In this document: positions 1 through 64,000 of the stretch, in pieces
Layout: each line of letters opens with the position of its first letter
Position numbering within the stretch: position 1 is the stretch's first letter
DNA from: Acidimicrobiales bacterium
GTDB taxonomy: Bacteria; Actinomycetota; Acidimicrobiia; Acidimicrobiales; CATQHL01
DNA: 64,000 nt
NCBI GenBank assembly: GCA_965206165.1
Contig: OZ242194.1
Coordinates: forward strand, 3,513,881-3,577,880
Direction of reading: 5' to 3'
Notes under the pieces: generated by a model
Database searches by the model: none
What the model was told of the DNA's origin: nothing
Seen by the model: only the letters and a program-made list of their open reading frames with translations
Made by a program: the position numbers and the translations under genes

Positions 1-463
1 CCTCGGAGATGTCCCCGTCGCGTTCGAGAGCATCGAGGTCATGGCGAGCGGCGCGGCGCGTGTTGCGCACCGCCACCCGACCGGACTCGGCCATCGATCG
101 CACCAGCCGCACCAGTTCGCGGCGTCGCTCCTCGGTGAGCGGGGGGAAGTGCAGGCGGATCACCGATCCGTCCGTACTCGGGTTGAGTCCCAGGTCGGCG
201 CGCTGGATGGCCTTCTGTATGGCTTCGACCGAGCTCCTGTCGTACGGTGAGATGACGAGCAACTGGACCTCGGGAACGCTGAAGCCGGCAATCTGCTGAA
301 GGCTCACGTCCACCCCGTGGTAGTTGACCGTGAGGCGCTCGACCAGCACAGGGCTGGCCCGTCCGGTCCGCACGCCGCTGAACTCCTTGCGGGCGTGCGC
401 GACGGCCCGCTCCATCTTGTCGCGCGCTTCGTCGACAACGATCTCGATCAACTCTTCACTCAT
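1..463 (-). CDS. frr: ribosome recycling factor (C-terminus lies beyond window start)
   Basis: Own minus-strand translation from ATG (complement of 461-463): MSEELIEIVVDEARDKMERAVAHARKEFSGVRTGRASPVLVERLTVNYHGVDVSLQQIAGF... It stays open to position 1, so it is absent from the ORF track. It follows pyrH as in the conserved rpsB-tsf-pyrH-frr array. Confidence 0.9.
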   Translation of the reverse strand, partial: MSEELIEIVVDEARDKMERAVAHARKEFSGVRTGRASPVLVERLTVNYHGVDVSLQQIAGFSVPEVQLLVISPYDRSSVEAIQKAIQRADLGLNPSTDGSVIRLHFPPLTEERRRELVRLVRSMAESGRVAVRNTRRAARHDLDALERDGDISE

Positions 464-496
464 GCGGCACTCGCCTCGAGGTGTGCCCGCGGGCTC

Positions 497-1213
497 TCAG
501 GACACGATGGTACCTATCGGGAGCCCCTCGATGATGGACAGTACGTTGCCCTGCTGCATGAGATCGAACATCACGATCGGCAGATCGTTCTCCATGCACA
601 GTGTTGCGGCCGTTGCGTCCATGGCGCGGAGGCCGCCGCTCACGAGATCGACGAAGGAAATCCGGTCCAGCTTGACGGCCTCGGGGTTGGTGCGCGGATC
701 ATCGGTGTAGATCCCGTCGGTTCCCGAGTGGGTCCCCTTCAACAGCGCCTCCGCCTCCACTTCCACGGCCCTCAGCGCCGCTGCGGTGTCGGTCGTGAAG
801 AAGGGGTTTCCGGTCCCCGCGCCGAAGATCACCACGCGGCCCTTCTCGAGGTGGCGGATCGCCCGGCGGCGAATGTAGGGCTCGGCGATCTGGGCCATGT
901 GAATGGCGGTCTGAACCCGCGTGGGCTGGTTGAGGCGTTCGAGCGCGTCCTGCAGGGCCAGGGCATTGATGAGCGTCGCCAGCATCCCCATGTAGTCAGC
1001 CTGCGCCCGATCCATGCCGGCACCCGCGTGCTGCTCGCCCCGCCAGATGTTCCCCCCACCCACCACGACGGCAATCTCGACGCCGGCTTCGGTGCGGACC
1101 GAAGCGATCTCCGAGGCAATGGTCGCGGCGGTGCTGGCGTCGATGCCGTACCCCGCCGAGCCGGCGAACGCCTCGCCGGAGACTTTCAGCAGTATGCGAC
1201 TCCAGCGGGCCAT
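497..1213 (-). CDS. pyrH: UMP kinase
   Basis: ORF track 238 aa. [13 protein letters not shown]...[12 protein letters not shown] is the amino-acid-kinase-fold signature of PyrH. Located between tsf and frr. Confidence 0.95.
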
Positions 1214-1215
1214 CG

Positions 1216-2004
1216 CTAACCCAGGTAGGCCTGTTCGAAGCGGACGATCCTCCCGCTTCCGATGCTCTGGGCAACCGTCGTCTTGTCGCCGTGGAGGCCC
1301 TGGTCGAGCAGGACGCTCTCGCGGAACCAGCCGCTCAGGCGGCCCTCGGTGATCTTGTCCCAGGCCCGCTCCGGACGCCCCTGCGCCTTGGTGATCTCCA
1401 GCGCCGAGGCTCGCTCGCGCTCCACGTCGGCAGCGGGCACCTCGCTGCGATCGAGGTAACGCGGCTTGGCGAACGCGATGTGCAGGGCGACCTGATGAAG
1501 GACGTCGGGATCAACGCCCTCACCCTCCACGATCACCCCGTTGACGCCGCGCCCGTCCTGGCGATGGAGGTAGGTGTCGACCGCATTGCCGTCCGCCGCC
1601 CCCATCTGCACGACCTTGCCGAGAGAGATGTTCTCCTTCTTCGCGAGGCGCAACGCGTCGATGCGGACAGCGAACGCCGCGGTGGCATCCGGGCCCTCGG
1701 CGAGGACGGCATCGGCGATCTCCCCCACACACGCCAGGAAGTCACCGGCCTTGGCGCTGAAATCAGTCTCCGAGCGAAGATGCACCAGCGACGCCCCGCC
1801 GTCGCCTGTGGCTATGGCGATGGCGCCCTCGGCGGCCTCGCGGTCCGCGCGTTCGGCGGCCTTCGCCAGGCCCTTCCGCTTGAGGATCTCCGCCGCCTCG
1901 ACAGGATCGCCCGCGGCCTCGATGAGGGCGCGCTTGGCGTCCATCATGCCCGCGCCGGTGGCGTCGCGCAGCGCCTTGACCTCTCTGGCCGATACCTGAA
2001 CCAT
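1216..2004 (-). CDS. tsf: translation elongation factor Ts
   Basis: ORF track 262 aa. N-terminal UBA-like motif [22 protein letters not shown]. Lies directly downstream of rpsB. Confidence 0.95.
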
Positions 2005-2012
2005 CTACCTGC

Positions 2013-2930
2013 TCAGCCTTCCTCGCCGACGGTCCCGCCGGACGGATCCTCGGGCTCCGGGGCGCCGCCGTCGGGTACCGTGCCGGAGGCCCCGCCGGCC
2101 TCTTCGAGGCTGCGGGCAACCCTGGCCTCCCGGACGCGCATCTCGGCGGCGGCCGCCGCCGCGGCCTCTGCCTGCCGCCGCGCGATCTCGGCCTCCTCCT
2201 CGGCGGTGCGTTGCGGCGTCAGTGGCACCGCGCCGCGCGTCTCCCCCAGCCGGCGACCCTCGAGCACGGCGTCGCTCATGATGCGGCACATGAGCTCGCC
2301 CGCGCGGATGGTGTCGTCGTTACCGGGGATGACGTAGCTGACCACGTCGGGGTCGCAGTTGGTGTCCACCACGGCGATCAGGGGGATGCCCAGCTTGTTC
2401 GCCTCGCTCACCGCGATGTGCTCGGCTTTGGTGTCGAGAACGAACACCGCCTCGGGAGGTGTGTCCATCTGGCCGATGCCTCCCAGGTTGCGCTCCAGCT
2501 TGGCGAGCTCGCGCTGCAGACTGAGCGCCTCCTTCTTCGGCATCGCGTCGAATCCGCCGGTTTCCCGCATGCGCTGGTACTCCTGCATCTTGTGCACGCG
2601 CTTGAAGATCGTCTGGATGTTGGTCAGGGTTCCACCCAGCCACCGCTGATTCACGAAGGGCATACCGCAGCGCTTGGCGTGGATCTCGACGCTGGGTTGG
2701 ATCTGCTTCTTGGTGCCGACGAAGAGGAGCGTCCCCCCTTCCGCCACCGTGTCCCGCACGAACGAGTACGCGGCCTCGATTCGAGCCAGCGTCTGCTTGA
2801 GGTCGATGATGTAGATACCGGAGATATCCCCGTAGATGAACCTCTTCATCTTCGGGTTCCATCGCCGGGTCTGGTGCCCGAAGTGGACACCTGCTTCCAC
2901 CAGCTGGCTCATGGTCACAACAGGTGCCAT
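2013..2930 (-). CDS. rpsB: 30S ribosomal protein S2 with Ala/Glu-rich C-terminal tail
   Basis: Lower part of ORF 2013..3590. Start set at ATG 2930 ([34 protein letters not shown]), preceded by GGAGGAG (complement of 2934-2940). The upstream part of the ORF is Arg/Pro-rich noise. Confidence 0.93.
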
Positions 2931-3006
2931 GGTCTCCTCCCCATCGGTTGGGTCACAGCCCGCGCCCGGCACCGCGAAGGCGACCGTGGGAGGGCGCGGA
3001 CGGAAA

Positions 3007-3033
3007 GTCGTCGGATACAGGTCGTCGGATACA
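3007..3033. repeat. tandem 13-nt direct repeat (14-nt period) in the rpsB upstream region
   Basis: gtcgtcggataca occurs at 3007-3019 and 3021-3033, which reads TGTATCCGACGAC x2 on the rpsB strand. It lies about 80-100 nt upstream of the rpsB ATG. Confidence 0.8.
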
Positions 3034-3058
3034 CGTGGCCCGAAGGCCGCCGGGCAGT

Positions 3059-3607
3059 TTACCGACCAGGCGCCGGTCTCCGCGCCCGGCCGGAGCGACC
3101 CGATGGCCGCGACACCGAACGGCCACCGCCCGCCCACGAGGCATGGAGCCGTGCCACCGGAACCAGCCGAGCGCGCCCGGTGGCGCCCAGCAGGACAGCC
3201 GGATCGACGTAGGCCTCCCCGATCCGGGCGCCGAAGTGGAGAGAGGCACCGGCGGTGCCGACGATGTGGCCCGCCCCGACTCGCTGCCCCGCGCGGACCG
3301 CAACGGTCGCCAGGCGCGAGTAGCTCGTCCGCACGCCGTCGGGGTGCGCCACTGTGACATGCCGATCCCGGCCCACCTTCCCGGCGAAGGACACGATTCC
3401 CGGCGCGGCCGCCCGGACGGCGGTACCAGGACGGGTGGCGTACTCCAGACCTCTGTTGCCCGGCGCACCGATGTGCGCGGGCGGGCGGAAGGCGTCGATC
3501 ACCGGAGCGTCGACAGGAGGTCGGTAGGTGACGACGGCGACGCCGTAACGCGGCGGTGTGGTCCAGGCGCCGGCAGGCGCTGCGACACACAGCACTCCGG
3601 CACCCAT
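3059..3607 (-). CDS. secreted M23/LytM-family metallopeptidase
   Basis: C-terminal part of ORF 3059..4660: [50 protein letters not shown]...[18 protein letters not shown]. Short hydrophobic N-terminus [15 protein letters not shown]. The start is uncertain, because only 35 nt separate it from the xerC stop. Confidence 0.75.
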
Positions 3608-3642
3608 GGCAACGGCAAGTACCGCCGTGGCGGCCGATTTCC

Positions 3643-4551
3643 TCAGCCGCGCGGGTGCGCGGACTCGATCACCGAGCGCAGCCGTCGCCGGCTGACATGG
3701 GTATAGATCTGTGTCGTGCCGAGGCTCTCGTGCCCGAGCAACTCCTGCACGGAGCGGAGGTCGGCCCCGCCGTCGAGAAGATGCGTGGCGAACGTGTGGC
3801 GCAGGGCGTGCGGGTGCGTCGGTTCGGGTGCCCGGCGATCCATGATCCGCCGCACGTCGCGAGGGGTCAGCGGCCGGTCCCGCTGGTTCCGGAACAAGGG
3901 ACCATCGTCGCTGAGACCCGTGCGGTAGGTTGCCGCCTCGCCAGCGCCGGCGGCCGAGTGGTGTGCGTCGAAGTAGCGCTGCACAGCCCGCACCGCCGGA
4001 GCGGAGAGCGGTAGCAGACGCTGCTTGCCGCCCTTGCCGGTGACCCGGACCCTTCCCCTCGCCAGATCGAGATCCGCCGGACGCAACGCGCACAGTTCGG
4101 CCACGCGCAATCCGCTGCCGTAGAGCAATTCCAGGACGACGTCGTCGCGCAGGCGCCTCAGGGGCGCGTCGCCGGAAGCGGCCGGGGCGCGTCCGGCGAT
4201 GAGGGCCTCGATGGTGCGTTCGGAGAGCACCTCCGGGAGGCGGGCCGTTCCCGCCGGCGTCGACAGCCCGATGCACGGATCGCTCGGGCAGCGCCCCGAC
4301 TGCTCGGCCCACCGGAAATACCGTCGCAGCACCGAGGCCTTGCGGGCCACGGTGCGCGGGGCGTAGCCGTCGCGGGTGAGGCCCGCCAGGTAGCGGCGCA
4401 GATCCTTGCGGCCGACGGCGGTGGGTGTCGCCAGCGACCGGCGAGCGGCCCAATCCACAAAGGCGTCCAGATCTCGCCGGTAAACGGCGACGGAGGAGGG
4501 TGCGAGTCGCACCAGCGAGGCGCAGAAGGCGTCCGACGCCCACGCTGACAT
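3643..4551 (-). CDS. xerC: site-specific tyrosine recombinase XerC
   Basis: ORF track 302 aa. Catalytic C-terminus [39 protein letters not shown]. Position after rpsB/M23 matches other Actinobacteria. Confidence 0.9.
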
Positions 4552-4613
4552 GCATCGAGGTTACCAACCGCGCCCGGCGCGCCGAGGCATGGTGCAACCG
4601 GAGGTCCCCGCCG

Positions 4614-5888
4614 TCACGATCCCCGGGGGGCGCCGGACGCCAGCTCGGCGCGGCGCTCATACCACAGTCCCCGCCGCTCGAGCAGGCCCGCCACGCTGAG
4701 ATTCTCGAGATGCCACGAGAGTTCTCCCAGGTCGATCCCAGTTCGCGCCGCGATCATCTCCAGGGTGGCCGGCATCCAGTCGAAGGCGCCGAGGACCGCC
4801 GCCGAGACGGCAGGATCCTCTGCGGCGATGCCCTCCGAGGCCCGCACTCGCAGGGGCAGCCGCGTCCGCTCGATGTCGAGCAGCACGAGCAGATCCTCGA
4901 TGTCGCACACCACCCCGCACCCCTCGGCGATGAGACGATTCGACCCGACCGAGGCCGGGCTGCGAATCGGTCCAGGAACTGCGGCCACGGTGCGGCCACG
5001 CCGCGCCGCCTCGGTGACGGTGCCGATGGCGCCGCCGTCGGCATGGGACTCGACGACGATGCAGGCGTCACCCAGCGCGGCCATGATCCGGTTGCGTGCC
5101 GGGAACCGCCACCGTTCGGGCGGCGCCCCCAGGGGCGCCTCGGAGAGGAGCAGACCTCTCTGCGCCACCATCTTCCACAGCACCGCGTTCTCGCGGGGAT
5201 AGATGCGGTCGAGCCCGCTACCCACCACTCCCACCGGTGGCACTTCGTCGGCGGCCAGGGCACCGGCGTGGGCAGCCGCGTCGATCCCGACCGCAAGTCC
5301 GGAGATCACCGTGACACCGTGGGCCGCAGCCGTCCTGCCGAGATCGAAGGCGACGTCGGCGCCGTACCGCGTGCATCGCCGGGTGCCGACAATGGTGATC
5401 GTCGGGCGCTCGAGAAGCTCCGGTGCACCCTGGGCGAAAAGCACTGCGGGCGGCTCGGAGTCTCCGATGAGCCGCTTCGGGTAGTGCGGTGCACCACGAC
5501 GCGCCACCCTGACCCCGGATCGGGCGTGGCGCCGGTGGATCTCGGCCGGGTCGGCCCTCGCCGCGTCCTTGCCCCAGCGATGCGCCACCCGCTCGCCGAC
5601 TCTCGCCACCGCCGCGGCCTCCGCGAGCCTCCCGGTGCTTAGAACGTCCCACGCATCCGCCGGCTCCCAGCGCTCCAGGAGGCGTTCGAGGCGCGCCGGA
5701 CCCATGCCGGCGAGGCTCGTCAGCGCCGCCAGAAAGGCCTCCTCGGCGAGTTCGGCCCCCGCGGAACGTCCGAGCGCCACCCCATCATCGGAGCCCGAGA
5801 GCGCGGTCACCCGGTCGGCGTCGAGGGAACTCCCCTCCGACGCCATCGCCGCGCCCGCAATCCCGGGATCCGGTTCTTCAGGCCACAT
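4614..5888 (-). CDS. dprA: DNA processing/protecting protein DprA
   Basis: ORF track 424 aa. DprA Rossmann core ITIVGTRRCTRYG...ISGLAVGIDAAAHAGAL...GSGLDRIYPRENAVLW...FPARNRIMAAL. Confidence 0.9.
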   Translation of the reverse strand: MWPEEPDPGIAGAAMASEGSSLDADRVTALSGSDDGVALGRSAGAELAEEAFLAALTSLAGMGPARLERLLERWEPADAWDVLSTGRLAEAAAVARVGERVAHRWGKDAARADPAEIHRRHARSGVRVARRGAPHYPKRLIGDSEPPAVLFAQGAPELLERPTITIVGTRRCTRYGADVAFDLGRTAAAHGVTVISGLAVGIDAAAHAGALAADEVPPVGVVGSGLDRIYPRENAVLWKMVAQRGLLLSEAPLGAPPERWRFPARNRIMAALGDACIVVESHADGGAIGTVTEAARRGRTVAAVPGPIRSPASVGSNRLIAEGCGVVCDIEDLLVLLDIERTRLPLRVRASEGIAAEDPAVSAAVLGAFDWMPATLEMIAARTGIDLGELSWHLENLSVAGLLERRGLWYERRAELASGAPRGS

Positions 5889-7407
5889 GGCTACCCGCGT
5901 ACGAGCGGTCCAGCCAGATCGGGTTGTTCCGCAACTGCAGCGCCAGAGCCATCTCCGAGCCGCGCAGCGGCGGCGTGCGACCGGCGAGGTCGCAGATCGT
6001 CAACCCCACGCAGCGAACCCGCTGCAGGCCGCGGGCACTCAACTGCCCGGAGGCCACCGCCCGTTCCGCCAACCGCGCCGCCTCCGGCGCCAGCGGCGCC
6101 AGACGTTCGAGAGCCGAGGCGCCCAGCATGCTGTTGCAGCGAACGCCGCGACGCGTCGCCTGGTCGCGCGCTGCGAGGACCCGCTCGCGCACGGCGACGG
6201 AGGACTCCCCGGGCCTGCCGCGGAACAGTTCCTCCGCCGTCGGGCGATGCACGAACAGACGCATGTCGAACCGATCCAGCAGAGGCCCCGAGAGGCGCCG
6301 GGCGTAGCGCATGCGAGCCGCGTCGCTGCAGCGACACTGTCCCGGACCGCCGGCGTTGCCGCACGGGCAGGGGTTCATCGACCCCACCAGCACGAACTCC
6401 GCCGGGAACGTGGCCGAGCCGACCGCCCGGCTGACCCTGATGACTCCGTCCTCCAGCGGCTGGCGTAGGGAGTCCAGCACCACCGGGGAGAACTCCCCCA
6501 ACTCGTCGAGGAAGAGCACGCCCCCGTGAGCGGCGCTGATCTCGCCGGGCCGCAGAGAGCGCGACCCTCCCCCGACGAGCGCAACCATGGTGGTGCTGTG
6601 GTGGGGTGCCCGGAACGGCGGCCGGATGATGAGTTGGCTGGTCGGCACTCCGAAGTCGCCGGCGGAGTAGATGCGCGTGACGACCCTCGCCGTGTCCCTC
6701 TCCAGCGGCGGGAGCAGCCCCGGGAGGCGCCGGGCAAGCATCGTCTTGCCGGCGCCGGGCGGGCCGACCATGAGCAGGTGATGCCCGCCCGCGGCGGCGA
6801 TCTCCAGCGCCCGTCGCCCGACCGGCTGGCCGCGCACGTCCCGCAGGTCCTCCGCCGGAGCGGACAGAGGCTGCGGGGGCGACAGGGGCGGCGTGACCCA
6901 CTCCGCCTCGCGGCGAAGGCATTTCACCAACTCCTCGATGTTGGAGGCGCAACGGGCCTCCGTGTCACCGCTGAGGCGGGCCTCGGCGAATGCGTCGGCG
7001 GCGACGACCACACGGGAGCAGCTCACAGCATCGACCATGCTCAGCGTTCCCGGGACCCGCCGCAGTGCGCCGTTGAGACCCAACTCGGCAACGAAGGCGA
7101 AGTCGTCGACCAGCGCCGCCGGCAACACCTTGTTCGCCACCAGCAGAGCGACGGCGATGGCCAGATCGAGTCCAGCGCCCTCCTTGCGCAGCCCGGTCGG
7201 CGCCAGGTTGACGGTGACGCGCTTGAGGGGCCACTTGAATCCGCTCGACAGGAGTGCGGCGCGGACCCGGTCGCGGGACTCCCGGCACGACGCGTCGGGC
7301 AGCCCCACGATTGTGAATCCGGGGATGCCGTCCGAGACATGGACCTCGACGTCAACGGCCTGCCCGATCACCCCTTGCAGGACAGCCGACGGGATCTTGG
7401 CCAGCAT
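5878..7407 (-). CDS. comM: YifB/ComM family Mg-chelatase-like AAA+ ATPase
   Basis: ORF 5878..7464. Start moved to ATG 7407 (MLAKIPSAVLQGVIGQAVDVEVHV...), which has GGAGGGAGG just upstream. Walker A is GPPGAGKTMLARRLPGLLPPL. Overlaps the dprA start by 11 nt. Confidence 0.9.
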   Translation of the reverse strand: MLAKIPSAVLQGVIGQAVDVEVHVSDGIPGFTIVGLPDASCRESRDRVRAALLSSGFKWPLKRVTVNLAPTGLRKEGAGLDLAIAVALLVANKVLPAALVDDFAFVAELGLNGALRRVPGTLSMVDAVSCSRVVVAADAFAEARLSGDTEARCASNIEELVKCLRREAEWVTPPLSPPQPLSAPAEDLRDVRGQPVGRRALEIAAAGGHHLLMVGPPGAGKTMLARRLPGLLPPLERDTARVVTRIYSAGDFGVPTSQLIIRPPFRAPHHSTTMVALVGGGSRSLRPGEISAAHGGVLFLDELGEFSPVVLDSLRQPLEDGVIRVSRAVGSATFPAEFVLVGSMNPCPCGNAGGPGQCRCSDAARMRYARRLSGPLLDRFDMRLFVHRPTAEELFRGRPGESSVAVRERVLAARDQATRRGVRCNSMLGASALERLAPLAPEAARLAERAVASGQLSARGLQRVRCVGLTICDLAGRTPPLRGSEMALALQLRNNPIWLDRSYAGSHVA

Positions 7408-7494
7408 CGGATACCTCCCTCCTCGTCGCCGAACATTCCTCCGGCGGCCGGACCGGCCTGCCAAGTCGTGCGAGGGGGAGCAGAAGTTGGCTCC

Positions 7495-7545
7495 GATAGT
7501 GATCTATATATACCGAGAGAACGCCATATTTCCAAACAGTCCGGC
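7495..7545. promoter_or_regulatory. AT-rich block in the comM / small-ORF divergent intergenic region
   Basis: gatagtgatctatatataccgagagaacgccatatttccaaacag. This is the only AT-rich stretch between 7408 and 7693 and contains TATATATA. It is a candidate -10 region for either or both divergent transcripts. Confidence 0.3.
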
Positions 7546-7693
7546 CGACATGGCAGCCTGCGCAGCCGACCGGCGTTAGCAGACGTGCCCTCGGGACGAG
7601 GTCTCGGCTGCTCCGTCGTCGGGGCCGGAGAGACTCCGTAGCCTTTCCTGGGAGGCCTCAGCCCGGCGGCAGGCAGGGCACGAGAGGAGAGGC

Positions 7694-7804
7694 ATGGGGT
7701 TCGATCCCACCCGGCGATGGCGGCGGCGGCGCACCGACTACCTCTTCGTGGGACTCGGCCTGGCCGTCTGCATCCTGGCGGTCATCTGGGGGATCTGGGG
7801 ATGA
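7694..7804 (+). CDS. 36-aa single-pass membrane peptide (not in ORF track, below 60 aa)
   Basis: Own reading: ATG 7694 preceded by GAGAGGAGAGG. Translation is MGFDPTRRWRRRRTDYLFVGLGLAVCILAVIWGIWG*, a basic N-tail followed by one hydrophobic helix. 32 of 36 codons end in G/C. The stop overlaps the next ATG (ATGA at 7801-7804). Confidence 0.55.
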   Translation: MGFDPTRRWRRRRTDYLFVGLGLAVCILAVIWGIWG

Positions 7805-8001
7805 ACACACCGAGCGAGACGACAGAGGTGCGGTGCATCCAGCCGTACCAGGCCCGCAAGACGTACGTCTGCGGCGGCTGCAACAACGAGATCCCGCCCG
7901 CAACGGGCCACGTCGTGGTCGTACCGACCGAGGCGCCGGACCTCCGCCGGCACTGGCACCACTCCTGCTGGCAGCGGCGCGATCGACTCGGGAGTCGCTG
8001 A
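7801..8001 (+). CDS. small conserved zinc-ribbon-like protein
   Basis: Inner ATG of ORF 7717..8001: MNTPSETTEVRCIQPYQARKTYVCGGCNNEIPPATGHVVVVPTEAPDLRRHWHHSCWQRR. It has a CxxC plus an H/C cluster. I recall similar small proteins in Streptomyces and Mycobacterium annotated only as conserved hypothetical. Confidence 0.6.
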   Translation: MNTPSETTEVRCIQPYQARKTYVCGGCNNEIPPATGHVVVVPTEAPDLRRHWHHSCWQRRDRLGSR

Positions 8002-8053
8002 GCCGACCCCGCGCCAGGTGCCCGCAGGCGTCGAGGCGAAGCCGGATCGCTTC

Positions 8054-8653
8054 TCAACCGTCGAATCCCGGCGGTGGCGTCCAGGCCACGGCCATCACCT
8101 CAACGGCGGTCGCTCCCCCACCGCGAAGGAGCCGGGCCGCCGTGGCAAGTGTCGATCCGGTGGTCAGCACGTCGTCGATGACCAGCACTCTCGCCGGCAC
8201 TGGGGAGCGGCAGCGCAGCCGGGGACCCGCCGCCCGGCCGGAGCGAGTGCGGGCCGTCTGCGGCAGATCCCTGCCACGCGCCAGCAATCGCCGGCAGGGA
8301 ATACCGAGGCGTAGCGCCACTTCCCGGGCGAGCAACTCACCCTGGTCGTACCCTCGACGTCGACGGTTCGCCGGCGTGGCCGGGGTCCACGTGATGGCGT
8401 CGGTGCCCGGCGGGGCGATCGCAGCCAGAGAGGGACCCAGCCGGCGTACCAGGCGATGCGCCCCGGCGTACTTGAGTGCGCCGATCACGCTGCTGCCCAC
8501 CTCGTCGTACACGAAGAGGGCACGCGCCCCGTCGGCGCCGGGCGGCGGCAGTAGTGGCGGCGCCTGTGCCAACTCTGAGAAGCACGATCCGCACAGCAGT
8601 ACGTCGCTCGCGCCGCACACGACGCAGCGAAGCGGAATCAGCACGGCCGACAT
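8054..8653 (-). CDS. comF: ComF-family phosphoribosyltransferase-domain protein
   Basis: ORF 8054..8662. N-terminal zinc-finger cysteines (CVVCG...CGSC). C-terminal PRTase motif RVLVIDDVLTTGSTLATA. The start is either ATG 8653 or TTG 8662. Confidence 0.8.
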   Translation of the reverse strand: MSAVLIPLRCVVCGASDVLLCGSCFSELAQAPPLLPPPGADGARALFVYDEVGSSVIGALKYAGAHRLVRRLGPSLAAIAPPGTDAITWTPATPANRRRRGYDQGELLAREVALRLGIPCRRLLARGRDLPQTARTRSGRAAGPRLRCRSPVPARVLVIDDVLTTGSTLATAARLLRGGGATAVEVMAVAWTPPPGFDG

Positions 8654-8856
8654 CCTACCCAAGGGAGGCTGGTTCAGTAGTTATTGATGTGTTCCCATAT
8701 CTGTCAATGAGGGCGCCAGCAGGGTTCTCGACATGCCCAAGGCCTGGGACGCGCCTCGCGGGAGCGTTCGCACCGCACGCCCTGCCGCGAAGCCCGCAAC
8801 GCCCGGAGGCGCGACCCAGCAAGCAAACGGTCGCGAACCACCTACCCTTGCCAGCC

Positions 8857-9654
8857 GTGCGGAATCCGGGCGACTTCTTGTTGGAGAATCTCGGCGGTGG
8901 CGTCTGGGGCCACGACGCCGACGAAAGCTGGTGGGGCTTCAACGGCCTGTTCGGCGGCTACCTCGTCAGCCTGGCCGCGCTGGCGTGTGAGGCGACCGTG
9001 GCCGACCCCGACCGCCCGCTGCGCAGCATCACCATGCAGTTCCTGCGGCCCGCGCCCGCCGGGCGCCTGCTTATCGAGGTCACGACCGAGCGGGCAGGGC
9101 GCTCCGTCTGGTTCCTCTCGGGACGGATCACGGCGGAGGGAAAGCTCTGCGCCCTGTTCCTGGTCGTCGCCGCGACCGATCAGGACGGCCAGGAATTCAC
9201 GAACCGGACGATGCCCGAAGTCCCCGCGTTCGAGGAGAGCAGCGACAACGCCGCTCCTCGCATCTTCGCCCTCCCGGTGTTCGACCACTTCGAGGAGCGG
9301 GAGATCCACCGCGACGGTTCCAGCGTGCTCGTCTGGGTCCGCCCGAACTACCCAACGGAGATCGACCTGTCGCTGGTTCTCATGGCTTGCGACGTGATCC
9401 CACCGGTTGCCATCGGTCGCGTGAGCGATCCCCACTTGGCCGGGACCATCACGCTCACCGCGAACCTCCGCTCACCGCTGCCGGTGCCCGCGAGCGCCGG
9501 TGCGCCGGTGCTGGTGGAGTTGCACACTTCGTCATCGACCGGAGGCCACGTGGACGAGACGGCCCTCGCCTGGTCCCCGGACGGGCAACTCCTCGCAGAG
9601 AGCCACCAGGTCCGCTTCCTGCGCCGAGCCCAAGAGGGATTCATCGGCCACTGA
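8857..9654 (+). CDS. acyl-CoA thioesterase-like (double hot-dog, TesB-like) protein
   Basis: 3' part of ORF 8476..9654. GFNGLFGGYLVSLAALACEA...ITMQFLRPAPAG...VWVRP...LVLMACDVIPP resembles thioesterase-like superfamily proteins. Start set at in-frame GTG 8857, because the upstream ORF part is Arg/Pro-rich. The start is uncertain. Confidence 0.6.
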   Translation: MRNPGDFLLENLGGGVWGHDADESWWGFNGLFGGYLVSLAALACEATVADPDRPLRSITMQFLRPAPAGRLLIEVTTERAGRSVWFLSGRITAEGKLCALFLVVAATDQDGQEFTNRTMPEVPAFEESSDNAAPRIFALPVFDHFEEREIHRDGSSVLVWVRPNYPTEIDLSLVLMACDVIPPVAIGRVSDPHLAGTITLTANLRSPLPVPASAGAPVLVELHTSSSTGGHVDETALAWSPDGQLLAESHQVRFLRRAQEGFIGH

Positions 9655-10285
9655 GAATGCGCAGCACGAGATCCTCGATGCTCGTCTCGACGGCGAGCCC
9701 ATCGCGCTCCCGGAGCCACTCGAGATTGCGGCGATGCACGATGTCCTCGGACCGATACCGGTTGAGGAACACGGTGAGACTCGAGGTCCCGAGCACGCCG
9801 GCCCCAAGACGGGTGGCATCGATCGCCCCGAGCCCGGCGTCGGCCACGAGCAGCACCCGGTCGGCGACGAGTGCGCCGATGAGATCGCTACTGTCGCCAT
9901 CATCGGCAAGTGGTGACCGCACGCCGCCAACCGTCTCGACGAATCCGAAGTCCGGTGCGGGCGATGGCCATTGGAGTTCATCCAGCAGTTCCGCCAGCTT
10001 GGGAGGCACCTGGCCGAGCAGGGAGGCCGCGATCGGCGGCGCCATCGCCTCGGGGTACCACCGGTGCGCCGGGCACACCGCCTGCGGATGCTCGCCGGTC
10101 GCCGCAGCGAGTACCTCGGCGTCGGTCGCGCCGATGTCGTCGGGCGTGTAGGACTGCACCGGCTTGCGCGCGCCAACCGCCAGACCCCGGCCACGGAGAC
10201 TCCCGAGGACCCCGGCGGTGAGCCAGGTCTTGCCAACACCGGTGGCCGTGCCGGCGACGGCGACGAGCACCGAGGGCCGGGTCAT
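9641..10285 (-). CDS. bioD: dethiobiotin synthetase
   Basis: Lower part of ORF 9641..10831. MTRPSVLVAVAGTATGVGKTWLTAG contains the P-loop. ATGA overlap with the bioF stop. Last gene of the bio array. Confidence 0.9.
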   Translation of the reverse strand: MTRPSVLVAVAGTATGVGKTWLTAGVLGSLRGRGLAVGARKPVQSYTPDDIGATDAEVLAAATGEHPQAVCPAHRWYPEAMAPPIAASLLGQVPPKLAELLDELQWPSPAPDFGFVETVGGVRSPLADDGDSSDLIGALVADRVLLVADAGLGAIDATRLGAGVLGTSSLTVFLNRYRSEDIVHRRNLEWLRERDGLAVETSIEDLVLRILSGR

Positions 10286-11430
10286 CTGCAAACCCCGATC
10301 CGCTCCAGGGCTCCGATCAGACGGTCGACCATGTCGTCGGTGTGGGCGGCCGACAGGGCGACGCGGAGTCGCGAGGTGCCCGCCGGCACGGTCGGAGGAC
10401 GGATGGCCGGTACGAGGAAGCCCTCGTCGAGGAGAGACTCGGCCACACGAACGGCGCGAGCCTCCGAACCCACGATGATCGGCACGATCGGGGACGGATG
10501 ACCGGGACGCAGGCGGTCGGTGAGTCGCCGAAGACGAGCGATGAGCGAGGCTCCTTCGGGGTTCCGCGAGATGCGGATGGCCTCGAGCGCGGCAGCGGCG
10601 TCGGCAGGAGCCAGTCCAGTGGAGAAGATGAATGGTCGGGCCCGGTTCACGAGGAGATCGACAAGGGGACCCGGACCGCACACCGCCCCGCCGAGCGAAC
10701 CCAGGGCCTTCGAGAGGGTGACGACGCGGAGCATCCGGAGCCGCTCGAGCTCCGCGAGTGCGCTGAGCGACGGACCGAACACCGAGTGCGCCTCGTCGAT
10801 CACCAGCAGGGCGCCGCGGCGCGCGCAGCACTCACCGAGCGCGACGACATCGGCCTCGTCGCCGTCCATCGAGAAGACCGCGTCGGTGACAACCATCGTT
10901 CTCGGCGCCTCGGCTCCGCCGAGCAGCTGGTCGACGTGACCGACGTCGTTGTGCCGCGCGATCGCGATCGGCGACCGGCTGAGGCGGCAGCCGTCGATGA
11001 TCGAAGCATGGTTCAACTCGTCGCTGACGACGAGGCAGTCGGGGCCGCCGAGGGTGGCGAGCACGCCGAGGTTCGCGGCATACCCCGTGGGGAAGACCAG
11101 GGCTCGCGCCGTCTTCTTCCAGTCGGCCAGTTCGACCTCCAGATCGGCGTGGACGGGGCGGGACCCGACGACGAGCCGGCTCGCCGTGGCACCGGTCCCC
11201 CAACGATCCAGCGCGGCGTGGGCCGCGCCGATCACGTCGGGGTGACACGAGAGTCCGAGGTAGTCGTTGGACGCAAAGGAGATCACCTCCCGGCCCGCGA
11301 GATGTCCCACTGGTCCCCTGGCGTCGAACGTCCGCACGTCTCGCCACTGGTCGGCGGCGCGGATCGTGCCGAGTTGCTCGCCGGCCCAGGCTTCGAAGTC
11401 CCGGTGCGCCGGGGTGGCCGACCCCGTCAT
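10282..11430 (-). CDS. bioF: 8-amino-7-oxononanoate synthase
   Basis: ORF 10282..11541, start at ATG 11430 (ATGA overlap with the bioA stop). SNDYLGL motif. PLP-lysine context VVTLSKALGSLGG. Confidence 0.9.
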   Translation of the reverse strand: MTGSATPAHRDFEAWAGEQLGTIRAADQWRDVRTFDARGPVGHLAGREVISFASNDYLGLSCHPDVIGAAHAALDRWGTGATASRLVVGSRPVHADLEVELADWKKTARALVFPTGYAANLGVLATLGGPDCLVVSDELNHASIIDGCRLSRSPIAIARHNDVGHVDQLLGGAEAPRTMVVTDAVFSMDGDEADVVALGECCARRGALLVIDEAHSVFGPSLSALAELERLRMLRVVTLSKALGSLGGAVCGPGPLVDLLVNRARPFIFSTGLAPADAAAALEAIRISRNPEGASLIARLRRLTDRLRPGHPSPIVPIIVGSEARAVRVAESLLDEGFLVPAIRPPTVPAGTSRLRVALSAAHTDDMVDRLIGALERIGVCR

Positions 11431-12776
11431 GAGAGAGCCTCGGCCGCATCGACCATGGCGCCGGTGATGCGGCGCAGATCTTCGGCGGTGCTGATGTAGG
11501 GCGGCATCGTGTAGAGAAGCCGCCCGAAGGGGCGCAGCCACACTCCCCGGTCGAGGAGAAGCTCCTGTGTCGCGGCGGCGGGCACCGGGTCAACCGTCTC
11601 GATCACGCCGATGGCCCCGAGCACCCGCACGTCGGCCACACCCGCCAGCGTGGCGGCCGGCGCCAGTCCTGTCTCGAGGGCTTCTGCAATCGAGGCCACC
11701 TCGCCGGCCCAGGGCCTCGACAGAAGCAGCCGGACAGAAGCCAGGGAGACGGCGGCCGCCAGGGGATTGCCCATGAAGGTGGGTCCGTGCATGAGCGCCC
11801 CGGACTCCGCGGCGCTGACCCCCGCGGCCACTTCTGCGGTGCACAGCGTCGCCGCCATGGACAGGTAGCCGCCGGTGAGTGCCTTGCCGACGCACATTAT
11901 GTCGGGGCGGATCCCGGCGTGGTCGCAGCCGAACAACCTGCCCGATCTGGCGAAGCCGGTGGCGATCTCGTCGGCGATGAGCAGCGTGCCGTGCTCGTCG
12001 CAGAGTCGTCGGACCTCCCGGAGATACTCCGGGGAGTAGAAGCGCATCCCGCCGGCGCCCTGAACGACCGGCTCGAGAATGACGGCGGCGATCTCGTCAC
12101 AGTGGTCAGCGAGCAGCCCGGCGAACCCGGCGATGTGGTTGGCACCGAAGGGTTGGCCGAAGCGAGGCTCGGGAGCCGGGGCGAACAGTTGGGGAGGAAG
12201 GACGCCGGCGAACATCGAGTGCATCCCGGTCACCGGGTCGCAGACCGACATGGCCCCCAACGTGTCGCCGTAGTAGCCCGAGGCGACGGTGAGCAGGCGC
12301 GTCCGCTCGGGCCGGCCGGTGCCGCGTGCGTACTGCAGTGCCATCTTGATGGCGACCTCCACGGACACCGAGCCGGAGTCGGCGAAGAAGACGTGCTCGA
12401 GCCCGGCCGGAACGATCTCGACGAGCAACTCGGCGAGTTCGACCGCGGCGGGGTGCGTGATGCCGCCGAACATGACGTGGGCGACCGCCTCCAGCTGTTT
12501 GCGAATGGCCTCATCGAGAACCGGGTGGCGATGCCCGTGGATGGCAGCCCACCACGACGACATACCGTCGATGGCCTGCCGCCCGTCGGCCAGGTGGAGC
12601 GTGGTGCCTTCGGCGGCCACGACGGGGACCGCCGGAGAGACCGACGGCATCGGGGCGTAGGGGTGCCAGACCCGTTTCCGATCGCGCGCAACCAGATCAA
12701 GGTGCTTCCGGTGCTGAACCTCGCCCGGATCGACGGTGCGGGCAGCACCCTTGGCTACCGCATCGCCGGTGGTCAT
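11427..12776 (-). CDS. bioA: adenosylmethionine-8-amino-7-oxononanoate aminotransferase
   Basis: ORF 11427..12941, start at ATG 12776. Class-III aminotransferase motifs SSWWAAIHGHRHP, DEIATGFARSGRLFG, CVGKALTGGY. Confidence 0.9.
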   Translation of the reverse strand: MTTGDAVAKGAARTVDPGEVQHRKHLDLVARDRKRVWHPYAPMPSVSPAVPVVAAEGTTLHLADGRQAIDGMSSWWAAIHGHRHPVLDEAIRKQLEAVAHVMFGGITHPAAVELAELLVEIVPAGLEHVFFADSGSVSVEVAIKMALQYARGTGRPERTRLLTVASGYYGDTLGAMSVCDPVTGMHSMFAGVLPPQLFAPAPEPRFGQPFGANHIAGFAGLLADHCDEIAAVILEPVVQGAGGMRFYSPEYLREVRRLCDEHGTLLIADEIATGFARSGRLFGCDHAGIRPDIMCVGKALTGGYLSMAATLCTAEVAAGVSAAESGALMHGPTFMGNPLAAAVSLASVRLLLSRPWAGEVASIAEALETGLAPAATLAGVADVRVLGAIGVIETVDPVPAAATQELLLDRGVWLRPFGRLLYTMPPYISTAEDLRRITGAMVDAAEALS

Positions 12777-12988
12777 GGGTCGTCCCGGGACACGGGGCTT
12801 GCCTCGCCGGGACCGCCGGAACTCGTGGCCGTCCGGCACCTGCGGCACTCGGCCTTCCAGCCCGTCGGCTGAACGGTTACCCGCAGCAGACGGCCGCACT
12901 GCCGGCAGTAGCGGGGCGCCTCGTACGGGGGGTGCCCGCACCGATCACAGTGACGAGAACCGCACCACGGGCAGAACGCCCCGGCCAT
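12773..12988 (-). CDS. small cysteine-rich protein between bioB and bioA (candidate biotin synthase auxiliary protein, BsaP-like)
   Basis: ORF track 71 aa: MAGAFCPWCGSRHCDRCGHPPYEAPRYCRQCGRLLRVTVQPTGWKAECRRC..., with four CxxC pairs. It starts 5 nt after the bioB stop, and its own stop overlaps the bioA ATG (ATGA). Confidence 0.55.
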   Translation of the reverse strand: MAGAFCPWCGSRHCDRCGHPPYEAPRYCRQCGRLLRVTVQPTGWKAECRRCRTATSSGGPGEASPVSRDDP

Positions 12989-12993
12989 GGTCG

Positions 12994-14022
12994 TCAGATC
13001 ACGCCGGAGAGGGCGCCGATCGGCATCGCCAGATCATCGAGCATCCGTAGGTCCTCGTCGGGCTGGCGGCCCAGGGTGGTGAGATAGTTGCCGACGATCA
13101 GGGCGTTGATGCCGGCCGTCATGCCCATGGCCTGATATTCCCGCAGGGTGATCTCCCGGCCCCCGGCGTAGCGGAGAATCACGCCGGGAAGAGCCAGTCG
13201 GAACAGGGCTATCCAGCGCAAGGCTTCGAGCGGCCGGAGCGGCTTGCGAATCTGCAGCGGCGTGCCGGGACGCGGGTTCAGGAAGTTGAGCGGCACCTCT
13301 GCCGGCTCGAGCGACTGGAGTTGCCCCAACAGCTCGACCCGCTGGGCGACGCTCTCCCCCATGCCGAGAAGCGCCCCGCAGCACAGTTCCATGCCGTGCC
13401 GGCGGACCAGGAGGCACGTCTCGAAACGCTCCTCCCAGGTGTGGGTGGTGACGATACGACCGAAGAAGCTCCGCGATGTCTCCAGGTTGTGGTTGTAGCG
13501 GTGCACACCGCCGGCGGCCAGCCGCCGCGCCTGGTCGTCGGTGAGGATGCCTGCGCTCACCGCGACGTTCAGACCGGTCTCGGCTTCGATGAGCGGCACC
13601 AGCGAGATGATCCGCTGCAGCGTGCGCTCGTCGGGACCCCGAACGGCCAGGACCATGCAGAACTCGCTGGCCCCCGTCCGGGCCGTCTCTTGCGCCGCGG
13701 CGAGTACTTCGTCGGTGTCGATGAACGGTGTCGCCGGCAGTGTCTCGGAGAAGCGGGCCGACTGGGAACAGAAGTGGCAGTCCTCGGGGCAGCCGCCCGT
13801 CCTCACCGACAAGATGCCCTCGATCTCGACGGTCGGACCGCACCACTCGAGGCGGACCGCATGCGCCAGCGCCGCAAGCGCCGGGACATGCTCGTCGTTG
13901 AGGCGGGCCAGGGAGTCCAACTCCTCGGCACCCAGGAGGCGGCGCTCATCGAGCAGGGCGCCCTCGGCGCACCGCAGCAATTGCCGAGCCGTCGCAGCAG
14001 CACCGGTGGGGGCGGAATGCAC
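12994..14022 (-). CDS. bioB: biotin synthase (radical SAM)
   Basis: ORF track 342 aa. Radical-SAM cluster motif CPEDCHFCSQS. The GTG start shares one base with the TAG stop of the upstream KipA-like gene. Confidence 0.93.
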   Translation of the reverse strand: MHSAPTGAAATARQLLRCAEGALLDERRLLGAEELDSLARLNDEHVPALAALAHAVRLEWCGPTVEIEGILSVRTGGCPEDCHFCSQSARFSETLPATPFIDTDEVLAAAQETARTGASEFCMVLAVRGPDERTLQRIISLVPLIEAETGLNVAVSAGILTDDQARRLAAGGVHRYNHNLETSRSFFGRIVTTHTWEERFETCLLVRRHGMELCCGALLGMGESVAQRVELLGQLQSLEPAEVPLNFLNPRPGTPLQIRKPLRPLEALRWIALFRLALPGVILRYAGGREITLREYQAMGMTAGINALIVGNYLTTLGRQPDEDLRMLDDLAMPIGALSGVI

Positions 14023-14990
14023 TACCCGACCGCCTCTCGGAGGCCATGGAGTCGGGCGGTCCGGTCCCGGCGGGCACCAAGGGCCGTCTGGAGGTCGACC
14101 TCGACGAACCGGGTCGTGATATTCGGCGCCGACTGGCCGACGTGGTCCATGTCGGCGCTGATAACGGTCCCCACCATGACGTAGCCGCCGCCGGACACGG
14201 CGTCGCGGTGCAGCACGATCGGTTCGACCCCGCCGGGGATCTGGATCGATCCGATGGGGTACGGGGCATCGACGATGTTGGAAGGATCGCTGCCTGCGCC
14301 GAACGGCGCAACACGATCACGGAAGTCGAGCACGGCCCCCCGGTAGCGGAATCCGGTCCGGTCGGCGACGGGCGTGAGACGCCACTCGGTCTCAAGGAAT
14401 GTCCGGCGGGCGGCGTCGGTGAGACGATGGTCGTAGAGGCCCATCATCACCCTGATCTCACGATGACGCGGATGCGTACTTCGCAGCTCCTCGGGAACGG
14501 ACCGGCCCGGCGCGACACCATCGTGGTGGCCGATCGGGAGCTCGTCGCCCGCCACAAGAGGTCCGCCGTGCAGTCCGCCGAGCGCCCCGAGAGCGTAGGT
14601 CGAGCGGCTGCCGAGCACCGCCGGCACGGCGAAGCCGCCGCTGACGGCGATGTAGGCCCGCGCCCCGGAGGCCAGGAAGTCGAACGACAGAACGTCACCC
14701 GCGCCGACGGCGAAACTCTCCCAGGTCGGTCGGGGCCCACCGTTGAGCCGCGGCGGAAGCTCGGCTCCGGTCACGGCCACGGTGGTCGACTGGTCGAAAC
14801 GCAGCTCGGGCCCCATGTAGGTGCATTCCAGGACGGCCGCTTCGTCGCTATTGCCGACCAGGATGTTGGCAGCCACCGACGAGTACTGGTCGAGCGACCC
14901 CGACGGGGGGATGCCCACGTTGTAGTAGCCCGGCCGGCCCGTGTCCTGGACGGTGGTGGCGATGCCGGGCACCAGGACGCTAACTCCCAT
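14022..14990 (-). CDS. KipA / PxpC family protein (allophanate hydrolase subunit 2 family, carboxyltransferase-like)
   Basis: ORF track 322 aa. MGVSVLVPGIATTVQDTGRPGYYNVGIPPSGSLDQYS...AYIAVSGGF...GDELPIG is typical of KipA/PxpC. Confidence 0.85.
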   Translation of the reverse strand: MGVSVLVPGIATTVQDTGRPGYYNVGIPPSGSLDQYSSVAANILVGNSDEAAVLECTYMGPELRFDQSTTVAVTGAELPPRLNGGPRPTWESFAVGAGDVLSFDFLASGARAYIAVSGGFAVPAVLGSRSTYALGALGGLHGGPLVAGDELPIGHHDGVAPGRSVPEELRSTHPRHREIRVMMGLYDHRLTDAARRTFLETEWRLTPVADRTGFRYRGAVLDFRDRVAPFGAGSDPSNIVDAPYPIGSIQIPGGVEPIVLHRDAVSGGGYVMVGTVISADMDHVGQSAPNITTRFVEVDLQTALGARRDRTARLHGLREAVG

Positions 14991-15873
14991 GGAGAACCTC
15001 CATCAGGCCGCGGTTGTACCCGCCGGGATCGGCCAGGAACTCGCCCAGCGAGAACTCCACGGGCGCCTGCTTGAACCGGAACCGCCTCGCGGTCACCTGG
15101 GCCGTCAACTCGTCGTAAGCCTCCCGGTCGATGGGCTCGAACTTCGCAATTGTCCCCGGTTTGAAGAACACCAGGAAGTCGTCGAAGTCGGGGTGGGTCT
15201 GGGTCGGGTCGTAGATCGGAGCCGGCGTGATGCCGAACATCTGGTACCCGCCCGCGCCGCGCACCGAGTAGATGCACCCGAAGCAGCCGCCGTGGCCGAT
15301 CGTCTGGCGCGGGGTGTCGGTCCGCGGCGTGAGGTACTTCGGGACCTCGAGTTGGCGCTCCCGCGGCACCATCTGGAACAGGAACGGCAGGCCGGCCACG
15401 AAACCGACCATCGACGTGAACCAGGGCGAGCCCGAGTGGGCGGCGATGAAGCCGTCCACCGAGTCGAATCCGTTGATCCGGGCGGCGTACTCGAGGTCGG
15501 TGCCGTCGGGGTTCTGGTGATGCGACCGGAACCGCATGAGGGTCTCGCGGGTCCAGGGGTCGTTGTAGAGGACCGGCACCTCGACAATGCTCGTCTGCAG
15601 GTCGAACCCGGTGCCGTCACCGACCTCCGCCTCGATCGATTCGAGTTCACCGAGAAGATCCAGCGGTTCGATGCGATCGGGGTCGAAGCGGACCTGATAC
15701 GAGGCGTTGGCCGGGCAGATGTCGATCACACCGTCGATACCGCGGTCGCCGAGAGTGGAGGTGATCGCCATCACCTTGAAATTTGCCTCGAGGTTCATCT
15801 CCTCGTCGAGTTCGACGTAGAGATGGTCGTCCCCGCCGAAGCTGTGCCGGGTCGTGGACCGGCCGTTTCTCAC
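14980..15873 (-). CDS. KipI / PxpB family protein (allophanate hydrolase subunit 1 family)
   Basis: Lower part of ORF 14980..16236. Start GTG 15873 lies 13 nt after the biotin carboxylase stop, with AAGGGGA in between. DDHLYVELDEEMNLEANFKV...ICPANASYQVRFDP...GCFGCIYSVRGAGGYQMFG. Confidence 0.85.
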   Translation of the reverse strand: MRNGRSTTRHSFGGDDHLYVELDEEMNLEANFKVMAITSTLGDRGIDGVIDICPANASYQVRFDPDRIEPLDLLGELESIEAEVGDGTGFDLQTSIVEVPVLYNDPWTRETLMRFRSHHQNPDGTDLEYAARINGFDSVDGFIAAHSGSPWFTSMVGFVAGLPFLFQMVPRERQLEVPKYLTPRTDTPRQTIGHGGCFGCIYSVRGAGGYQMFGITPAPIYDPTQTHPDFDDFLVFFKPGTIAKFEPIDREAYDELTAQVTARRFRFKQAPVEFSLGEFLADPGGYNRGLMEVLHGS

Positions 15874-15886
15874 CGTCTGTCCCCTT

Positions 15887-17242
15887 TCACGTTCCGAGCC
15901 AGCGCTCGACAAAGCCGGTGTCGTAACTGCCGTCGACCACTTCGGGGGTCGACAGTAGGTCGCCAATGAGCGGGGCCGTCGTCTTGATGCCGACAATCCG
16001 CAGTTCGCGCATCGCCCGGCGGGCGCGCGCCAGAGCAGCCGGCCGGTCGACATCCCAAACAATGATCTTGGCGATGAGAGAGTCGTAGAAGGGCGGTACG
16101 GCGCTGCCCGGCCGCATTGTGGTCGAGGTGCGGACCCCGGGGCCCGCCGGCAGGTCGATGTCACGGATCGTTCCCGGGCAGGGCATGAAGCCGTTGGCCG
16201 GATCCTCGGCGTTGATGCGCATCTCGATCGCCGCACCCCTCGGCTTCACATCCTCCTGAGTGAACGAGATGGGGAGGCCGCCGGCTTGGCGGAACTGCTC
16301 GCGCACCAGGTCGAGCCCGCAGATCATCTCGGTCACCGGGTGCTCCACCTGGATCCGGGTGTTCATCTCGATGAAGAAGAACTCCTCGGTGGCACTGTCG
16401 ACGAGGAACTCGACGGTCCCGGCACCCTCGTAGGCGACCGCGTCGGCGAGTGCCAGCGCGGCGGTGTGCAGGCCGGCACGAACCGCAGGGCTCAGGCTGG
16501 AGGCGAGGGCCTCCTCGATCAGCTTCTGGCGCCTGCGCTGCAGAGAACACTCGCGCTCGAACAGGTGGATCGCGCGGTCACCGTCGCCGAACACCTGCAC
16601 CTCGACGTGGCGGGCGCTGGGGATGTAGCGCTCGAGATACAGGCCGTCGTCGCCGAAGGCAGCCCGGGCCTCGTTCCGTGCGGCAGTGATACAACCAGCC
16701 AGATCGTCCGACTGTTCCACGATACGGATCCCGCGGCCGCCGCCGCCTGCGGAAGCCTTGACCAGCAGCGGGAAGCCGATCGTCGCCGCCGCCTCCGTCG
16801 CTTCCTGAACCGAGCCGATCCCACCTGCGGTGCCGGGTACGACCGGCACGCCGACCGACGCGGCCGTCTCCCGTGCCGCCGCCTTGTCGCCCATCAGCGA
16901 GATGGCCTCAGGCCGCGGTCCCACGAAGCGCAGACCCAACGCAGCGCAGCGTGCCGCGAATGCCGCGTTCTCCGACAGGAACCCGTAGCCCGGATGGATG
17001 GCGTCGCAGCCCGCCGCCAGGGCGGCACCGATGATGGCGTCCGCGTCGAGGTAGCTCCGCGACGCGGGCGGAGGGCCGATCTCGACGGCCTCGGTGGCGA
17101 GACGCACGTGACCGGCATCCCGATCGGCCTCGGAGTACACCGCGACGGTGTCGAGCCCGAGTTCCTCCGCGGCTCGGATGACCCGCATGGCGATCTCGCC
17201 GCGGTTGGCGACGAGCACCCTTTTCAAGGGACGGGGGCTCAT
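15887..17242 (-). CDS. biotin carboxylase (ATP-grasp, AccC family)
   Basis: ORF 15887..17626, start at ATG 17242 (ATGA overlap with the BCCP stop). MSPRPLKRVLVANRGEIAMRVIRAAEELG...HPGYGFLSENAAFA...EMNTRIQVEHPVTE. Confidence 0.93.
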   Translation of the reverse strand: MSPRPLKRVLVANRGEIAMRVIRAAEELGLDTVAVYSEADRDAGHVRLATEAVEIGPPPASRSYLDADAIIGAALAAGCDAIHPGYGFLSENAAFAARCAALGLRFVGPRPEAISLMGDKAAARETAASVGVPVVPGTAGGIGSVQEATEAAATIGFPLLVKASAGGGGRGIRIVEQSDDLAGCITAARNEARAAFGDDGLYLERYIPSARHVEVQVFGDGDRAIHLFERECSLQRRRQKLIEEALASSLSPAVRAGLHTAALALADAVAYEGAGTVEFLVDSATEEFFFIEMNTRIQVEHPVTEMICGLDLVREQFRQAGGLPISFTQEDVKPRGAAIEMRINAEDPANGFMPCPGTIRDIDLPAGPGVRTSTTMRPGSAVPPFYDSLIAKIIVWDVDRPAALARARRAMRELRIVGIKTTAPLIGDLLSTPEVVDGSYDTGFVERWLGT

Positions 17243-17472
17243 CGGTTGACGGTGAACAGCACCTGGCCGGCGTCGACCATCTCGGCATCGGGGACCTCGA
17301 CGGTGGCGATCGTCCCGGCCACCCCGGCCGGCACGTCGAAGAACTGCTTCATGACCTCGACGAGGGCGACCACGGTGCCGGCCTCGACCGGGCTGCCGAC
17401 ATCCACGAACGGATCGGCCCCCGGCGAGGGGCGCCGGTAGAACACACCGGGAATGGGCGACCTGATGTCCAT
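17239..17472 (-). CDS. biotin carboxyl carrier protein (single biotinyl domain, 77 aa)
   Basis: ORF 17239..17559, start at ATG 17472 with GGGAGGA upstream. MDIRSPIPGVFY...VVALVEVMKQFFDVPAGVAGTI contains the biotinyl-lysine motif (V-M-K). Confidence 0.88.
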   Translation of the reverse strand: MDIRSPIPGVFYRRPSPGADPFVDVGSPVEAGTVVALVEVMKQFFDVPAGVAGTIATVEVPDAEMVDAGQVLFTVNR

Positions 17473-17474
17473 GC

Positions 17475-17879
17475 TCACGGGTGTCCTCCCACGGTCGGAC
17501 CGTCCTCGGGCTGCGGAGGCTGCAGCGCGTAGTCCCACACCTTGGCGATGATCTGCCACCTGCCGTCCTCGCGCACGAACACCAACTCGTCGATGAACAC
17601 CTTCGGCAGGTAGGCGAGCCGGGCACGCACGTGGGCCGTGACCGGTGTCGCCGAACTCAGCGAGAGCAACTCGTCGAAACGGTCGTCCTCCCGGGCAGCG
17701 GGAGACGGCCGGCCGCCAATCAGGGCCAGGTACGCCTCCTTGTCGATGGTCAGTCCGTCCCGCCGGCAGACAAGGCGGATCTCGGGATGAAGGACCGATC
17801 CCAGCAGTTCGACGTCGCCGTGGTGGATCCCGTCGAAATAGGCGGCCATCGCCTCGGTGAGTTCGCTGATCGCGCTCAT
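17475..17879 (-). CDS. NTF2-like (SnoaL / lumazine-binding-like) protein
   Basis: ORF 17475..17954, start at ATG 17879 (ATGA overlap with the upstream stop). MSAISELTEAMAAYFDGIHHGDVELLGSVLHPE...VFVREDGRWQIIAKVW is the usual NTF2-family pattern. Confidence 0.7.
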   Translation of the reverse strand: MSAISELTEAMAAYFDGIHHGDVELLGSVLHPEIRLVCRRDGLTIDKEAYLALIGGRPSPAAREDDRFDELLSLSSATPVTAHVRARLAYLPKVFIDELVFVREDGRWQIIAKVWDYALQPPQPEDGPTVGGHP

Positions 17880-18598
17880 GAGAGGTACGGGGCGAGCGCC
17901 GCCCTGACGGCGGCGGCCAGCTCGACGGCGCCGGGAGTGTCGGAGTGGACGCACACCACGTCGGCCCGCATCGGTATCTCGGTCCCGTCGTTGGCGACCG
18001 CCACGTTCTCGGTCACCGCCCGGACAGCGCCGGCGGCCGCCTCGCCGGGATCGACAGCGACGTGCTCGCGGGTGATGATCAGGCCACCGTCGGGCCGGTA
18101 CTCCAGGTCGGTGTAGTACTCGGCGTAGAAGCCCTGGGGCCTTTCACCCCAGACCTCCTCGTGGGTGGTGTTCGCCATGCCCATGAGGGGGACGTCGAAG
18201 GCGTCGGCGGCGGCGGCGACCGCCGCGGCCACGTCGGGGTCGCGGGCCGCCTGGCCGTAGAGAGCGCCATGGGCCTTGATGTAGCCGAGTTGCATCCCTT
18301 CGGCGGCCAGAAAACCGCTGAGGGCACCGGCCTGGTAGATCACCGCGGCCGTTAGTTCCTCCGGATCCATGGCCATGGCCCGGCGGCCGAAACCCTGCAG
18401 ATCCGGATAGGAGGGGTGCGCCCCCACCGTGACCCCATGCCGCTTGGCCAGCCGCACGGTCCGCTGCATGACGCTGGGATCGGAGGCGTGGAAACCGCAC
18501 GCCACGTTGGCCATGTCGAGGTACGGCATGATGGCGTCGTCGTCGCCGCAGCGGTAGATGCCGTATGCCTCGCCCATGTCACAGTTGATTGCGACCAT
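17876..18598 (-). CDS. LamB/YcsF (PxpA) family protein
   Basis: ORF track 240 aa. MVAINCDMGEAYG...MANVACGFHASDPSVMQRTVRLAKRHGVTVGAHPSYPDLQGFGRR is a strong LamB/YcsF signature. Confidence 0.9.
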   Translation of the reverse strand: MVAINCDMGEAYGIYRCGDDDAIMPYLDMANVACGFHASDPSVMQRTVRLAKRHGVTVGAHPSYPDLQGFGRRAMAMDPEELTAAVIYQAGALSGFLAAEGMQLGYIKAHGALYGQAARDPDVAAAVAAAADAFDVPLMGMANTTHEEVWGERPQGFYAEYYTDLEYRPDGGLIITREHVAVDPGEAAAGAVRAVTENVAVANDGTEIPMRADVVCVHSDTPGAVELAAAVRAALAPYLS

Positions 18599-18616
18599 GT
18601 CGTTCCTCAGCCTTTC

Positions 18617-18952
18617 CTAGGGTCTTGCGGTCTTGGGTGAGTCGCCGCCGGGGTCGACGAAGACGTCATCGCCCCTGATCTCGGCGGGATAGTTGGCGAT
18701 CTCGGCGTGGTCGGGGTTGATGCCCCGGCAGGTCACGAGATCGAACTCCCAGAGATGCTGGCTGCAGATCAAGGTGTTCTTGTAGAGGTCACCCTCCACG
18801 AGCGCCACCCTCTGGTGGGGACAGTAGGCCTGGGTGGCGCGCACGATGCCACCGTCAAGATGCGCCACGAGCACCTCGGTGCCGTCCACCTCGAAGACCC
18901 CCATGTCGCCTTCCCACAGGTCATCGAGGCTACAGACGCGGGCGAACGCCAT
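18617..18952 (-). CDS. Rieske [2Fe-2S] ferredoxin of multicomponent monooxygenase (TmoC-like)
   Basis: ORF track 111 aa. MAFARVCSLDDLWEGDMGVFEVDGTEVLV...CPHQ...CSQHLWEF. By my recollection it is close to T4MO ferredoxin throughout. Confidence 0.9.
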   Translation of the reverse strand: MAFARVCSLDDLWEGDMGVFEVDGTEVLVAHLDGGIVRATQAYCPHQRVALVEGDLYKNTLICSQHLWEFDLVTCRGINPDHAEIANYPAEIRGDDVFVDPGGDSPKTARP

Positions 18953-18996
18953 CAGGGCGGTCCCACGGTGCTGAATCGACGTTGCTCAGCAGTCTC

Positions 18997-19992
18997 CTAG
19001 CCGTCACTGGCCGCGAGGCCGACGCTGTGGTGGAACTCACGCATCGACGCCGCCCCGGTCGCGGCGCTGCCGGGAACGTCCGGAAGCGCTCCGACGAAGG
19101 ATTCGAGAGCGGACACCCCATGCGGGGTCCAGGCGTCGAGCCACTCCAGCAGCTGCGCCCGATTCGACTCGACGCCGAGCATGTGGCCGACAAGGGCCTG
19201 CGCCCAGCGCCGCGACCGGTCACCGTCCCGCAGAGCCGCCTCGGCCATCAGCGCCAGCAGCGTGTCATCGTTGCGCCGCGCGCTCTGCGCCATCGCCCGA
19301 TGGAAGCCTTCGGAGATCGCCGGCAGCGCCACCAGGTTCAATGCGACGAAGGCCTCCGCCCAGTCGTAGGTGACCAGGGTCCGCTCCATCAGTTCCCGGT
19401 AGCCCTGCCAGGCCGAAGCGTTCTCCCACGCGGCGCGTTCGCTATCGCCGAACGACCGGTCGGGGTGCGCCTTCGCCAGCGACGCCGTCCGGTAGGCGAT
19501 CCGGGACAACCAGCGCAGTGCATCGGCGGTCTGGAAGGCCGCGCAGTTGCAGATCGTGCTGGCGGGCGCCATGTGCACGAGGTAGGCCGAGGCCATCTGG
19601 CTGGTGTGGATCAGGTACCGCCCGGGGGTGTACAGAGCCTCGAGCGCGTCGAGCCAGGCGCCGGGAAGGCTCTCGTCGTGTCCCTCGCTGTCGTACTGAT
19701 CCGCCAGCCCGTCGACATAGGACTCCTGGCCGTCCTGGAGGATGTTGTACGTGCGGTAGACCATCTCGTCGGGATCGCGGAACGAATCCCAGTCGTCGTG
19801 CGTGATCGGGCTGTTGTCGCGGTAGCGCATCACCCAGTCGTTCATGAAGCTGGCGCCCTCGACCTCGAATGGCACCTGCTCGCCCCGGGCGTGCCAGAGC
19901 AGACCGGTCGAGACGATCTCGTACTCCGACGGCCGCCGGCGCTGGCCGACCAGATGACTCCACGTTCTGAGCGGCTTGAGTACCTCAGTCAT
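18997..19992 (-). CDS. soluble diiron monooxygenase hydroxylase beta subunit (TmoE-like)
   Basis: ORF track 331 aa. N-terminus LKPLRTWSHLVGQRRRPSEYEIVS is characteristic of toluene/alkene monooxygenase beta subunits. Confidence 0.88.
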   Translation of the reverse strand: MTEVLKPLRTWSHLVGQRRRPSEYEIVSTGLLWHARGEQVPFEVEGASFMNDWVMRYRDNSPITHDDWDSFRDPDEMVYRTYNILQDGQESYVDGLADQYDSEGHDESLPGAWLDALEALYTPGRYLIHTSQMASAYLVHMAPASTICNCAAFQTADALRWLSRIAYRTASLAKAHPDRSFGDSERAAWENASAWQGYRELMERTLVTYDWAEAFVALNLVALPAISEGFHRAMAQSARRNDDTLLALMAEAALRDGDRSRRWAQALVGHMLGVESNRAQLLEWLDAWTPHGVSALESFVGALPDVPGSAATGAASMREFHHSVGLAASDG

Positions 19993-20275
19993 GGCGTTCT
20001 CCCAGGTAGAAACGAATCACTTCGGTCGAGGTGTCGATCCGGCCCGCGAAGCTGGGCATGTTCGCCTCGAGTTCGTGCAGCTTGAACGGCCGTCCCAGCT
20101 CCCGTTCGACCGAGGCACGGGTGATCACGCACTCGCCCTCGACCTGGATCCGGACGTACGAACCGCGGTCCACAACGTTGACCGCCCGCCCGGCGTTGTC
20201 CTCCTCAGCAGCCGCCACAACGGCTCGGGCAACCTCACCGCTCTGGATCACGGGACCGACGGTGCCGACGCTCAT
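19985..20275 (-). CDS. monooxygenase effector/coupling protein (MmoB/DmpM family, TmoD-like)
   Basis: ORF 19985..20278. Start is ATG 20275 or GTG 20278, both overlapping the upstream TGA, with GAGGAGG upstream. VGPVIQSGEVARAVV...DRGSYVRIQVEGECVITRASVERELGRPFKLHELEANMPSFAGRI. Confidence 0.9.
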   Translation of the reverse strand: MSVGTVGPVIQSGEVARAVVAAAEEDNAGRAVNVVDRGSYVRIQVEGECVITRASVERELGRPFKLHELEANMPSFAGRIDTSTEVIRFYLGERHD

Positions 20276-20532
20276 CACGCCTCCTCGTAGTAGAAGTCGA
20301 GTGTCTGGGTTGGCGCCAGACCGGCTTCGGCCACCGTCATGTCCAGCGGCAGCGGCTCGGTCTCGCCCGCTTTCCGGGCACGGATGACCCCGCCCTCACC
20401 GGCGACGTGCAGGCCGATCACGTTCTCCGTCGCCGCCTCGGCGACCTGGGCCATGGTGTGCTCGGTGTCGACGACGAGAAGCTTCAGCACGAAGTCCCCG
20501 TAGAAGTTCACCGAGAGTGGGAATGCTGCCAT
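20275..20532 (-). CDS. TmoB-like small (gamma) subunit of toluene/alkene monooxygenase
   Basis: ORF track 85 aa. MAAFPLSVNFYGDFVLKLLVVDTEHTMAQVAEA parallels the TmoB N-terminus as I recall it. Confidence 0.8.
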   Translation of the reverse strand: MAAFPLSVNFYGDFVLKLLVVDTEHTMAQVAEAATENVIGLHVAGEGGVIRARKAGETEPLPLDMTVAEAGLAPTQTLDFYYEEA

Positions 20533-20544
20533 CGGTCGTTCCTC

Positions 20545-22038
20545 CTATGCCGCGTCGGCACTCTCGACATAGGCGGAGACCCACTCGTAGTCGTGGGCGT
20601 CGCCGCCGCCGTCGCTGAGCACGCCGATGCCCATGTACTGGAGCACGCCGCCGAGGTCGGGCGGCTGGATCTCGCCGGCGAGCAGGCGATCAACGATCGT
20701 CTTGTGGGCGGCGTAGCGCTCCGGGTCCTGCTCGAAGATCCAGCGATCGGGCTCCGAGCCGAAGTGGTAGAGCCGCCCGTTGTACTCCAGCGGGTAGTCC
20801 TGGGTCGTCTTGAACGGCGTCCCGACGATCGGGATGTTCGACATGTTGCAGATCATCGGCAACGTGCCGGGAACGGTCCTGGCGATATCGCCCCGCTTGA
20901 GGTTCTCGATGATGACGTCCCAGCACTTGCCGAAGGTGTCGTTCCACCCCGGGTACTTCTCCTCGAGCCAGTCGCGCTCGTCGGGGCCCACACCGGCCGC
21001 CGGCGAGAACCACAGGGTGGGCCGCCACGACCACGTGCCGAGTTGCTGACCGTGGTGATGCTCGTCGATGTCGGCCAGGAACATGTCCCAGTACCAGGGC
21101 TTCGCCAAGCCCAGGTCCTCCAGGCTGTTGACGAACTGCGTGACGATCCACTCTTGCATGAACTCCTTGAACGATCCCTCCCGTTTGTCCAGGGGGATGT
21201 AGTAGTCCATCGGGATGCCCGTCAGGATCGTGAACAACTTCCACGACCGCCAGAACGCCACGTCGACGAGGCGCTGAGCCCGCTCCTTCTCGCCGTTCTC
21301 GATCAGCATCGACAGAATCGGTGTGCCGATCTGGGCGTGGCGGGCCTCGTCGGACTGGATGCTCTGGATCAGCTTGGAGAAGCTGAAGTCCCCGGCGTTG
21401 GCCGCATCCGACGAAAGGCCGATGAACTGCAGGTTGGTGAACCCGGTCTCGAACGCGAAGTTCAACAGGATGGATGTCGAGATCGCGTCGCGGGTCATCA
21501 TCATGTCGTCGAAGAAGTGACGGCCCGCGATGATGCCCCAGTTGTTGGACTTCATGCCCGAATGGGCCCAGTCGAACTGGCGATCCGTCGGTACGTACTC
21601 GTGGGGGAAGAACAACTGGAGTTGCGCGTGGCGGATCTCGTCGAGCATCCCGAACGTGCCCATGTTCCGCATGCCCGGGGACCGGGACCAACGCACGAAC
21701 CGCGACTCCATGAGGGCGGCGTTGTACTCGACGACCGATACCGCGCCGTAGTGGAGTTTCAAGGTGCTGATCCACCCTGGATCCACCTTGGAGCGCAGGT
21801 CCATGCGTTCCAGCGCCGCCTTGACCGAGTAGGCCCCGGCGTCCTTCTGGCGCTGGATGTCGACGTACTCCCGGTAGCTGATCTTGTACGGCTCGTCGTA
21901 GGTGGACCACACCTCGTCGGGAATGTCGTAGTCGCCGCTGTGCCCGGAGGGATACAACTCGTCCTCAGTGACATAGCCGGGTGTCCACTCCGTGCGCCGC
22001 GCGATGTCGTACCACTCGCTCCGCTCGAGCAAAGCCAT
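20545..22038 (-). CDS. soluble diiron monooxygenase hydroxylase alpha subunit (TmoA-like)
   Basis: ORF track 497 aa. Both diiron ligand motifs are present (FGMLDEIRHAQLQ and SIQSDEARHAQIG). N-terminus SEWYDIARRTEWTPGYVTEDELYP. AAGGAGA RBS upstream. Confidence 0.93.
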   Translation of the reverse strand: MALLERSEWYDIARRTEWTPGYVTEDELYPSGHSGDYDIPDEVWSTYDEPYKISYREYVDIQRQKDAGAYSVKAALERMDLRSKVDPGWISTLKLHYGAVSVVEYNAALMESRFVRWSRSPGMRNMGTFGMLDEIRHAQLQLFFPHEYVPTDRQFDWAHSGMKSNNWGIIAGRHFFDDMMMTRDAISTSILLNFAFETGFTNLQFIGLSSDAANAGDFSFSKLIQSIQSDEARHAQIGTPILSMLIENGEKERAQRLVDVAFWRSWKLFTILTGIPMDYYIPLDKREGSFKEFMQEWIVTQFVNSLEDLGLAKPWYWDMFLADIDEHHHGQQLGTWSWRPTLWFSPAAGVGPDERDWLEEKYPGWNDTFGKCWDVIIENLKRGDIARTVPGTLPMICNMSNIPIVGTPFKTTQDYPLEYNGRLYHFGSEPDRWIFEQDPERYAAHKTIVDRLLAGEIQPPDLGGVLQYMGIGVLSDGGGDAHDYEWVSAYVESADAA

Positions 22039-22104
22039 GCTGGGTCTCCTTCTGCTTGTTGATTCCGTCGAAGTGCCGGTGAGTCTCTGCTGCGCCCTCG
22101 GCGC

Positions 22105-22845
22105 TCAGGAGCCGTGCGCCGAGCCGAGCGGCCCCTCGCCGCCCGGATAGCAGAACGAGATCGCCGGTGAGTAGAAGCCGAACGTGACCTCGAGAGGGTC
22201 CGCCGGCCGCAGGTCCCACGTCGGATGGCCCGAGTCGAGGAACTCCAGCGACACAACTTCGAACTCCGCGGCGAAGTCGGCTACGAACGGGTACCGCCCG
22301 CTGACCATCTCACCATCGACTCGGGTGACGTACCGCAGCTGTCCGGTTCCTCGAGCCGGGTTACCGACGACCACGTCGCAGACGGTACGGATGATCGGGT
22401 TCCCTTCGACAATGGTCGTCGCCGTCAGCGTCCCGCCATCGAGGTCCAGATCGGTTCGCCCCTCCGAGATGGGCACCCCGTGGGCCGCGGCGTAGCGGTT
22501 CATGGCGACACTGCTGTTCATGTAGTGGGTCCACCAGCGGGCGGGAACCCCCGCCTCGGTGTCGAGGCCGGCGAGATCGAGCCCCAGATAGGTCAGCGAG
22601 TAGGCGCCGAACGAGTCCGGCTCCCCGGCCGAGGAGATCTGCGACTCGTCGTCGACGACGTACTGGTTCATGTAGCAGAGACTTCCGTCGGTCGGCATCA
22701 ACCCGTCGGGCACGAGCGCGGCGGCTGCGTCCGGATCGGCCGGCTTCCACACGAGGTACAACATCCGAGCATCCGTGATGAGCTGCGGCGCATGCGCGAA
22801 ACCGGTCATTCCGAACTCCTCGACCCGTGTACCGACTACCGACAT
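22105..22845 (-). CDS. hypothetical protein, possibly acetoacetate-decarboxylase-like fold
   Basis: ORF track 246 aa. Its size and the N-terminal pattern ARMLYLVWKPADPDAAAALVPDGLMPTDG... remind me of ADC-superfamily proteins, but the assignment is weak. It is clearly coding, with an RBS and tight packing. Confidence 0.35.
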   Translation of the reverse strand: MSVVGTRVEEFGMTGFAHAPQLITDARMLYLVWKPADPDAAAALVPDGLMPTDGSLCYMNQYVVDDESQISSAGEPDSFGAYSLTYLGLDLAGLDTEAGVPARWWTHYMNSSVAMNRYAAAHGVPISEGRTDLDLDGGTLTATTIVEGNPIIRTVCDVVVGNPARGTGQLRYVTRVDGEMVSGRYPFVADFAAEFEVVSLEFLDSGHPTWDLRPADPLEVTFGFYSPAISFCYPGGEGPLGSAHGS

Positions 22846-22867
22846 CGCTACCTTAGTCTCCGGGCAA

Positions 22868-23665
22868 TTAGGGCAGTTCGGGCAGGCCTTCGGCAGGCAT
22901 CCGGCGGTGGCTCTCGGCGGTGGCGCGGGTCATGAGGGGCTCGGTGCCCAGCGATTCGAGCAACTCGGTGGCCGCCTCCACCTCGCCAAGACGGCGCACG
23001 CTGTGCGTGCCGGTTCCCTCCAGCAAGCGGCGCAGGAACGCTTCGTCGAGCGAACTGAGCTGATGGATGAGGTTCTCCCACGTCTCAGCCGATAACCCTG
23101 CCTGCTCGGCGGCCCGCATGGATTCGATGATCAGCGCCGGGAGGCCTTTCATCACCACGCTGCGCAGCAACTTCCGAGTGGCCGCGAGACCTGCGGTGGC
23201 ACCGATCGGCTCCACCGGCACCCCGGCGGGCGTCAGCATCTGAACATAACGCTCGGCGCCGGGGCCGGAGGCCAGTGAGGCGGTGAACAAGCCGTTGCCC
23301 GGCACCATCGCCATCAGGGCCACGTCCACGAAAGCCAGCGAGCGGGACGCGGCGACGGCGGCGAGGTCCTGCTTGCGGGCGACCGAGGCGGTTGACAGGT
23401 CCGCGTACACGGCATCTGCAGGGATCTCGTGCAGGGCCTGCGTCAGTGCACCCATGGCGTCGGCCGCGGCGGTCGCGGCCATCACCAGGCCCGCACCCTG
23501 GACAGCCTCCCGGGGGTCGTCGGTCTGGCGCACACCCTCCGGTGCCGGCCGGGGAGCGGGGTCGTAGCCGGTGACGGTGGCGCCGGCCGACGCCAGATCC
23601 GCCGAGATGAGGGAGCCGGCCTCGCCGAGACCGAAGAACCCGACGGTCAGCCCGGCAAGGGTCAT
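22868..23665 (-). CDS. NAD(P)-dependent oxidoreductase, 6-phosphogluconate/3-hydroxyisobutyrate dehydrogenase-like
   Basis: ORF 22868..23965, start at ATG 23665. N-terminal Rossmann motif VGFFGLGEAGSLISADL. The helical C-terminal domain fits the 6PGDH-NADP-binding family. Confidence 0.7.
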   Translation of the reverse strand: MTLAGLTVGFFGLGEAGSLISADLASAGATVTGYDPAPRPAPEGVRQTDDPREAVQGAGLVMAATAAADAMGALTQALHEIPADAVYADLSTASVARKQDLAAVAASRSLAFVDVALMAMVPGNGLFTASLASGPGAERYVQMLTPAGVPVEPIGATAGLAATRKLLRSVVMKGLPALIIESMRAAEQAGLSAETWENLIHQLSSLDEAFLRRLLEGTGTHSVRRLGEVEAATELLESLGTEPLMTRATAESHRRMPAEGLPELP

Positions 23666-23753
23666 GGGCTCGGCCGGTCGGGGACGAGATCCGAACCGCC
23701 GAGGCTCATCATCGGTCCGCCGGCAATCAGAAGTCCGGCCGCCGCGCTCGTCG

Positions 23754-24458
23754 CTACCCCGCGTCCAGGTCGTCGAGTCGATCGACGTGGACGACGCCGA
23801 GTTCGGCCAGCTTCGCGCCCAGGCCGGCGATGTCGAGGGACAGCTCACCCGCCGCGAGTCGCGCCCGGGTGACCTCCTCGGCGGCCAGGCGCTTGCGGGC
23901 ACCCTCCAACGCCTCGGCCGCCTGCAGCCGGGGCACCACGACCACGCCGTCGTCGTCGGCAACAACCACGTCGCCCGGATGGACGGACTGCTGGCCGAGG
24001 GTGATCGGCACGTTCACCCAGCCGGGCGTGGTCTTCATGGGACCCTGGCAACCGACGTGCTGGGACCACACGCCGAATCCCATGGCGCGGATCGGCTCGA
24101 CGTCGCGCACCGCCCCGTCGGTGATGAGACCCACCCCACCCCGGGCCGCAGTGGACGTGGCCATCAACTCCCCGAACAGGCCGTTGCTGGAGGGTGCGGT
24201 GCTGGCGACCACCAGAACGTCGCCCGGCTCCAAGAGCGCTATTGCGGCGTGGATCATGATGTTGTCGCCGGGGTGGACCAGCACGGTGATCGCCGAGCCG
24301 GCGATCCGGAGACCCTGCTGGAGGGGCCGGATGTGCGAACCCACGAAGCCGTGCCGACCGATCGCCTCGTGCACGGTGGAGGTGTCGATCGAGCGGAATT
24401 CCTCGACCAGCGAACGAGGGGCGCGCTCGACGTTGCGGACGACGACGTTGGGGTTCAT
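23754..24458 (-). CDS. RraA-family protein (4-hydroxy-4-methyl-2-oxoglutarate aldolase / oxaloacetate decarboxylase-like)
   Basis: ORF track 234 aa. PGDVLVVAS...GLFGELMATSTAARGGVGLITDGAVRDV...PGDVVVADDDGVVVVP is the RraA/HMG-aldolase pattern. Confidence 0.8.
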   Translation of the reverse strand: MNPNVVVRNVERAPRSLVEEFRSIDTSTVHEAIGRHGFVGSHIRPLQQGLRIAGSAITVLVHPGDNIMIHAAIALLEPGDVLVVASTAPSSNGLFGELMATSTAARGGVGLITDGAVRDVEPIRAMGFGVWSQHVGCQGPMKTTPGWVNVPITLGQQSVHPGDVVVADDDGVVVVPRLQAAEALEGARKRLAAEEVTRARLAAGELSLDIAGLGAKLAELGVVHVDRLDDLDAG

Positions 24459-25135
24459 GACCGACCCCCATCACCCGGGTCGACCCCGTGGGAGGCCAGG
24501 AAGGCGAGCGTGCGCTCCAACGCCAGCGCGGCCGCCTCGGCGTGATAGGAGTCGCGAGCGTCGCAGTTGAAGCCGTGGTCGGCGCCGGGATACACGTGCA
24601 CCGGCACCGTGGGGTGCGCCCGGGTGATCGCCTCCACATCGGACAGCGGGATCATGTAGTCCACCTCGCCGAAGTGCAGCAGCATCGGCGCCTGCGGGGC
24701 GCGGTCGAGGAAGGGGATGATCTGGCCGCCGTAGTAGCCGACGGCGGCGGCAACGGGCAAGGCGTTCGCTGCCAGCCAGGCGAGGCTGCCGCCGTAGCAG
24801 TAGCCGACCACCCCGACCGGGCCGTCGCCCGAGAGGTGGGCGACCGCCGCGCCGACGTCGCGCACGGTGTCGTCCCAATCGATGGCGCTGCGCATCGCCC
24901 GGCCCTGGGTCACCGTGTCGGCGGTGTAGCCCAGCTCCACCCCCCGCTCGAGGCGGTCGAACAGGGCCGGCGCGGTGGCCCGGAAGCCCAGGGCTCCGTA
25001 GCGGTCCACGACGTCGCGGATGTGGGCGTTCACCCCGAAGATCTCCTGGATGATCACGATCCCTGCGGCGGCGGTGGTAGGGCCGGCCTCGTAGGCGTCG
25101 AGTTCGTGACCGTCGTCGGCGGTCAGTCGAATCAT
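24455..25135 (-). CDS. dienelactone hydrolase family protein
   Basis: Lower part of ORF 24455..25831, start at ATG 25135. IVIIQEIFGVNAHIRDV...VGVVGYCYGGSLAW (nucleophile Cys motif G-x-C-x-G)...GADHGF. ATGA overlap with the next gene. Confidence 0.85.
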   Translation of the reverse strand: MIRLTADDGHELDAYEAGPTTAAAGIVIIQEIFGVNAHIRDVVDRYGALGFRATAPALFDRLERGVELGYTADTVTQGRAMRSAIDWDDTVRDVGAAVAHLSGDGPVGVVGYCYGGSLAWLAANALPVAAAVGYYGGQIIPFLDRAPQAPMLLHFGEVDYMIPLSDVEAITRAHPTVPVHVYPGADHGFNCDARDSYHAEAAALALERTLAFLASHGVDPGDGGRS

Positions 25136-25194
25136 GGCTGCTGCCCTCCTCGTGGGGTTGCGGTGGCGACCCGACCGTTTCGCCGGGCCCGCCC

Positions 25195-26651
<1,457 letters not shown>

Positions 26652-26655
<4 letters not shown>

Positions 26656-27716
26656 GCTTGCGCTCCCCCGGTCCCGCCGAGGGCCTCCTTCAGGTCGGCG
26701 ATGGCGGGGATCGGGCCCGGGTCCACGCCGCGCAGTGCCGCCAGGTGAAGCGACACGAAGTCGCCGAACAGCATCAGGTCCATGATCTGGGCGATTGGCC
26801 CCTCGCCCCCGGCGCGCACCTCGTAGATCTCCCGCACGACGCCGTCGAGGAGGTCGTCGAGAAAGTCGAAGGTGGCCGCCACCTGCGGGGGTTCGAAGTC
26901 GTGGCGGAGTTGGACGGCGCTGAAGGCCGGCGCGGTGAGTTCATCGAACGTGCCCCAGCCGGCGATCTCGTTGTGGGTCATCTCCGGCAGTGCCGCGCTG
27001 AAGGCCGGCGTCTTGGCGTTCTCGTTGAACTGCGCCTTCCAGCGCCGCGCCGCCACCTCTCCGATCCCACCGGGCCCGTAGATGACCGGGATCGTTCCGG
27101 CGATCTCTGAGGCGAGTCGCAGGGCCGGATTGCTCGCCTCGCGGAGTTGGCTGCGGCGCACCCGCAGTTGCTCGGCCGCCCGCGCCAGCCACTCGCTGGC
27201 GCCCGGGAAGAATCCGAGATCCTCCAGGATCGCCAGCACCGGCGCAGCCATGGCGGCGAATCCCGCCCGCGGCATGGGGATGGAGGGATCCACATCGAGC
27301 ACGGGAGCGCCCCACGAGTCGGCCAGCGTCCTCAGGCGTCCACCGGTGCAGACGGCGACCATCTGCCCACCCCGTTCGGCGGCGATGCTCGCAGCGGAGA
27401 GCGTCTCCTCGGTCTCGCCGGAGAACGACACGGCGAATACGAGCGTCCGCCGGTCGACGTAGCTGGGCGGCACGTAGTTCTTCACGACCACGACCGGCAG
27501 CGACATGAACGGCCCCGCCGTCACAGCCAGGAAGTCACCCACCAGGCCGCTGCCACCCATGCCCAGCACCAGCACGCTGGTGATGACGTCGGGATCGTCG
27601 ATCCTGGACGCCGCGCCGGACTCGGTCGCCACCGCGACCCCGGCGGCTATCTGCTCGGGCATCGAGGCCGTTGCAGCGAACATGCCCATGCTGTCAGCGG
27701 GAAGGTGCTCGGTCAC
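26652..27716 (-). CDS. SIS-domain bifunctional phosphoglucose/phosphomannose isomerase family protein
   Basis: ORF track 354 aa. [14 protein letters not shown]...[13 protein letters not shown]...[16 protein letters not shown] start with GTGA overlap. Confidence 0.8.
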
Positions 27717-27949
27717 GGCGTGAAGTTCTCCGTGATTCCCGCTCCGGCGGCCTGCGCCACGACTTGTGCATGCTCGTCACCGTCGAGCGTGGTCGCCTCG
27801 TCGATGAGCATGATCGGGATGCCGTTGTCGATCTCGTAACGCCGCTGTAGGCGGGGGTTGTAGAAGAACCCCTCCGCCTCGAAGTACAGCAACGGGCCCT
27901 TGTCCTCGGGACAGGCCAAGATTTCCACAAGTCGGGGATCGAGCACCAT
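27713..27949 (-). CDS. Trm112-family small zinc-ribbon-like protein
   Basis: ORF 27713..28105, start at ATG 27949 with GAGGTGG upstream. MVLDPRLVEILACPEDKGPLLYFEAEGFFYNPRLQRRYEIDNGIPIMLIDEA. Confidence 0.8.
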   Translation of the reverse strand: MVLDPRLVEILACPEDKGPLLYFEAEGFFYNPRLQRRYEIDNGIPIMLIDEATTLDGDEHAQVVAQAAGAGITENFTP

Positions 27950-28089
27950 CGGTCCACCTCGATCGGATCTGTTCGCCATCCGGTCGGCTCCGGCCGGACC
28001 GGAACAGCCTACGCCTCGCGCCGCGGTGCCGGCCCGATCAGGACCATCGGCAGGGAGACGATCCGGCTGCCGGGTGCGGCGGGACCGCA

Positions 28090-28125
28090 GCCAGTCGTAA
28101 TACAATTAGTGATACTATTCGGGTC
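28090..28125 (+). promoter_or_regulatory. AT-rich promoter region of the TA operon, probably giving a leaderless transcript
   Basis: gtaatacaattagtgatactattcgggtcATG. The -10-like TACTAT at 28113-28118 ends 7 nt before the antitoxin ATG (28126), and no SD is present. No good -35 hexamer. Confidence 0.4.
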
Positions 28126-28365
28126 ATGGGTCACGCGATTTCGGTCCGGCTGGATGAGACGGCGCACCTCGCCCTGCTGCGCCTCGAATCCACCGGGATG
28201 ACTCGCTCCGAAGCGGTCCGCAGTTCTGTGGTGGCAGCGGCAGCACGCCTGACGGAATTCCAGGCCCTCGCGGCGGAAGCGGCGGCGCTCGAAGACGACG
28301 AGGAGGACCTCCGGGAGATGCGGGCAGTGGCGGAAATGATGGAGGAAGTACGTGCGCCGTGGTGA
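28126..28365 (+). CDS. ribbon-helix-helix antitoxin of type II TA pair
   Basis: ORF track 79 aa. MGHAISVRLDETAHLALLRLESTGMTRSEAVRSSV is an RHH fold pattern, followed by an acidic C-terminal tail. Overlaps the toxin gene by 14 nt. Confidence 0.8.
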   Translation: MGHAISVRLDETAHLALLRLESTGMTRSEAVRSSVVAAAARLTEFQALAAEAAALEDDEEDLREMRAVAEMMEEVRAPW

Positions 28366-28669
28366 GGTCCGCCCACTCCGTCTGCCCAAGGGCACGGACC
28401 ACGAACAGCGGGGCCGGCGATACGGCGTCGTCGTGCAGGCCGATGCACTGCTATGCCGCTCAACGGTGCTCGTGGCACCGACCTCGCGCCGCGCCAGGCC
28501 CGCCACGTTCCGCCCGGAGATCGCTGTCGAGGGCATGTCCACGCGAGTGCTCGTCGAGCAAATGGGGGCCGTCGACATGAGCCGCCTCGGAGAACCGATC
28601 GCCCAACTCACCGCCACGGAGCAGTGGGCCATCGACACGGCGTTGCTCACGGTACTGGATCTCACCTGA
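28352..28669 (+). CDS. mazF: MazF/PemK-family endoribonuclease toxin
   Basis: ORF track 105 aa. RRGEVRPLRLPKGTDHEQRGRRYGVVVQAD...VLVAPTS...VLVEQMGAVDMSRL is the typical PemK/MazF layout. Confidence 0.8.
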   Translation: MRRGEVRPLRLPKGTDHEQRGRRYGVVVQADALLCRSTVLVAPTSRRARPATFRPEIAVEGMSTRVLVEQMGAVDMSRLGEPIAQLTATEQWAIDTALLTVLDLT

Positions 28670-28822
28670 CGCACACCACGGGCGGCGCGGCGGCGAGCGG
28701 CGCCACGACATCCCAGCAATCGACGGTTCCATCGCCGCTATCGCACACGCAGACCGTCAATCATGGGGTTTCGGCCCCGGACTGGATGACGCTACACCTG
28801 TCGGTGGCAAACGCTGAGCGTT

Positions 28823-28856
28823 CCCAAGCCGGCATTTGAGCAGCAACCGGCTTGGG
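28823..28856. terminator. 10-bp perfect hairpin between convergent mazF and RCC1-like genes
   Basis: cccaagccgg-catttgagcagcaa-ccggcttggg, with exactly complementary stems. No U-tract on either side, so it would be a factor-independent terminator of the non-canonical kind, if it is one at all. Confidence 0.4.
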
Positions 28857-28937
28857 AGCGCCGCGGGTGTCGCACGGCTCCCGCCGATGACCCGACCGCC
28901 GCAGATCCCACGGCACCCCGTCGTGCGCGTCGCCCTG

Positions 28938-31397
28938 TCAATCGTCAACATTGCCCCAACATGCGATGGTGCCGTCGGTGCGTAGCCCGCACGAATGCGA
29001 CTCTCCGGCGCTGGTGGCGCTGAACTCGCCCGTCGGCGCGTCTGTCTGTCCGTCGTCGTTCGTGCCCCAGCAGGTGATGGTGTTGTCGGTGCGCAACCCG
29101 CACGAGTGACTCCCGCCGGCGGTGACGGCACCGAACTCGCCTGGCGGCGCGTCTGCCTGTCCGTCGTCGTTCGTGCCCCAGCAGGTGATGGTGTTGTCGG
29201 TGCGCAGCCCACACGAATGCGACGCGCCGGGGGCGACGGCACGGAACGCCGCGAACGGCGCTTCAGCCTTCCTGGCGTTGTTCGCGCCCCAGCAGGTGAT
29301 GACGGTGCGGTCGACGTGCAGCCCACAAGAACGATTCCAACCGACGGCGACAGCGCTGAACTGACCGGCGGGCGCGTCGGTTTGGTGGTGGGAGTTGTCG
29401 CCCCAGCAGGTAATGGTGTCGTCGGTGCGCAGCCCACACGAAGACTCGCTGCCGGCAGCAACAGCGCTGAACTCACCGTCAGGCACGTCGAGTTGCCCGT
29501 ATTGGTTATCGCCCCAACATTCGACGGTGCGGTCGGTGCGCAGCCCGCAGGCATGTCGCACACCGGCGCTGATGGCACTGAACTCCCCAGGAGGCGCCTT
29601 GACCCGCCCGAAGTCGTTGTCGCCCCAGCATGCGATGGTTCTGTCGGTACGCAACCCGCACGAATAGTGGCTGCCGGCAGTGACGGCGTCGAACCGCCCG
29701 CTCGGTGTGGCCGTGGCGCCGATTTTCGTGCTCGAAGCGGTAAGTGGTGCCCATTGGATGCCTTTCGGCGCGGCGATGGGTTGACTCCAGCATTCGATGG
29801 TGTTGTCGACGCTGACGCCGCAGGTGTGCGCCCCGCCGGCGGAGACCGCGCTGAACCGCCCCTTCGGCGCCTCGGCCTGCCCATAGTCGTTGCGGCCCCA
29901 GCATTCGACGGTGCCCTTGGTGCGTAGCCCGCACGAATGCAACGCGCCGGAGGTGATGGCGCTGAACCGCCCCTTCGGCGCCTCGGCCTGCCCGTCGTCG
30001 TTGCGGCCCCAGCATTCGACGGTGCCGTCGGTGCGCAGCCCGCACGAATGCAACGCGCCGGAGGTGATGGCGCTGAACCGCCCCTTCGGCACCTCGGCCT
30101 GCCCACCGTCGTCGTCACCGCTCCAGCATTCGACGGCACCGTCAACGCGCAACGCGCAGAGATGCACTCCGCCGGCGGCGAGAGCGCTGAACGGTCCCTC
30201 AAATTCGTCGTCGCTCCCCCACCCCCAACACGTAATGGAGCCCTCGACACGCAGTCCGCAAGAGAGCAGCCAACTGCCGATCGACACGGCGCTGAACCGT
30301 CCCTCCGGCGTGCCGCTCAACGTGATGCCGTCGAAGTTCCAGCAGGCGACGGCGCCGTCGACGCGTAGCCCACACGAATGCCTAACACCCGCCGACACCG
30401 CCGTGAACTCACCCTCCGGCACGCCGACCTGGACCGCCTCACCGTGCACCCAACACTTCACCATGCCGTCGACGCGTAGCCCACACGAATGCACAGCACC
30501 CGCCGACAGCGCTCTGAACTGACCCTCCGGCGCGCCAACCCGGCCCGCCTCACTGTTTCCCCAACACACCACCGCGCCGTCGACGCTCAACCCGCACGAA
30601 TACAAGACACCCGCCGACACCGCCGTGAACTCACCCTCTGGAGCGCCGGCCTGACCCTCCTCGTTATTCCCCCAACACAGCACCGTGGCGTCGACGCGCA
30701 CACCACACGAATGCGCACCCCCAGCCGACACCGCCGTGAACTCACCCTCCGGAGCGACGACCTGACCCCCCTCGTTGTTTCCCCAACACAGCACCGTGGC
30801 GTCGACGCGCACACCACACGAATGCGCACCCCCAGCCGACACCGCCGTGAACTCACCCTCCGGAGCGACGACCTGACCCCCCTCGTTTGCTCCCCAACAC
30901 ACCACCGCACCGTCGGTGCGCACACCACACGAATGCGAACCTCCGGCCGACACCGTGCTGAACCGCCCGTCCGGCGCGGCGGACTGTCCATAGTCATGGC
31001 TGCCCCAACACGCCACCGTGCCGTCGACGCGCAACCCACACGAATGCGCACCCCCAGCCGACACCGCAGTGAACTCACCATTCGGAGCGACGACCTGCCC
31101 GAACTCGTTGCTGCCCCAGCAGGCGATAGTGCCCTCGGCGCGCTGCCCACACGAATGGGCGTGTCCGGCAGAGACGGAGCTGAACGCACCCTCCAGAGAG
31201 TCGCTCTGTCCAAACTCGTTGTTTCCCCAACACGCCACCGTGGCGTCGACGCGCACACCACACGAGTGCTGAAAGTTCGCGGAGACGGCGCTGAACCGGC
31301 CCTCCGGCCCGTCGCCCTCCTCGCTGGTCGTGCCGCACCCGACCGCAGCCGCGACCAGCACGATCAGCAATACAACCCTCACGGCCCGCGTGACCAT
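28938..31397 (-). CDS. lipoprotein composed of ~22 tandem RCC1-like (beta-propeller blade) repeats
   Basis: ORF 28938..31406. Probable start is ATG 31397 (GGAGGG 11 nt upstream) or GTG 31406. Signal peptide plus lipobox MVTRAVRVVLLIVLVAAAVGC. The rest is 37-aa units of consensus GEFxAVSAGGxHSCGLRxDGTxxCWGxNxxGQxxAPx. Confidence 0.85.
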   Translation of the reverse strand: MVTRAVRVVLLIVLVAAAVGCGTTSEEGDGPEGRFSAVSANFQHSCGVRVDATVACWGNNEFGQSDSLEGAFSSVSAGHAHSCGQRAEGTIACWGSNEFGQVVAPNGEFTAVSAGGAHSCGLRVDGTVACWGSHDYGQSAAPDGRFSTVSAGGSHSCGVRTDGAVVCWGANEGGQVVAPEGEFTAVSAGGAHSCGVRVDATVLCWGNNEGGQVVAPEGEFTAVSAGGAHSCGVRVDATVLCWGNNEEGQAGAPEGEFTAVSAGVLYSCGLSVDGAVVCWGNSEAGRVGAPEGQFRALSAGAVHSCGLRVDGMVKCWVHGEAVQVGVPEGEFTAVSAGVRHSCGLRVDGAVACWNFDGITLSGTPEGRFSAVSIGSWLLSCGLRVEGSITCWGWGSDDEFEGPFSALAAGGVHLCALRVDGAVECWSGDDDGGQAEVPKGRFSAITSGALHSCGLRTDGTVECWGRNDDGQAEAPKGRFSAITSGALHSCGLRTKGTVECWGRNDYGQAEAPKGRFSAVSAGGAHTCGVSVDNTIECWSQPIAAPKGIQWAPLTASSTKIGATATPSGRFDAVTAGSHYSCGLRTDRTIACWGDNDFGRVKAPPGEFSAISAGVRHACGLRTDRTVECWGDNQYGQLDVPDGEFSAVAAGSESSCGLRTDDTITCWGDNSHHQTDAPAGQFSAVAVGWNRSCGLHVDRTVITCWGANNARKAEAPFAAFRAVAPGASHSCGLRTDNTITCWGTNDDGQADAPPGEFGAVTAGGSHSCGLRTDNTITCWGTNDDGQTDAPTGEFSATSAGESHSCGLRTDGTIACWGNVDD
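28950..31290. repeat. tandem 111-bp coding repeat array inside the RCC1-like gene
   Basis: Period 111 nt read directly. 30661-30771 vs 30772-30882 differ at 2 positions by my reading. 29886-29996 vs 29997-30107 differ at about 6. The blocks starting at 29050 and 29161 are also near-identical. Array limits are approximate. Confidence 0.9.
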
Positions 31398-31815
31398 CCA
31401 CCCCACCGCCCTCCGGTCCGTACACGATGCGGCAACACAACCCGGACCTTGTCCTCCGCGGACTTCGACGGCCGATGGCCCATCAACAGGCTCCTTCAGA
31501 TCAGAACCAAACCATGACCTGTCTCAGAATTCTTGTCGCGCGACAACACAACAGAACCCGCCGCCAGACTCGGACAGCGCAATCCCGACACGCGGCGACA
31601 TCGACCACCCGATGCGCCCACAACACACGCCACCCATCAACCCGACCTCCCGACACCAACAACCAACCGAACATCCAGAAGATTAGTTCTTACAAAACTA
31701 CTGATCAAATGACAATACATATACAGAAATCTAGAAAACTAGACGAACACGTACAAGGCTCCGGCGACCGTGGACTCGTCAGCTTGGACTCTGGCGATGC
31801 CCGCCGAGCCCGGCG
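31398..31815 (-). other. atypical 0.4-kb leader/intergenic region: G-poor on + strand, with an AT-rich core at 31680-31745
   Basis: Direct reading shows long runs such as cccacaacacacgccacccatcaacccgacctcccgacaccaacaaccaaccgaac. Next comes gattagttcttacaaaactactgatcaaatgacaatacatatacagaaatctagaaaactag. This is unlike any other intergenic region in the window. Confidence 0.7.
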
Positions 31816-33219
31816 TCACGACGAACGCTCGACGGCCGCTTGAACCTCAGCGAGGCGGCGTGTGCACTCCTCGGCGCTGGCGGCCTCCAGGTTGAGGCGC
31901 AGCAGCGGCTCGGTGTTGGAGGGGCGCAGGTTGAACCACCAGTCGCCGCAGTCGACCGCCAATCCGTCAAGGCGGTCCAGCGGATGGTGGCGGTAGCGCT
32001 GCGCCAGGGCCTCGGTGACCGCCCGGGGGTCGTCGACGGTGAAGTTCACCTCGCCGGAGGCGGCGTAACGGTCGTACGGGCGGCGCAGTTCGCTCAAGGG
32101 CACCCCGGCGCGGGACAGCTCCTCGAGCAGGGCCACCGCGGCGAGTACGCCCGAATCGGAGCAGTGATTCTCGGCGAAGTAGTAGTGCCCGGAGTGCTCG
32201 CCGGCGAACGCCGCTCCAGTCTCGGCCATCTGCTGCTTGATGAGCGTGTGCCCGACCCGGGTGCGCAGGCCGCGGCCGCCGCACTCGGCGATCACCTCCG
32301 GGACCATCCGCGAGCACGCCGCGTTGTACAGCACGAGCGCGCCGGGGTTGCGACGCAGCACCGCCCGCGCCAGCAGAGCCGCCACCACCGAACCCGACAG
32401 CGGGCGCGCCAGGTCGTCCACGAAGAAGACCCGATCGGCGTCCCCGTCGAACGCCAACCCCACATCGGCGCCGACCTCCCGTACGCGCCCGCACAGATCG
32501 GCCAGATTGGCCTCCTGCAGCGGATCGGGAGGATGGTTCGGGAAGCTGCCGTCCAGCTCGCCGTACAGCACATCGAGGACCGGCGGCAGCCCCTCGAAGA
32601 CGGCCGGTACGACAAGGCCGCCCATGCCGTTGGCCACGTCGGCGACCACCGACAGCGGCGCCATGCGCTCGGCATCCACGAACGACCGGACGTGACGGGC
32701 GAAGGTCTCCAGCAGGTCCACCCTGCGACGCCGCCCAGACTGCTCTGCGGCCGCCTGCAGCGAGAGCCTGAGCGCCAGATCTCGCACCCGCTGCAACCCG
32801 CGCTCGCCGCTGAGAGGGCGAGCGCCCGCGCGGCACGCCTTGATGCCGTTGTAGTCCGCGGGATTGTGCGAGGCGGTGAACACCACGCCGGGCGCGCCGA
32901 GATGGCCCGAGGCGAAGTACAGCATGTCGGTCGACGTCAGACCCAGATCCACGACATCCAGTCCCGCGGCCTGCAGGCTCGCGCAGAACCCATCGACCAG
33001 CGCCGGCCCCGACAGCCGCATGTCGCGCCCGACGATCACCTCGGTGGTGAGTGGATCGTCCTCGCGGAAGAACGCGGCGAAGGCCGCTCCAAGTCGCTGT
33101 GCCATCGGGGTGTCGAGTTCGGCGGGAACCCGGCCGCGAATGTCGTTGGCACGGATGATCACGTCGAGGCGGGCCTCCAGGGCCGGCGCGCCGCCGTGGC
33201 CGCCCGCGCGCTCAGTCAT
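31816..33219 (-). CDS. manB: phosphomannomutase/phosphoglucomutase
   Basis: ORF 31816..33303, start probably ATG 33219 (8-nt overlap with the upstream stop). Active-site loop VVFTASHNPADYNG and metal loop LAFDGDADRVFFVD. Confidence 0.92.
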   Translation of the reverse strand: MTERAGGHGGAPALEARLDVIIRANDIRGRVPAELDTPMAQRLGAAFAAFFREDDPLTTEVIVGRDMRLSGPALVDGFCASLQAAGLDVVDLGLTSTDMLYFASGHLGAPGVVFTASHNPADYNGIKACRAGARPLSGERGLQRVRDLALRLSLQAAAEQSGRRRRVDLLETFARHVRSFVDAERMAPLSVVADVANGMGGLVVPAVFEGLPPVLDVLYGELDGSFPNHPPDPLQEANLADLCGRVREVGADVGLAFDGDADRVFFVDDLARPLSGSVVAALLARAVLRRNPGALVLYNAACSRMVPEVIAECGGRGLRTRVGHTLIKQQMAETGAAFAGEHSGHYYFAENHCSDSGVLAAVALLEELSRAGVPLSELRRPYDRYAASGEVNFTVDDPRAVTEALAQRYRHHPLDRLDGLAVDCGDWWFNLRPSNTEPLLRLNLEAASAEECTRRLAEVQAAVERSS

Positions 33220-33979
33220 CGGCTCCGGCGGCGACGGCGTAGTCACCTCGGCGCAACCGGGCGCGGATTCCCAGGAGATCCCGGAGGATCCCGACGCCGT
33301 CACGCATCACCCGCACGGTGGATCGGCGCGGCGCCGCCACAGCCTCCACGGTCACCACAGCCGTGGGGACGTCGAGCAACGAGAGCAGCAGCAGCACCTC
33401 CACGTCGAAGCCGAAGCGGTCCACCCGGCAGCGGCCGAACACCTCCTGCGCCACGTCCCGCCGGAACGCCTTCAGCCCGCACTGGGTGTCCCCGAGATGC
33501 CGCCGATCGACGGCAGTGTCACGCAGGACCAGCATCTCCGCCAGCCGCGACACAACACGTGTCCCCAGTCTCCGCAGCAGCGCATCGCCGGCCCGGATGC
33601 GCTTGGCGACCACCGCGCCCGTGACGCCATCGAGGCGTCCCAGCACCGCCACGATCCGGTCCGGCGGGTACTGCAGGTCGGCATCGGTGAACACCACAGC
33701 GTCCCCGGTGGCGGCCAGCATGCCGGCGCGCACCGCTGCACCCTTGCCGCGGTTGCGGTCGAACACGATCACCCGGTCGGCGCCCGCGGCGCCGGCTCGC
33801 GCCGCGGTCGCGTCTTCCGAGCCGTCGTCAACGACAATCAGCTCCAGGTCGTCCCCGGATGCCACCGTGGACAGACCGGCACGCAGCGTCGCAAGGGTCG
33901 CGGCGATGATGTCTCGCTCCCGGTAGGCGGGCAGCACCACCGAGAGGCTGGCGCGGCCTGTCGCCGTGCCGTCCCTCAT
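33212..33979 (-). CDS. GT2-family polyprenol-phosphate glycosyltransferase-like enzyme (Ppm1/GtrB-like)
   Basis: ORF 33212..34342, start at ATG 33979 (ATGA overlap). LSVVLPAYRERDII...LIVVDDGSEDAT...NRGKGAAVRAGM...FTDADLQYPP. Confidence 0.85.
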   Translation of the reverse strand: MRDGTATGRASLSVVLPAYRERDIIAATLATLRAGLSTVASGDDLELIVVDDGSEDATAARAGAAGADRVIVFDRNRGKGAAVRAGMLAATGDAVVFTDADLQYPPDRIVAVLGRLDGVTGAVVAKRIRAGDALLRRLGTRVVSRLAEMLVLRDTAVDRRHLGDTQCGLKAFRRDVAQEVFGRCRVDRFGFDVEVLLLLSLLDVPTAVVTVEAVAAPRRSTVRVMRDGVGILRDLLGIRARLRRGDYAVAAGADD

Positions 33980-36771
33980 TCCCACGGGGCGCGCCGGCCG
34001 CGTTCTGCGGTCCAGATGTGCGGGCTCCTCCACAACACGACCGCCGCGATCAGCGCTATGACGGTGATCACCCAGGCCAGCACGTCGGTGGCCGTCCAGC
34101 CGTACGTCAGGGTGACCTCGGTCCTGTCGGGCACCACGACCATGAAGTTGGGTGCCACACGGTACGGGCCGGCGGCACCCTCGACCTGCCAGTTCGGGAA
34201 GAACGAGGTCTTCACCAGGACCGGCACGCCGGTGCGGTCCACCCGGAAGCCGATCGAGTTCTCCGTGGCGGAGAGTCCGAAGACCTCGACCTCGTCCAGC
34301 GAGCGCACCGGCAGCTCGGCACCCGGCTGAACCTCGGCCCAACCGTCCGGACCACTCGCGGCCGGGAAGACGCCGGCGCTGCGCAGGCCCTCGGCGTCGG
34401 CGACCAGCGCCTCCGAGCCCGCGTAGCCCGTGTAGAAATCGACGGCGACGTCGAGCCAGCGCTCCGGATCACCCCCGGCGCCGGCGACCACCACCGGCTC
34501 CGCCGCCAGCGGCGACACCAGTGGCGCATCGGCGACCTCGAACATCACCCACGGTGGCTGGGCCGCCACCTCCGCCAGGTCCTCGTGCGCCCGAGCCTCG
34601 GTGATCAGGGAATCCGAGAACGCCATGTAGTAGCGCACGCCGAAGAGTTGCATGTGTTCGACTCCGGCGGCGAGGTTCATGCCCCCGTACGGCACCGCCC
34701 GTACCGGCCGTGACGGTTCGGCCGAGAGTTCGTCCTGGTTGATGAAGTGGAACGGCACGCTCTGCGTCGACTCGAAGAAGAGACCCTCCATGGACGCCAG
34801 GCAGCCGTCGGTCCAATGCGGCAGGAGCATGAGCGACATCGGCGAACCGTAGCTGTCCAGCCGTTTCAGCCCGTACTCCCACATCACGCGCCCGCAACCT
34901 CGCTCGGCGGCAACCGTCGCCATCGTGGTCACGACCCGGTAGTACTCGTCGTACCCTCCGATGCCCTCCCTCGCCGTCTTGGATTCGTAGCCCGAGAAGT
35001 TCCAGTACACCCAGAAGGGTAGGAAGCTCTTCTGGGTGGTGCCTGCCACGACCACGTTCGGTGCGATCCGGAGACCGTAGCGACCGTCGGAGACCTCGTC
35101 ACCGGCGACGCCCAGCGCCCGCAACGGATAGGCCACCGCCGCCACCAGGATGAGGGCCACCGCGGCGGTCCCCAGGGCAAGCACCACACCGCTGCGATCG
35201 CCGGATGCCTTGATCGTGCCCAGCGGGCGGATCACACCGGCGGGACGTGTGGCCGTGGAACTGGCGGGGCGGATCCCGCCCGCGGCCGGCGTCACCGGCG
35301 CCGGCGTGCCCAGAACCACAAAGCCGGTGGTCTTGGGCCGGAATCCCTGAGCCCGCAACGATCGCAGCAGTTCGGTAAGCGCCACCGCTGCCGCCGCGAC
35401 GAGCACGATCAACGCCAGGTGGGCAACGTCGGCGGCCCGCTCGGGAGCCGTCGCCGCCTCGGTGCCCGGCAGGACCTCGATCAGCGCCCGCAGGGTTGCG
35501 CTGTCCGCGACCAGGTCGTCGATCGCCACCGCCACCGCTCCCGCCGGCAGCACCGCCGCCAGGGCGAGGCGCAGGCGCAGGGAGTCCGCCGGCAACCAGC
35601 GACGTCGGCGCCACAGCTCGTCGGAAATTCGCGGGCCCCGGCCCGAGCCGATCGGGAGATCCCGGAGCGGACCGCCCACGACCAGCGTCGCCAGCAGGGT
35701 CGCCACGCCGACACCCGCCAGCAGGAGCATCGTCAGGTAGTAGAACGGGAGCAGGCGCGCGTTCCACACCACCCCCTGGGGAATCCAGCGATACGCCCCG
35801 GCCGCCAGCGCCGCCAGCGCCCCCAGATACAGGGCCAGTCGCTGTCGCCGGAGAATGCCCACCAGCAGGGCCGCCCAAGCGCCCACGAGGATCCAGCTCC
35901 AGTCGTCGCGCACCAGGTTCGACCAGTACTCCGTGAGATTCACCCAGTCGATGTTGTGGTAGTAGTCCCGCCTCCACCAGAACGGCAGCAGCCAGAACGC
36001 CGCCAGCGCGGCTCCCAGTACCCCGGTCACGGCGACCCACCGCAGCGGTCGGCGGCCCGGCTGCATCGCCAGGGCGACCCCGGTGGCAGCCACCGCAAAG
36101 ATCGCAGGTATCAGATGCGTAAGGCCGACGAGCGCCAACAGCACACCTGCCAGGACACGATGCCGCCCGGTGCGCAGGCCCCGCAACATCACGCCCAGGT
36201 AAACCAGCATCAGCGACAGGCTGATGGAGAAGGCGAACTCCCCCGCAAGCGTGGACGCAACGTTGCCGCCGTAGATGCTGAATGACGTGTCGAACAGGAA
36301 CGGCAGCGTGAACATCGCCGCGATCGCGGGCGCCGGGAATCGCAAGCCTCCGAGTCGCACGAACAGCGCCGCCGCCAGCGGCAGCGTCACGAGCCCGGCG
36401 ACTGCCACGAGCTTGAACGCCACCCCATAGGGAATCACGAATGACGCAAGGGCGATGACCAGCGACGGCAGCACCATGTAGAAGTGATAGGCAGGGAATC
36501 CGGCGTACCAGTCGGGAGCCCAGCCGCTCAACCGGCCCGCCGGCAGCAGGTGGTCCCGCAGGAACGCCGGCCCCCAGACGTGGGCGGCCATGTCGCCCCC
36601 GGCCGGTGTCGTGTTGGAGAACAGCAGGTCGGGCCGCATCTGCCAGAACACGAACAGGCAGGCCCCCACGATGCACGTGATCTGTAGCCGGCGCTGCAGC
36701 ACCGCGACGTCACGGCCTCGCGGACGGACCCCTTCGGTGCGTAGCGGGGGCACTCCCGTGAACAGGCTCAT
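33976..36771 (-). CDS. 931-aa polytopic membrane protein with large C-terminal extracytoplasmic domain (putative GT-C-type glycosyltransferase)
   Basis: ORF track. At least a dozen hydrophobic segments lie in the first ~330 residues and further on. N-terminal GGDMAAHVWGPAFLRDHLL motif. The C-terminal ~330 aa are soluble-looking. Function is inferred from architecture and the adjacent GT2. Confidence 0.5.
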   Translation of the reverse strand: MSLFTGVPPLRTEGVRPRGRDVAVLQRRLQITCIVGACLFVFWQMRPDLLFSNTTPAGGDMAAHVWGPAFLRDHLLPAGRLSGWAPDWYAGFPAYHFYMVLPSLVIALASFVIPYGVAFKLVAVAGLVTLPLAAALFVRLGGLRFPAPAIAAMFTLPFLFDTSFSIYGGNVASTLAGEFAFSISLSLMLVYLGVMLRGLRTGRHRVLAGVLLALVGLTHLIPAIFAVAATGVALAMQPGRRPLRWVAVTGVLGAALAAFWLLPFWWRRDYYHNIDWVNLTEYWSNLVRDDWSWILVGAWAALLVGILRRQRLALYLGALAALAAGAYRWIPQGVVWNARLLPFYYLTMLLLAGVGVATLLATLVVGGPLRDLPIGSGRGPRISDELWRRRRWLPADSLRLRLALAAVLPAGAVAVAIDDLVADSATLRALIEVLPGTEAATAPERAADVAHLALIVLVAAAAVALTELLRSLRAQGFRPKTTGFVVLGTPAPVTPAAGGIRPASSTATRPAGVIRPLGTIKASGDRSGVVLALGTAAVALILVAAVAYPLRALGVAGDEVSDGRYGLRIAPNVVVAGTTQKSFLPFWVYWNFSGYESKTAREGIGGYDEYYRVVTTMATVAAERGCGRVMWEYGLKRLDSYGSPMSLMLLPHWTDGCLASMEGLFFESTQSVPFHFINQDELSAEPSRPVRAVPYGGMNLAAGVEHMQLFGVRYYMAFSDSLITEARAHEDLAEVAAQPPWVMFEVADAPLVSPLAAEPVVVAGAGGDPERWLDVAVDFYTGYAGSEALVADAEGLRSAGVFPAASGPDGWAEVQPGAELPVRSLDEVEVFGLSATENSIGFRVDRTGVPVLVKTSFFPNWQVEGAAGPYRVAPNFMVVVPDRTEVTLTYGWTATDVLAWVITVIALIAAVVLWRSPHIWTAERGRRAPWE

Positions 36772-36774
36772 CGA

Positions 36775-37539
36775 TCAGCGCAACAACTGCACGACCGTGA
36801 AGCTGTTGAAGGCGGCATGTGCCCACATGGCCGGGGCGAGACGCTTCGTCGACACCACCAGGACACCGGCCACCAGCCCGAAGGCCACCAGCGCGGGAAG
36901 CTGGAGAAGCTGCACATGCGCCAGACCGAACAGCACGGCCGACACCACGACTGTGGCGGTGCGCCCCATCCGACCCCAGAGCGCCCTGAGCAGTAGGCCG
37001 CGGAAGAACAACTCCTCGACGAAGGGTGCCACCAGCACGACCCCCACCACCACGACCGCCACGCCTCCCGCACCGTCGGCGAGCGTCATGATCCGCCGGG
37101 CCGGCTCCTCCACGTCCTCGGCGTCGATGAACCGCGCCAGCGGCAGGTAGATCGCCGGTATGAGCAGGAGTTGCGCCACCAGGCCGCTCCCCAGCCCGAC
37201 AAGAGCGTCGTACCAGCGCTGCGTCAAGCCCAGGGCGCTCCGCAGCTTGACGCCATGGCGGCGGACGACGGCCCAGGTGACGACGGCCAGAGTCAACCAG
37301 AGCGGCAGTTGCAGCACCGTGAACTGCCAGTATGCGAGATTGAAGAGATCCGGCTCGGCGCCCCGGGCTGCCTGAACCCCGGCGCGAGCCGCCGCCGACC
37401 CCATTCCTGAGGGCGAATCCCACATCGCCATCAGCACCACCTGCACGACGACGGTGATCAACGCCGCCGCGATCCAGCCGGCGATCGCAGCCGACACGGA
37501 CCACGGGGGAGCGGGCCGCAGGCGGCCTCTCTGCGACAT
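36775..37539 (-). CDS. CPBP-family intramembrane glutamic endopeptidase (CAAX protease-like)
   Basis: ORF 36775..37602. Motifs APFVEELFFRG, AVLFGLAHV, WAHAAFNSF. The start is uncertain (ATG 37539 or TTG 37602). Confidence 0.8.
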   Translation of the reverse strand: MSQRGRLRPAPPWSVSAAIAGWIAAALITVVVQVVLMAMWDSPSGMGSAAARAGVQAARGAEPDLFNLAYWQFTVLQLPLWLTLAVVTWAVVRRHGVKLRSALGLTQRWYDALVGLGSGLVAQLLLIPAIYLPLARFIDAEDVEEPARRIMTLADGAGGVAVVVVGVVLVAPFVEELFFRGLLLRALWGRMGRTATVVVSAVLFGLAHVQLLQLPALVAFGLVAGVLVVSTKRLAPAMWAHAAFNSFTVVQLLR

Positions 37540-37687
37540 CAGCGGCCCGCGGCCGTACGCAGACAACAACCGGCCACGGGCACCGATCCTACTCCTGCCC
37601 AACCCGGGGCCTGGTTAGTCGCGCAGCACCCCGGATGGCTCTCCGGGGCTCGGCACGATCACCGGAACGGTGCGCCGGACTCCTAGC

Positions 37688-39644
37688 ATGAACTCATGGC
37701 GCAATCGCCACCACCTTCGCAACCACCGGCGGGGTCCGACGGCTCGGGGGACGCGCCCCGCCCACCAACAGGTCCCCACTGGACGCGGCTGGCTGGCATG
37801 GATCGCGCTGCTCGTCATCCTCGGCACCCTGATCCTGCCCTGGCATTTTTTCCGACGAGCAGAGCGTGCCGATCACGTACAGCCAGTTCCTGGACGAGGT
37901 GGCGGCCGGGACCGTGGTCTCGGTGGCGATCAACAACCACAACGGCGACATCAGCGGCGAGTTGGCCGACGGTGAGACGTTCCTCACCACCGGCCCCAGG
38001 GAACTGCCCCCGGAGGACTACGCCCTGATCCGCGACAACCTCGGCGCCAACGTGGAGTTCGAGACACCGACCTCCAGCATCTGGGCGTCGCTGCTGCCCC
38101 TGCTGCTGCCGGTGGGCCTGCTGATCCTGTTCTTCTGGTGGATGCAGCGGCGCACCCAGGGGCAGATGGGCGGGATCATGTCCATCGGCCGCTCCCGGGC
38201 CAAGACCTACTCCACGGAACGTCCGGCCACGACGTTCGAGGACGTGGCCGGCTACGAAGGTGTCAAGCAGGAAATCACCGAGGTCGTGGACTTCCTGCGC
38301 GAGCCCGAGAAGTTCGCCCGCATCGGCGCCCGCATCCCCAAGGGGATCCTGCTGGTCGGCCCCCCGGGGACCGGGAAGACGCTCATCGCCCGAGCCGTCG
38401 CCGGCGAGGCGGAGGTGCCGTTCCTGTCGGTCACCGGTTCGGACTTCATGGAGATGTTCGTGGGTGTCGGCGCCAGCCGGGTGCGCGACCTGTTCAGCAA
38501 TGCCCGCAAGATGGGGCGGGCCATCATCTTCATCGACGAGATCGACTCCATCGGCCGCAAGCGGGGTGCCGGCCTCGGCGGCGGCCATGACGAGCGTGAG
38601 CAGACCCTCAACCAGATGCTCTCGGAGATGGACGGGTTCGAAGCCACCGAGGGGATCGTGATGATGGCCGCCACCAACCGCCCGGACATCCTCGACTCGG
38701 CGCTGCTGCGCCCGGGCCGGTTCGACCGGCAGGTGGTGGTTCCCCTGCCCGAACTCGAGGACCGGGTGCGGATCCTCGAGGTGCACGTGAAGGGCAAGCG
38801 GCTGGAGGAGGACCTGGATCTGTCGCTCATCGCCCGCGGGACGCCCGGCATGAGCGGCGCCGACCTGTCCAACGTCGTCAACGAGGCCGCTCTGGCGGCA
38901 GTGCGCGCCGGCGACGAGACCATCGCGATGGTTCACTTCGAGCAGGCGCGCGATCGGGTGCTCATCGGCCAGAAGCGCGAGTCGCTCGGCCTCTCGGAGG
39001 ACGAGAAGACCGCCGTGGCGTATCACGAGGCGGGTCACGCCGTGTGCGCCGCGACGCTGCCCAACGCCGACCCGCTGCACAAGGTGACCGTCATACCCAG
39101 CGGCATGGCGCTCGGCGTGACCATGCAGCTCCCCGAGCAGGAGCGGCACATCTACCGCCAAGACTACATCGAGGACACCCTCGTCGTGCGCATGGGTGGG
39201 CGCATCGCCGAGGAACTGGTCTTCGGCGTGATCTCGACCGGAGCCAACGACGACCTCGTGGGGGCCACGCAACTGGCCCGCAAGATGGTCCGCGAATGGG
39301 GCATGAGCGACCGGCTGGGTCCCATGGCGTGGGGAGCGCACGGCGAGGTCTTCCTGGGAGACGAACTCGTCAGCACACGCGAGTACAGCGACGAGACGGC
39401 ACACCTCATCGACGAGGAGGTGGAGCGGATCCTGCGCAACCAGGAGGGGCGTTGCCGGATCCTGCTGACGGAGCACCGTGACGCTCTCGACCTCGTCGCG
39501 CAGGCACTGCTCGACCACGAGACGATCCCCGGCAGCGAGGTGGAGCGACTCGTGGAGGCGGCAAGGACCAACGGCTCGGTGGGGATGGCCACCCGGGGCG
39601 CCGTGGTATCGGCCGCCTCGAGCCTGGGCAAGTCCGCCGTCTGA
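37688..39644 (+). CDS. ftsH: ATP-dependent zinc metalloprotease FtsH, with the reading frame interrupted after TM1 (apparent +1 shift at T6 run 37846-37851)
   Basis: Main ORF 37866..39644 carries Walker A GPPGTGKT, Walker B IIFIDEID and the zinc site HEAGH. The first TM helix ([21 protein letters not shown]) lies only in the frame of ORF 37670..37975. The N-terminal start is uncertain (ATG 37688 or GTG 37670). Confidence 0.88.
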
Positions 39645-39672
39645 GTCCGATCCGGCCGGTTCCCTCCCCCCG

Positions 39673-40110
39673 GTGCGCACCGCTCCCCTGGCGCTGATCC
39701 TGGGGGCGGTGGCGTGCGTGGTGGCGCTCGTGGCCGCCAGACGGCGCGGACGCTGGCGCGGGGTGCTGGCCGCGCCGGAGATCCCTGCAACGATCGATCG
39801 CGCCGCGTTCGCCGATGCGGGGGTCGGTGCATCCGGGCAGACCTGGCTCGTGGCCACCTTTACCGACCGCGCGTGCCGCAGTTGCGCATCGACACTGGAG
39901 CGGCTCAGCCCGCTGGCGGGCCCCGGCGTCGCGCTCGTCGAGATCGACGCGGCGCGCCACCGCCCGCTGCACAACTCCTACAACGTGGAGGCCGTACCGC
40001 TGACCCTCGTCGCCGACGCCACCGGAGCCGTGCTGGCCTGGATTCTCGGGCCTCCGACCGCGGCCGACATCGCCTCGGTGCGGCGCGTCATCAGCGAGGC
40101 ACCCTCGTAG
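39673..40110 (+). CDS. membrane-anchored thioredoxin-fold protein
   Basis: 3' part of ORF 39478..40110, starting at GTG 39673 after the ftsH stop. TM helix APLALILGAVACVVALVAA, then WLVATFTDRACRSCAS (CxxC) and NVEAVPLTLV. Confidence 0.55.
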   Translation: MRTAPLALILGAVACVVALVAARRRGRWRGVLAAPEIPATIDRAAFADAGVGASGQTWLVATFTDRACRSCASTLERLSPLAGPGVALVEIDAARHRPLHNSYNVEAVPLTLVADATGAVLAWILGPPTAADIASVRRVISEAPS

Positions 40111-40158
40111 TTCGCCGACCAGTCCACCGGCGACGCAACTCGGGCCCCTGGACAATGG

Positions 40159-40178
40159 ATTCCGGCCTCCGCCGGAAT
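40159..40178. terminator. 8-bp hairpin between convergent thioredoxin-like and OYE-reductase genes
   Basis: attccggc-ctcc-gccggaat, a perfect stem with a 4-nt loop. No U-tract. Confidence 0.3.
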
Positions 40179-40210
40179 GACGAAGCGGGTGGTCGGCAGG
40201 GAAATTCGGC

Positions 40211-40258
40211 GATCTCCCGCAGGCCGACGGCTCGGGATCTCCCGCAGGCCGACGGCTC
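40211..40258. repeat. tandem direct duplication of a 23-nt unit (25-nt period)
   Basis: gatctcccgcaggccgacggctc occurs at 40211-40233 and again at 40236-40258. The second copy runs into the stop codon (40257-40259) of the reductase gene. Confidence 0.85.
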
Positions 40259-42281
40259 AGAGCTTGCGAGCCTGGCGATGCCCCTCGTAGACGGCCTCGT
40301 AGGTGGTGCGCGGGGCGATGGCATCGCCGATCATCTCGACGCTGACGTCGCGCCGGCGCAAGGCGTGGTAGAGGTCATTGTCCGACTGCCGGCCCGTGGC
40401 CATCACGACCCAGTCGGCGGGGAGCGTCGTGGTGATCTCGTTCACGTAGACGTTCAGGAACTCCACGGCGTCGCCCTTGATCTCCTTCACGAAGAGATCG
40501 GGGAGCACCTCGACCCCCGCCTCGTAGAGGTGCTGGCGCACCCAGAGGTAGTACACCTCGGGGATCGTCTCCATGCCGATCATCGGCCAGCGGGTGACGA
40601 GCCTGGTGTCGCAGCCGGCGTGAGCCAGCTTGACGGCCGTGAGCGGAGCCATGGCGTCCTGCAGATCGTCGATGACGATCACCGAACCCGACGGCTCGAC
40701 GGCGCCCATGGCCACGTCCACCCAGCTCACGCAGTTGCCCGTCTCCCAGCCCGGCAGCGGCTGCGCCGTCTGGCCCTGCCAGCCGTCCCGCCGGTAGTGC
40801 GAGCCGGTCGCCACGATCACGTGATCCGGCTGCTCGGCGGCGAGCAGGGCGTCGAGGTTGTCCTCGTCCACGTTCTCACCGGTGCGGATGACGGCGCCGT
40901 TGCCGGCGGCCTGCGCCGCCAGCCAGACCGCGATCTGTCCGTACTCCGACCGCTTGGGCAACTGGGCGTGCCAGCGCACGTGGCCGCCGGTCTCGGCCTC
41001 CCGCTCCAGGACGACCACGTCGTGGCCCCGGGCAGCGGCGATGCGGGCGTACTCCAGACCGGCCGGGCCGCCGCCGATGACCAGCGCCTTGCGACCCGCG
41101 GGCACGACGGTGAGGCTGCCTTCGCCCCACTGGCGCTCCCGGCCCACGACGGGGTTGTAGACGCACTGCACGCGCCCCCCGGTGATGACGCTGCGCCAGC
41201 AGTAGTTGGCGGCCACGCAGCGGCGGATGTCCTCCTCGCGGCCCTCCCGGACCTTCTGCACCCAGTGCTCGTCGGCGAAGAGCTGGCGGGCCAGCAGGAT
41301 GGCGTCCGCCTCGTCGGCCTGGAGGATCTCCTCGGCGATCCCGGGGTTGGTGATCCGCCCCACGAGTAGGACCGGCGTGTTCGTGACCTCCTTGACGGCC
41401 TTGGTGTAGCTGCGCTCCCAGCCGGGTTCGTAGGTCATCGGGGTGTGGATGAACGAGTGGTGGACGCCCGCGGAGATGTTCACGTAGTCGATATCGGCAC
41501 GCTCGTCGAGGTCCGCCACGATTCGCTTGACGTCATCCATCTCCAGGTCGCCGGGCCAGAACGAGGCGGAGTTGATGCGGTAGCCCACGAACTTCTCGTC
41601 GCCGGCAGCGGCGCGGATCCTCGCCAGCGCCTCAAGCGAGAAGCGGATCCGGTTCTCGTACGAGCCGCCCCAGCCGTCGGTGCGATGGTTGTAGAGCGGC
41701 GAGAGGAACTGCCAGGGCAGGTAGCCGTGCGCCATGTGGAACTCCACGCCGTCGAGCCCGGCGGCGTACGCCCGCTCGGCGGCGGTGCCGTAGGCCTCGA
41801 TCATCTCGGCGATCTCGTGCTCCTCGATCTCCTTGGGCATGGGGGCGTTGGGATACTCCCCCGGCGGCACCTGGCTCGGCGCCACGTGCCACCACTCGGC
41901 GTCGTGGTCGTAGGCGGGATCCTTGTTGATGTTGTTCATCGCCCGCAGGCCGGGGTGCAGCAACTGGGTCACGAGCCGGGTGCCGTGGCGCTGCACGGCC
42001 TCGGCCACGCGGGCGAGCCCCTCGATCTGAGCGTCGTCCCACAGGCCGGGGAAGTTCAACTCCGAGTACAGCGCCTCCTTGTGGATGATCGTCCCGCCGA
42101 TGATGATCATGCCGAGCCCCGAGCGGGCGCGCTCCTCGTAGTACGCCACGGCCTGGTCGGTGAAGATGCCCTCGGTGGGGTCGGCCACCCACGTGGGGCA
42201 GGTCGGCGCGAAGACGACGCGATTGGGAACCGTCGTGTGGCGGATGCGCCATTCGCTGAAGAGCTTGGGATACGCGGTCAT
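40257..42281 (-). CDS. Old-Yellow-Enzyme-type FMN oxidoreductase fused to FAD/NAD(P)-binding domain (2,4-dienoyl-CoA reductase-like)
   Basis: ORF 40257..42350, start at ATG 42281. N-terminal TIM-barrel pattern VPNRVVFAPT...LGMIIIGG...QLLHPG. Cys cluster RCVAANYCWRSVITGGRVQCVYNP. Dinucleotide fold ALVIGGGPAGLEYA. Confidence 0.85.
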   Translation of the reverse strand: MTAYPKLFSEWRIRHTTVPNRVVFAPTCPTWVADPTEGIFTDQAVAYYEERARSGLGMIIIGGTIIHKEALYSELNFPGLWDDAQIEGLARVAEAVQRHGTRLVTQLLHPGLRAMNNINKDPAYDHDAEWWHVAPSQVPPGEYPNAPMPKEIEEHEIAEMIEAYGTAAERAYAAGLDGVEFHMAHGYLPWQFLSPLYNHRTDGWGGSYENRIRFSLEALARIRAAAGDEKFVGYRINSASFWPGDLEMDDVKRIVADLDERADIDYVNISAGVHHSFIHTPMTYEPGWERSYTKAVKEVTNTPVLLVGRITNPGIAEEILQADEADAILLARQLFADEHWVQKVREGREEDIRRCVAANYCWRSVITGGRVQCVYNPVVGRERQWGEGSLTVVPAGRKALVIGGGPAGLEYARIAAARGHDVVVLEREAETGGHVRWHAQLPKRSEYGQIAVWLAAQAAGNGAVIRTGENVDEDNLDALLAAEQPDHVIVATGSHYRRDGWQGQTAQPLPGWETGNCVSWVDVAMGAVEPSGSVIVIDDLQDAMAPLTAVKLAHAGCDTRLVTRWPMIGMETIPEVYYLWVRQHLYEAGVEVLPDLFVKEIKGDAVEFLNVYVNEITTTLPADWVVMATGRQSDNDLYHALRRRDVSVEMIGDAIAPRTTYEAVYEGHRQARKL

Positions 42282-42459
42282 GGGCCTGCCTTCCGGTGCA
42301 GTCTGGTTCGTGCGGACGGCCCGTCGCCGGGGGCGCTCGCGGCCGCCCACGCAGGAAAACTAGTCACAGCGCGTGACGCGGGCGAACCGGCTCGGCGGGG
42401 CGTCACGTCGTCTGCTCCCCAGAGGCCGCAATGTCGCGGTACCCGGCCAGAATGCCGGG

Positions 42460-44004
42460 CTAGAACAGCAGCTGTTCCAGCTCCGAGAGGGTCTCCCAAT
42501 CGGGGACGGCTTCGACGGCACCGATACCGGCCGGGCCCGCGTAGGACACCACGAGCGGCTCTGAGGCGTCGTAGCGCAGCGCCAGCGTGTCGGGCCACAG
42601 GCGGTTCGAGACATCGAGTACCAGCCGCTGGCGCGGGCGTATCTCGAGATCCACGAGTCCTTCCAGCGGCACCCAACCCTCGGCGGTGAGCGCCTCCAAC
42701 GACAGGCGACTGATCGTCTCCAGGGAGGGGTTCACGAGCGCCACGATGCTCGGGCGGACCCCTGCCAGCGGAAGCACGCCGCGGGTGGCGCCGGCGGCGT
42801 GCCCGCCCAGGATCGAGACCTCGACCGGCTCGCCCGAGTCGACCGTGCGCAGCCGCTCCACCACCACGCCCACGCCGTTGAAGGAGCGGACGCTCACCCA
42901 GTACCGCTCGCTCGGCAGGACTCGGGTCGCGGCTTCCAGCACGTAGACCCCCGAGGTGGGATGCGCCTTACCGGCGACCGGCGGGAAGAACGTAACTTCG
43001 ACGCGCTGGCCCGGCGGGACGGTGAGTTCGAACGGAGGAACGCCCCGCGCTCGCAGCGAGGCGTCCAGTTCGACGGCCAGGTCCACCCTCGCCTCAGCGG
43101 TGCCAGGGTTGTAGACCACGAAGGAGTTGGCCGCCCCGGCAGCGGCACCTGCAACCCCGAGTGGGAACAGCCATTGCTCGGCGGCCCGCGGCGCGCCGCC
43201 GTGCAGAGATACGCCGGAAAGCCCCAGGTCGCCGTTGAAGCTCTGCAGAACCGATGCCAGCAGGTTGCCGCTGCGGGCCACCACGGAGAACGACACCTGT
43301 TGCCGCCGGGTGACCTCACTGCCGAGGTCGAGCACCGCCAGCGCGTTCGCAGGAACCACGACACCCTGGTACGCCACCGGTTCGCGGCGACCCTCGTCCG
43401 TGATGAATGCGAGGTCCACAACCGCGGCGTCGGAGAACGGATTCAGCAGCACGAGACGCGCTCTGGCGTCGCGTCTCGTGCTGGCGGTGGCGAAGTACCA
43501 CGTGGGCGATACCTCGGTCACGCACGGGCTGGCGTCGGAGGCACCATCGAGGGCGACCTCCTGCGTCACGATGCCCCCGGCGCCCTCCAACCGCACCTCT
43601 GCGGCCACGAACACCTCTGCGAAATTGATCAGCTCCGCTGCGACCTGGGTGACCGTTGCGCCAGGATCGATGGCGAGCTGCGAGTAAGGCCCCACGGCAA
43701 CCTCGACGCGCGTCGCCGGCCACTGCTGGGACTGGCCGCCCAACGGCACGGCCGGGAAGAAGCGCACCGTGCCGCGCAGCTCGTTCCCGGAGGTATTGAC
43801 AATGACGATGCCCTGGCGGGATCCTCCCGCGCCCCCCACTCCGCCGACACAGAACCAGGTGCTGCCACCCGTCCCGCTGTAGCCGGACCTCACCAACCCT
43901 GCGTCCGCGGGCGGCACCACGTCGGCCCCTTCCGGCGCCAGCCGGTCGGCCACCACGAGCGCCGCCAGCGCGGCTGCGAGAGCGAGGATCGCCGGCCAGC
44001 GCAC
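42460..44004 (-). CDS. membrane-anchored extracytoplasmic protein (DUF5719-like by context)
   Basis: ORF 42460..44040. Start set at GTG 44004, 1 nt after the upstream TGA, with GAGGAG upstream. N-terminal anchor WPAILALAAALAALVV. The beta-rich body repeats the theme ...VLLNPFSDAAVVDLAF... / ...FVVYNPGTAEARVDLAV... Confidence 0.6.
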   Translation of the reverse strand: MRWPAILALAAALAALVVADRLAPEGADVVPPADAGLVRSGYSGTGGSTWFCVGGVGGAGGSRQGIVIVNTSGNELRGTVRFFPAVPLGGQSQQWPATRVEVAVGPYSQLAIDPGATVTQVAAELINFAEVFVAAEVRLEGAGGIVTQEVALDGASDASPCVTEVSPTWYFATASTRRDARARLVLLNPFSDAAVVDLAFITDEGRREPVAYQGVVVPANALAVLDLGSEVTRRQQVSFSVVARSGNLLASVLQSFNGDLGLSGVSLHGGAPRAAEQWLFPLGVAGAAAGAANSFVVYNPGTAEARVDLAVELDASLRARGVPPFELTVPPGQRVEVTFFPPVAGKAHPTSGVYVLEAATRVLPSERYWVSVRSFNGVGVVVERLRTVDSGEPVEVSILGGHAAGATRGVLPLAGVRPSIVALVNPSLETISRLSLEALTAEGWVPLEGLVDLEIRPRQRLVLDVSNRLWPDTLALRYDASEPLVVSYAGPAGIGAVEAVPDWETLSELEQLLF

Positions 44005-44005
44005 G

Positions 44006-47000
44006 TCAGGGCTCCTCGCGCTCGTGCGACAGCAGGGCAACGACCAGATCCTCGGCAGATTCGGGCGTGACGTCCGCGGGGGCCTCCACCGGGCGGCGTC
44101 GAAGGCTCGCCAGCGGGATGGCGACCAGGACGAGAGCCCAAAGAACGATGCGGGTCACGTTCGAAGCGGACGGTTCATGGCGCAACTCCCCTGCCCCACC
44201 GGCCTCGATCCGGAATCCCTGCGCCCAGCCGAGCGCCGGGGTGGGTTCGATCTTCGTGCCGTCCACACGGAGCACCCAACCGTCGGCCGCGTCTGCCAGG
44301 TAGAGCGTCGAGTCGCCCGGCAGCAGCCCTCTCGAGGTCGTCGGGCGGTCGAATTCGGGCAGCGCCAGGCTCGTCGAGGCGGCGATTCTCGCCGGTGTCA
44401 CCTCTCCGCCGCCAGCCAGGAGCGTCCGCGTTGGGCGCCACGCGATGTTCCGGTACACGGCCACGCCTCCGCGGGACTCCTGCCGCTCGAGGTCGAACTG
44501 CGCCCCGAGACGCCGGTGCACCAAGTCGGGCACCGGCTCGACGAGGTCGCCGAACGGCTCAGGAGCTATCCGTTCCATGACGACCAGGTAGCGCACGCCG
44601 AGGGGAGCCAGACGCTCGCCCATCCTGTCCGTCTGCCCGGACATCGCATCCTGCCAGGCTGCCGTCAATCCGGTTGACGCCGGAGGCGGCCCTCCCGGCC
44701 ACCGCAGTTCCACGTTCGGTGGCACCGAGGTGGAGGTGGCGAGGACGAGCCGGTCGGCCACCTCCCAGCCGCCGAGCGGGAGCACGTCGGGATGGCCCAC
44801 CCACAGGATCCGGAAGGCGCCCAGCCGGGACTCTTCCTCCACGACCGCCAGTGGTGTCCTGAAATCTCCCCGGGGCATGCCCCAACGTCCGTCGAGGGTC
44901 AGCGCCAGCACGGGAATGCTGCCGCCCAGCAGCGCAACCAGCCCGACGGTGGCCAGCATCCGCCGCCGCAGGGGCTTTGCGGTACCTCTCTCGGAGATGC
45001 CGGCGGCCCCGAGAGCGATGGCGAGCGCGACGCCGAACGCTGCCGGCGCCAGCAGGACCTCCGGGCGCGGCAGATCCCAGCGGCTCCAACCCTGCTCGGA
45101 AGCGAGCGCCGCCAGCACCGACATCAACACGAGGCTCCACGCCCGCACCGTCCAGACGAACCAGCCACCGCGAGTGACGACCAGCGCCAACCCTGCCGCA
45201 ACCAGGAAGCCCCAGATCAAGCGTCCTCCAGCCGCCGAACCCGTGGCGAAGCGCAGCAACTCCGCGACGCTCAGATCACCCCCGACGTCGGGTCGCGCTC
45301 CGCCGCGGCCGAAGAGTTCGTCCAGCGACGTTGGCACGGCCGGCCAGTTGAGGAGCCAGCCCACCAGGAGTCCCCCGATCGTTGCGCCCGCCAGCGCCAC
45401 GAGCCGTCGAGCCGACCCCGCGAGCAGGCCTCCGACGGCCAGCGCCACAGCGAGCATGACCACCATCACGGGAGCCACGGGCACGAACGCCCCCAGCAGA
45501 GCCACCAGCACCCCCACCATCACCGTGGGAAGCCAGAACCTGCCTGATCGAACCGTCTTCGAGGCCGACGGCGGCCCCACCACCCTCGCCAACCACAGAC
45601 AGATCCACGGCAGGGTGCCGTAGAGCGCGAGGGCGCTCCAGACCCCGTTGGCGAGGGCGTTGTAGGGCAAGGGCATCGCAACGAAAGCCACCAGGCCCAC
45701 GATCTGGACGCGGCGGCTGGTCGGCGCCAGCAGGCGCCAGAGCCCTGCCGCCCCGAAGGGCACGAGGCCCAGCAGCAGGACGGTCCGAGTCAGTCCCATC
45801 TGCCCCGCCAGCACCGACCCGGCCACGCCGAGAAACCCGTAGGCGGTCGGGGCCGGACCAGCCGAGCCGAGCCCAGCCTCCCGCCAGTTGCTGAACCAGG
45901 AGCGGAACAACTCTGCCGGCGAGTCCCCCAGCAGTGCGATCTCGCCAAACACCGGCACGCCGCGGGTCAGCAGATGGCGGCTCCCGAAGATGAAGATCAC
46001 CATGACGACTACCCAGCCGACCGCCGCGGACTGCATCGAGGTGTTGCGCACGGCGTCCATGAGGCGTCGGCGTCGACCCCAGAGCGCGCCGGTTCCCTCG
46101 ACCGACGCATCGCCTCGCACCAGGCGGTCCACGAAGCGCGCCACCGAGACGTACCCGCGACGCGTCAACCGGCTGACGCGGGCGTCGTCGGGGGAGTCGC
46201 CGACCAGTCGGCGCCTGCTCAGGATCTCCGCCAGCCCGAGGAGGTTCCACCACCAGGCTCCCAGGAGCGCCGTGGCGCGCCGGAAGTGCCCGGCGAGCAC
46301 GGCAAGGGCCGCCTCCAGCACCGTCAGCCCCAGCATCAGCGGCACTTCGGCCGGTAGCCGTGAACGGCTGCCGCAGACCAGAACCGACCGGAGTTGGTGG
46401 CGGTAGGCGAGGAACTCGCGGTCACGGCGCAACCGGCGCTCCGCGAGGCGCCCTCGATGGCGCACGCTCGCTCCGGGTACCACCAGTACCCTCCCCCCGT
46501 CCAGGTTGACCCGGCGGCAGATATCCAGATCCTCGCCGTGGTACGTCATGGCGCCATCGAAGCCGCCGAGCCGGTCGAAGACCTCGGCGCGGATCAGCAT
46601 GCAGGCGCTGGGGACGGCGAGCACCTCGGTCACCGCGTCGTGCTGGCCCTGGTCGTACTCGCCGGCGGTGACGAGCGGCACCGGCACACCCATCCGGTCC
46701 GACGACAGGCCGACGCATTGCAGGAAGCGGGGGTCGTCCCACTCCACGAGCTTGGGACCCACCACCGCGGCTCGGTGTCTCACCGCCTCGTCCACCAGGC
46801 GAGTCACCACGTCAGGAGCCAGAACCACGTCGTCGTGACAGATCAGCAGGAATGCTGGGGCGTTCGCGCCGGACGGCTCGTCATCGGTGATCGACTCGGG
46901 GCTCGCCGCCGCTCCGGTCACCGTGACCGCACCCGCGGCTCGTTCGTGGACCTTTTCGACCTCCCGGTCGCCCCCGAAGATCAGGCGGGCGGCCGCGTTG

Positions 47001-47314
47001 ATGGCAGGGCCGAAACCGGGGTTGCCGGGTACCGTCATGACGGTCGCGTCCGGGATCACCGAGGCGACCTGGTCGACCACGTCGGGGGGCGCGCCGCCGG
47101 TCCCGTCGCTGCGACCCGAGACGTTCACCACCGTCACCGACAGCGCGGCGTAGTCCTGATCCCGCAGCGATCGGAGACACTCGACGAACCACTCCCCCGG
47201 CTCGTGAGCCACGACGATGGCGCGAACAGCCGGTCCGATCCTGCCGAGGCGCTCAGGCGGCACAGCGGTGCCCTGCGGGGATTCCACTAGGGTTCGAGGG
47301 TATCCCCGGCGCAT
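44006..47314 (-). CDS. GT2 glycosyltransferase fused to a large polytopic membrane domain (~1100 aa)
   Basis: ORF track 1102 aa. GT2 core AIVVAHEPGEW...LLICHDDVVL...VGPKLV...ACMLIRAEVFDRLGGFDGAMTYHGEDLDICRR, followed by many hydrophobic segments. The true start may lie at an internal GTG, because ATG 47314 is only 14 nt from the cofD ATG. Confidence 0.8.
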   Translation of the reverse strand: MRRGYPRTLVESPQGTAVPPERLGRIGPAVRAIVVAHEPGEWFVECLRSLRDQDYAALSVTVVNVSGRSDGTGGAPPDVVDQVASVIPDATVMTVPGNPGFGPAINAAARLIFGGDREVEKVHERAAGAVTVTGAAASPESITDDEPSGANAPAFLLICHDDVVLAPDVVTRLVDEAVRHRAAVVGPKLVEWDDPRFLQCVGLSSDRMGVPVPLVTAGEYDQGQHDAVTEVLAVPSACMLIRAEVFDRLGGFDGAMTYHGEDLDICRRVNLDGGRVLVVPGASVRHRGRLAERRLRRDREFLAYRHQLRSVLVCGSRSRLPAEVPLMLGLTVLEAALAVLAGHFRRATALLGAWWWNLLGLAEILSRRRLVGDSPDDARVSRLTRRGYVSVARFVDRLVRGDASVEGTGALWGRRRRLMDAVRNTSMQSAAVGWVVVMVIFIFGSRHLLTRGVPVFGEIALLGDSPAELFRSWFSNWREAGLGSAGPAPTAYGFLGVAGSVLAGQMGLTRTVLLLGLVPFGAAGLWRLLAPTSRRVQIVGLVAFVAMPLPYNALANGVWSALALYGTLPWICLWLARVVGPPSASKTVRSGRFWLPTVMVGVLVALLGAFVPVAPVMVVMLAVALAVGGLLAGSARRLVALAGATIGGLLVGWLLNWPAVPTSLDELFGRGGARPDVGGDLSVAELLRFATGSAAGGRLIWGFLVAAGLALVVTRGGWFVWTVRAWSLVLMSVLAALASEQGWSRWDLPRPEVLLAPAAFGVALAIALGAAGISERGTAKPLRRRMLATVGLVALLGGSIPVLALTLDGRWGMPRGDFRTPLAVVEEESRLGAFRILWVGHPDVLPLGGWEVADRLVLATSTSVPPNVELRWPGGPPPASTGLTAAWQDAMSGQTDRMGERLAPLGVRYLVVMERIAPEPFGDLVEPVPDLVHRRLGAQFDLERQESRGGVAVYRNIAWRPTRTLLAGGGEVTPARIAASTSLALPEFDRPTTSRGLLPGDSTLYLADAADGWVLRVDGTKIEPTPALGWAQGFRIEAGGAGELRHEPSASNVTRIVLWALVLVAIPLASLRRRPVEAPADVTPESAEDLVVALLSHEREEP

Positions 47315-47328
47315 CGATCAGGAAGGCA

Positions 47329-48330
47329 ATGTCGCCACGAGATGGGTCGGCCCCGCAAGTCACTGTCCTCGCCGGCGGGTACGGCGCGGCCCGGTTTCTC
47401 AGCGGGTTGGTCAAGGTCTGCGATCCGCCGGCGGTGACGGCCGTCGTCAACTGCGGCGACGACATCGTCCTGCACGGGCTGCACATCAGCCCCGACCTCG
47501 ACACCATCACGTACTGCCTGGCCGGTGAGTTGAATCCCGACACGGGTTGGGGACTGCGCAACGAATCGTGGCAGGCCGCCGAGACGCTACGCCGCCTCGG
47601 CGGCCAGAGCTGGTTCGGGCTCGGCGACCGTGACCTGGGGACCCACCTGTACCGGACGCAGCGCCTGGCCGAGGGCGCCCCGCTGTCGGCGGTCACCGCT
47701 GAACTGGCCACCCGCTGGGGCACCGACGTGCGGCTCCTGCCCGTCACCGACGACCCGCTGCGGACACGCGTCACGGTCGATAGCGGCGCGGACTCGTCCC
47801 GGAGCAGCGCTCCGACCGAGATCGGGTTCCAGGAGTACTTCGTCGGTCTGAAGCATGCGGTCGCGGTCCGCGCGGTGCGGTTCGCCGGCGCCGACCGGGC
47901 ACGCCCCGCACCCGGCGTCCTCGGTGCCATCTCGGGCGCTGCCGCGGTGGTCATCGCACCCTCCAACCCGATCGTGTCCATCGGTCCCGTGCTGGCGCTC
48001 TCCGACGTGCGACGCGCCCTGGTGCAGCGCCGGGAGCGCACGGTGGCGATCTCACCGATCGTGGCCGGTGCCGCGCTCAGAGGCCCCGCAGACCGTCTGA
48101 TGGCCGAGTTGGGCCACGAGACGTCGGTCGTCGGTGTCGCCCGGCTGTACGCCCCCGTGGCGGGGACGCTGGTCATCGACTCCGCAGACGCACGACTCGC
48201 AGTCGCCGTGGAGGCCGAAGGAGTCCGGTGCATCGTGGCACCAACGATCATGCACACGCCGGACGACGCGGCCGCTCTGGCGCGGACGAGCCTGGCCGCC
48301 ATCGGATTCCGGGCGACCGCACGCCGGTGA
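47329..48330 (+). CDS. cofD: 2-phospho-L-lactate transferase (F420 biosynthesis)
   Basis: ORF track 333 aa. [27 protein letters not shown]...DLGTHLYRT...[15 protein letters not shown]. Confidence 0.9.
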
Positions 48331-48340
48331 CCATGCGCCG

Positions 48341-49051
48341 ATGAGCAGGACCGCGAGCAGCCTGACCGTCTTCGCCGTCGCGGGAGTTGGGGAGGTCCAA
48401 CCCGGCGATGACCTGGCCGCCCTCATCGTCGCCGCGGTCGATCTGCGCGACCGGGACGTGGTCGTTGTAACCCAGAAGATCGTGTCCAAGGCCGAGGGGC
48501 GGCTCGTGGCCGTCTCTCACGACGACACCGAAGGTCGCAGGAGCCTCGTCGAAAGCGAGTCCGTGCGCATCCTGCGCCGCCGCGGCGAACTCATCATCGC
48601 CGAGACTCCCCACGGCTTCGTCTGCGCCAACGCCGGCGTGGACTTCTCCAACGTCCCCGAGGGCCAGGCCGCGCTGTTGCCCCGCGACCCGGATCGCTCG
48701 GCGCGCCGCATCCGAGACGGGATCCGTGCCGCCTGCGGGCGAGCCGTCGGGGTCGTCGTGTCGGACACCTTCGGACGCCCATGGCGCCGCGGTCTGACCG
48801 ACGTGGCCATCGGCTGCGCAGGAGTCCTGGCGATTCTCGACCTGCGCGGCACTTCTGATGCCGGCGGGCGCGAGTTGCAGGTCACGGAGGTGGCCATCGT
48901 GGACGAACTGGCCGCCGCCGCCGAACTCGTCATGGGCAAGGACCGTGGCATACCGGTGGCCATCGTCCGAGGTGCCCCGGATGCCTGCTTCGGGGACGGT
49001 CGCGTCGCACGTGACCTGCTGCGTCCGGCCGCCGACGATCTCTTCCGTTGA
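48341..49051 (+). CDS. cofE: coenzyme F420-0:L-glutamate ligase (single-domain CofE)
   Basis: ORF 48134..49051, start at ATG 48341. [15 protein letters not shown]...[15 protein letters not shown]...[21 protein letters not shown]. No C-terminal nitroreductase-like domain follows. Confidence 0.88.
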
Positions 49052-49061
49052 AGGGGAGGTG

Positions 49062-50114
49062 TCAGCCCGCCGGGCTGCCCGAGAGGCGACCGCCCCGCAC
49101 CACGTCACCGGCCTCGACGGTGACTCCGTCACCGAGCAGCGTCAACCCGAGCACCCGCGCACCCGGCTCGACGGTGGCGTCGAAGCCGACGACCGAGTCC
49201 GACACCACCGCGCCGGCGCCGATCCGCCCGCCGGGCAGCACGACCGAACCCTCGAGCCGTGCGCCCGCCTCGACGGTGGCCCGCTCCATGACCACGCTGT
49301 CAACGACGCTGGCAGACACCGCAACGGTGGCCTGCGCGCTCACCGCCTCCAGGGCGACCTCGCGGCGCCCCGAAACGAGGTCGATATTGGCCTGCAGGTA
49401 CGAGCGGGGCGTGCCGGCATCGATCCAGTACGCATCGGACCGCAGCGTGTACAGGCCGCCGGCGGCCGCTATGGCCGGGAACGTCTCCCGCTCCATCGAG
49501 ACATCCCCACCCGACTCGATCCGCGCCAGGACCGAGGGCTCCAGCACGTAGACGCCGGCGTTGATCCAGCCACTCGTGACGTCGGTGGCGGCGGGCTTCT
49601 CCACGAAGCGGGACACCCGGCCCGAGGCATCGGCCTCGACCAACCCGAAGCGCGAGGCATCGGCCATCGAGATCGTCAGGATCGTGGCCTCAGCACAGCG
49701 AGCGCGATGCAGATCCAGCAGGTCGCTCAGTACGACGTCGGTCAGCACGTCGCCGTTGAGCGCCCAGAACGTCTCGGAGAACGGGTCGCCACCGCGGGCG
49801 TTCCCGTTCCCTGCCGCCGCCTCCCGCGCCGCGAACAGGATCGCACCGGCCGTGCCCAGCGGCTCGGGCTCGGTCGCGTAGCGGAGGCCCGCGCCCCCGC
49901 AACGCCCCGCGGGATACGCGGCACCGAAGGCGTCGGGCCGGTAGCCGAGCGAGAGCACCACATCAGTGGTCCCGTCGGCCGCCAGCTTGCCCACGACGTG
50001 CTCGATCATGGGACGATCCACGATGGGCAGCATCTGCTTGGGTCGCATCTCGGTGAGAGGCCGAAGCCGCGTCCCCAACCCACCGGCAAGCACGATGGCT
50101 GATCTTCCGCTCAT
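49062..50114 (-). CDS. manC: mannose-1-phosphate guanylyltransferase-type NDP-sugar pyrophosphorylase
   Basis: ORF track 350 aa. AIVLAGGLGTRLRPLTEMRPKQMLPI, then a left-handed beta-helix-like C-terminus. Confidence 0.85.
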   Translation of the reverse strand: MSGRSAIVLAGGLGTRLRPLTEMRPKQMLPIVDRPMIEHVVGKLAADGTTDVVLSLGYRPDAFGAAYPAGRCGGAGLRYATEPEPLGTAGAILFAAREAAAGNGNARGGDPFSETFWALNGDVLTDVVLSDLLDLHRARCAEATILTISMADASRFGLVEADASGRVSRFVEKPAATDVTSGWINAGVYVLEPSVLARIESGGDVSMERETFPAIAAAGGLYTLRSDAYWIDAGTPRSYLQANIDLVSGRREVALEAVSAQATVAVSASVVDSVVMERATVEAGARLEGSVVLPGGRIGAGAVVSDSVVGFDATVEPGARVLGLTLLGDGVTVEAGDVVRGGRLSGSPAG

Positions 50115-50193
50115 GGACGCTTCACCCCGGCTGCTTCGGCGTGTGATCAGCGCGGCGGTGGCATCGGCGGCCCGGTCCTCCCGCGCCGGCCGA

Positions 50194-50928
50194 TCACTCG
50201 TCCGCCGGCTCGGTCACCAGGGGTGTGGACTCCTCACCGGCGCGCAGGGCATTCGGGTCGATCTGCCCCAGCCAGGCGATGCTCTCCGGCGGCGGGAGTT
50301 CGGCACCCTCGGGAGCGCGGGCGATCACCCACGCCTCACCGTTGTTGCGGAACCGGATGTCGGTGAGGTCCTCGGTGTACACGTCCGGATCTTCGTCCGC
50401 GGAGCTGGCGAATTCCCAGCGGTGCACCTGGATGATCGCCGGCTCTCCATCGCAGGTGACGTCCTCACCGAGCACGCGGCCGTCGTCGAGGGTGAGGGCG
50501 TCGTCGGAGATCTCCGCGCGCATGGCCACCATGAAGTCCTCCAGGGTGGCATTCTCGCCGGAGGCGGCCTCGAAGTACGGGTGGACGTGCATGATGGCGT
50601 CGTTGTGGGAATGGATGCCGAGCCCGTCGTCGGTGCTGGAGAAGTGCGGCAGGAACGCACCCTCGGTGCCCTCGGCGCAGTCCCACAGGGCGTAGGGCGA
50701 GTGCCAGTGATCATCGTTCTGCACGGGACGGGCTTGCACGTCGCGGGTGGTGTAGGCGAACGCCACAAGTGCCGTACCCGCAGCGATGATGAGCACCACC
50801 AGGGCAGGGAAACTCGGCCGCAGGATGCGGCTCAGCCTGCTGCCACCGCTGCCGGTCCGCGCCGCCCGCTCGATGTTGCGAACGGCGTCGGTCAGGGAGG
50901 AGCGGCGGATCCGGGAGTCTCGCGCCAT
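50194..50928 (-). CDS. membrane-anchored hypothetical protein with His-rich motif
   Basis: ORF 50194..51114, start at ATG 50928. TM anchor FPALVVLIIAAGTALVAFAY. Extracytoplasmic part contains DDHWHSPYALWDC...GIHSHNDAIMHVHPYF. Confidence 0.6.
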   Translation of the reverse strand: MARDSRIRRSSLTDAVRNIERAARTGSGGSRLSRILRPSFPALVVLIIAAGTALVAFAYTTRDVQARPVQNDDHWHSPYALWDCAEGTEGAFLPHFSSTDDGLGIHSHNDAIMHVHPYFEAASGENATLEDFMVAMRAEISDDALTLDDGRVLGEDVTCDGEPAIIQVHRWEFASSADEDPDVYTEDLTDIRFRNNGEAWVIARAPEGAELPPPESIAWLGQIDPNALRAGEESTPLVTEPADE

Positions 50929-51055
50929 AGCGAGAGGCACACTACCGCCGCTTGGCGGCGATAGCGCCCGTGGGGCCCCGACATGGCCGGCACCGGCGCC
51001 GGGGGCCTCGACTCCGCCACCGAAGCTTCCCGGTGCCACGGCTAGCCTGCGACAC

Positions 51056-51886
51056 GTGAGCGAGGCGGTCGTCTGGCTGAACGGCGAAGTGGTTCCCGAG
51101 TCGGCAGCGCGCATCTCGCCGCGTGATCACGGGCTGCTGGTCGGCGACGGAGTCTTCGAGAGTGTCCGCATCACCGCCGGGCAGGCGTTTGCCCTGGGCC
51201 GCCACTTGGCGCGGCTGGGTCGCTCGGCTGAAGCCTTGGGGCTGAATCTCCCAGCCGTCGCGGAGTTGCGAACCGCAGTGACCGACGTGCTGGCTGCAAC
51301 GGGCATCACCGAGGGACGGCTGCGGATCACGGCCACAAGCGGGCCGGGCGGGTTCTCGTCGGTACGGCCGGCGGGACCGGCCACCGTCGTCGTGGCCGCC
51401 GAGGAAGCCCCGCCGTGGTCGCCGCACGTGGCGGTCGTGACGGTGCCGTGGCCCCGCAACGAGCGGGGCGCCACCGCGGGCGTGAAGACCATCTCCTACG
51501 CCGAGAACGTGGTGGCGCTCCGGCGGGCGCACGCCGCGGGGGCCGGCGAGGCGATCTTCGCCAACACCCGCGGCGAGTTGTGCGAGGGGACGGGCACCAA
51601 CGTCTTCCTCGTCCAGGAGGGGCGACTCGTGACTCCGCCGCTGTCGTCAGGTTGTCTCGCCGGCGTCACCCGCCAGCTGGCACTCGAGATCACCGATGCG
51701 ATCACCGAGACCGTGCCACTCTCCGCCCTGGCGACCGCCCATGAGGCGTTTCTGACCTCCACGACTCGCAACGTGCATCCGATCTCGGTGGTCGACGGCA
51801 CGGCACTGCCCGCCTGCCCGGGCCCGGCCACGCGAGCCGCTCGTCTGGCATTCACCGCGCTCGAGGCCGAGAACCTGGACCCGTAA
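51056..51886 (+). CDS. class IV aminotransferase family protein (aminodeoxychorismate lyase / BCAT-like)
   Basis: ORF 50786..51886, start at GTG 51056. DHGLLVGDGVFESVR...AGVKTISYAENV...ELCEGTGTNVFLV. Confidence 0.8.
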   Translation: MSEAVVWLNGEVVPESAARISPRDHGLLVGDGVFESVRITAGQAFALGRHLARLGRSAEALGLNLPAVAELRTAVTDVLAATGITEGRLRITATSGPGGFSSVRPAGPATVVVAAEEAPPWSPHVAVVTVPWPRNERGATAGVKTISYAENVVALRRAHAAGAGEAIFANTRGELCEGTGTNVFLVQEGRLVTPPLSSGCLAGVTRQLALEITDAITETVPLSALATAHEAFLTSTTRNVHPISVVDGTALPACPGPATRAARLAFTALEAENLDP

Positions 51887-51915
51887 CCCGGCACCGGCGG
51901 CGCGACGGCGGGCTA

Positions 51916-53214
51916 TCAGAAGCAGGCCTCGTGCACGATGGGATAGGGATTGATGTGATTCCCCCGGCCCCCCAGGTGGTACTCGAAGTGCAGGTGCGGG
52001 AGCCCGGCGGCATTGCCGGAGTCGCCCACGTAGCCGATCACGGCGCCGGCCGGCACCCAGCCGGTGCCGACGTTCTCGTACGCCGAGAGGTGCGTGTTGT
52101 AGTAGTAGTTGCCGGAGTCTGCGAAGAGGTAGGCCGAGTTCCCGCCGATGCGGTTGGCGCGGTGCTCGACTCGCCCGCTCTCGACGGCCAGGACCGGCGT
52201 TCCGGTCGGCGAGATGAGATCGTTGCCCTTGTGCCAGCCGCCGTAGTGCCGGGGAGCCCCGAAGTCGTCGAAGTGGCTGAACGGACCGCGCAGCGGGCAC
52301 ACCCATCCGCTGGCCGCACGCAGCACCGGGAGATCGGCTACAGGAGCGGCTGCTGCCGGCGCCGGCCCAGCGGTCGGTTCACCGGGCGTGACGGGCGGTA
52401 GCGCGCCGGCCCCCGGCTCCGCCGGAGCGTCCTGGCCCGCAGCAGCCCGGGCGACCTCCTCCCCAGCAGCCCGGGCTGCCTCCTGCGCCGCGGCCGCCGC
52501 AGCGCGCGCGGCCTCCAGGCGCCGCGCCTCCTCGGCCTGCCGGCGCCGCAGTTCTTCGGCCAGCCGCCGGCGTTCGGTCTCCTCGAGCTCGTCCAGCAGC
52601 CTGTCCTGCTCGTAGAGCCGCGGAGCGATCACCAGGTAGACGTCGCCGATGGCGCTCAACTCCGCCTGCACCTCGGCGGCGGCGACAGCGGCCTGGGCGA
52701 TCAACTCCTCCTGGTGCCGGGCACGCTCGGCGAGCTCGGCCTGCGCCTGCTCCAGATCGTCCCGTGCCCTGCGGTAGTCGTCGATGATGTCGAGTGAGCC
52801 CTCGCTGACGAAACGGGCGAGGGCATCGACCACGGCCTGACGGTTGATGTCGTCGCCTGCGAGAATCGACGGGGGTGTGGTCGAGTCGATGTAGCGCTGC
52901 ACGGCGATCTCGATCATGCGCCGGCGCAACTCGGCCACTTCGGCGTCGATCACCTCGGTACGCGCAGACAGATTGGCGATCTCGACGGAGAGTTCGTAGA
53001 GCGCCAGGTCGGCCTCCCAGTAGCGAGCGGCCGCGGCGTCAGCACGCTCCTGGGTCTCGGACAGCTGCTCCAGGTAGGCGTCGATCTCGTCCTGCAACGC
53101 TTCGACGGCGTCGCGGACCCGTTCCATCTCGCTCTGCGCGACGGTCGCCGAACTCATCCCCGCCAGCAGAACGATCAACAGCGCCCACAACACTCTCCGG
53201 CGCACGACGTTCAA
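51916..53214 (-). CDS. secreted coiled-coil + M23 metallopeptidase
   Basis: ORF track 432 aa. Signal-like LWALLIVLLAGMSSATVAQ. Long heptad-rich Ala/Glu/Arg region and a Pro/Ala linker. C-terminal M23 motifs HKGNDL...GNAAGLPHLHFEYH. Confidence 0.85.
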   Translation of the reverse strand: MNVVRRRVLWALLIVLLAGMSSATVAQSEMERVRDAVEALQDEIDAYLEQLSETQERADAAAARYWEADLALYELSVEIANLSARTEVIDAEVAELRRRMIEIAVQRYIDSTTPPSILAGDDINRQAVVDALARFVSEGSLDIIDDYRRARDDLEQAQAELAERARHQEELIAQAAVAAAEVQAELSAIGDVYLVIAPRLYEQDRLLDELEETERRRLAEELRRRQAEEARRLEAARAAAAAAQEAARAAGEEVARAAAGQDAPAEPGAGALPPVTPGEPTAGPAPAAAAPVADLPVLRAASGWVCPLRGPFSHFDDFGAPRHYGGWHKGNDLISPTGTPVLAVESGRVEHRANRIGGNSAYLFADSGNYYYNTHLSAYENVGTGWVPAGAVIGYVGDSGNAAGLPHLHFEYHLGGRGNHINPYPIVHEACF

Positions 53215-53216
53215 CC

Positions 53217-54230
53217 CTACAGAACGTCGCTCTCGTCCCTGATGTCACCCACGAGCAACTCCAGCACGTCCTCGAGGGTCACGAGCCCCACCGTAACGGT
53301 GCCCTCCCGTACCAGCGCCACGTGGACACGGTGCCGGCGCATCAACCGCAGGAGATCCTCCAGCGGCAGATCGTGCCTCACCATCAGGGCCCGACGGATG
53401 CACGCCGCGGGAAGTACCTGCCCCCAGCGCTCGGGCGGCACCGTCAGAAGATCCTTGGCGTACACGAACCCGTCGGGACGGTCCGCATCACCCAGCAGCA
53501 GGCGCGAGTGCCCGCTGGCCACGACTGTTCGCTCCACCTCGGCAACGCTGGCACCCCGCGGGACCGAACTGATCCGCTCGCGAGGCACCATGATCGACGA
53601 CACCGAGCGCTCACCGAGTGCGAGCGCCGAAGCCAGCAGCGAGTGCTCGAACTCGTTCAGCAGACCCGCGGTGCGCGAGCGCGCCAGAAGATCCGAGAGT
53701 TCCGCAGGCGTGCGAGCGCTGGAAGCCCGGTCGACGGGCGCAACGCCGCAGAGACGCACCAGCGCAGCCACCAGCCATTCGAGCGCACGGATAACCGGCC
53801 GGAACGCCCCGACGAACAGGCGGTGCGCCGGGGCCAGCCACATCGCCAGACCGTCGGGGTTGCAGAGCGCGGCGTTCTTCGGAACCATCTCGCCCAGTAG
53901 GACGTGGGCGAAGACCACGATGGCGATCGCCGCCGCCACGCTGGCCGCGTGGCCGAAGCCCCCCAGGAGAGGATCCAGCAGGCGTGCGACAGCCGGTTCG
54001 ACGACGAAGCCGAGGCCCAAAGCGGTCATCGTGAGGCCCAGCTGAGCGCCGGCGAGCTGCATGCCCAGATCACCCATCGCCCGCACTGCCACCCGGGCGC
54101 GCCGGTTGCCCGACTCTGCGAGCACCTCCAGACGGCTCCGCGAGGCGGCCACGAGGGCGAACTCCACGGCAGTGAAGAAGGCATTGGCAGCCAGCAGGAC
54201 GACCGCCACCAGCAGCGCCGCGGCCGTCAC
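53217..54230 (-). CDS. CNNM/DUF21 + CBS-pair transporter-associated protein (HlyC/CorC family)
   Basis: ORF 53217..54308, start set at GTG 54230 (GTGA overlap with the upstream stop). LLAANAFFTAVEFALVAAS...GEMVPKN... followed by a CBS pair. Confidence 0.8.
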   Translation of the reverse strand: MTAAALLVAVVLLAANAFFTAVEFALVAASRSRLEVLAESGNRRARVAVRAMGDLGMQLAGAQLGLTMTALGLGFVVEPAVARLLDPLLGGFGHAASVAAAIAIVVFAHVLLGEMVPKNAALCNPDGLAMWLAPAHRLFVGAFRPVIRALEWLVAALVRLCGVAPVDRASSARTPAELSDLLARSRTAGLLNEFEHSLLASALALGERSVSSIMVPRERISSVPRGASVAEVERTVVASGHSRLLLGDADRPDGFVYAKDLLTVPPERWGQVLPAACIRRALMVRHDLPLEDLLRLMRRHRVHVALVREGTVTVGLVTLEDVLELLVGDIRDESDVL

Positions 54231-55618
54231 AGGTGCTGCCCCCGGCGCCCGGCGACCCGGACGGTCACGATCCGCCGGCGCACCATCTCGACCACCTCGA
54301 AGCTCCATTCATCCCACGAGAACGAGTCGCCGGGCGCCGGGATCCGGCCGAGTTGGCACAGGACGAACCCGGCGAGCGTCTCGTAGGGGCCATCCGGGAG
54401 ACGCATCCCGCTCGCCTCCTCGGTGGCATCGGCTCGCAGGTCGCCCGCCAGGAGCCACACACCGGGCGGTGCCGGCGGGGTGAGCTCCGCCACGGGATCG
54501 TGCTCGTCGTCGATCTCGCCGACGATCTCCTCCACGATGTCCTCTGCGGTGATGATGCCGGCCGTGCCGCCGTGCTCGTCGACGACGACGGCCATGGACT
54601 GGCGCCTGCGGCTCAATTCGCCCAGCAGGCTCCGCAGGTCGGCGCTCTCCGGGACCGCCCACACGTCGCTCATCACCTCGGCGACGGTGACACGATGGCG
54701 CTCGGCGGGCGGAACCTGATGCACAGCCTTGACGTGGACAACGCCGTACACGTCGTCGAGGTCGGCGCCGGCCACGGGAAAGCGCGAGAACCCGCTGGCG
54801 ACCGCGACATCGACCAGATCGGCCATCGTGTCGTCCGGGTTCACGGTGATGACCTCGACCCGCGGGACGAGGGCGTCGGCGGCGGTCTTGCGGCCGAAGC
54901 GGATGGAGCGCGTCAGCAGCGTCACGTCCTCGGGATCGAGATCTCCGCTGCTGCCCGACGAGCGGATGATGTGTTCGAGCTCCCGCAGCGTCCGCACCGA
55001 ACGCAACTCACCGGTCGGCTCGAGGCCGGCGAGCCGCACGATGCGGTCGGCGGTACCGTTGAAGAGCGTCACGAACGGCCACATCAGAAAGCCGTAGAGC
55101 CGGAGGGGCCGCGCGCAGAGCAACCCTGTTGGCAGCGGCCGCGAGATGGCCAGCATCTTGGGCAGTTGCTCGCCCGCCACGAGGTGCACCACGGTGGCCA
55201 GCGCCAGGGCCAGCGCCACAGCGACGGCGTGAGCCGTGGTCTCTGACAGAACCGAGCCCAGAGCACCCAGCAACAACTCGGCGATCAGCGGTTCGGCCAC
55301 CCAGCCCAGCAGCAGCGACATCACCGTGATGCCCAGCTGGGCGGCCGAGAGGTGGAACGTCAGCCGGTCGGTCACCTTCAGAAGGCTCTGAGCCGACCGC
55401 CGTCGCGACCGGCGCCCGGTGCCCGCAGCCTCCTCGAGGGGGCCCCGCTGTACGGACACGGCGGAGAACTCGGCGGCGACGAAGAAGGCGTTGGCGCCGA
55501 TCAGCGCGGCAACCGCGAGAAGTCCAAGTGCGACCCTGATCGTCGTCCAGCCTACCGCCGGCGCATCGGAGGTCCGGTGAGCCGTCGTACCGGCGCTCCA
55601 GAGGCTCGGCGGTAGCAT
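54227..55618 (-). CDS. CNNM/DUF21 + CBS-pair + CorC_HlyC-domain protein
   Basis: ORF track 463 aa. IGANAFFVAAEFSAVS...GEQLPKM..., CBS pair, then C-terminal transporter-associated domain ...WSFEVVEMVRRRIVTVRV. Confidence 0.82.
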   Translation of the reverse strand: MLPPSLWSAGTTAHRTSDAPAVGWTTIRVALGLLAVAALIGANAFFVAAEFSAVSVQRGPLEEAAGTGRRSRRRSAQSLLKVTDRLTFHLSAAQLGITVMSLLLGWVAEPLIAELLLGALGSVLSETTAHAVAVALALALATVVHLVAGEQLPKMLAISRPLPTGLLCARPLRLYGFLMWPFVTLFNGTADRIVRLAGLEPTGELRSVRTLRELEHIIRSSGSSGDLDPEDVTLLTRSIRFGRKTAADALVPRVEVITVNPDDTMADLVDVAVASGFSRFPVAGADLDDVYGVVHVKAVHQVPPAERHRVTVAEVMSDVWAVPESADLRSLLGELSRRRQSMAVVVDEHGGTAGIITAEDIVEEIVGEIDDEHDPVAELTPPAPPGVWLLAGDLRADATEEASGMRLPDGPYETLAGFVLCQLGRIPAPGDSFSWDEWSFEVVEMVRRRIVTVRVAGRRGQHL

Positions 55619-55692
55619 CCCCTCCCATCACCCGAGCCGCTCACATCCACCCTGACACCACGAAGGGTTGGCTGCAGCGCCTGTGGCCGATC

Positions 55693-57414
55693 GTGGCGGT
55701 GCATCGTCGGTTGCTCGCCGTCGCCGCCATCTGCGGTGTGGTCGGTCTGGTTGCTCAGGTTGGCGTGCCCGCCGTGGCGCGGTGGGCCATTGACGCTGCC
55801 ACCGATGGCCGCGGCGGCGACCTGCGGACGTTCGTTCTCGTGCTGGGGGGGCTGGCGCTGGCCCGGGCACTCTGCGGTGGAACGTACCGCCACGTGCTGT
55901 TCAAGCTGTCCCTCCGCCTCGACACCGAGCTGCGCCTGATCCTGTACCGCCACCTCACGCGGCTGTCGTTCTCCTTCTACGACCGGACCAGTTCCGGGGA
56001 CGTGATCTCCCGCGCCAACACCGACATCCGCTCCATCCAGATCCTTTTCGCGTTCGCCCCCGTGGCGGGGATGGCGATGCTCACGTTCGTCCTGGCGTTC
56101 GCTCTGATGCTCACGATTCACGTGCCGCTGACCTTCGTGGCGCTCGCCACGCTGCCGGTCGCGACGCTCCTCGGCAACCGGTACCGCAACACCTTCCTCC
56201 CCCTGTCGTGGATCATCCAGGGACGCAGCGCCGAGGTGGCCATGATCGTCGACGAGAACGTCAACGGCACCCGCGTCGTGAAGTCGTTCGCCGCCGAGCG
56301 GGCGGAGATCGCCAAACTCGCCCGGTCCGCCCGGCGCCTCCAGTGGGCATCCGCGACCAGCGTCGACGTGCGGGCTCGCTACAACCCGTTGTTGGAGGCC
56401 CTGCCGAGGGTGGCGATGGGGCTGGTGCTGCTGTACGGGGGCTGGCTGGCGATCGACGGGCAGGTCTCCATCGGCACGCTTTTCGCCTTCAACGCGTATG
56501 TGATCATGCTGCAGTTGCCGTTCCGCATGGCCGGCTTCCTCGTCATGCAGTCCCAGCGTGCTGCAGCGTCCGCAGAGCGAATCTTCCAGGTGCTGGACAC
56601 GGCGCCGGAGATAGCCGACCCCCCGGGCGCCCGCGCCCTCGACCGGGCCGAGGGTCGGCTGGAACTCGATGAGGTGGTGTTCAGCTACGGCGGTGCCAAC
56701 GGGCACGCCAGGCGGCCTGTTCTGGAGGGATTCAGCCTCCGGATCGAACCCGGTGAGACGGTGGCCCTCGTGGGACCCACCGGGTGCGGCAAGTCCACGG
56801 TGGCACGCCTCGCCGCCCGCTTCTACGACGCATCCGACGGGATCGTCCGCCTCGACGGCATTGACGTGCGCAGCCTCGAGCTGGCGTCGCTGCGCCGCAA
56901 CCTCGCCGTGGTGTTCGACGAGCCGTTCCTGTTCTCGGTCTCGCTACGGGAGAACATCGCCTTCGGCCGCCCCGATGCCACGTTGGGCGACATCATGGCG
57001 GCGGCGCGGGCGGCGCAGATCCATGAGACGATCGCCGCTCTGCCCGAGGGGTACGACACGATCTCCGGCGAGCGCGGCTACACGCTGTCGGGCGGGCAGC
57101 GCCAGCGCATCGCCCTTGCCCGCGCACTGCTGATGGACCCGAGCGTCCTGATCCTCGACGACGCGGTCAGTGCCGTGGACATGCACGTGGAGGAAGCCAT
57201 CGGCGCCGGCCTGCGGCACCGGCGAGCCAATCGCACCACGCTCATCATCGCCCACCGACTCTCCACGATCAGCCTCGCCGACCGGGTCGTGTTCACCGAG
57301 GGCGGCGTGGTCGTCGCCACCGGAACCCACGCCGAGCTGATGGCCTCCGAGCCCCGGTACGTGGAGGTGCTTGCCGACGCGGAGGCAAGGGCCAGCGCCG
57401 GGGAGCCGCACTGA
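55693..57414 (+). CDS. ABC exporter half-transporter (TMD-NBD fusion)
   Basis: ORF track 573 aa. Six-helix TMD, Walker A GPTGCGKST, signature LSGGQRQR, Walker B LILDDAVSAVD. Confidence 0.9.
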   Translation: MAVHRRLLAVAAICGVVGLVAQVGVPAVARWAIDAATDGRGGDLRTFVLVLGGLALARALCGGTYRHVLFKLSLRLDTELRLILYRHLTRLSFSFYDRTSSGDVISRANTDIRSIQILFAFAPVAGMAMLTFVLAFALMLTIHVPLTFVALATLPVATLLGNRYRNTFLPLSWIIQGRSAEVAMIVDENVNGTRVVKSFAAERAEIAKLARSARRLQWASATSVDVRARYNPLLEALPRVAMGLVLLYGGWLAIDGQVSIGTLFAFNAYVIMLQLPFRMAGFLVMQSQRAAASAERIFQVLDTAPEIADPPGARALDRAEGRLELDEVVFSYGGANGHARRPVLEGFSLRIEPGETVALVGPTGCGKSTVARLAARFYDASDGIVRLDGIDVRSLELASLRRNLAVVFDEPFLFSVSLRENIAFGRPDATLGDIMAAARAAQIHETIAALPEGYDTISGERGYTLSGGQRQRIALARALLMDPSVLILDDAVSAVDMHVEEAIGAGLRHRRANRTTLIIAHRLSTISLADRVVFTEGGVVVATGTHAELMASEPRYVEVLADAEARASAGEPH

Positions 57415-59387
57415 TGGTCTTCGTCGGAGGCGCCTACGTCGGCGCCCAGTCGCCCTCGTCGTCCCAGGCAAATGCGGCGTCCGGCTTGCCCTTCTCCGGT
57501 ATCCCCGACGAGATGATCGACCGGGCGGCCGACATCCTCGATTCCGAACCCGACCACCCCGAACCCGAAGTGGACTTCGGGCACCGCCCACCGGCCGGAG
57601 CGCCGCCGTTGCGCCTACGCACGATGCTCGCTCGGCACCGGCGCCGGGTACTGCAGGTCGTGGCACTCGTCGTCGTGGAGGCCGTTGCCACCCAGGCCGG
57701 CCCCCTGCTCACCCAGATCGGCATCGACGAGGGCGTCTTGCGCGGCCGCTTCAGCGTGCTCGGCATCGTCGCCGCCGTGTTCTTCGCCGTCGTGGCGATC
57801 CACATCGGCGCCAGCCGCGCCCGCACGGCCCTGGGCGGGCGGCTGGGGGAACGGCTCATGTACGAGCTGCGGGTTCGCGTGTTCACCCATTTCCAGCGGA
57901 TGTCGCTGAACTTCTACACCTCCGAGCGTGCCGGCGTGCTGATGTCGCGTATGACCAGCGACATCGAGGCCCTCACGATGCTGCTGCAGGAGGGTCTGGT
58001 CATGATGGTGGTGCACGGATTGACCCTGGTGGTGATCACGGGCGCCCTGTTCTACCTGAACGTGCCCCTCGCCGCCTTGACCGTGGGCGTGATCGTCCCC
58101 ATCACCGTCGTGCTGTCGCTGTGGTTCCGCCGGACCACGGAGATGGGCTACAGCCGGGTGCGCGACCGGATCGCCGCAGTGCTGGCCGATCTGTCCGAGA
58201 GCCTCGCCGGCATCCGTACCATCACCGCCTACAGCCGCCGGCACCGCAACATCGACCAGCACGAGCGCGTGGTCACCGACCACGAGGACGCCAACGTCTA
58301 CACGACCAGGGTGTCTTCGATCTACGCGGCGGCCGCAGAGGGCATCGGCATCGTGGCACAGGCTGTCGTGATAGGCGTCGGAGGTTGGCTGGTGATCGAC
58401 GGCCGCCTCACTGTCGGCGAACTGACCGCCTTCGCCCTGTACCTGACGGCCTTCTTCGCCCCGATCGCACAGCTCGTGGTCCTCTACAACGCGTACCAGC
58501 AGGGCCAGTCGGCCACCGCCAAGTTGCGCGAGCTCCTCGAGCAAGCTCCCGACGTGCTGGAAGCACCCGACGCGGTGGCGCTCGGCCCCATCGAGGGCCG
58601 GATCACCTTCGAGGCGGTGTCGTTCTCCTACAGGCCCGGCGAGCCGGTGCTGACCGGAGTGGATCTGGACGTTCCCCCAGGCGGGAGTCTTTCGATCGTC
58701 GGACCGACCGGGGGCGGCAAATCCACGATCGCCAAACTGGCCGTTCGCTTCTACGACCCCGACACGGGCACGGTCCGCATCGACGGTATGGACCTGCGCA
58801 CCGTGCAACTGGAAACGCTGCGGCACCAGTTCGGGGTGGTGCCCCAGGAGCCGTTCCTGTTCAACAGGACGATCGGGGACAACATCCGCTTCGCCCGTCC
58901 CGACGCCACGGACGCCGAGGTGGCGGAGGCCTGCCGGGTGGTCGGCCTGGACTCGCTGATCGACTCGCTCCCCGACGGGTTGGACACGCCGTGCCACGAG
59001 CGGGGAACGTCACTGTCGGCCGGCGAGCGCCAGCTGCTCGCGCTGGCACGGGCGTTCCTGGCGCGGCCCCGAGTCCTCATCCTCGACGAGGCCACGTCGA
59101 ACCTGGATCTTCGGTCCGAGGCGCAGGTCGAACGAGCGCTGGACGCCGTCCTGGAGGGGCGCACCGCCGTCATCGTGGCGCATCGTCTCGCCACGGCGAT
59201 GCGCGCCGACAGGATCGCCGTGGTGGACAATGGTCAGATCGCGGAGATCGGAAGCCACGACGAACTGGTGGCCGCGGGTGGGCTCTACGCTGCCATGTAC
59301 GCCGCGTGGGACGCACACGCCTCGGGCAACGCCAATCCACAGAACGCTCGCTCCGCCGGCGCCGAGCGAGCGAGTCCGGAACAATGA
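57414..59387 (+). CDS. ABC exporter half-transporter (TMD-NBD fusion), partner of the preceding gene
   Basis: ORF track 657 aa. Walker A GPTGGGKST, signature LSAGERQL, Walker B LILDEATSNLD. 1-nt overlap with the upstream stop. Confidence 0.9.
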   Translation: MVFVGGAYVGAQSPSSSQANAASGLPFSGIPDEMIDRAADILDSEPDHPEPEVDFGHRPPAGAPPLRLRTMLARHRRRVLQVVALVVVEAVATQAGPLLTQIGIDEGVLRGRFSVLGIVAAVFFAVVAIHIGASRARTALGGRLGERLMYELRVRVFTHFQRMSLNFYTSERAGVLMSRMTSDIEALTMLLQEGLVMMVVHGLTLVVITGALFYLNVPLAALTVGVIVPITVVLSLWFRRTTEMGYSRVRDRIAAVLADLSESLAGIRTITAYSRRHRNIDQHERVVTDHEDANVYTTRVSSIYAAAAEGIGIVAQAVVIGVGGWLVIDGRLTVGELTAFALYLTAFFAPIAQLVVLYNAYQQGQSATAKLRELLEQAPDVLEAPDAVALGPIEGRITFEAVSFSYRPGEPVLTGVDLDVPPGGSLSIVGPTGGGKSTIAKLAVRFYDPDTGTVRIDGMDLRTVQLETLRHQFGVVPQEPFLFNRTIGDNIRFARPDATDAEVAEACRVVGLDSLIDSLPDGLDTPCHERGTSLSAGERQLLALARAFLARPRVLILDEATSNLDLRSEAQVERALDAVLEGRTAVIVAHRLATAMRADRIAVVDNGQIAEIGSHDELVAAGGLYAAMYAAWDAHASGNANPQNARSAGAERASPEQ

Positions 59388-60181
59388 TCTCCGAGGCGAC
59401 AGCGGCCCTGCGGCTGATCGGCGTCGGCGTGGTGCGCGACCGCCGCCCCCTGCTCGCCGATGTGAACTGGACAGTCTCCCCGGGTGAACGGTGGGTCGTG
59501 CTGGGCCCCAACGGGGCCGGCAAGTCGACGCTGCTGCGGGTGGCGGCTCTGTACCTTCACCCGACCGAAGGCACGGTGGAGGTCCTCGGCCGGCGCCTGG
59601 GACGCGTCGACGTGCGCCGTATGCGCCACCAGGTGGGCTACGCCTCGGCCATGCTGTCCGACCGGATTCGGCCCACCATCAGCGCCCTCGACGCGGTCAT
59701 GACCGCCCGCCACGGCGCCCTCGAGCCGTGGTGGCACAGCTACGACGACGCCGACCGCCGCCGGGCCGCCGACCTGCTGGAGTTGATGGGATGCGGCCAC
59801 CTCGGCAAGCAGCAGTTCGGCCTGCTCTCCTCCGGCGAGCGCCAGCGCGTGCAGATCGCCCGGACCCTCATGACCGATCCCGGCCTCGTACTGCTGGACG
59901 AACCCACCGCCGCGTTGGACCTCGCCGGCCGGGAGGAGCTGGTTCGCACCCTGGACGCCCTCAGCGCCGACCCCTCCACCCCGCCGACCGTGCTGGTGAC
60001 CCACCACGTCGAGGAGATCCCCACGGGTTTCGACCACGTGCTGATGTTGCGCGAGGGCCGGGTGATCGCCGCCGGCCCGATCGGGGAGGTGCTAACCGCC
60101 GAGCACCTCAGCGCATGCTTCGCCATGGCACTGGAACTCGAGCATCACCGCAACCGCTGGTGGGCCCACGCCGCGGACTGA
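59384..60181 (+). CDS. stand-alone ABC ATP-binding protein
   Basis: Last 266 codons of ORF 57371..60181, starting at ATG 59384 (ATGA overlap). GPNGAGKSTLL, LSSGERQRVQIA, LLDEPTAALD. Confidence 0.88.
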   Translation: MISEATAALRLIGVGVVRDRRPLLADVNWTVSPGERWVVLGPNGAGKSTLLRVAALYLHPTEGTVEVLGRRLGRVDVRRMRHQVGYASAMLSDRIRPTISALDAVMTARHGALEPWWHSYDDADRRRAADLLELMGCGHLGKQQFGLLSSGERQRVQIARTLMTDPGLVLLDEPTAALDLAGREELVRTLDALSADPSTPPTVLVTHHVEEIPTGFDHVLMLREGRVIAAGPIGEVLTAEHLSACFAMALELEHHRNRWWAHAAD

Positions 60182-60239
60182 GTGCGGGCAGAGTGGATCC
60201 CGTCGTCCGGCGGATCCCGGCACCCGATCGGACCGGCGT

Positions 60240-61445
60240 TCAGGATCCGCGCAGGAGCTTCGACACCTTGTAGCCGTATCGAGACGCCGTCGAGAACGCC
60301 CACGACGGACCGAAGAGCCGGCGGCGAGCCGGCAGGAACTCCTCGGAATCCAGGTCTTCGAGGGCTGCGAGCGTGCGATTCAGGCCGAGGGAGAGGAGTC
60401 GGACACTCCGTTCGTTCGAGATGTCGAGACCGCCGATGCTCACGACGAGAACGAGCAGGCGGACCAACATGTTCTGACGGTAGAGCCTCCAGCAGTCCTC
60501 AGTGCTGAAGTCCTCGGCACCCGCCCGGCACACGATCTCGTGATACTCGGCCACCGCCTCCCGCTCGATGCTGCGGCGCAGGTCGATCGGCAGGCTGCCG
60601 CCCAGGAAGTAGGCCACGTCACCGAGAGGGTTGTTGCCCCCGCAGACCTGCCAGTCGATGACGGCCAGGTCGTCGGGGCCGGGGCCGAAGAACATGTTGT
60701 CCAGCCGGAAGTCGCCGTGGCCGAAGCTCCGGGGACCGACCGCCAGATCGCCGAAATAGTCCGCCGTCCTCCAGCCGAGGGTCTCGGTGACCCGGCGCAT
60801 GTCGCTGGAGAAATGGTCACCGAACACCTCAAACGTGCGCCGCAGCGATGCGAGATAGATGAGCTGCACCGGCGGCCGCCACTTCGGATCGAGCGAGTCG
60901 AAGATGTCGATGTACGGCGACTCGTGAGTCCTATTCCAGGAGGAGGCGTGAAACCTGGCGATCGCCCGGACGGCGCATCTCGCCTGGTCCGCGTCGGCGC
61001 CGTCGATCTCGTCGGCTTGCTGCATACCGCCGAGGTCCTCGAGCACGAGGACGAGCCTGTTGCTCCGACGTTCGTAGTCGCCGTAGTAGAGGCTCGGCGA
61101 CCGGATCGGGGCGCGATGCGAGAGGAGGCGGTAGAAGGCGCACTCACGCCTGTACAACCGGACCCGCCTGGCGAGCTTGTCGGTGCTCGGGTGGGAGGAG
61201 TGCATCTTGACGAAAACGGTTTCCGGCAACCCGGGGGCGTCATCGGCATAACTCAGGTGACACCGCACCGATTCCCCGACGTGGCCGATGCCCGCACCGA
61301 CCTCCTCCACACCGATGTCCTCGATCACCGGTACGTCGGCCATTCCCCCCTCCGCGAGAGCCTGCTGCATCCAGCCGGCCGTTATCTGCTCGACACCGTC
61401 GGGTATGACCGGTCCGGACGCCACGCCGCTCCCCTCTCCCCTCAA
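60240..61445 (-). CDS. phosphotransferase-family (APH/EcKL-like) kinase
   Basis: ORF track 401 aa. Catalytic loop FGHGDFRLDNMFF and AVIDWQ. TTG start with TTGA overlap onto the upstream stop. Confidence 0.8.
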   Translation of the reverse strand: MRGEGSGVASGPVIPDGVEQITAGWMQQALAEGGMADVPVIEDIGVEEVGAGIGHVGESVRCHLSYADDAPGLPETVFVKMHSSHPSTDKLARRVRLYRRECAFYRLLSHRAPIRSPSLYYGDYERRSNRLVLVLEDLGGMQQADEIDGADADQARCAVRAIARFHASSWNRTHESPYIDIFDSLDPKWRPPVQLIYLASLRRTFEVFGDHFSSDMRRVTETLGWRTADYFGDLAVGPRSFGHGDFRLDNMFFGPGPDDLAVIDWQVCGGNNPLGDVAYFLGGSLPIDLRRSIEREAVAEYHEIVCRAGAEDFSTEDCWRLYRQNMLVRLLVLVVSIGGLDISNERSVRLLSLGLNRTLAALEDLDSEEFLPARRRLFGPSWAFSTASRYGYKVSKLLRGS

Positions 61446-62104
61446 GCCCCGTCGTCCAGCCGCAGGTCGGCCTCAACGTCGAGGCGGATGTCCACCTCGC
61501 GGCCCACCAGCAGCACCTCGGGCATGCCAGGTGCGTGCACGTCCAGGAATGCTGCCACGCCGAAATCATCGCGCCGCAGACTGCCTGTGGCTTCGAAGGA
61601 CATCTTCGCCAGCGGCATGGACGGGTGGCGCACAGCACCCAGGAAGCGCACGGCCAGCAGCAAAGGGAGCGTCACGTCGCGGACCGTGAGCGCGCCCGGC
61701 AGGTCCCAATTGTCGTAACCCGCAGCGTGAACAGCGTCACTGACGAATGTCAGGGCCGGATAGCGCTCGACGTCGAGGAACTTCGGACCGCGAAGATGCT
61801 CGTCCGCCTTGGGATGTGCTGTATCGATGCTCGCTGCGGCGATCCTTACCTCCGTCCGCGAAGCCGCCGGATCCTCCGCGATGGTGATCGTGCCCGATAC
61901 TTCGCGGAAGCGGCCGCGCATGGCCGTCAGCAGGTGTCGAGCGGCGAAAGCAACCGAGGTGTGCAGCCCATCGATCACCCATTCTCCAACAGCGGGCACG
62001 GTACGCCCATCGACGATCCGCGTGTAGCCGGCGTCCATGCGGGCGATGCTAGTGAGCGGAGCGCGCCCGCTGCCGAGGCGCACCGATCCAGCCACCCGCA
62101 CCAT
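61442..62104 (-). CDS. YceI-family protein
   Basis: ORF 61442..62272, start probably ATG 62104 (GGAGTGAG upstream). WVIDGLHTSVAFAARH...HLRGPKFLDVERYPALTF...LTVRDVTLPL. Confidence 0.78.
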   Translation of the reverse strand: MVRVAGSVRLGSGRAPLTSIARMDAGYTRIVDGRTVPAVGEWVIDGLHTSVAFAARHLLTAMRGRFREVSGTITIAEDPAASRTEVRIAAASIDTAHPKADEHLRGPKFLDVERYPALTFVSDAVHAAGYDNWDLPGALTVRDVTLPLLLAVRFLGAVRHPSMPLAKMSFEATGSLRRDDFGVAAFLDVHAPGMPEVLLVGREVDIRLDVEADLRLDDGA

Positions 62105-62183
62105 TGGGGGCTCACTCCGGCCGCACCGCCGCCTCGCGGCAACTCTCCGATCAAGAGCGTGGCCCGCATCGGGATGCACCGCC

Positions 62184-62229
62184 TTGACAGCAGAACACGC
62201 CCGGATAATACTGACTGAATGGACAGTCA
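62184..62229 (+). promoter_or_regulatory. promoter-like element plus perfect inverted repeat upstream of the LLM oxidoreductase gene
   Basis: Perfect TTGACA at 62184-62189. An A/T-rich -10 candidate lies within ggataatact (62203-62212), with AATACT at 17-nt spacing. The inverted repeat TGACTG-N6-CAGTCA at 62212-62229 overlaps the -10/start region. Confidence 0.4.
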
Positions 62230-62370
62230 ACCGCTTCGCAGATGGGATCCTCCCGGCCAAGCGCGCCGACATTCGTACCTCGCGCAGGTCGCCTGACTCG
62301 GACAGGCGATTCCCTCACTAAGAACGTCACCGGAACGAGGTGACTTACCCAGCACCACGAAGGACGGACG

Positions 62371-63561
62371 ATGCGATTCGGGTTCTTGACGGAAGGAGAC
62401 ACCAAGCCAGGTACGACGCACTACACGCGTTACCACGAACTTGTCGAGCAGGTCCTGCTTGCAGAGAAGGTTGGCTTCGACACGTTCGGCGCATCCGAAC
62501 AACATCTCGCCATCGGCGGTGCCACGACCTCGGCCCCCGAGGTGATCTACGCGTACCTCATGGCTCTTACAACCAGGATCCGTTTCGCCCACGCGATTGT
62601 CCTGATGCCAACCCGCTTCAACCACCCTCTCCGCGTTGCGGAGCGCCTCGCGACGATGGATATCCTCTCGCACGGCCGCGTCGAAGCCGCCATGGGCCGC
62701 GGCAACACCATGTTGGCACTACGAGCTTTCGAAGTCTCGCCTGAGGACAACAGAGCGCAATTGCTCGAGGGTGTCGACCTCCTTCGGACCTCATTTCTTG
62801 AAGATCCGTTCACCTTCGTCGGCAATTACTACAAGGTTCCACCTCGCAGCCTGGTACCGAAGCCCGTCCAGTATCCGCACCCGCCATTGGCACTCGCAGC
62901 GACCAGTCCTGCTTCACACATCTTGGCAGCGCAGAAGGGCATCGGTGTCGTGAGTTTTGCTAACTTCTCAGGCTGGAACGTCCTTCACAAGAATCTCGGC
63001 GTCTATGATCAAGTCTTTGACGAAACTGAGCACACGATGCCGACTCAGCGTAACAAGGTAGCTCTCGTGAGCGGATTGGTGTGCGCGGAGACGACACAAG
63101 AGGCTCGTGAGGAGTTCCTCCCGCTCCTTGATTACGTCAAGCTCGCGGTTGACGCTTATGACCGTCTCGCGACCCTCGGCGACGACTATTCGTATGTCAA
63201 AGAAATCAAGGAAAACGTCGATGCAAAAGTCATGGACGTCGACTACATGTTGAACGAGTCTGCGTCATTTGTTGTCGGATCCCCCAGCGACTGCATCGAG
63301 CAAGTTCGCCAGTTCGAGGAGTTGGGGATCAATGAGTTATGGCTACGGATCGACACCACTGATCACGATCAACTCATGCGGACGATCGAACGATTCGGCA
63401 AGCACGTTATTCCACACTTCAAGTCAAAGCACGCGATCGTACGGCCACCAGAGGAGGTAATATCGGACATCAGAGCGATGCGGGAATCACATTACCAGAG
63501 GATAGCCGAATTCGAAGAATCACTTCGAGATGGTGCACCTCTCGAAAATATCGAGAACTAA
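62371..63561 (+). CDS. LLM-class (luciferase-like) flavin/F420-dependent oxidoreductase
   Basis: ORF track 396 aa. MRFGFLTEGD...AEKVGFDTFGASEQHL...LSHGRVEAAMGRGN. AAGGA RBS. Many A/T-ending codons, unlike the rest of the window. Confidence 0.82.
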   Translation: MRFGFLTEGDTKPGTTHYTRYHELVEQVLLAEKVGFDTFGASEQHLAIGGATTSAPEVIYAYLMALTTRIRFAHAIVLMPTRFNHPLRVAERLATMDILSHGRVEAAMGRGNTMLALRAFEVSPEDNRAQLLEGVDLLRTSFLEDPFTFVGNYYKVPPRSLVPKPVQYPHPPLALAATSPASHILAAQKGIGVVSFANFSGWNVLHKNLGVYDQVFDETEHTMPTQRNKVALVSGLVCAETTQEAREEFLPLLDYVKLAVDAYDRLATLGDDYSYVKEIKENVDAKVMDVDYMLNESASFVVGSPSDCIEQVRQFEELGINELWLRIDTTDHDQLMRTIERFGKHVIPHFKSKHAIVRPPEEVISDIRAMRESHYQRIAEFEESLRDGAPLENIEN

Positions 63562-63598
63562 CCGACACCGAGCAATAGCCAGAACACTGGAGGCAACA

Positions 63599-64000
63599 AT
63601 GCCAGACGCGAGCGGTCCACGGGTCATCGAAGGCTACGAAGAATATGACGACGGCGATTGGATAATCGAGCGCCACGAGGGCGTACTGCACGTTACGCTC
63701 CACCGTCCACACGCCCTGAACGCGACAACGTATCGCAGCCATACGAAGCTAACAGCCTTGTGGCCAAAGGTACAGGCCGACCCACTGACCAGGGTGGTGC
63801 TCGTCACTGGATCAGGTAGGGCCTTCTGCTCAGGAGCCGACCTAAAGGAAGCACGCGAGCGGACTCTCTCCCATCGGGAGATGCTCGACCTCATGCGAGA
63901 GGGCGGCGCTATGGTCATGGGCATGGTCAACATTGACAAGCCAATAGTATCGGCAATCAACGGGCCCGCGGTGGGGTCAGGTGCGGCACTCGCCCTTCTC
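63599..64000 (+). CDS. enoyl-CoA hydratase/isomerase (crotonase) family protein, truncated by window end
   Basis: Own translation from ATG 63599 (GGAGG at 63589-63593): MPDASGPRVIEGYEEYDDGDWIIERHEGVLHVTLHRPHALNA...VVLVTGSGRAFCSGADLKE...INGPAVGSGAALALL. It is open to the window end, so it is not in the ORF track. Confidence 0.85.
   Translation, partial: MPDASGPRVIEGYEEYDDGDWIIERHEGVLHVTLHRPHALNATTYRSHTKLTALWPKVQADPLTRVVLVTGSGRAFCSGADLKEARERTLSHREMLDLMREGGAMVMGMVNIDKPIVSAINGPAVGSGAALALL

Follow-up and report, generated by a model that had tools for sequence, protein, structure and literature searches.

In this study, analysis of 64,000 nt of the genome of an uncultured Acidimicrobiales bacterium (assembly GCA_965206165.1, OZ242194.1:3,513,881-3,577,880, forward strand; hereafter the window) revealed 17 intact open reading frames on the minus strand (22845..9641), which we infer from gene spacing to be co-transcribed as one composite catabolic operon of three blocks. 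Our leading reading, to which we assign a probability of roughly 45%, is that this operon combines a ring-hydroxylating monooxygenase (block 1), N-carboxylative opening of a lactam (block 2) and the supply of biotin (block 3). All features described below are on the minus strand.

The successive junctions from g01 to g17 are 66, 12, -4, -8, 44, 18, -4, 2, -4, 13, -11, -1, 5, -4, -4 and -4 nt (negative values are overlaps), and the blocks are joined by 18 nt between g06 and g07 and by a 1-nt overlap of the g13 start with the g12 stop. A consensus scan of positions 8500-26000 found no terminator-like sites, versus 5.3 +/- 2.7 in shuffled sequences, and no minus-strand match to the sigma-70 consensus, which may miss Actinomycetota promoters. 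The initial annotation had described 17 genes with these same spacings and had noticed no internal promoter-like stretch or strong hairpin in the array, both in agreement with our results. Its extent of 17 genes holds for the intact run, but the same-strand array continues for three more genes upstream of g01 (gaps of 59, -4, 88 and 58 nt). The first same-strand gene after ahcY encodes a dienelactone hydrolase (DLH) family protein (24455..25135, start and stop read; 226 aa; Pfam DLH, 1.3e-39), whose stop overlaps by 4 nt the gene for an RraA/LigK-type aldolase or oxaloacetate decarboxylase (23754..24458; 234 aa; NCBIfam NF006731, 279 bits, cut-off 179). The third (22868..23665; ~265 aa; Pfam NAD_binding_2 and DUF1932) is an NAD-binding, beta-hydroxyacid-dehydrogenase-like protein. 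It is uncertain whether the DLH, RraA/LigK-like or DUF1932 gene is part of the unit. All are confined to close Acidimicrobiales relatives, with the DLH gene upstream only in L001 and L006-L010, and the other two are separated in L001 by a DUF222 gene on the opposite strand.

The first gene of the array, g01 (22105..22809), encodes a 234-aa protein for which no Pfam or NCBIfam match was found. Its start is more likely at 22809 than at 22845 (246 aa), since a GAGGAG Shine-Dalgarno sequence is present there and 234 aa is the length of its homologues. The AF2 model (pLDDT 92.9) has an ADC fold, the best 24 Foldseek matches all being to the ADC superfamily (E ~1e-11), in line with the ADC-like gene proposed initially for this position. 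However, the beta-keto-acid theme attached to that proposal did not hold up: no invariant lysine was present among 38 homologues and, therefore, g01 is not a Schiff-base decarboxylase.

Block 1 comprises g01 and the genes of a ToMO/T4MO-type, four-component arene monooxygenase: a diiron hydroxylase alpha subunit with a C-terminal YHS domain (g02, 20545..22038; Pfam Phenol_Hydrox, 7.5e-69, and YHS), a TmoB-like small hydroxylase subunit (g03, 20275..20532; Pfam TmoB, 8.2e-22), an MmoB/DmpM effector (g04, 19985..20278; Pfam MmoB_DmpM, 8.4e-28), the hydroxylase beta subunit (g05, 18997..19992; Pfam Phenol_Hydrox, 3e-65) and a Rieske [2Fe-2S] ferredoxin (g06, 18617..18952; Pfam Rieske, 3.9e-15). 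The alpha subunit belongs to the same family (ToMO/T4MO, SDIMO) as those of T4MO and ToMO, scoring 707 bits against TmoA and 726 bits against TouA (1t0q), and its diiron ligands (E104, E134, H137, E197, E231 and H234) are unchanged. The gene order of the monooxygenase is A-B-D-E-C. No cognate NADH reductase, of either TmoF or SIP type, was found anywhere in the 64 kb, which counts against our leading reading.

Block 2 consists of a LamB/YcsF protein (PxpA; g07, 17876..18598; Pfam LamB_YcsF, 1.9e-86; NF003814 for the PxpA subfamily, 263.6 bits, cut-off 226), an NTF2-like protein (SnoaL/Lumazine_bd_2; g08, 17475..17879; Pfam Lumazine_bd_2, 1.7e-21), a 77-aa BCCP with the motif EVMKQ (g09, 17239..17472; NCBIfam NF005457, 104.7 bits, cut-off 87), an ATP-grasp biotin carboxylase (g10, 15887..17242; Pfam Biotin_carb_N, CPSase_L_D2 and Biotin_carb_C; NF006367, 618 bits, cut-off 597), a 297-aa protein of the long PxpB/KipI-like form (g11, 14980..15873; Pfam CT_C_D) and a PxpC/KipA-like protein (g12, 14022..14990; Pfam CT_A_B, 8.1e-85). 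Together, g11 and g12 are a carboxyltransferase (CT) of the urea carboxylase type, as g11 aligns with residues 842-1088 of urea carboxylase (3va7) and matches TIGR02712 (1.5e-29), with a PxpB equivalog score under the cut-off, and the best solved relative of g12 is the urea carboxylase CT domain (3e-42). The CT of urea carboxylase carboxylates an amide nitrogen and, to our knowledge, CTs of this type act on the nitrogen of amides or guanidines and not on enolates. In relatives, the g08 slot is occupied by a 4-OT tautomerase, with Pro1 retained, or by a GST-like protein, and we propose from this shared slot that g08 may be a tautomerase or isomerase.

Block 2 is most likely a biotin-dependent lactam-opening enzyme and would correspond in bacteria to fungal LamA/LamB, of which LamA resembles urea amidolyase and LamB is the founding member of the LamB/YcsF family. 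In A. nidulans, lamA and lamB are lactam-catabolism genes that are co-regulated with GABA transaminase, and gamma- and delta-lactams resist ordinary hydrolases, the known opening enzymes requiring ATP. Speaking against a lactam role is the mycobacterial KipI/KipA pair, which binds an acyl-CoA carboxylase and showed no urea carboxylase activity.

The linkage of blocks 1 and 2 was surveyed across 80 genomes encoding a TmoA-like alpha subunit. At every one of the 22 loci with an alpha subunit at least 70% identical, g01 was present together with PxpA, BCCP, PxpB and PxpC where the contig reaches that far (biotin carboxylase was called in 18), whereas none of the g01 or carboxylase genes were present at ~57 classical toluene-monooxygenase loci. 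The linked loci are from Acidimicrobiia, Gordonia, Nocardia (four), Saccharopolyspora, Nocardioides, Oryzobacter and two Burkholderiales MAGs, a clade that spans two phyla and several actinobacterial orders, and Amycolatopsis also has the module in full. Their alpha subunits form one exclusive NJ clade, sister to a g01-bearing Sneathiellales locus, with g01 directly upstream of the alpha gene throughout. The flanks of the conserved module vary between genera, and no dioxygenase or other ring-cleavage gene was found within it. Blocks 1 and 2 were not joined by chance, because the linkage extends to 22 loci, survives inversion of the carboxylase set (L012 and L013) and involves monophyletic alpha subunits; that they form a functional unit is thus supported. 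The adjacency, whose absence from every related genome the initial annotation would have taken as chance juxtaposition, therefore recurs widely, and its view that no such combination had been described was borne out by the literature, in which we found no description of it. Linked alpha subunits share 31 clade-specific substitutions, many in active-site helices and several polar, including I100V, G103V, I188T, T193N, A209S, S222K and S225Q, and their active-site pocket is remodelled. Still, the g02 pocket is largely hydrophobic and near to those of benzene/toluene hydroxylases, so that its substrate may be a plain arene or alkene.

The carboxylase set is also a separate module, based on its relatives that are 64-77% identical in g11. 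Upstream of PxpA, ABC importers were found at 16 of 26 loci, XDH-family molybdenum hydroxylases immediately upstream at three (in addition to an IorAB-like pair in L012) and an NCS1 permease at one. GabT (596 bits, equivalog cut-off 506) is inside six of the relatives' operons, an aldehyde dehydrogenase is found in L092 and L107, and PucR regulators and omega-transaminase are also among the partners. The GabT, aldehyde dehydrogenase, molybdenum hydroxylase, NCS1 and ABC contexts together indicate cyclic amides as the substrate class. The initial annotation had favoured carboxylation of a ketone or epoxide to a beta-keto acid, which is at odds with the CT type, and it is its secondary, amide- or lactam-like option that these contexts favour. 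A point against our reading is that operons containing GabT favour a saturated lactam, which an arene hydroxylase would not make; it is from membership of the same enzyme family that we infer an unsaturated lactam. Proteobacterial versions have an ABC importer and the monooxygenase together. Among the relatives, L017, L019 and L022 have as neighbours phenol hydroxylases of the HpaB type and an MFS transporter of the aromatic-acid type, and L004 has UbiX and UbiD.

Block 3 comprises BioB (g13, 12994..14022; TIGR00433, 351.9 bits, cut-off 225), a Cys-rich, 71-aa BsaP-like biotin synthase auxiliary protein (g14, 12773..12988; NF052237, a borderline 37.9 bits, cut-off 39), BioA (g15, 11427..12776; TIGR00508, 548 bits, cut-off 405), BioF (g16, 10282..11430; TIGR00858, 379 bits, under the cut-off of 426 but the best match, and operon context) and BioD (g17, 9641..10285; TIGR00347, 61 bits, under the cut-off of 83 but the best match; Pfam AAA_26). 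What had been considered the whole biotin pathway is, therefore, its four late steps plus BsaP, as none of the pimeloyl-thioester genes BioC/H/W/I is in the array. The accompanying idea of cofactor supply was strengthened by the finding that biotin genes (BioY, BioB, BioB-BsaP, BioA-BioD-BioB or a full operon) follow or interrupt the carboxylase set at 14 of the 47 related loci that could be evaluated, and do so in six or more different arrangements. The identity pattern across relatives places a recombination joint between g08 and g09, and the array is a recent mosaic of modules found separately elsewhere and not the single invention first envisaged.

The N-carboxylative lactam opening, step order and substrate that we propose are as follows. 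Block 1 would hydroxylate a small aromatic N-heterocycle, for which a pyrrole-type ring is our leading guess, at the carbon adjoining the nitrogen, and the isomerase, here g08, would convert the hydroxy-heteroarene to its oxo (lactam) tautomer. The biotin carboxylase would use ATP and bicarbonate to form carboxybiotin on BCCP, the split CT (PxpB-like plus PxpC-like) would transfer the carboxyl to the nitrogen of the lactam, in the way that urea carboxylase acts on urea, and PxpA/LamB would hydrolyse the ring thus activated. The carbamate would lose CO2 to give an amino or enamino acid, which would yield an aldehyde and ammonia, or be transaminated, and enter central metabolism. A ring-cleaving dioxygenase would not be required, and block 3 (BioB, BsaP, BioA, BioF and BioD) would feed the cofactor.

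The highest ranked of the alternatives, although unlikely, is that an ordinary arene (benzene, toluene or phenol) is hydroxylated and the biotin enzyme O- or C-carboxylates the phenol or quinol, or works on its keto-tautomer, as an aerobic, ATP-dependent counterpart of anaerobic phenol carboxylation. The high scores of g02 to T4MO and ToMO, its mostly conserved hydrophobic pocket, the presence of a tautomerase and the HpaB, MFS and UbiX/UbiD neighbours are all consistent with this, but we know of no precedent for a CT of this type acting on phenols, the GabT and omega-transaminase partners are not accounted for, and no enzyme that would cleave the ring of a carboxylated phenol is encoded in the module. 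Ranked after it, and also improbable, is a biotin-dependent analogue of acetone carboxylase and epoxide carboxylase, in which the monooxygenase oxidises an alkene or alkane to an epoxide or ketone, an isomerase yields the ketone or enol, and the biotin enzyme C-carboxylates this to a beta-keto acid handled by the ADC-like protein. In its favour, alkene epoxidation is among the known activities of the TMO family, no version lacks a protein of isomerase type (NTF2-like, 4-OT tautomerase or GST-like), isoprene catabolism offers a case of GST-like proteins opening epoxides, and the upstream RraA-type and beta-hydroxyacid-dehydrogenase-like genes would suit keto acids, as would the fold of g01. Against this are the missing Schiff-base lysine, the restriction of those upstream genes to close relatives, the amide and guanidine substrates of this CT type, and the proximity of close relatives to GabT, molybdenum N-heterocycle-type hydroxylases, an NCS1 permease and PucR.

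Less probable again is that a single compound family is used in another order, for example with an imported saturated lactam, such as 2-pyrrolidinone, as the substrate of the lactamase set, while the monooxygenase oxidises a different precursor or a side product or only widens the substrate range. Most relatives of the set are indeed importer-fed and not oxygenase-fed, the proteobacterial versions have both importer and monooxygenase, and a recent mosaic would be compatible with this order; yet every member of the linked-alpha clade has retained the carboxylase set, no importer gene lies in the array of the window or of its relatives, and an isomerase slot is between the two blocks. The least credible alternative, with only a very small chance of being correct, is the chance or regulatory packing of three unrelated operons (monooxygenase, 5-oxoprolinase-like nitrogen salvage and biotin) in a streamlined genome. 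Each module does occur alone elsewhere, there is the g08/g09 joint, and the 44- and 66-nt gaps could hide Actinomycetota promoters; these points are countered by the two-phylum linkage of blocks 1 and 2 despite rearrangement, the repeated, independent attachment of block 3 to block 2, and the tightness of both block joins.

The co-occurrence of the monooxygenase and carboxylase set in many other bacteria points to an undescribed means of breaking N-heteroaromatic rings. If N-carboxylative lactam opening is correct, a nitrogen-containing aromatic ring would be broken without a ring-cleaving dioxygenase, by a route of which we know no description.

In the window, whose G+C content is ~70%, we re-derived 17 intact ORFs on the minus strand from 22845 to 9641, with successive junctions of 66, 12, -4, -8, 44, 18, -4, 2, -4, 13, -11, -1, 5, -4, -4 and -4 nt, reproducing exactly the gene run and junction lengths of the initial annotation. 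Gene identities, assigned using Pfam and NCBIfam, are in order: g01, which has no family match; a diiron monooxygenase alpha subunit with a YHS domain; TmoB; an MmoB/DmpM effector; the hydroxylase beta subunit; a Rieske ferredoxin; a LamB/YcsF protein (PxpA, g07); an NTF2-like protein (Lumazine_bd_2, g08); a 77-aa BCCP with the motif EVMKQ (g09); a biotin carboxylase (BC, g10); a CT_C_D protein (PxpB/KipI-like, 297 aa, g11); a CT_A_B protein (PxpC/KipA-like, g12); BioB; a BsaP-like Cys-rich peptide; BioA; BioF; and BioD. Scanning positions 8500–26000 for consensus motifs, we found no terminator-like sites (versus 5.3 ± 2.7 in shuffled sequences) and no minus-strand promoter-like sites, and the intergenic gaps hold only weak inverted repeats. 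No BioQ-type operator was found in the window, and no tRNA gene or Rfam family scored above threshold in the whole 64 kb.

The nearest relative of the window is a MAG labelled Acidimicrobiales bacterium (L006), whose alpha subunit is 99% identical, and a further close relative (L001) is from a Tara metagenome assembly. The same-strand run extends upstream of the array, where the housekeeping gene ahcY is followed immediately by genes for a dienelactone hydrolase, an RraA/LigK-type aldolase/decarboxylase and an NAD-binding DUF1932 dehydrogenase. We leave the membership of this trio in the pathway undecided because it is restricted to close relatives and is interrupted by an inserted gene in L001. 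Also in this region, a MazF/PemK-type toxin gene (28340–28669, plus strand) lies between the Trm112/PGI-SIS/ahcY housekeeping block and an 822-aa ORF (28938–31406, minus strand) with a lipoprotein-like N-terminus and ~15 RCC1/BLIP-II-type repeats (..SAGxxHSCGLRxDGTxxCWGxNxxGQ..), which account for the strong GC/AT skew at 30–32 kb.

Judged by all sequence criteria but its missing reductase, the monooxygenase belongs to the TMO/ToMO family. It has the component types of the group-2 soluble diiron monooxygenases TouABCDEF (ToMO) and TmoABCDEF (T4MO), namely the alpha subunit, TmoB, MmoB_DmpM effector, beta subunit (Pfam Phenol_Hydrox) and Rieske ferredoxin, although its gene order, A-B-D-E-C, differs from theirs. 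Alignment of the window alpha subunit to TouA revealed all six diiron ligands (E104, E134, H137, E197, E231 and H234), which are invariant in 19 of 19 alpha sequences from loci that also carry the carboxylase set (hereafter linked) and in 60 of 60 unlinked ones. The alpha subunit matches ToMO and T4MO with 726 and 707 bits, respectively, at ~60–65% identity, and T201, N202, Q141, F176, F196 and F205 are conserved. In a neighbor-joining tree that included 19 non-redundant linked alphas (18 linked loci and the window), these formed one exclusive clade, to which a Sneathiellales sequence was sister. There are 31 fixed differences between the linked clade and the classical enzymes, many in active-site helices (I100V, G103V, I188T, T193N, M203L, A209S, S222K and S225Q); unlike ToMO and T4MO, the window alpha thus has changes at two specificity positions, 100 and 103, and the new polar residues T188, N193, S209, K222 and Q225. 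Its closeness to ToMO and T4MO, together with the substitutions of its clade, leads us to predict an arene-type hydroxylase whose pocket is particular to its lineage and somewhat more polar.

ToMO and T4MO have a reductase, whereas the window has no such gene: a tblastn search of the 64 kb for an NADH:ferredoxin oxidoreductase gave no match to either the TmoF-type reductase of Saccharopolyspora oryzae (L004) or the siderophore-interacting-protein-type (SIP-type) reductase of locus L012. A TmoF-type reductase is present in the terrestrial actinobacterial relatives. L012 likewise is without TmoF, and the SIP-type flavin reductase gene that follows its NTF2-like gene (L012:14561–15367) encodes a possible substitute electron donor.

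To survey the linkage of monooxygenase and carboxylase, relatives of the alpha subunit were scanned in one genome per species, and 80 loci with 10-kb flanks were kept and searched with all window proteins. All 22 loci whose alpha is ≥70% identical have g01 directly upstream and PxpA, BCCP, PxpB and PxpC wherever the contig reaches, with BC called in 18 of them. These loci are from five Acidimicrobiales/Acidimicrobiia MAGs, other Actinomycetota MAGs, Gordonia asplenii, four Nocardia species, two Saccharopolyspora species, Nocardioides ginsengisoli, Oryzobacter terrae and two Burkholderiales MAGs, and independent look-ups found the same module in Saccharopolyspora oryzae, Gordonia, Nocardia africana and Amycolatopsis. 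The g01 and carboxylase genes are absent from the 10-kb flanks of all ~57 classical toluene monooxygenase loci (alpha ≤65% identical), while one Sneathiellales locus (alpha 65%) has g01 and PxpA within the stretch examined. L012 and L013 encode the carboxylase set on the strand opposite to the monooxygenase, with the adjacency of the two kept. The adjacency is therefore not due to chance. Unlike in ToMO and T4MO, the linked monooxygenase always has the g01 gene ahead of it, and a biotin enzyme in place of phenol or catechol cleavage genes. In the MAG Acidimicrobiia 277c_6 (L010:14609–15732) there is no BC gene between those for BCCP and PxpB, which is due either to a deletion, in which case BC would come from another locus, or to faulty assembly.

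The module varies between lineages around a constant isomerase-type slot, which is occupied by one of three analogous folds. Terrestrial actinobacterial versions have a 4-oxalocrotonate-type tautomerase (4-OT) with Pro1 in the slot of the NTF2-like gene of the window, and additionally encode a PucR-family regulator, a divergent second KipI/KipA pair and, in many cases, an SRPBCC protein; no tautomerase, second pair or PucR regulator was found in the window. Proteobacterial versions add a GST-like protein, the third occupant of the slot, and a sugar-type ABC importer, and the flanks otherwise vary by genus. The second KipI/KipA pair adjoins the module in L004 (5348–7323), L086 (19116–21106) and other terrestrial loci, is 26–40% identical to g11/g12, is without LamB, BC or BCCP, and may belong to the MSMEG_0435-0436 type, which docks on an acyl-CoA carboxylase. 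No version of the module that we examined contains a ring-cleaving dioxygenase. With no dioxygenase and with genus-specific flanks, the conserved module must itself turn its substrate into a central metabolite, and by its gene content the PxpA/carboxylase set is the only candidate for the ring-opening activity.

The first gene of the array, g01, had no Pfam match at E ≤ 0.001 and no sequence match among solved structures. The start at 22809 is the likelier one, being served by a GAGGAG Shine-Dalgarno sequence and yielding a protein of 234 aa, as in its homologues. The latter number ~1,400 in metagenomes, are 65–72% identical across orders, and in a few cases are weakly annotated as acetoacetate decarboxylase (ADC). 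An AlphaFold (AF2) model built from 38 homologues had a pLDDT of 92.9, and its top 24 Foldseek matches were all to the ADC superfamily (ADC, MppR, Sbi00515 and Swit_4259; E 1e-11 to 6e-9), so the model predicts an ADC beta-cone fold (acetoacetate decarboxylase family, PF06314). A Schiff-base mechanism via a lysine is the defining trait of ADC enzymes. For g01 we ruled out such a decarboxylase because there is no lysine in the invariant or nearly invariant columns of the 38 homologues, the sole lysine of g01 not being conserved. The earlier suggestion of an acetoacetate-decarboxylase-like gene heading the array consequently holds for the fold, and not for the beta-keto-acid theme attached to it. 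The gene follows the monooxygenase rather than the carboxylase, since among relatives of the carboxylase set it was found only where the monooxygenase occurs. A search of plasmids returned only a distant haloarchaeal ADC-family gene and a lone homologue (51% identity) in Nostoc sp. ATCC 53789 plasmid pNsp_a (L089:14848–15657), which is without a monooxygenase and has as neighbours genes for a dienelactone hydrolase, a phosphoribosyltransferase, a truncated PuuD-like amidotransferase and a dihydroorotase.

The carboxylase set combines the parts of two known kinds of enzyme. BC has the Biotin_carb_N, CPSase_L_D2 and Biotin_carb_C domains (Pfam) and scores 618 bits against the NF006367 cut-off of 597, and BCCP, with a predicted biotinyl-lysine motif (..VEVMKQFF..), scores 104.7 bits against the NF005457 cut-off of 87. 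In the window and its relatives, both genes lie between those for PxpA and PxpB, although BC was not called in some relatives. Among solved structures, g12 is closest to the carboxyltransferase domain of urea carboxylase (3e-42), with E. coli PxpC ranking behind it, and subdomains A-B-C-D are all covered (g12 on 3va7 479–789, g11 on 3va7 842–1088), with g11 aligning across the entire C-D region and being ~75 residues longer than PxpB. Like urea carboxylase/urea amidolyase (DUR1,2) and guanidine carboxylase, the set thus comprises BC, BCCP and a carboxyltransferase with the same fold (A-B, C-D). However, urea carboxylase is a single BC-CT-BCCP polypeptide with allophanate hydrolase as partner, whereas the window has four polypeptides with a LamB/PxpA protein in between and no amidase-signature gene (allophanate hydrolase) in the array, and the window set and its relatives are in contexts unlike those of urea or guanidine genes. 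For these reasons we rejected an identity as urea carboxylase; a related mycobacterial KipA/KipI pair showed no urea carboxylase activity.

The alternative of a PxpABC 5-oxoprolinase (E. coli YbgL/J/K, B. subtilis KipI/KipA/PxpA) draws on the homology of its A, B and C subunits to those of the window, on a PxpA score (263.6) above the subfamily cut-off of 226, and on an ATP-dependent lactam opening like that which we propose here. PxpABC is, however, a biotin-independent three-subunit enzyme, whereas the window set has BCCP and BC between A and B, and its B and C subunits score far below the equivalog cut-offs (69.8 versus 145.55 for PxpB, 182 versus 500 for PxpC), so that the set is probably not a PxpABC oxoprolinase either. 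Mycobacterial free-standing KipA/KipI-type proteins of the MSMEG_0435-0436 kind, which physically use a biotin carboxylase complex, differ in lacking LamB as well as a BC or BCCP of their own; a 2026 structural paper lists such homologues as of unknown function. By analogy, the set would instead be the bacterial multi-subunit counterpart of fungal LamA/LamB of Aspergillus nidulans, which act in 2-pyrrolidinone utilisation and are of the same protein families. LamB is the founder of the LamB/YcsF family, LamA is a urea-amidolyase-like biotin protein, and to our knowledge the biochemistry of the two has never been worked out. The lamA and lamB genes are lactam-catabolism genes co-regulated with those for GABA transaminase and a permease, an association mirrored by bacterial operons that contain GabT. 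In contrast to the window, the fungal system has a fused protein, is known from genetics only, and has neither an oxygenase feeding it nor attached biotin genes.

The genomic contexts of the carboxylase set, obtained by searching metagenome contigs with g11 and looking up three database relatives, are informative as to its substrates. PxpA-BCCP-BC-PxpB-PxpC is a widespread five-gene module of its own, with >7,700 close g11 relatives in metagenomes. At the 26 loci with enough upstream sequence, the feeder block ahead of PxpA was an ABC importer in 16, a xanthine-dehydrogenase-family molybdenum hydroxylase ending 2–15 nt before PxpA in three, an NCS1 (cytosine/uracil/hydantoin/allantoin-type) permease in one and the monooxygenase in one. 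Molybdenum hydroxylases, which convert N-heteroaromatics to lactams, are directly upstream of the set on the same strand in L105 (5293–7662), L106, L111 (5237–7630) and L012 (19733–21368), in the last of which an IorAB-like enzyme precedes a second copy of the set; from this placement they appear to form another class of oxygenating feeder of this biotin enzyme. Six ABC-type operons include a small cupin and a transaminase above the GABA-transaminase equivalog cut-off (596 versus 506 bits), located between the ABC permease and PxpA (L123:5797–7507, L116, L140, L145, L150 and, in part, L108), which suggests that they convert 2-pyrrolidinone-like lactams to GABA. Other operons with the set contain an omega-transaminase or an aldehyde dehydrogenase. 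Taken by their predicted functions, these partners (importers for polar N-heterocycles, hydroxylases, enzymes removing a primary amine or oxidising an aldehyde, and PucR regulators) fit N-heterocycle or cyclic amide substrates and an amino acid or aldehyde product. HpaB-type two-component hydroxylases and an MFS transporter adjoin the module in three genera, and UbiX and UbiD in Saccharopolyspora oryzae, contexts that lend weak, circumstantial support to the pathway proposed below.

The array had been described as carrying the whole biotin pathway, of which the four late steps are indeed present: BioB and BioA score above equivalog cut-offs, and BioF and BioD, in operon order, are best matches below cut-off, with a borderline score for BsaP. 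The claim does not extend to pimeloyl-ACP/CoA supply, as no BioC/BioH, BioW or BioI was found among the 20 genes of the array. The accompanying view that cofactor supply is built into the operon gained support from related loci, since 14 of the 47 with an evaluable region have a biotin gene after PxpC or inside the set, in at least six distinct arrangements, although some of the loci are closely related to one another. These arrangements, for which curated models were used to verify BioB, BioA and BsaP, include BioY in a Chloroflexi MAG, BioB plus BsaP, BioB between BC and PxpB in peat metagenomes, BioA-BioD-BioB, aldehyde dehydrogenase-NTF2-BioF, BioB alone (also in L055), and, in L096, BioB-BsaP-BioA-BioF-BioD behind an ABC-fed set with no monooxygenase. 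The PxpA of the window is 70–72% identical to those of monooxygenase- or molybdenum-hydroxylase-linked sets and only 53–54% to those of L092 and L096, whereas its BCCP, BC, PxpB, PxpC and BioB are 57–77% identical to those of the ABC-fed L092 and L096 and less similar to monooxygenase-linked sets. Because this pattern of identity is mosaic, the array appears to be a g01-monooxygenase-PxpA-NTF2 block joined to a pre-existing BCCP-BC-PxpB-PxpC-bio operon block, with the probable recombination joint at the 2-nt g08/g09 junction (17472–17475). The triple combination of monooxygenase, carboxylase set and biotin genes was found only in close Acidimicrobiales relatives (L006–L010 and L093–L095), whereas each pairwise combination is widespread.

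In the pathway that we propose, the monooxygenase would hydroxylate a small aromatic N-heterocycle next to the nitrogen, and the NTF2-like, 4-OT or GST-like isomerase would convert the product to its oxo (lactam) tautomer. BC would then make carboxybiotin on BCCP from ATP and bicarbonate, and the PxpB/PxpC-like transferase would carboxylate the lactam nitrogen in the way that urea carboxylase acts on urea. The activated ring would be hydrolysed by PxpA, the carbamate would lose CO2, and the resulting enamino or amino acid would yield an aldehyde and ammonia or be transaminated; a pyrrole-type ring, for example, would proceed via pyrrolin-2-one to succinic semialdehyde. A pyrrole-type substrate is our guess because g11 and g07 are 63–67% identical to their counterparts in the GabT-linked, presumably gamma-lactam, sets, with pyridine-, indole- and imidazole-type rings equally open. 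Activation by ATP and biotin is chemically reasonable by analogy, since gamma- and delta-lactams are unusually inert and the known enzymes that open them, which are of an unrelated family, need ATP. Those enzymes, the HyuA/HyuB-type lactamases (OplAB 5-oxoprolinase and caprolactamase CapAB), likewise spend ATP to open stable medium-ring lactams to omega-amino acids, but belong to the hydantoinase/acetone-carboxylase superfamily and have no biotin.

The initial annotation had instead likened the array to epoxide and acetone carboxylation. In Xanthobacter Py2 alkene metabolism, with its CoM-dependent epoxide carboxylation, and in the case of acetone carboxylase, a TMO-like monooxygenase is followed by a CO2-dependent step, as predicted for the window. 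However, those routes form C-C bonds using non-biotin enzymes, whereas the carboxyltransferase type and genomic partners found here point to transient N-carboxylation. Our most far-reaching reading is of a widespread, undescribed, aerobic and dioxygenase-free opening of aromatic N-heterocycles by a dedicated TMO-like clade, an isomerase and a biotin-dependent lactam opening through transient N-carboxylation, which would also provide a function for orphan operons; we give it a probability of roughly 0.4. Literature searches on monooxygenase, biotin carboxylase, LamB and KipI/KipA topics found no description of this module, which we rate as known enzyme families in an undescribed, widely conserved pathway architecture.

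If this reading is true, it would provide the first function for thousands of orphan bacterial "allophanate hydrolase subunit 1/2 + LamB + AccBC" operons as ATP/biotin-dependent lactamases, a gamma-butyrolactam hydrolase among them, and would settle the function of the abundant and long mis-annotated "allophanate hydrolase subunit"/KipI-KipA/LamB operons. Biotin enzymes are textbook C-carboxylases, with those for urea and guanidine as exceptions, and a large bacterial family in which carboxybiotin serves solely to prime a stable lactam for hydrolysis would represent a novel role for biotin. An enzyme for mild gamma- and delta-lactam hydrolysis has been explicitly sought for the recycling of nylon-4 and nylon-5 monomers. 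Coupled to an arene monooxygenase, such an enzyme would provide a further, dioxygenase-free way of degrading N-heteroaromatics. In addition, the reading would explain why a biotin synthesis or uptake gene so often accompanies such operons, and these recurrent supply genes would represent a clear natural example of cofactor provisioning within a catabolic operon.

Follow-up and report, generated by a model that had tools for sequence, protein, structure and literature searches.

[quoted passage not shown] On balance, we lean towards the view that all of these except the NTF2 gene specify a single ATP-, bicarbonate- and biotin-dependent hydrolase of small lactams or cyclic amides, which in the window would process the ring product of an adjoining monooxygenase. 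Domain searches confirmed the coordinates and order that an earlier note had given for the six genes (Table 1). The interpretation offered there was upheld in part: there is support for a biotin enzyme of several subunits that resembles urea carboxylase (BC, BCCP and a KipA/KipI-type carboxyltransferase) and is coupled to a LamB-type amide hydrolase, but LamB is not an "extra" part and the links to monooxygenase and biotin genes are not peculiar to this locus.

Table 1. Genes of the operon in the window, with the model matches on which their assignment is based.
Product	Position	Strand	Evidence and remarks
DLH-family (dienelactone hydrolase) protein	24455..25135	-	PF01738 E=1.3e-39
RraA-like 4-carboxy-4-hydroxy-2-oxoadipate aldolase / oxaloacetate decarboxylase	23754..24458	-	PF03737; NF006731, 278 > 179
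NAD-binding beta-hydroxyacid-dehydrogenase-like protein	22868..23665	-	PF03446 + PF09130
Acetoacetate-decarboxylase (ADC)-fold protein, first gene of monooxygenase block	22105..22809	-	AF2 pLDDT 88.7
Diiron monooxygenase alpha subunit	20545..22038	-	very near ToMO TouA, T4MO TmoA
TmoB-type gamma subunit	20275..20532	-	PF06234 E=8.2e-22
MmoB/DmpM-type effector protein	19985..20278	-	PF02406 E=8.4e-28
Diiron monooxygenase beta subunit	18997..19992	-	PF02332 E=3e-65
Rieske ferredoxin of monooxygenase (TmoC/TouC type)	18617..18952	-	PF00355 E=3.9e-15
LamB/PxpA-family amide (lactam) hydrolase subunit	17876..18598	-	240 aa; PF03746 E=1.9e-86
NTF2-fold protein (Lumazine_bd_2/DUF4440)	17475..17879	-	134 aa; PF12893 Lumazine_bd_2 E=1e-21
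Stand-alone BCCP	17239..17472	-	77 aa; PF00364 E=1.2e-16
BC	15887..17242	-	451 aa; Biotin_carb_N + CPSase_L_D2 + Biotin_carb_C
KipI-like carboxyltransferase subunit (subdomains C-D), long form	14980..15873	-	297 aa; PF02682 E=4.7e-37
KipA-like carboxyltransferase subunit (subdomains A-B)	14022..14990	-	322 aa; PF02626 E=8e-85
bioB, biotin synthase	12994..14022	-	TIGR00433, 352 > 225; translationally coupled to KipA
bioA	11427..12776	-	TIGR00508, 547 > 405; start uncertain, ORF reaches 12941
bioF-like 8-amino-7-oxononanoate synthase	10282..11430	-	PF00155; TIGR00858 379 bits, below cut-off of 426
bioD-like dethiobiotin synthase	9641..10285	-	PF13500; TIGR00347 61 bits, below cut-off of 83

Gene arrangement and enzyme subunits

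The LamB stop and NTF2 start share an ATGA overlap, as do the BCCP stop and BC start, and NTF2 and BCCP are separated by a 2-nt spacer. Between BC and KipI lies a 13-nt spacer with AAAGGGGA, placed just 5' of the KipI start codon (GTG at 15873); KipI and KipA overlap by 11 nt, and the KipA stop overlaps the GTG start of bioB by 1 nt (GTAGTG). The arrangement is not due to chance, because about 80 species-level genomes of several phyla keep the order LamB-BCCP-BC-KipI-KipA, with KipI identities of 64-97%. The carriers belong to the Acidimicrobiia, Pseudonocardiales, Streptomyces, Solirubrobacterales, Chloroflexota, and Alpha- and Betaproteobacteria. The core module is thus not unique to the window and represents a widespread enzyme type with a predicted function. 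That similar clusters without an assigned function occur in other bacteria had been proposed earlier and was borne out; PA0492-0496 of P. aeruginosa is apparently of the same module type, judged from its gene descriptions.

The BCCP passes NF005457 (104.7 > 87) and carries the biotinylation motif EVMKQ, the E-[VI]-M-K motif being invariant in 78 of 78 BCCPs from related loci. BC passes NF006367 (618 > 597) and falls slightly under NF009471 (658 vs 686); its glycine loop KASAGGGGRG and EMNTRIQVEHPVTE motif are intact. As the matching BC and BCCP models carry acetyl-CoA carboxylase component names, the pair might be taken for parts of the organism's own acetyl-CoA carboxylase, caught by chance between pxpA and pxpBC, the case that had been named as refuting the earlier interpretation. 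The BC gene is absent from seven related loci, which must hence be served by another BC, and its absence there also counts against the lactam reading. Even so, a housekeeping origin is extremely improbable, since the pair is conserved within the module and the five-gene order is kept across phyla, translation of the genes is coupled, the 77 aa of the BCCP amount to a minimal domain that fits a dedicated 80-aa model (NF005457), and the P. aeruginosa module coexists with accBC (PA4847/8). Furthermore, actinobacterial housekeeping carboxylases usually have fused BC-BCCP alpha subunits.

KipI scored 102 bits against the urea carboxylase model TIGR02712 (urea_carbox) and 70 bits against PxpB (TIGR00370, cut-off 145.55), and aligns to residues 842-1088 of the K. 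lactis urea carboxylase (3VA7), which is also the best PDB match of KipA. The latter passes TIGR00724 (248 > 230); its score is 228 bits with urea_carbox and 182 bits with PxpC (cut-off 500). Both subunits are therefore below the Pxp equivalog cut-offs and nearer to urea carboxylase than to PxpB/PxpC. LamB passes two PxpA subfamily models, among them NF003814 (263.6 > 226), and the solved structures nearest to it are those of the UPF0271 proteins 2DFA and 1V6T; it was found in all full-length related loci, of which it is an invariant core component.

These matches bear on two other enzymes. A biotin-assisted 5-oxoprolinase would do the job of PxpABC (5-oxoproline to glutamate) with ATP coupled via biotin, as the PxpA matches of LamB and the NCBI name "5-oxoprolinase subunit B family protein" given to relatives might suggest, and 5-oxoproline is itself a gamma-lactam. 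We consider this unlikely in view of the KipI and KipA scores, of neighbouring genes that suggest a GABA-type product and oxygenase-derived substrates rather than glutamate, of the separate paralogues used by P. putida for 5-oxoproline and butyrolactam, and of a second, divergent KipI/KipA pair adjoining the module at one locus (L029). A split urea or guanidine carboxylase for nitrogen assimilation appears very unlikely. It would agree with the resemblance of the carboxyltransferase subunits to that of urea carboxylase, the JGI label "urea carboxylase" on relatives, and an amidase-signature gene about 1.8 kb downstream of KipA in Amycolatopsis loci; but neither allophanate hydrolase, carboxyguanidine deiminase or a urea/guanidine transporter nor any riboswitch, for guanidine or otherwise, was found in the window, urea and guanidine pathways have no part for LamB, KipA/KipI homologues of M. 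smegmatis lack urea carboxylase activity, and the module lies within an aromatic-oxygenase operon.

Genomic context of the module

Immediately 5' of LamB, three alternative kinds of gene occur. At 17 loci, that of the window among them, a ToMO-like diiron monooxygenase (SDIMO) is found there, and at 24 Pseudonocardia-type loci the large subunit of a molybdenum hydroxylase. Molybdenum hydroxylases of this class convert N-heterocycles to lactams, so their position next to LamB supports the lactam reading. At 19 further loci the neighbour is a TorT-like ABC transporter, whose binding protein was TorT-like in the two loci checked (NF008185, 410 and 365 bits; cut-off 200). Beside this transporter, 3 of the 19 loci (L059, L076 and L083) have a GABA (4-aminobutyrate) transaminase, which in L059, the one tested, is a bona fide 4-aminobutyrate transaminase (TIGR00700, 596 > 506.65), and some also have an aldehyde dehydrogenase. 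Transporter, transaminase and dehydrogenase form the set expected for conversion of 2-pyrrolidone via GABA to succinate semialdehyde, in relatives whose KipI is just 66-67% identical to that of the window. In the window itself there is no aminotransferase besides bioA and no transporter, which counts against the lactam reading.

Downstream of KipA, the bioA/bioF and bioF/bioD junctions are ATGA overlaps. In related Acidimicrobiia loci bioB likewise directly follows KipA, and bioB(AFD) is also found there in one uncultured Actinomycetota MAG and one Amycolatopsis, while one Chloroflexota locus and a metagenome contig (L132) have bioY. Biotin supply genes have thus come to follow KipA in several lineages and in independent ways, supporting a biotin-using enzyme.

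The monooxygenase block and the NTF2-fold protein

The Rieske ferredoxin gene lies 18 nt upstream of LamB, and 17 of the roughly 80 loci share the link to a monooxygenase. The alpha subunit matches 1T0Q_A (toluene/o-xylene monooxygenase) over its full length with 726 bits; the iron ligands E104, E134, H137, E197, E231 and H234 are kept and the pocket is hydrophobic (V100, V103, A107, F176, L192, F196, T201, F205). Of the 17 loci with the SDIMO, 16 also have the ADC-fold gene. Its product had no significant Pfam match, and its top 24 Foldseek matches all belong to the ADC superfamily; the catalytic (Schiff-base) lysine is absent, with no invariant Lys in a 21-sequence alignment. The DLH-family gene starts with an ATG at 25135, preceded by GAGGAGG. 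No ring-cleavage dioxygenase was found in the operon by Pfam domain search.

With this match and pocket, the natural substrate of the monooxygenase could be a nitrogen-free arene, leaving a lactamase without an obvious role, which counts against the lactam reading. Alternatively, the module might be a true carboxylase, adding CO2 to what the monooxygenase makes (a phenol, an enol or a ketone, for example) to give a stable carboxylic acid that feeds the RraA-type enzyme, with LamB and the NTF2 protein as accessory proteins. The close likeness of the SDIMO to toluene/o-xylene monooxygenase and its hydrophobic pocket, the match of the RraA-like protein to the aldolase/decarboxylase model, the ADC-fold protein heading the block, and the missing dioxygenase all agree with such a role. 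We nevertheless hold it to be improbable, if still worth weighing: LamB, a member of an amide-hydrolase family, is always coupled to the module, modules of 64-70% identity elsewhere adjoin either molybdenum hydroxylases or a GABA transaminase together with an ABC transporter for small molecules, and the ADC-fold protein has no Schiff-base lysine. To our knowledge, moreover, urea and guanidine are the only substrates known to be N-carboxylated by KipA/KipI-type carboxyltransferases.

The NTF2 protein was predicted to have an NTF2 fold (AF2 pLDDT 88.5), its Foldseek matches being NTF2-like proteins, and its conserved residues are Y14, D22, H31, R35, Y50, GRPSPA, K93, W108 and K113. The gene is a lineage-specific insertion: a single Acidimicrobiales clade has it, as do a few lineages from metagenomes, and orthologues are limited to Acidimicrobiia. 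It is present in 6/6 Acidimicrobiales loci with the monooxygenase, and in 11/11 such actinomycete loci a 4-oxalocrotonate tautomerase (4-OT) replaces it. The two are complementary: exactly one of them occurs in each of the 17 SDIMO-linked loci, and neither was found inside the module at SDIMO-negative loci among the about 80. Being lineage-confined and exchanged for 4-OT, the NTF2 protein is probably not a generic enzyme subunit, and the earlier view of it needs correcting. In other lineages, distant homologues (41-53% identity) adjoin LamB or KipA; they are also found beside ATP-dependent amidohydrolases of the non-homologous HyuAB type, accompanied by class-III aminotransferases. On one metagenome contig the order SDIMO-LamB-NTF2 is present but no carboxylase genes come after it, which counts against the lactam reading.

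Proposed reaction and known systems

We infer the following substrate, N-carboxylation mechanism and role for the NTF2 protein. BC would carboxylate the biotin of the 77-aa BCCP, spending ATP and bicarbonate, and the KipA/KipI carboxyltransferase would move the carboxyl group onto the ring amide nitrogen, so that a stable lactam would become an N-acyl carbamate, activated for hydrolysis of its C-N bond by LamB. The resulting carbamate would release CO2, for a net reaction of lactam + ATP + H2O -> amino acid + ADP + Pi. The module would be the ring-opening step in a 16-kb co-directional catabolic operon, where the ToMO-like monooxygenase may hydroxylate a small hydrophobic ring, probably a nitrogen-containing aromatic (pyrrole- or pyridine-like), to a lactim/lactam tautomer. 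The NTF2 protein, or 4-OT in actinomycetes, might handle the unsaturated (enamine/enol) product or the carbamate, and the RraA-type aldolase/decarboxylase, the NAD-dependent dehydrogenase and the DLH-family hydrolase would complete the pathway, with biotin provided by bioBAFD.

Fungal LamA is a urea-carboxylase-like fusion, and the proposed enzyme would be a split bacterial equivalent of LamA together with LamB. A biotin-dependent lactamase is not known from biochemical work, which counts against the lactam reading. In M. smegmatis, BCCP-biotin is bound by a free KipA/KipI complex and is described as "positioned to participate in a carboxylation reaction" (PMC13012033), a precedent in favour of the reading, whereas the authors of the structure interpret the interaction as regulatory sequestration, which speaks against it. 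In P. putida, genetic evidence shows that growth on butyrolactam requires PP_2920-2, a paralogue of PxpABC, and this three-subunit butyrolactam hydrolase is described with no mention of biotin (preprint 10.1101/2021.12.09.472016), so that lactam opening in the family does not obviously depend on BC and BCCP, a further point against the reading. In A. nidulans, lamA and lamB are the genes for lactam catabolism and are regulated together with those for GABA (PMC8016842). Within PxpABC, PxpA was proposed as the decyclising component (PMC13274462). Fungal lamA/lamB and PP_2920-2, which the earlier note had missed, are the closest functional precedents, and they favour lactam hydrolysis over net carboxylation.

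Gene content and family affinities of the module

The earlier note had described a string of six genes on the minus strand at 18598-14022, and domain and model matches recovered them exactly as described (table), that is, a module of LamB/PxpA-like, biotin carboxyl carrier protein (BCCP), biotin carboxylase (BC), KipI-like and KipA-like genes with an NTF2-like gene inserted behind LamB. LamB and NTF2, as well as BCCP and BC, are joined by ATGA overlaps, NTF2 and BCCP by a 2-nt spacer, BC and KipI by a 13-nt spacer containing the Shine-Dalgarno-like AAAGGGGA, and KipI and KipA by an 11-nt overlap. Genes on the same strand extend the string to either side. Downstream, bioB (TIGR00433, 352 > 225) begins with a GTG that shares one base with the KipA stop, bioA follows (TIGR00508, 547 > 405), and bioF-like and bioD-like genes end the string, the last two junctions being ATGA overlaps. 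Upstream of LamB lie, in order, genes for a Rieske ferredoxin, a beta subunit, an MmoB-type effector, a TmoB-type gamma subunit, an alpha subunit and a 234-aa protein, and beyond the latter those for an NAD-binding dehydrogenase, an RraA-like protein, which passes the 4-carboxy-4-hydroxy-2-oxoadipate aldolase/oxaloacetate decarboxylase model (278 > 179), and a dienelactone-hydrolase-family (DLH) protein. No terminator-like sites were found between window positions 9 and 25 kb in a promoter and terminator scan that was otherwise uninformative, and an Rfam scan of the 64 kb gave no riboswitch or other RNA family anywhere in the window. The closest relatives of the window are Acidimicrobiales MAGs, the KipI protein being 97% identical to that of CAXXMX010000010.1. 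Overall G+C is about 70%. Elsewhere in the window, a gene for an RCC1-repeat protein lies in a region of unusual strand composition, a long ORF has only a sub-threshold family match and is otherwise unannotated, and G+C drops towards the end (table).

Coordinates of features in the window and in related loci
Feature	Sequence	Coordinates	Strand	Description
LamB/PxpA	window	18598..17876	minus	240 aa; PF03746 E=1.9e-86
NTF2-like	window	17879..17475	minus	134 aa; PF12893 E=1e-21
BCCP	window	17472..17239	minus	77 aa; PF00364; NF005457 104.7 > 87; motif EVMKQ
Biotin carboxylase	window	17242..15887	minus	451 aa; three BC domains; ATP-grasp and catalytic motifs KASAGGGGRG and EMNTRIQVEHPVTE intact
KipI-like	window	15873..14980 (GTG start)	minus	297 aa; PF02682 E=4.7e-37
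KipA-like	window	14990..14022	minus	322 aa; PF02626 E=8e-85
Diiron monooxygenase	window	18617-22038	minus	alpha, gamma, effector, beta and Rieske components
ADC-fold protein	window	22105-22809	minus	234 aa; no Pfam family; first gene of the monooxygenase block
RCC1-repeat protein	window	28938-31523	minus	861 aa; 14 RCC1 repeats
Skewed region	window	30-32 kb		GC skew -0.24, AT skew +0.24
932-aa ORF	window	33976-36774	minus	sub-threshold match to PTPS_related membrane-protein family
Lower G+C	window	62001-64000		G+C down to 0.58, about 0.70 in remainder
Second KipI/KipA pair	L029	8-1527	opposite to module	28% and 43% identity
TorT-like-transporter locus	L059	2032-7504		
TorT-like-transporter locus	L087	3749-7591		
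NTF2 after LamB	L094	1-2271		metagenome contig
NTF2 after LamB	L095	1-4201		metagenome contig
Aminotransferase-HyuA-HyuB-NTF2	L089	2852-8468		

LamB passes the PxpA subfamily models NF003814 (263.6 > 226) and NF003816 (236 > 213) and is below cut-off in all three PxpA equivalog models. KipI scores 69.8 bits against the PxpB equivalog TIGR00370, under its cut-off of 145.55, and exceeds the solved PxpB-type chains (218-228 aa) in length by about 70 aa, and KipA reaches 182.1 bits against the PxpC equivalog NF045499 (cut-off 500). With the urea carboxylase (UC) model TIGR02712 the scores are 102 bits for KipI, compared with 70 for PxpB, and 228 for KipA, compared with 182 for PxpC, so that by sequence both proteins stand closer to urea carboxylase than to PxpBC. 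Of the solved structures, the K. lactis UC (3VA7) is closest to KipA, which aligns to its residues 479-789, KipI aligning to residues 842-1088; both carboxyltransferase (CT) subdomains, A-B in KipA (PF02626) and C-D in KipI (PF02682), are present. BC passes NF006367 (618 > 597), and the biotinyl-lysine motif of BCCP is a predicted biotinylation site.

A biotin-assisted 5-oxoprolinase is quite unlikely, this reading being weakened by the low scores of the window proteins against the Pxp equivalogs and by the gene neighbourhoods described below. That the module is a split urea or guanidine carboxylase is very improbable, and this identity was considered and rejected. In place of a single polypeptide that reaches the TIGR02712 cut-off of 1303.85 there are four separate proteins with partial scores of 25-501 bits; no allophanate hydrolase or carboxyguanidine deiminase (CgdAB) was found among the annotated neighbours in the window, nor were suitable transporters, and the Rfam scan revealed no guanidine riboswitch there.

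Conservation of the module and its upstream contexts

A KipI-like query against one genome per species gave 220 relatives, of which 80 loci (64-97% identity) were kept, and every window gene was scored against these. The order LamB-BCCP-BC-KipI-KipA was retained in Acidimicrobiia, Pseudonocardia, Amycolatopsis, Streptomyces, Saccharopolyspora, Solirubrobacterales, Chloroflexota, and Alpha- and Betaproteobacteria. Unlike the biotin-free three-gene system, 78 related loci have BCCP, usually with BC, between LamB and KipI, and 78/78 BCCPs carry the biotinyl-lysine motif E-[VI]-M-K. Given the conserved order and the invariant motif, the "long" form of KipI (about 295 aa) looks, from sequence comparison, obligately linked to BCCP. 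In seven loci (six from Acidimicrobiia and one proteobacterial) and one metagenome contig, BC has been lost (L009, L011, L012, L013, L018, L020, L076 and L090; gap around locus position 9.7-10.0 kb) and the 77-aa BCCP retained, and thus a BC encoded elsewhere can apparently serve the module. In the Actinomycetota MAG L029 the BC gene is broken into four frame-shifted pieces; about 6 kb upstream of its module lies a second KipI/KipA pair, which is divergent and probably represents an ordinary PxpBC paralogue.

Biotin supply genes were found behind KipA in several lineages, namely bioB(AFD) in Acidimicrobiia, one uncultured Actinomycetota MAG and one Amycolatopsis, and bioY in a Chloroflexota locus and the metagenome contig L132. 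As they follow KipA in independent ways, they are good, if indirect, evidence of a genuine dependence of the module on biotin. The NCBI models matched by BC and BCCP bear the names of acetyl-CoA carboxylase components, and the earlier note had allowed that the pair might simply be the housekeeping acetyl-CoA carboxylase of the organism. This identity was rejected, and a chance placement of housekeeping genes at this site, contradicted by the conservation and coupling of the module, is hardly credible. In P. aeruginosa an operon that appears, from gene descriptions, to be of the same five-gene type (PA0492-PA0496) coexists with accB/accC (PA4847/8); BC and BCCP are therefore a dedicated paralogue set and not the acetyl-CoA carboxylase of the cell. 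PA0492-PA0496 are described as a conserved hypothetical protein, a "biotin-requiring enzyme", an "acyl-CoA carboxylase subunit" and two hypothetical proteins, separate from accBC; we take PA0492 to be a LamB homologue, and PA0495 and PA0496 to be KipI- and KipA-like proteins. The P. aeruginosa operon, annotated as of function unknown, differs from the window in having no soluble diiron monooxygenase (SDIMO), NTF2 or bio genes. It bears out, by gene descriptions, the earlier expectation that such clusters occur elsewhere with no assigned function, the bare five-gene operon having been seen previously.

Three alternative contexts were found directly upstream of LamB. In context A (17 loci), shared by the Acidimicrobiales clade of the window, Amycolatopsis, Streptomyces, Saccharopolyspora and some Pseudonocardia, an ADC-fold gene and a diiron monooxygenase precede LamB. 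Context B (24 Pseudonocardia-type loci) has a molybdenum hydroxylase whose 789-aa large subunit stops a few bases before LamB. Context C, an ABC transporter, was seen in 19 loci of Proteobacteria, Chloroflexota and other Acidimicrobiales, eight of them with a cupin gene and some with PucR-type regulators or aldehyde dehydrogenase. Its binding protein was TorT-like in the two loci checked (NF008185, 410 and 365 bits, cut-off 200), which on sequence grounds points to a small polar nitrogen compound, rather than a sugar, as the substrate taken up; loci with TorT-like transporters include L059, L087, L086, L071 and L080. L059 encodes a bona fide 4-aminobutyrate (GABA) transaminase (TIGR00700, 596 > 506.65), and L076 and L083 have orthologues of it, so that this enzyme was found beside the module only in relatives and not in the window itself. 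In a further group of Acidimicrobiia, which appears from isolate names to be sponge-associated, DLH, RraA and dehydrogenase genes directly adjoin LamB with no monooxygenase between them.

The monooxygenase block and the NTF2-fold protein

The alpha, gamma, effector, beta and Rieske components of a toluene-monooxygenase-like SDIMO are present in the window. The alpha subunit matches TouA of toluene/o-xylene monooxygenase (ToMO; 1T0Q) over its full length with 726 bits, and TmoA of toluene-4-monooxygenase (T4MO) with 707. Its six iron ligands are conserved (6/6: E104, E134, H137, E197, E231 and H234) and its substrate pocket stays hydrophobic (V100, V103, A107, F176, L192, F196, T201 and F205), which predicts a small, rather apolar aromatic substrate. 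Compared with TouABCDEF/TmoABCDEF, the window block shares five components, all iron ligands and most pocket residues, but its order is A-B-D-E-C, it has no reductase, E103 of ToMO is replaced by V, an ADC-fold gene precedes it and the LamB-KipA module comes after it. A tblastn search with the Amycolatopsis reductase found no TmoF/TouF-type NADH:ferredoxin oxidoreductase in the 64-kb window; in the actinomycete loci (Amycolatopsis, Streptomyces) a reductase gene lies between the beta and Rieske genes. The 234-aa protein was modeled with an acetoacetate-decarboxylase (ADC) fold (pLDDT 88.7), its top 24 Foldseek hits all belonging to that superfamily. It is highly conserved, with more than 1400 relatives at 64-96% identity, and its gene is the first of the SDIMO block in 16/17 SDIMO-linked genome loci. 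As it is without any conserved lysine, a role as Schiff-base decarboxylase was ruled out.

The toluene-monooxygenase-like pocket and the RraA-type aldolase would suit a true carboxylase whose substrate is a phenol or ketone formed by the SDIMO, but the N-carboxylating CT family, the invariant LamB and the other genomic contexts do not, and we regard such an activity as unlikely.

The NTF2-like protein scores 78.3 bits against PF12893 (Lumazine_bd_2; gathering score 22.1), and its AF2 model (pLDDT 88.5) shows a cone-shaped alpha+beta NTF2 fold with Foldseek TM 0.74-0.84 to 3FKA; the nearest solved structures are of unknown function. Neither the NTF2 nor the ADC-fold protein had useful hits in sequence searches of the PDB, the folds being seen by structure prediction, and an exact look-up of the NTF2 protein in the assembly index found no record. 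Conserved residues of the family are Y14, D22, H31, R35, Y50, the GRPSPA motif, R67, K93, W108 and K113. Orthologues (68-97% identity) occur only in the Acidimicrobiia clade, and NTF2 lies between LamB and BCCP in 6/6 Acidimicrobiales SDIMO-linked genome loci. In all 11 actinomycete SDIMO-linked loci a gene of the 4-oxalocrotonate tautomerase (4-OT) family directly follows KipA, often with an SRPBCC protein next. Among the 80 loci compared, none has both NTF2 and 4-OT, and neither occurs inside an SDIMO-negative module. The loci are phylogenetically clustered, so that the pattern represents a few independent events only, but this complementarity still suggests non-orthologous replacement between small isomerase-type proteins.

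A metagenome scan with the NTF2 family alignment gave distant homologues of 38-53% identity. In the contigs L094 and L095 an NTF2 gene (48-50% identical to that of the window) directly follows LamB behind SDIMO genes, the beta subunit in L094 and Rieske in L095. In L095 no BCCP, BC or KipI/A comes after NTF2, but instead a 348-aa Pfam-less protein and an opposite-strand AMP-binding enzyme. This arrangement of SDIMO, LamB and NTF2 with no carboxylase genes behind them argues that NTF2, which the earlier note had taken for a subunit, is not a structural part of the carboxylase and is tied rather to LamB chemistry. Other distant homologues lie after KipA (L107) or after KipA-bioY (L132), behind an arginase-family gene (L120 and L122) and, very often, directly behind a class-III aminotransferase with or without HyuA/HyuB (ATP-dependent hydantoinase/oxoprolinase family). 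Operons of HyuA/HyuB and this aminotransferase that end in NTF2 have the order aminotransferase-HyuA-HyuB-NTF2 in L089 and HyuA-HyuB-aminotransferase-NTF2 in L097, L098, L103 and L115-L117. The NTF2 family is thus associated with two types of ATP-dependent ring-amide hydrolase that are not homologous to each other. AtzH, an NTF2-fold enzyme acting on N-carboxylated ureas, was Foldseek rank 39 for the NTF2 model (13% identity), and an AtzH-like role is a lead rather than evidence.

Proposed function and comparison with known systems

Four outside precedents, together with the GABA-transaminase and TorT-like-transporter neighbourhoods, make an ATP-, bicarbonate- and biotin-dependent lactam hydrolase the simplest reading of the module, and this is the general function towards which we lean. 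BC is expected to charge BCCP with a carboxyl group, KipA/KipI would N-carboxylate the ring amide, LamB would hydrolyse the activated bond, and decarboxylation of the carbamate would leave a net ring opening. Context C would rely on import of the substrate, for which 2-pyrrolidone-like compounds are fitting candidates. Mo-hydroxylases convert N-heterocycles or cyclic imines to lactams, and that of context B may make the lactam substrate. In context A, that of the window, the ToMO-like enzyme might hydroxylate an N-heteroaromatic ring of the pyrrole or pyridine type beside the nitrogen, yielding an unsaturated lactam; opening of its ring would give an enamine/enol product in need of a tautomerase. 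The NTF2-fold protein, or 4-OT in actinomycetes, could tautomerise the enamine product, with ammonia freed independently of a transaminase; the need for a tautomerase would explain why 4-OT and NTF2 are confined to SDIMO-linked loci and why no transaminase is found there. Such an undescribed aerobic route for N-heteroaromatics, dispensing with a ring-cleavage dioxygenase and proceeding by SDIMO, transient N-carboxylation, LamB opening and NTF2/4-OT tautomerisation, is put forward as a tentative and rather doubtful proposal. Several close relatives appear, by isolate names, to come from sponge-associated Acidimicrobiia, and therefore the substrates might derive from sponge (bromo)pyrrole alkaloids.

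The kind of system, a KipA/KipI-type biotin enzyme with a LamB-family hydrolase, is already known. In the searchable literature no paper was found on the five-gene module, on SDIMO with oxoprolinase and biotin, or on toluene monooxygenase with allophanate hydrolase. As far as that literature shows, what is new is that the module is joined, in a conserved manner, to a toluene-monooxygenase-like operon, that three alternative "feeder" contexts lie upstream of it, that NTF2 and 4-OT are complementary, with the NTF2 family linked to both ATP-dependent lactamase families, and that the module is tightly coupled in translation to a full bio operon. We know of no biotin enzyme shown to use carboxylation as a transient activation for amide hydrolysis, and if the mechanism is true biotin carboxylation would here be such an activating step and not net CO2 fixation, which would be new for biotin enzymes. 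It would also give a function to a module of hundreds of genomes, whose relatives now go under the names "allophanate hydrolase subunit", "urea carboxylase" or "5-oxoprolinase subunit B family", and bear on the breakdown of lactam solvents, lactam monomers and N-heterocycles. The module is a well-supported, directly testable target whose substrate and chemistry we infer, and its links to SDIMO, to Mo-hydroxylase, or to a TorT-like transporter and GABA transaminase offer concrete, cheaply testable substrate hypotheses.

Like the module, the PxpABC 5-oxoprolinase (E. coli YbgL/J/K, B. subtilis, C. glutamicum) consists of LamB/YcsF, KipI-family and KipA-family subunits and opens a gamma-lactam, 5-oxoproline, with ATP. 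It differs in being without BC or BCCP and in its PxpB of about 215-230 aa, compared with 297 aa in the window. ATP is thought to phosphorylate the PxpABC substrate directly, PxpBC activating 5-oxoproline with ATP and PxpA decyclising it (PMC13274462). In P. putida the PxpABC paralogue PP_2920-2 is genetically required for growth on butyrolactam and specific for this compound, 5-oxoproline being handled by the other paralogue, PP_4575-7 (preprint 10.1101/2021.12.09.472016). PP_2920-2922 are described as three subunits and, in contrast to the module, have no biotin components in that description, the likeness being by description and not by sequence.

The HyuAB-type lactamases (caprolactamase CapAB, the valerolactam hydrolase OplBA and the eukaryote-type 5-oxoprolinase) perform the ATP-dependent lactam hydrolysis that is proposed for the module, and caprolactamase also involves bicarbonate. 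HyuAB genes adjoin homologues of the window NTF2 protein, but the protein families are unrelated in sequence to those of the module. Urea and guanidine carboxylases (K. lactis UC, 3VA7; TIGR02712) have BC, a KipA+KipI-type CT and BCCP, N-carboxylate an amide-type nitrogen and, among solved structures as well as among models, match the window KipA and KipI best. Unlike the four proteins of the window they form a single polypeptide of about 1200 aa with no LamB partner, and the window has neither of their partner enzymes, allophanate hydrolase and CgdAB. In M. smegmatis the KipA/KipI complex MSMEG_0435/0436 (3MML, 9YX5) is likewise free-standing; it binds BCCP-domain biotin, in a position fit for carboxyl transfer, and had no urea carboxylase activity (PMC13012033). 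It differs in using the AccA3 BCCP in trans, with no dedicated BC/BCCP, and its authors' reading was regulatory; if our mechanism is true, a catalytic reading is suggested.

The proposed mechanism, if true, would likewise explain the fungal lamA/lamB genetics of 2-pyrrolidinone. LamA is a urea-carboxylase-like BC-CT-BCCP fusion, and with LamB it combines the functions that the module holds in separate genes. To our knowledge no biochemistry of LamA/LamB has been reported. Unlike the window, the fungal system is fused in LamA, eukaryotic and genetically defined, and neither an oxygenase nor an NTF2 protein accompanies it. The A. nidulans genes for lactam catabolism are lamA and lamB, which share their regulation with GABA genes (PMC8016842). 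This co-regulation matches the GABA-transaminase neighbourhood of the bacterial modules.

Follow-up and report, generated by a model that had tools for sequence, protein, structure and literature searches.

The window, a 64,000-nucleotide stretch of Acidimicrobiales DNA, contains the complete hydroxylase, effector protein and Rieske ferredoxin of a group-2 (TMO/ToMO-like) SDIMO, and the absence of its reductase is a recent, clean and recurrent deletion, not an ancestral design. We consider it reasonably likely that the explanation holds as a whole, namely an intact group-2 SDIMO of its own clade that recently lost its reductase gene, receives electrons from a reductase supplied in trans and serves a carboxylase-linked pathway.

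The monooxygenase genes and their clade

The five monooxygenase genes are all intact and lie on the minus strand in the order alpha, gamma, effector, beta and Rieske ferredoxin (A-B-D-E-C). The effector gene overlaps both the gamma stop and the beta start.

20545..22038, minus strand: SDIMO hydroxylase alpha subunit, TmoA/TouA-like, 497 aa (Pfam Phenol_Hydrox, 7.5e-69, and YHS; motifs MLDEIRHAQ and SDEARHAQ)
20275..20532, minus strand: hydroxylase gamma subunit, TmoB-like, 85 aa, 12 nt past alpha (Pfam TmoB, 8.2e-22)
19985..20278 (20275/8), minus strand: effector/coupling protein, MmoB/DmpM family, 96-97 aa (Pfam MmoB_DmpM, 8.4e-28)
18997..19992, minus strand: hydroxylase beta subunit, TmoE-like, 331 aa (Pfam Phenol_Hydrox, 3e-65)
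18953..18996, minus strand: beta-ferredoxin spacer, 44 nt, where relatives hold a TmoF-type reductase gene of ~1.0-1.1 kb
18617..18952, minus strand: Rieske-type [2Fe-2S] ferredoxin, TmoC-like, 111 aa (Pfam Rieske, 3.9e-15; ligands CPHQ...CSQH)

These Pfam matches bear out the initial annotation, which had described a five-subunit cluster of the toluene/alkene type with both diiron motifs in alpha and a CPHQ...CSQH ferredoxin. The alpha subunit aligns end to end with those of TouABCDEF (Pseudomonas sp. OX1) and TmoABCDEF (P. mendocina KR1) at E ~1e-217 and ~62% identity; the full-length alignment with ToMO TouA (1t0q) gives E 1.6e-217. The iron ligands E104, E134, H137, E197, E231 and H234, together with T201, are unchanged in 19 of the 19 clade members in the alpha alignment and are shared with Tou/Tmo, as are the TmoB-type gamma, the MmoB-type effector and the Rieske ferredoxin. 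Missing ligands or truncations, which had been raised as signs of non-functional genes, were not found in the window. Unlike Tou/Tmo, the clade has changes in the alpha pocket that include I100V, G103V and T193N, as well as a 2-residue deletion at ToMO 411-412. The alkene monooxygenase of Xanthobacter Py2 (XamoABCDEF), a six-component enzyme of the group-2 type with canonical gene order, is more distant (alpha 46% identical).

The gene order was surveyed with tblastn maps of 80 genome loci. All 20 loci with an alpha at least 66% identical share the order ADC-like/A-B-D-E-(F)-C/PxpA..., and most clade members carry a normal Fer2-FAD-NAD reductase, the same as in Tou/Tmo, between beta and ferredoxin (A-B-D-E-F-C). 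The canonical loci retrieved run A-B-C-D-E, followed by the reductase wherever the flank is long enough, which is the order alpha-gamma-ferredoxin-effector-beta-reductase that had been taken as established. Relative to tmoABCDEF, the clade order differs by a single shift, that of the ferredoxin gene from third place to the end. The order called rearranged in the initial annotation does differ from tmo/tou/iso, but it is not idiosyncratic: it is the fixed order of the whole clade and normally includes the reductase.

The clade belongs to the group-2 SDIMOs; an alpha phylogeny had been proposed as a check, and the clade is monophyletic in neighbour-joining trees, which were built without bootstrap support. 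The clade is distinct and uncharacterised, and consists mainly of Actinomycetota with a few Burkholderiales and Alphaproteobacteria. Its ancestral operon comprised the ADC-fold gene, alpha-gamma-effector-beta-reductase-ferredoxin and PxpA-BCCP-biotin carboxylase-CT(C-D)-CT(A-B). We found no characterised SDIMO subgroup with the gene arrangement of the clade, nor one with the reductase-less order, a possibility that the initial annotation had raised against its own reading.

Deletion of the reductase gene

The reported lack of an FNR-type reductase in the 64 kb was confirmed. A tblastn search of the window with the clade reductases of Nocardia africana and of the nearest relative, locus L092, gave a best E of 0.25, and Pfam scans of ~58 window ORFs revealed no Fer2, FAD_binding_6 or NAD_binding_1 domain. 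The 10 kb past the left edge of the window also yielded no reductase. In relatives, a Fer2+FAD_binding_6+NAD_binding_1 gene is located between beta and the Rieske gene (L008-L011, L013-L019, L081, L086, L088-L090, L092, L094 and several metagenome loci), but neither the 44-nt spacer of the window nor the spacers of L001-L005 (80-160 nt) showed any remnant of it at the protein or DNA level. The PxpA gene starts 18 nt past the ferredoxin stop, as had been noted, but the slot that it was said to fill is the beta-ferredoxin gap. PxpA was rejected as the occupant of that slot because the reductase of relatives sits between beta and ferredoxin, and as a replacement of the reductase because it lies downstream in all clade loci, whether or not these encode a reductase.

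L092, whose alpha is 88% identical to that of the window, still has the reductase, which indicates that the loss in the window lineage is recent. The ~1-kb TmoF-type gene was cleanly deleted in the Acidimicrobiales lineage of the window after the split from L092. The spacers within this lineage are 44-160 nt long, and those of its sublineages cannot be aligned to each other; one deletion common to the lineage is parsimonious, not proven. Within the clade, the reductase was lost at least four times, in the window lineage and at least three times elsewhere.

The dN/dS of the window lineage is 0.06-0.2 overall, ferredoxin included, and 0.07-0.28 in comparisons with L002-L004. By gene, it is 0.06-0.10 for alpha, 0.12-0.28 for gamma, 0.05-0.20 for the effector, ~0.15 for beta and, after the reductase loss, 0.09-0.12 for the Rieske ferredoxin. 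For L002 versus L003, which have a common post-deletion spacer, the values are 0.06 (alpha) and 0.09 (Rieske). By their substitution ratios, the other genes have been under strong purifying selection since the deletion.

These values also bear on the possibility that the operon is in early decay, with a monooxygenase inactivated by the reductase loss and the rest not yet visibly degraded, or kept for another reason. The loss is recurrent, and the window lineage has also lost a divergent regulator that is present in L092 and L007. In L012 (Saccharopolyspora shandongensis) and L050, the deletion also took half of the ferredoxin gene, and the alpha match of L005 and L050 is split by a frameshift; because of these lesions, reductase loss can be a first step of decay. 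In contrast, the window, L001-L004, L083-L085, L096 and L098 have each kept intact copies of all five genes, every iron ligand is invariant, and the dN/dS of 0.06-0.2 is reached at dS up to 0.65, including L002 versus L003. A value of ~0.1 for the ferredoxin is not expected of a dead gene. We regard decay as unlikely; the window enzyme probably still functions, its reductase being provided in trans.

Source of electrons

A reductase encoded elsewhere, as the initial annotation proposed, is the most reasonable source of electrons. tmoABCDE alone reportedly confers T4MO activity on E. coli, with tmoF only enhancing it; therefore, surrogate reductases can serve such enzymes. In this scheme, a flavoprotein reductase from another genomic locus would transfer electrons from NAD(P)H to the Rieske ferredoxin, which would pass them on to the diiron centre; there, a small substrate, unsaturated or (hetero)aromatic, would be hydroxylated or epoxidised.

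It is improbable that a non-canonical donor encoded in cis, either another flavoprotein in or near the operon or the upstream NAD_binding_2/DUF1932 protein, has replaced TmoF. L007, which lost its reductase independently, has in the same operon, right after PxpA and an NTF2-like gene, a SIP/FAD_binding_9 gene of the siderophore-interacting-protein type, an FNR-superfamily FAD/NAD(P)H reductase, but neither the window nor any other locus has this gene. The window lineage alone has the same-strand upstream NAD-binding protein; however, this protein has no flavin or FeS Pfam domain and so cannot by itself reduce a Rieske centre. The sole flavoprotein found in the 64 kb (OYE+Pyr_redox_2, FadH-like) is 18 kb away amid unrelated genes.

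Multicomponent oxygenases often have their reductase gene at a separate locus, and the gene could have been relocated in the genome, with the orthologous TmoF-type protein still in service. This is likewise improbable: when the L092 reductase, the closest orthologue available, was compared with 5.8 billion proteins, the best 120 matches, among which a divergent copy could be missed, comprised the query itself, a single 63% relative (1.7-kb contig) and otherwise matches of at most 45%, mostly Proteobacteria where named, and none of the 120 could be assigned to the 3.3-3.9 Mb Acidimicrobiales chromosomes, other proteins of which are in the database.

A carboxylase-linked operon

The SDIMO genes belong to a longer run on the minus strand whose genes overlap or are closely spaced, with no terminator predicted.

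22868..25135, minus strand: NAD_binding_2/DUF1932 dehydrogenase-like, RraA-like aldolase family and dienelactone hydrolase genes (Pfam); upstream, lineage-specific
22105..22809, minus strand: ADC-fold (acetoacetate-decarboxylase) protein, 234 aa, directly upstream of alpha; fold by model
17876..18598, minus strand: PxpA/LamB-YcsF family protein, 240 aa (Pfam LamB_YcsF, 1.9e-86)
17475..17879, minus strand: NTF2-like (Lumazine_bd_2) protein, 134 aa (Pfam Lumazine_bd_2, 1.7e-21), a lineage-variable accessory
17239..17472, minus strand: biotin carboxyl carrier protein (BCCP), 77 aa (L083 orthologue, 98.7% identical, annotated Biotin_lipoyl)
15887..17242, minus strand: biotin carboxylase, 451 aa (Pfam Biotin_carb_N, CPSase_L_D2, Biotin_carb_C)
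14980..15873, minus strand: carboxyltransferase C-D, PxpB/KipI-like, 297 aa (Pfam CT_C_D, 1.2e-36)
14022..14990, minus strand: carboxyltransferase A-B, PxpC/KipA-like, 322 aa (Pfam CT_A_B, 8.1e-85)
10282..14022, minus strand: bioB, bioA and bioF, directly after the carboxylase genes (Pfam Radical_SAM+BATS, Aminotran_3, Aminotran_1_2)

The ADC-fold gene lies directly upstream of alpha in 20 of 20 clade loci and in 0 canonical loci. Its product has no Pfam match; the AlphaFold model (pLDDT 90) matches Sbi00515, MppR and ADC in Foldseek (E 6e-12 to 1e-9). A 24-sequence alignment contains no invariant or near-invariant Lys, and the protein is predicted to be an ADC fold without the catalytic lysine. 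PxpA is kept in all clade loci. The coupling of the monooxygenase to the ADC-fold gene and the biotin carboxylase/PxpA module, which is fixed in every clade member and which Tou/Tmo do not have, is the real peculiarity, and it had gone unremarked in the initial annotation. Other neighbours vary: the genes at 22868..25135 are kept only in the window lineage (L001-L005, L083-L085), and in other clade members that position is taken by a regulator of the GntR, PucR or LysR type. The NTF2-like gene also occurs in L007 and L086, and other lineages have a 4-OT tautomerase, GST, ABM or Polyketide_cyc2 gene within or beside the cluster.

BCCP carries an EVMKQ motif, which we take to be the usual biotinyl-lysine context. 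The biotin carboxylase (NCBIfam biotin carboxylase, 658 bits) aligns to urea carboxylase residues 2-440. CT(A-B) passes the cutoff of the 5-oxoprolinase/urea amidolyase family domain (248 bits) and corresponds to urea carboxylase residues 449-762, and the top NCBIfam match of CT(C-D) is urea carboxylase residues 807-1077 (102 bits; PxpB 70 bits, under cutoff). Jointly, the four proteins cover the urea carboxylase model TIGR02712. In contrast to urea carboxylase/amidolyase, the window enzyme is split into four genes in a predicted operon with an oxygenase; the annotated ORFs included no gene for an allophanate hydrolase. Fungal LamA (UniProt P38095) is presumably urea-carboxylase-like, and the window likewise encodes a LamB/PxpA protein beside a carboxylase. 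lamA and lamB are lactam-catabolism genes of Aspergillus nidulans (PMC8016842). The window PxpA scores above the cutoff of the NCBIfam PxpA subfamily (263.6 bits, cutoff 226) and the carboxyltransferases are PxpB/PxpC homologues; however, they fall under the PxpB/PxpC equivalog cutoffs, and biotin carboxylase and BCCP, neither of which PxpABC 5-oxoprolinase needs, are present. PxpABC paralogues hydrolyse different lactams, such as butyrolactam by P. putida PP_2920-2 (bioRxiv 10.1101/2021.12.09.472016).

The linkage of the ADC-fold, PxpA/LamB and split urea-carboxylase-like genes suggests that the clade operon encodes an undescribed catabolic pathway, whose downstream chemistry we infer from gene linkage alone. 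The oxygenated product might be tautomerised by the accessory protein that varies between lineages (tautomerase or NTF2-type), and could then be handled by PxpA, the ADC-fold protein and the urea-carboxylase-like enzyme, which depends on ATP and biotin. Such a route would be similar in logic to urea amidolyase or to the LamA/LamB lactam utilisation of fungi. In the annotated flanks, we saw neither phenol-hydroxylase nor meta-cleavage genes. The product of the Py2 alkene monooxygenase proceeds by epoxide carboxylation to acetoacetate, a route that depends on 2-KPCC and coenzyme-M enzymes instead of biotin; neither the window nor the annotated flanks of relatives yielded a CoM gene.

After bioB, bioA and bioF, bioD is located further along; it follows bioF in L093 (AAA_26), and a BioY transporter comes after CT_A_B in L088. 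Many actinobacterial clade members have an extra, separate PxpB/PxpC-like pair.

Components and gene order of the monooxygenase

The monooxygenase is encoded on the minus strand of the window, which has a GC content of ~70%, by five closely packed ORFs (18617-22038).

Genes of the monooxygenase cluster and their Pfam matches
20545-22038, minus strand: alpha subunit, 497 aa; Phenol_Hydrox (7.5e-69) and YHS
20275-20532, minus strand: gamma subunit, 85 aa; TmoB (8e-22)
19985-20278, minus strand: effector of the cofactor-less MmoB/DmpM family; MmoB_DmpM (8.4e-28)
18997-19992, minus strand: beta subunit, 331 aa; Phenol_Hydrox (3e-65)
18617-18952, minus strand: ferredoxin of the [2Fe-2S] type with C-P-H ... 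C-S-Q-H ligands, 111 aa; Rieske (3.9e-15)

Alignments with ToMO TouA (1t0q_A, E = 1.6e-217) and T4MO TmoA (3dhg_A) span the full length of the alpha subunit, and the motifs reported in the initial annotation (MLDEIRHAQ, SDEARHAQ and CPHQ...CSQH) were each found in the window proteins. The cluster contains the alpha ligands, TmoB-type gamma, effector and Rieske ferredoxin of the group-2 soluble diiron monooxygenases (SDIMOs), and it lacks their cis-encoded reductase and canonical gene order. Judged by its components, the enzyme should work like a group-2 SDIMO of the Tmo/Tou type. The alpha subunit is 99% identical to that of L001, an Acidimicrobiales MAG locus of the window lineage, and eight public contigs encode an alpha protein identical to that of the window.

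The positions of all components were mapped in 80 genome loci with a gene for a relative of alpha. Loci with an alpha identity of at most 66% display the canonical order alpha-gamma-ferredoxin-effector-beta, followed by the reductase where the flank is long enough. The 20 loci with an identity of at least 66% (L001-L019 and L050), which form one clade in neighbour-joining trees without support values, all display the order alpha-gamma-effector-beta-...-ferredoxin, and most of them encode a ~1.05-kb Fer2+FAD_binding_6+NAD_binding_1 reductase between beta and ferredoxin. The clade order is thus A-B-D-E-F-C in the letters of tmoABCDEF, which is the tmoABCDEF order with one relocation, that of the ferredoxin gene. 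The earlier observation that the window order (alpha-gamma-effector-beta-ferredoxin) is unlike that of canonical clusters holds, and the canonical order is indeed found in the canonical loci. The PxpA/LamB gene, which begins 18 nt past the ferredoxin stop, had been thought to occupy the reductase slot; this does not hold, because PxpA comes after the ferredoxin in clade loci with or without a reductase.

These loci represent a large uncharacterised sister clade of the group-2 SDIMOs, distinguished by its gene order and by a signature of pocket residues. The members include cultured Nocardia, Gordonia, Saccharopolyspora, Streptomyces, Nocardioides and Oryzobacter, together with many soil MAGs. 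We found neither a description of this clade or operon nor a characterised member in the literature searched, and the clusters in a plasmid collection were all of the canonical TMO or isoprene type, with alpha identities of no more than 65%. The clade-specific changes in the alpha pocket (I100V, G103V and T193N in ToMO numbering) would fit a substrate other than toluene.

Absence of the reductase and its history

The initial annotation had recognised no FNR-type reductase in the 64 kb, which was borne out by tblastn searches of the window with the reductases of Nocardia africana and of L092, the nearest reductase-bearing relative (no match below E = 0.25). No Fer2, FAD_binding_6 or NAD_binding_1 domain was detected by Pfam among ~58 GC3-supported or remaining window ORFs. 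The only flavoprotein found in the window is an OYE+Pyr_redox_2 (FadH-like) protein located amid unrelated genes (40257-42350), and the 10 kb past the left window edge contain housekeeping genes. Sister loci of the clade encode a dedicated reductase with Fer2, FAD and NAD domains, which the window lineage has lost. Neither the 44-nt beta-ferredoxin spacer of the window nor those of L001-L005 (80-160 nt), which belong to the same lineage, contain a reductase remnant.

A single ancient loss in all Acidimicrobiia was rejected, because closer relatives keep the gene, namely L092 (alpha 88% identical to the window), L090 (79%) and probably L091 (75%). The reductase is missing from the window, from L001-L005 and L083-L085 of its lineage, and from L096 and L098. 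It is also missing from L006 and L007, which lost it independently, and from L012 (Saccharopolyspora shandongensis) and L050 (an Actinomycetota MAG), where the same deletion extends into the Rieske ferredoxin gene and takes away its N-terminal half with the first Cys-x-His (L012:13050-13420; L050:13050-13400). Both reductase and ferredoxin are intact in S. oryzae (L089), the sister species of S. shandongensis. At least four independent losses are implied by the neighbour-joining tree, which has no support values; a single deletion event in the window lineage is parsimonious but unproven.

Relocation of the orthologue to another part of the genome is unlikely. When the L092 reductase was searched against 5.8 billion proteins, the matches listed included only one relative above 45% identity and none attributable to Acidimicrobiales chromosomes, other proteins of which are in the database. 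The L092 reductase itself (6992-7999) is unusually isolated, with its nearest database relative at 63% identity and the next at ~44% among the matches listed, and NAD_binding_1 does not appear in its precomputed Pfam annotation; both features may reflect relaxed constraint before loss. The missing reductase is a derived, recurrent and probably tolerated loss. Taken alone it is of modest interest; the recurrent losses are natural experiments on how far such systems depend on a dedicated reductase, and S. oryzae, which has the reductase, and S. shandongensis, which lacks it, provide a natural pair among cultured strains.

In an alignment with TouA, neither the diiron ligands of alpha (E104, E134-x-x-H137, E197 and E231-x-x-H234) nor T201 vary in the window or in any of the clade sequences (19/19). 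Comparison of the window with L002-L004, at dS values of up to 0.65 that are affected by strong GC3 bias, gives dN/dS of 0.07-0.10 for alpha, 0.10-0.12 for the ferredoxin, 0.05-0.20 for the effector, ~0.15 for beta and 0.12-0.28 for gamma. The post-deletion spacer is shared by L002 and L003 (95% identity across 152 nt), and their dN/dS is 0.06 for alpha and 0.09 for the ferredoxin. These low values, including those of L002 vs L003, argue for a hydroxylase and ferredoxin that still work after the reductase was lost.

Yen and Karl in 1992 are said to have found that tmoABCDE alone gives active T4MO in E. coli, which makes an unlinked reductase the most likely source of electrons for the window SDIMO. 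One reductase-less locus, L007 (Actinomycetota MAG083), encodes a SIP/FAD_binding_9 FAD/NAD(P)H reductase in the operon, directly after PxpA and an NTF2-like gene (14561-15367). This siderophore-interacting-protein type reductase may have taken the place of TmoF without being orthologous to it; no SIP/FAD_binding_9 gene is found in the window or any other locus.

The carboxylase operon and the ADC-fold protein

Downstream of the ferredoxin, PxpA, BCCP, biotin carboxylase (BC), CT_C_D and CT_A_B are encoded in every clade locus with enough flank, and acetoacetate-decarboxylase-fold (ADC-like), PxpA and biotin-carboxylase-module genes are all absent from the canonical TMO loci. Pfam and NCBIfam identify the BC, BCCP, CT(A-B) and CT(C-D) components of a urea-carboxylase-type enzyme, which are encoded by four genes rather than as one polypeptide, and the BCCP carries EVMKQ as a putative biotinyl-lysine motif. 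Taken jointly, the pieces span the TIGR02712 model of urea carboxylase, which they fit better than the PxpB/PxpC equivalogs. They score 102-501 bits each, far under the TIGR02712 cutoff of 1304, and the amidase-signature allophanate hydrolase of urea amidolyase was not found among the annotated window ORFs. Compared with the PxpABC 5-oxoprolinase, the window PxpA scores above the subfamily cutoff (263.6 vs 226), whereas the PxpB-like (69.8, cutoff 145.6) and PxpC-like (182, cutoff 500) proteins score below theirs; in contrast to PxpABC, which has no biotin components, the window also contains BC and BCCP.

From the ADC-like gene through bioB, the window genes overlap or are separated by less than 70 nt, and no terminator is predicted. 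The bioB-bioA-bioF(-bioD) genes (9641-14022, minus strand) directly follow CT_A_B, the stop of which is overlapped by bioB, and the related locus L088 has a BioY transporter where the window has biotin synthesis genes. This arrangement suggests that the bio genes are co-expressed with the biotin enzyme and supply its cofactor. The accessory genes vary: a 4-OT tautomerase in Nocardia, Gordonia and Streptomyces, an NTF2-like protein in the window and Burkholderiales, and GST, ABM or Polyketide_cyc2 in other clade lineages. Most actinomycete members (L010-L018, L012, L050 and L089) have, next to the cluster on its upstream or downstream side, a second CT_A_B/CT_C_D pair without BC/BCCP. This PxpC/PxpB-like pair is divergent (33-41% identical to the in-operon pair) and absent from the window lineage; combined with the one PxpA present, it might make up a distinct lactam hydrolase of the PxpABC type. 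Conservation among members does not extend to the 2-oxoacid dehydrogenase genes that lie beside the Nocardia africana cluster. An Rfam search of the window and four related loci for a riboswitch that might hint at a ligand gave no match.

The ADC-like gene encodes a 234-aa protein (22105-22809) and lies directly upstream of alpha in every clade locus. The protein has no Pfam match (Pfam ADC included, at E<=0.01), and its sequence profile has no match in the PDB; the fold was found only by structure search. With an AlphaFold model of pLDDT 90.1, Foldseek retrieved 4zbo, 6eej, 4jmc and 3bh2 from the PDB (E 6e-12 to 9e-11, TM 0.6-0.69), and the model predicts the double-barrel fold of the superfamily of ADC, MppR and Sbi00515. 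Among 24 homologues (62-96% identity) no Lys that could form the catalytic Schiff base is invariant or 90% conserved, which indicates that the family is not a Schiff-base decarboxylase.

The family occurs in two main contexts among 80 metagenome loci. In the first, the ADC-like gene is followed by the SDIMO operon; in the second, which has no SDIMO (L101-L158 and L095), it follows SDR-HyuA-HyuB. In the Thermoleophilia MAG L095, the ADC-like gene is found alongside BC/BCCP/CT/LamB genes, a set resembling acetone carboxylase (Acetone_carb_G included) and a caprolactamase-like pair, the HyuA/HyuB proteins of which score best against caprolactamase CapA/CapB. In the L095 ORF 2868-6710, the HyuB-like, Acetone_carb_G and CT_C_D regions are read through in one frame.

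Directly upstream of the ADC-like gene in the window, on the same strand, are genes for dienelactone hydrolase, RraA-like aldolase-family and NAD_binding_2/DUF1932 proteins (22868-25135, minus strand). This trio is restricted to the Acidimicrobiales lineage of the window, and in relatives this position is taken by a regulator (GntR, PucR or LysR). The NAD_binding_2/DUF1932 ORF of the window stops four codons before its counterpart in L083.

A candidate catabolic pathway

The ADC-like gene lies directly behind SDR and caprolactamase-like HyuA/HyuB genes elsewhere, and one MAG has it with both systems and no SDIMO, which points to a common lactam/carboxylation chemistry. PxpABC paralogues are lactam hydrolases (bioRxiv 10.1101/2021.12.09.472016), and lamA and lamB are lactam genes of A. 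nidulans (PMC8016842). Taken together, the ADC-like contexts, these paralogues and lamA/lamB suggest that the module acts on a lactam- or ketone-like intermediate, which would be carboxylated or ring-opened in an ATP-dependent manner; we infer this, like every pathway statement here, from gene linkage.

We tentatively propose, as a possibility with the odds somewhat against it as a whole, that the clade marks an undescribed catabolic pathway widespread in soil Actinomycetota. The toluene-monooxygenase-type diiron hydroxylase would hydroxylate an sp2 carbon to yield an enol- or lactim-type product, which would then be tautomerised. The tautomerised product would be opened or activated by the ATP-/biotin-dependent, urea-amidolyase/LamA-LamB-like carboxylase and PxpA, and the lysine-less ADC-fold enzyme would perform the final step. 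A small N-heteroaromatic (pyrrole-type) or other unsaturated compound is a plausible substrate. The dedicated reductase would be dispensable in this scheme, being repeatedly shed or, as with the SIP-type FAD reductase of L007, swapped.

In work on the oxidation of aromatics and alkenes, group-2 SDIMOs serve both as markers and as catalysts. Marker-gene surveys would score the clade genes as 'toluene monooxygenases', and their context points to another physiological substrate. We found no described precedent for the fixed coupling of an oxygenase with a urea-carboxylase-like enzyme, PxpA and biotin supply. Cultured strains allow this coupling to be tested directly as a lead to a new pathway, and the conserved oxygenase-carboxylase operon is the part that merits experimental follow-up.

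Other features were observed in the window. A luciferase-like monooxygenase (62371-63561), of which the protein collection has no record, adjoins a YceI-like protein at the right end, where the GC content is lower (58%). The F420 biosynthesis genes cofD and cofE are located at 47329-49051. An 822-aa protein with 15 RCC1_2 repeats is encoded at 28938-31406 (minus strand) in a region where GC skew is strongly negative (-0.24 at 30-32 kb), and it is divided into two RCC1-repeat genes in related contigs.
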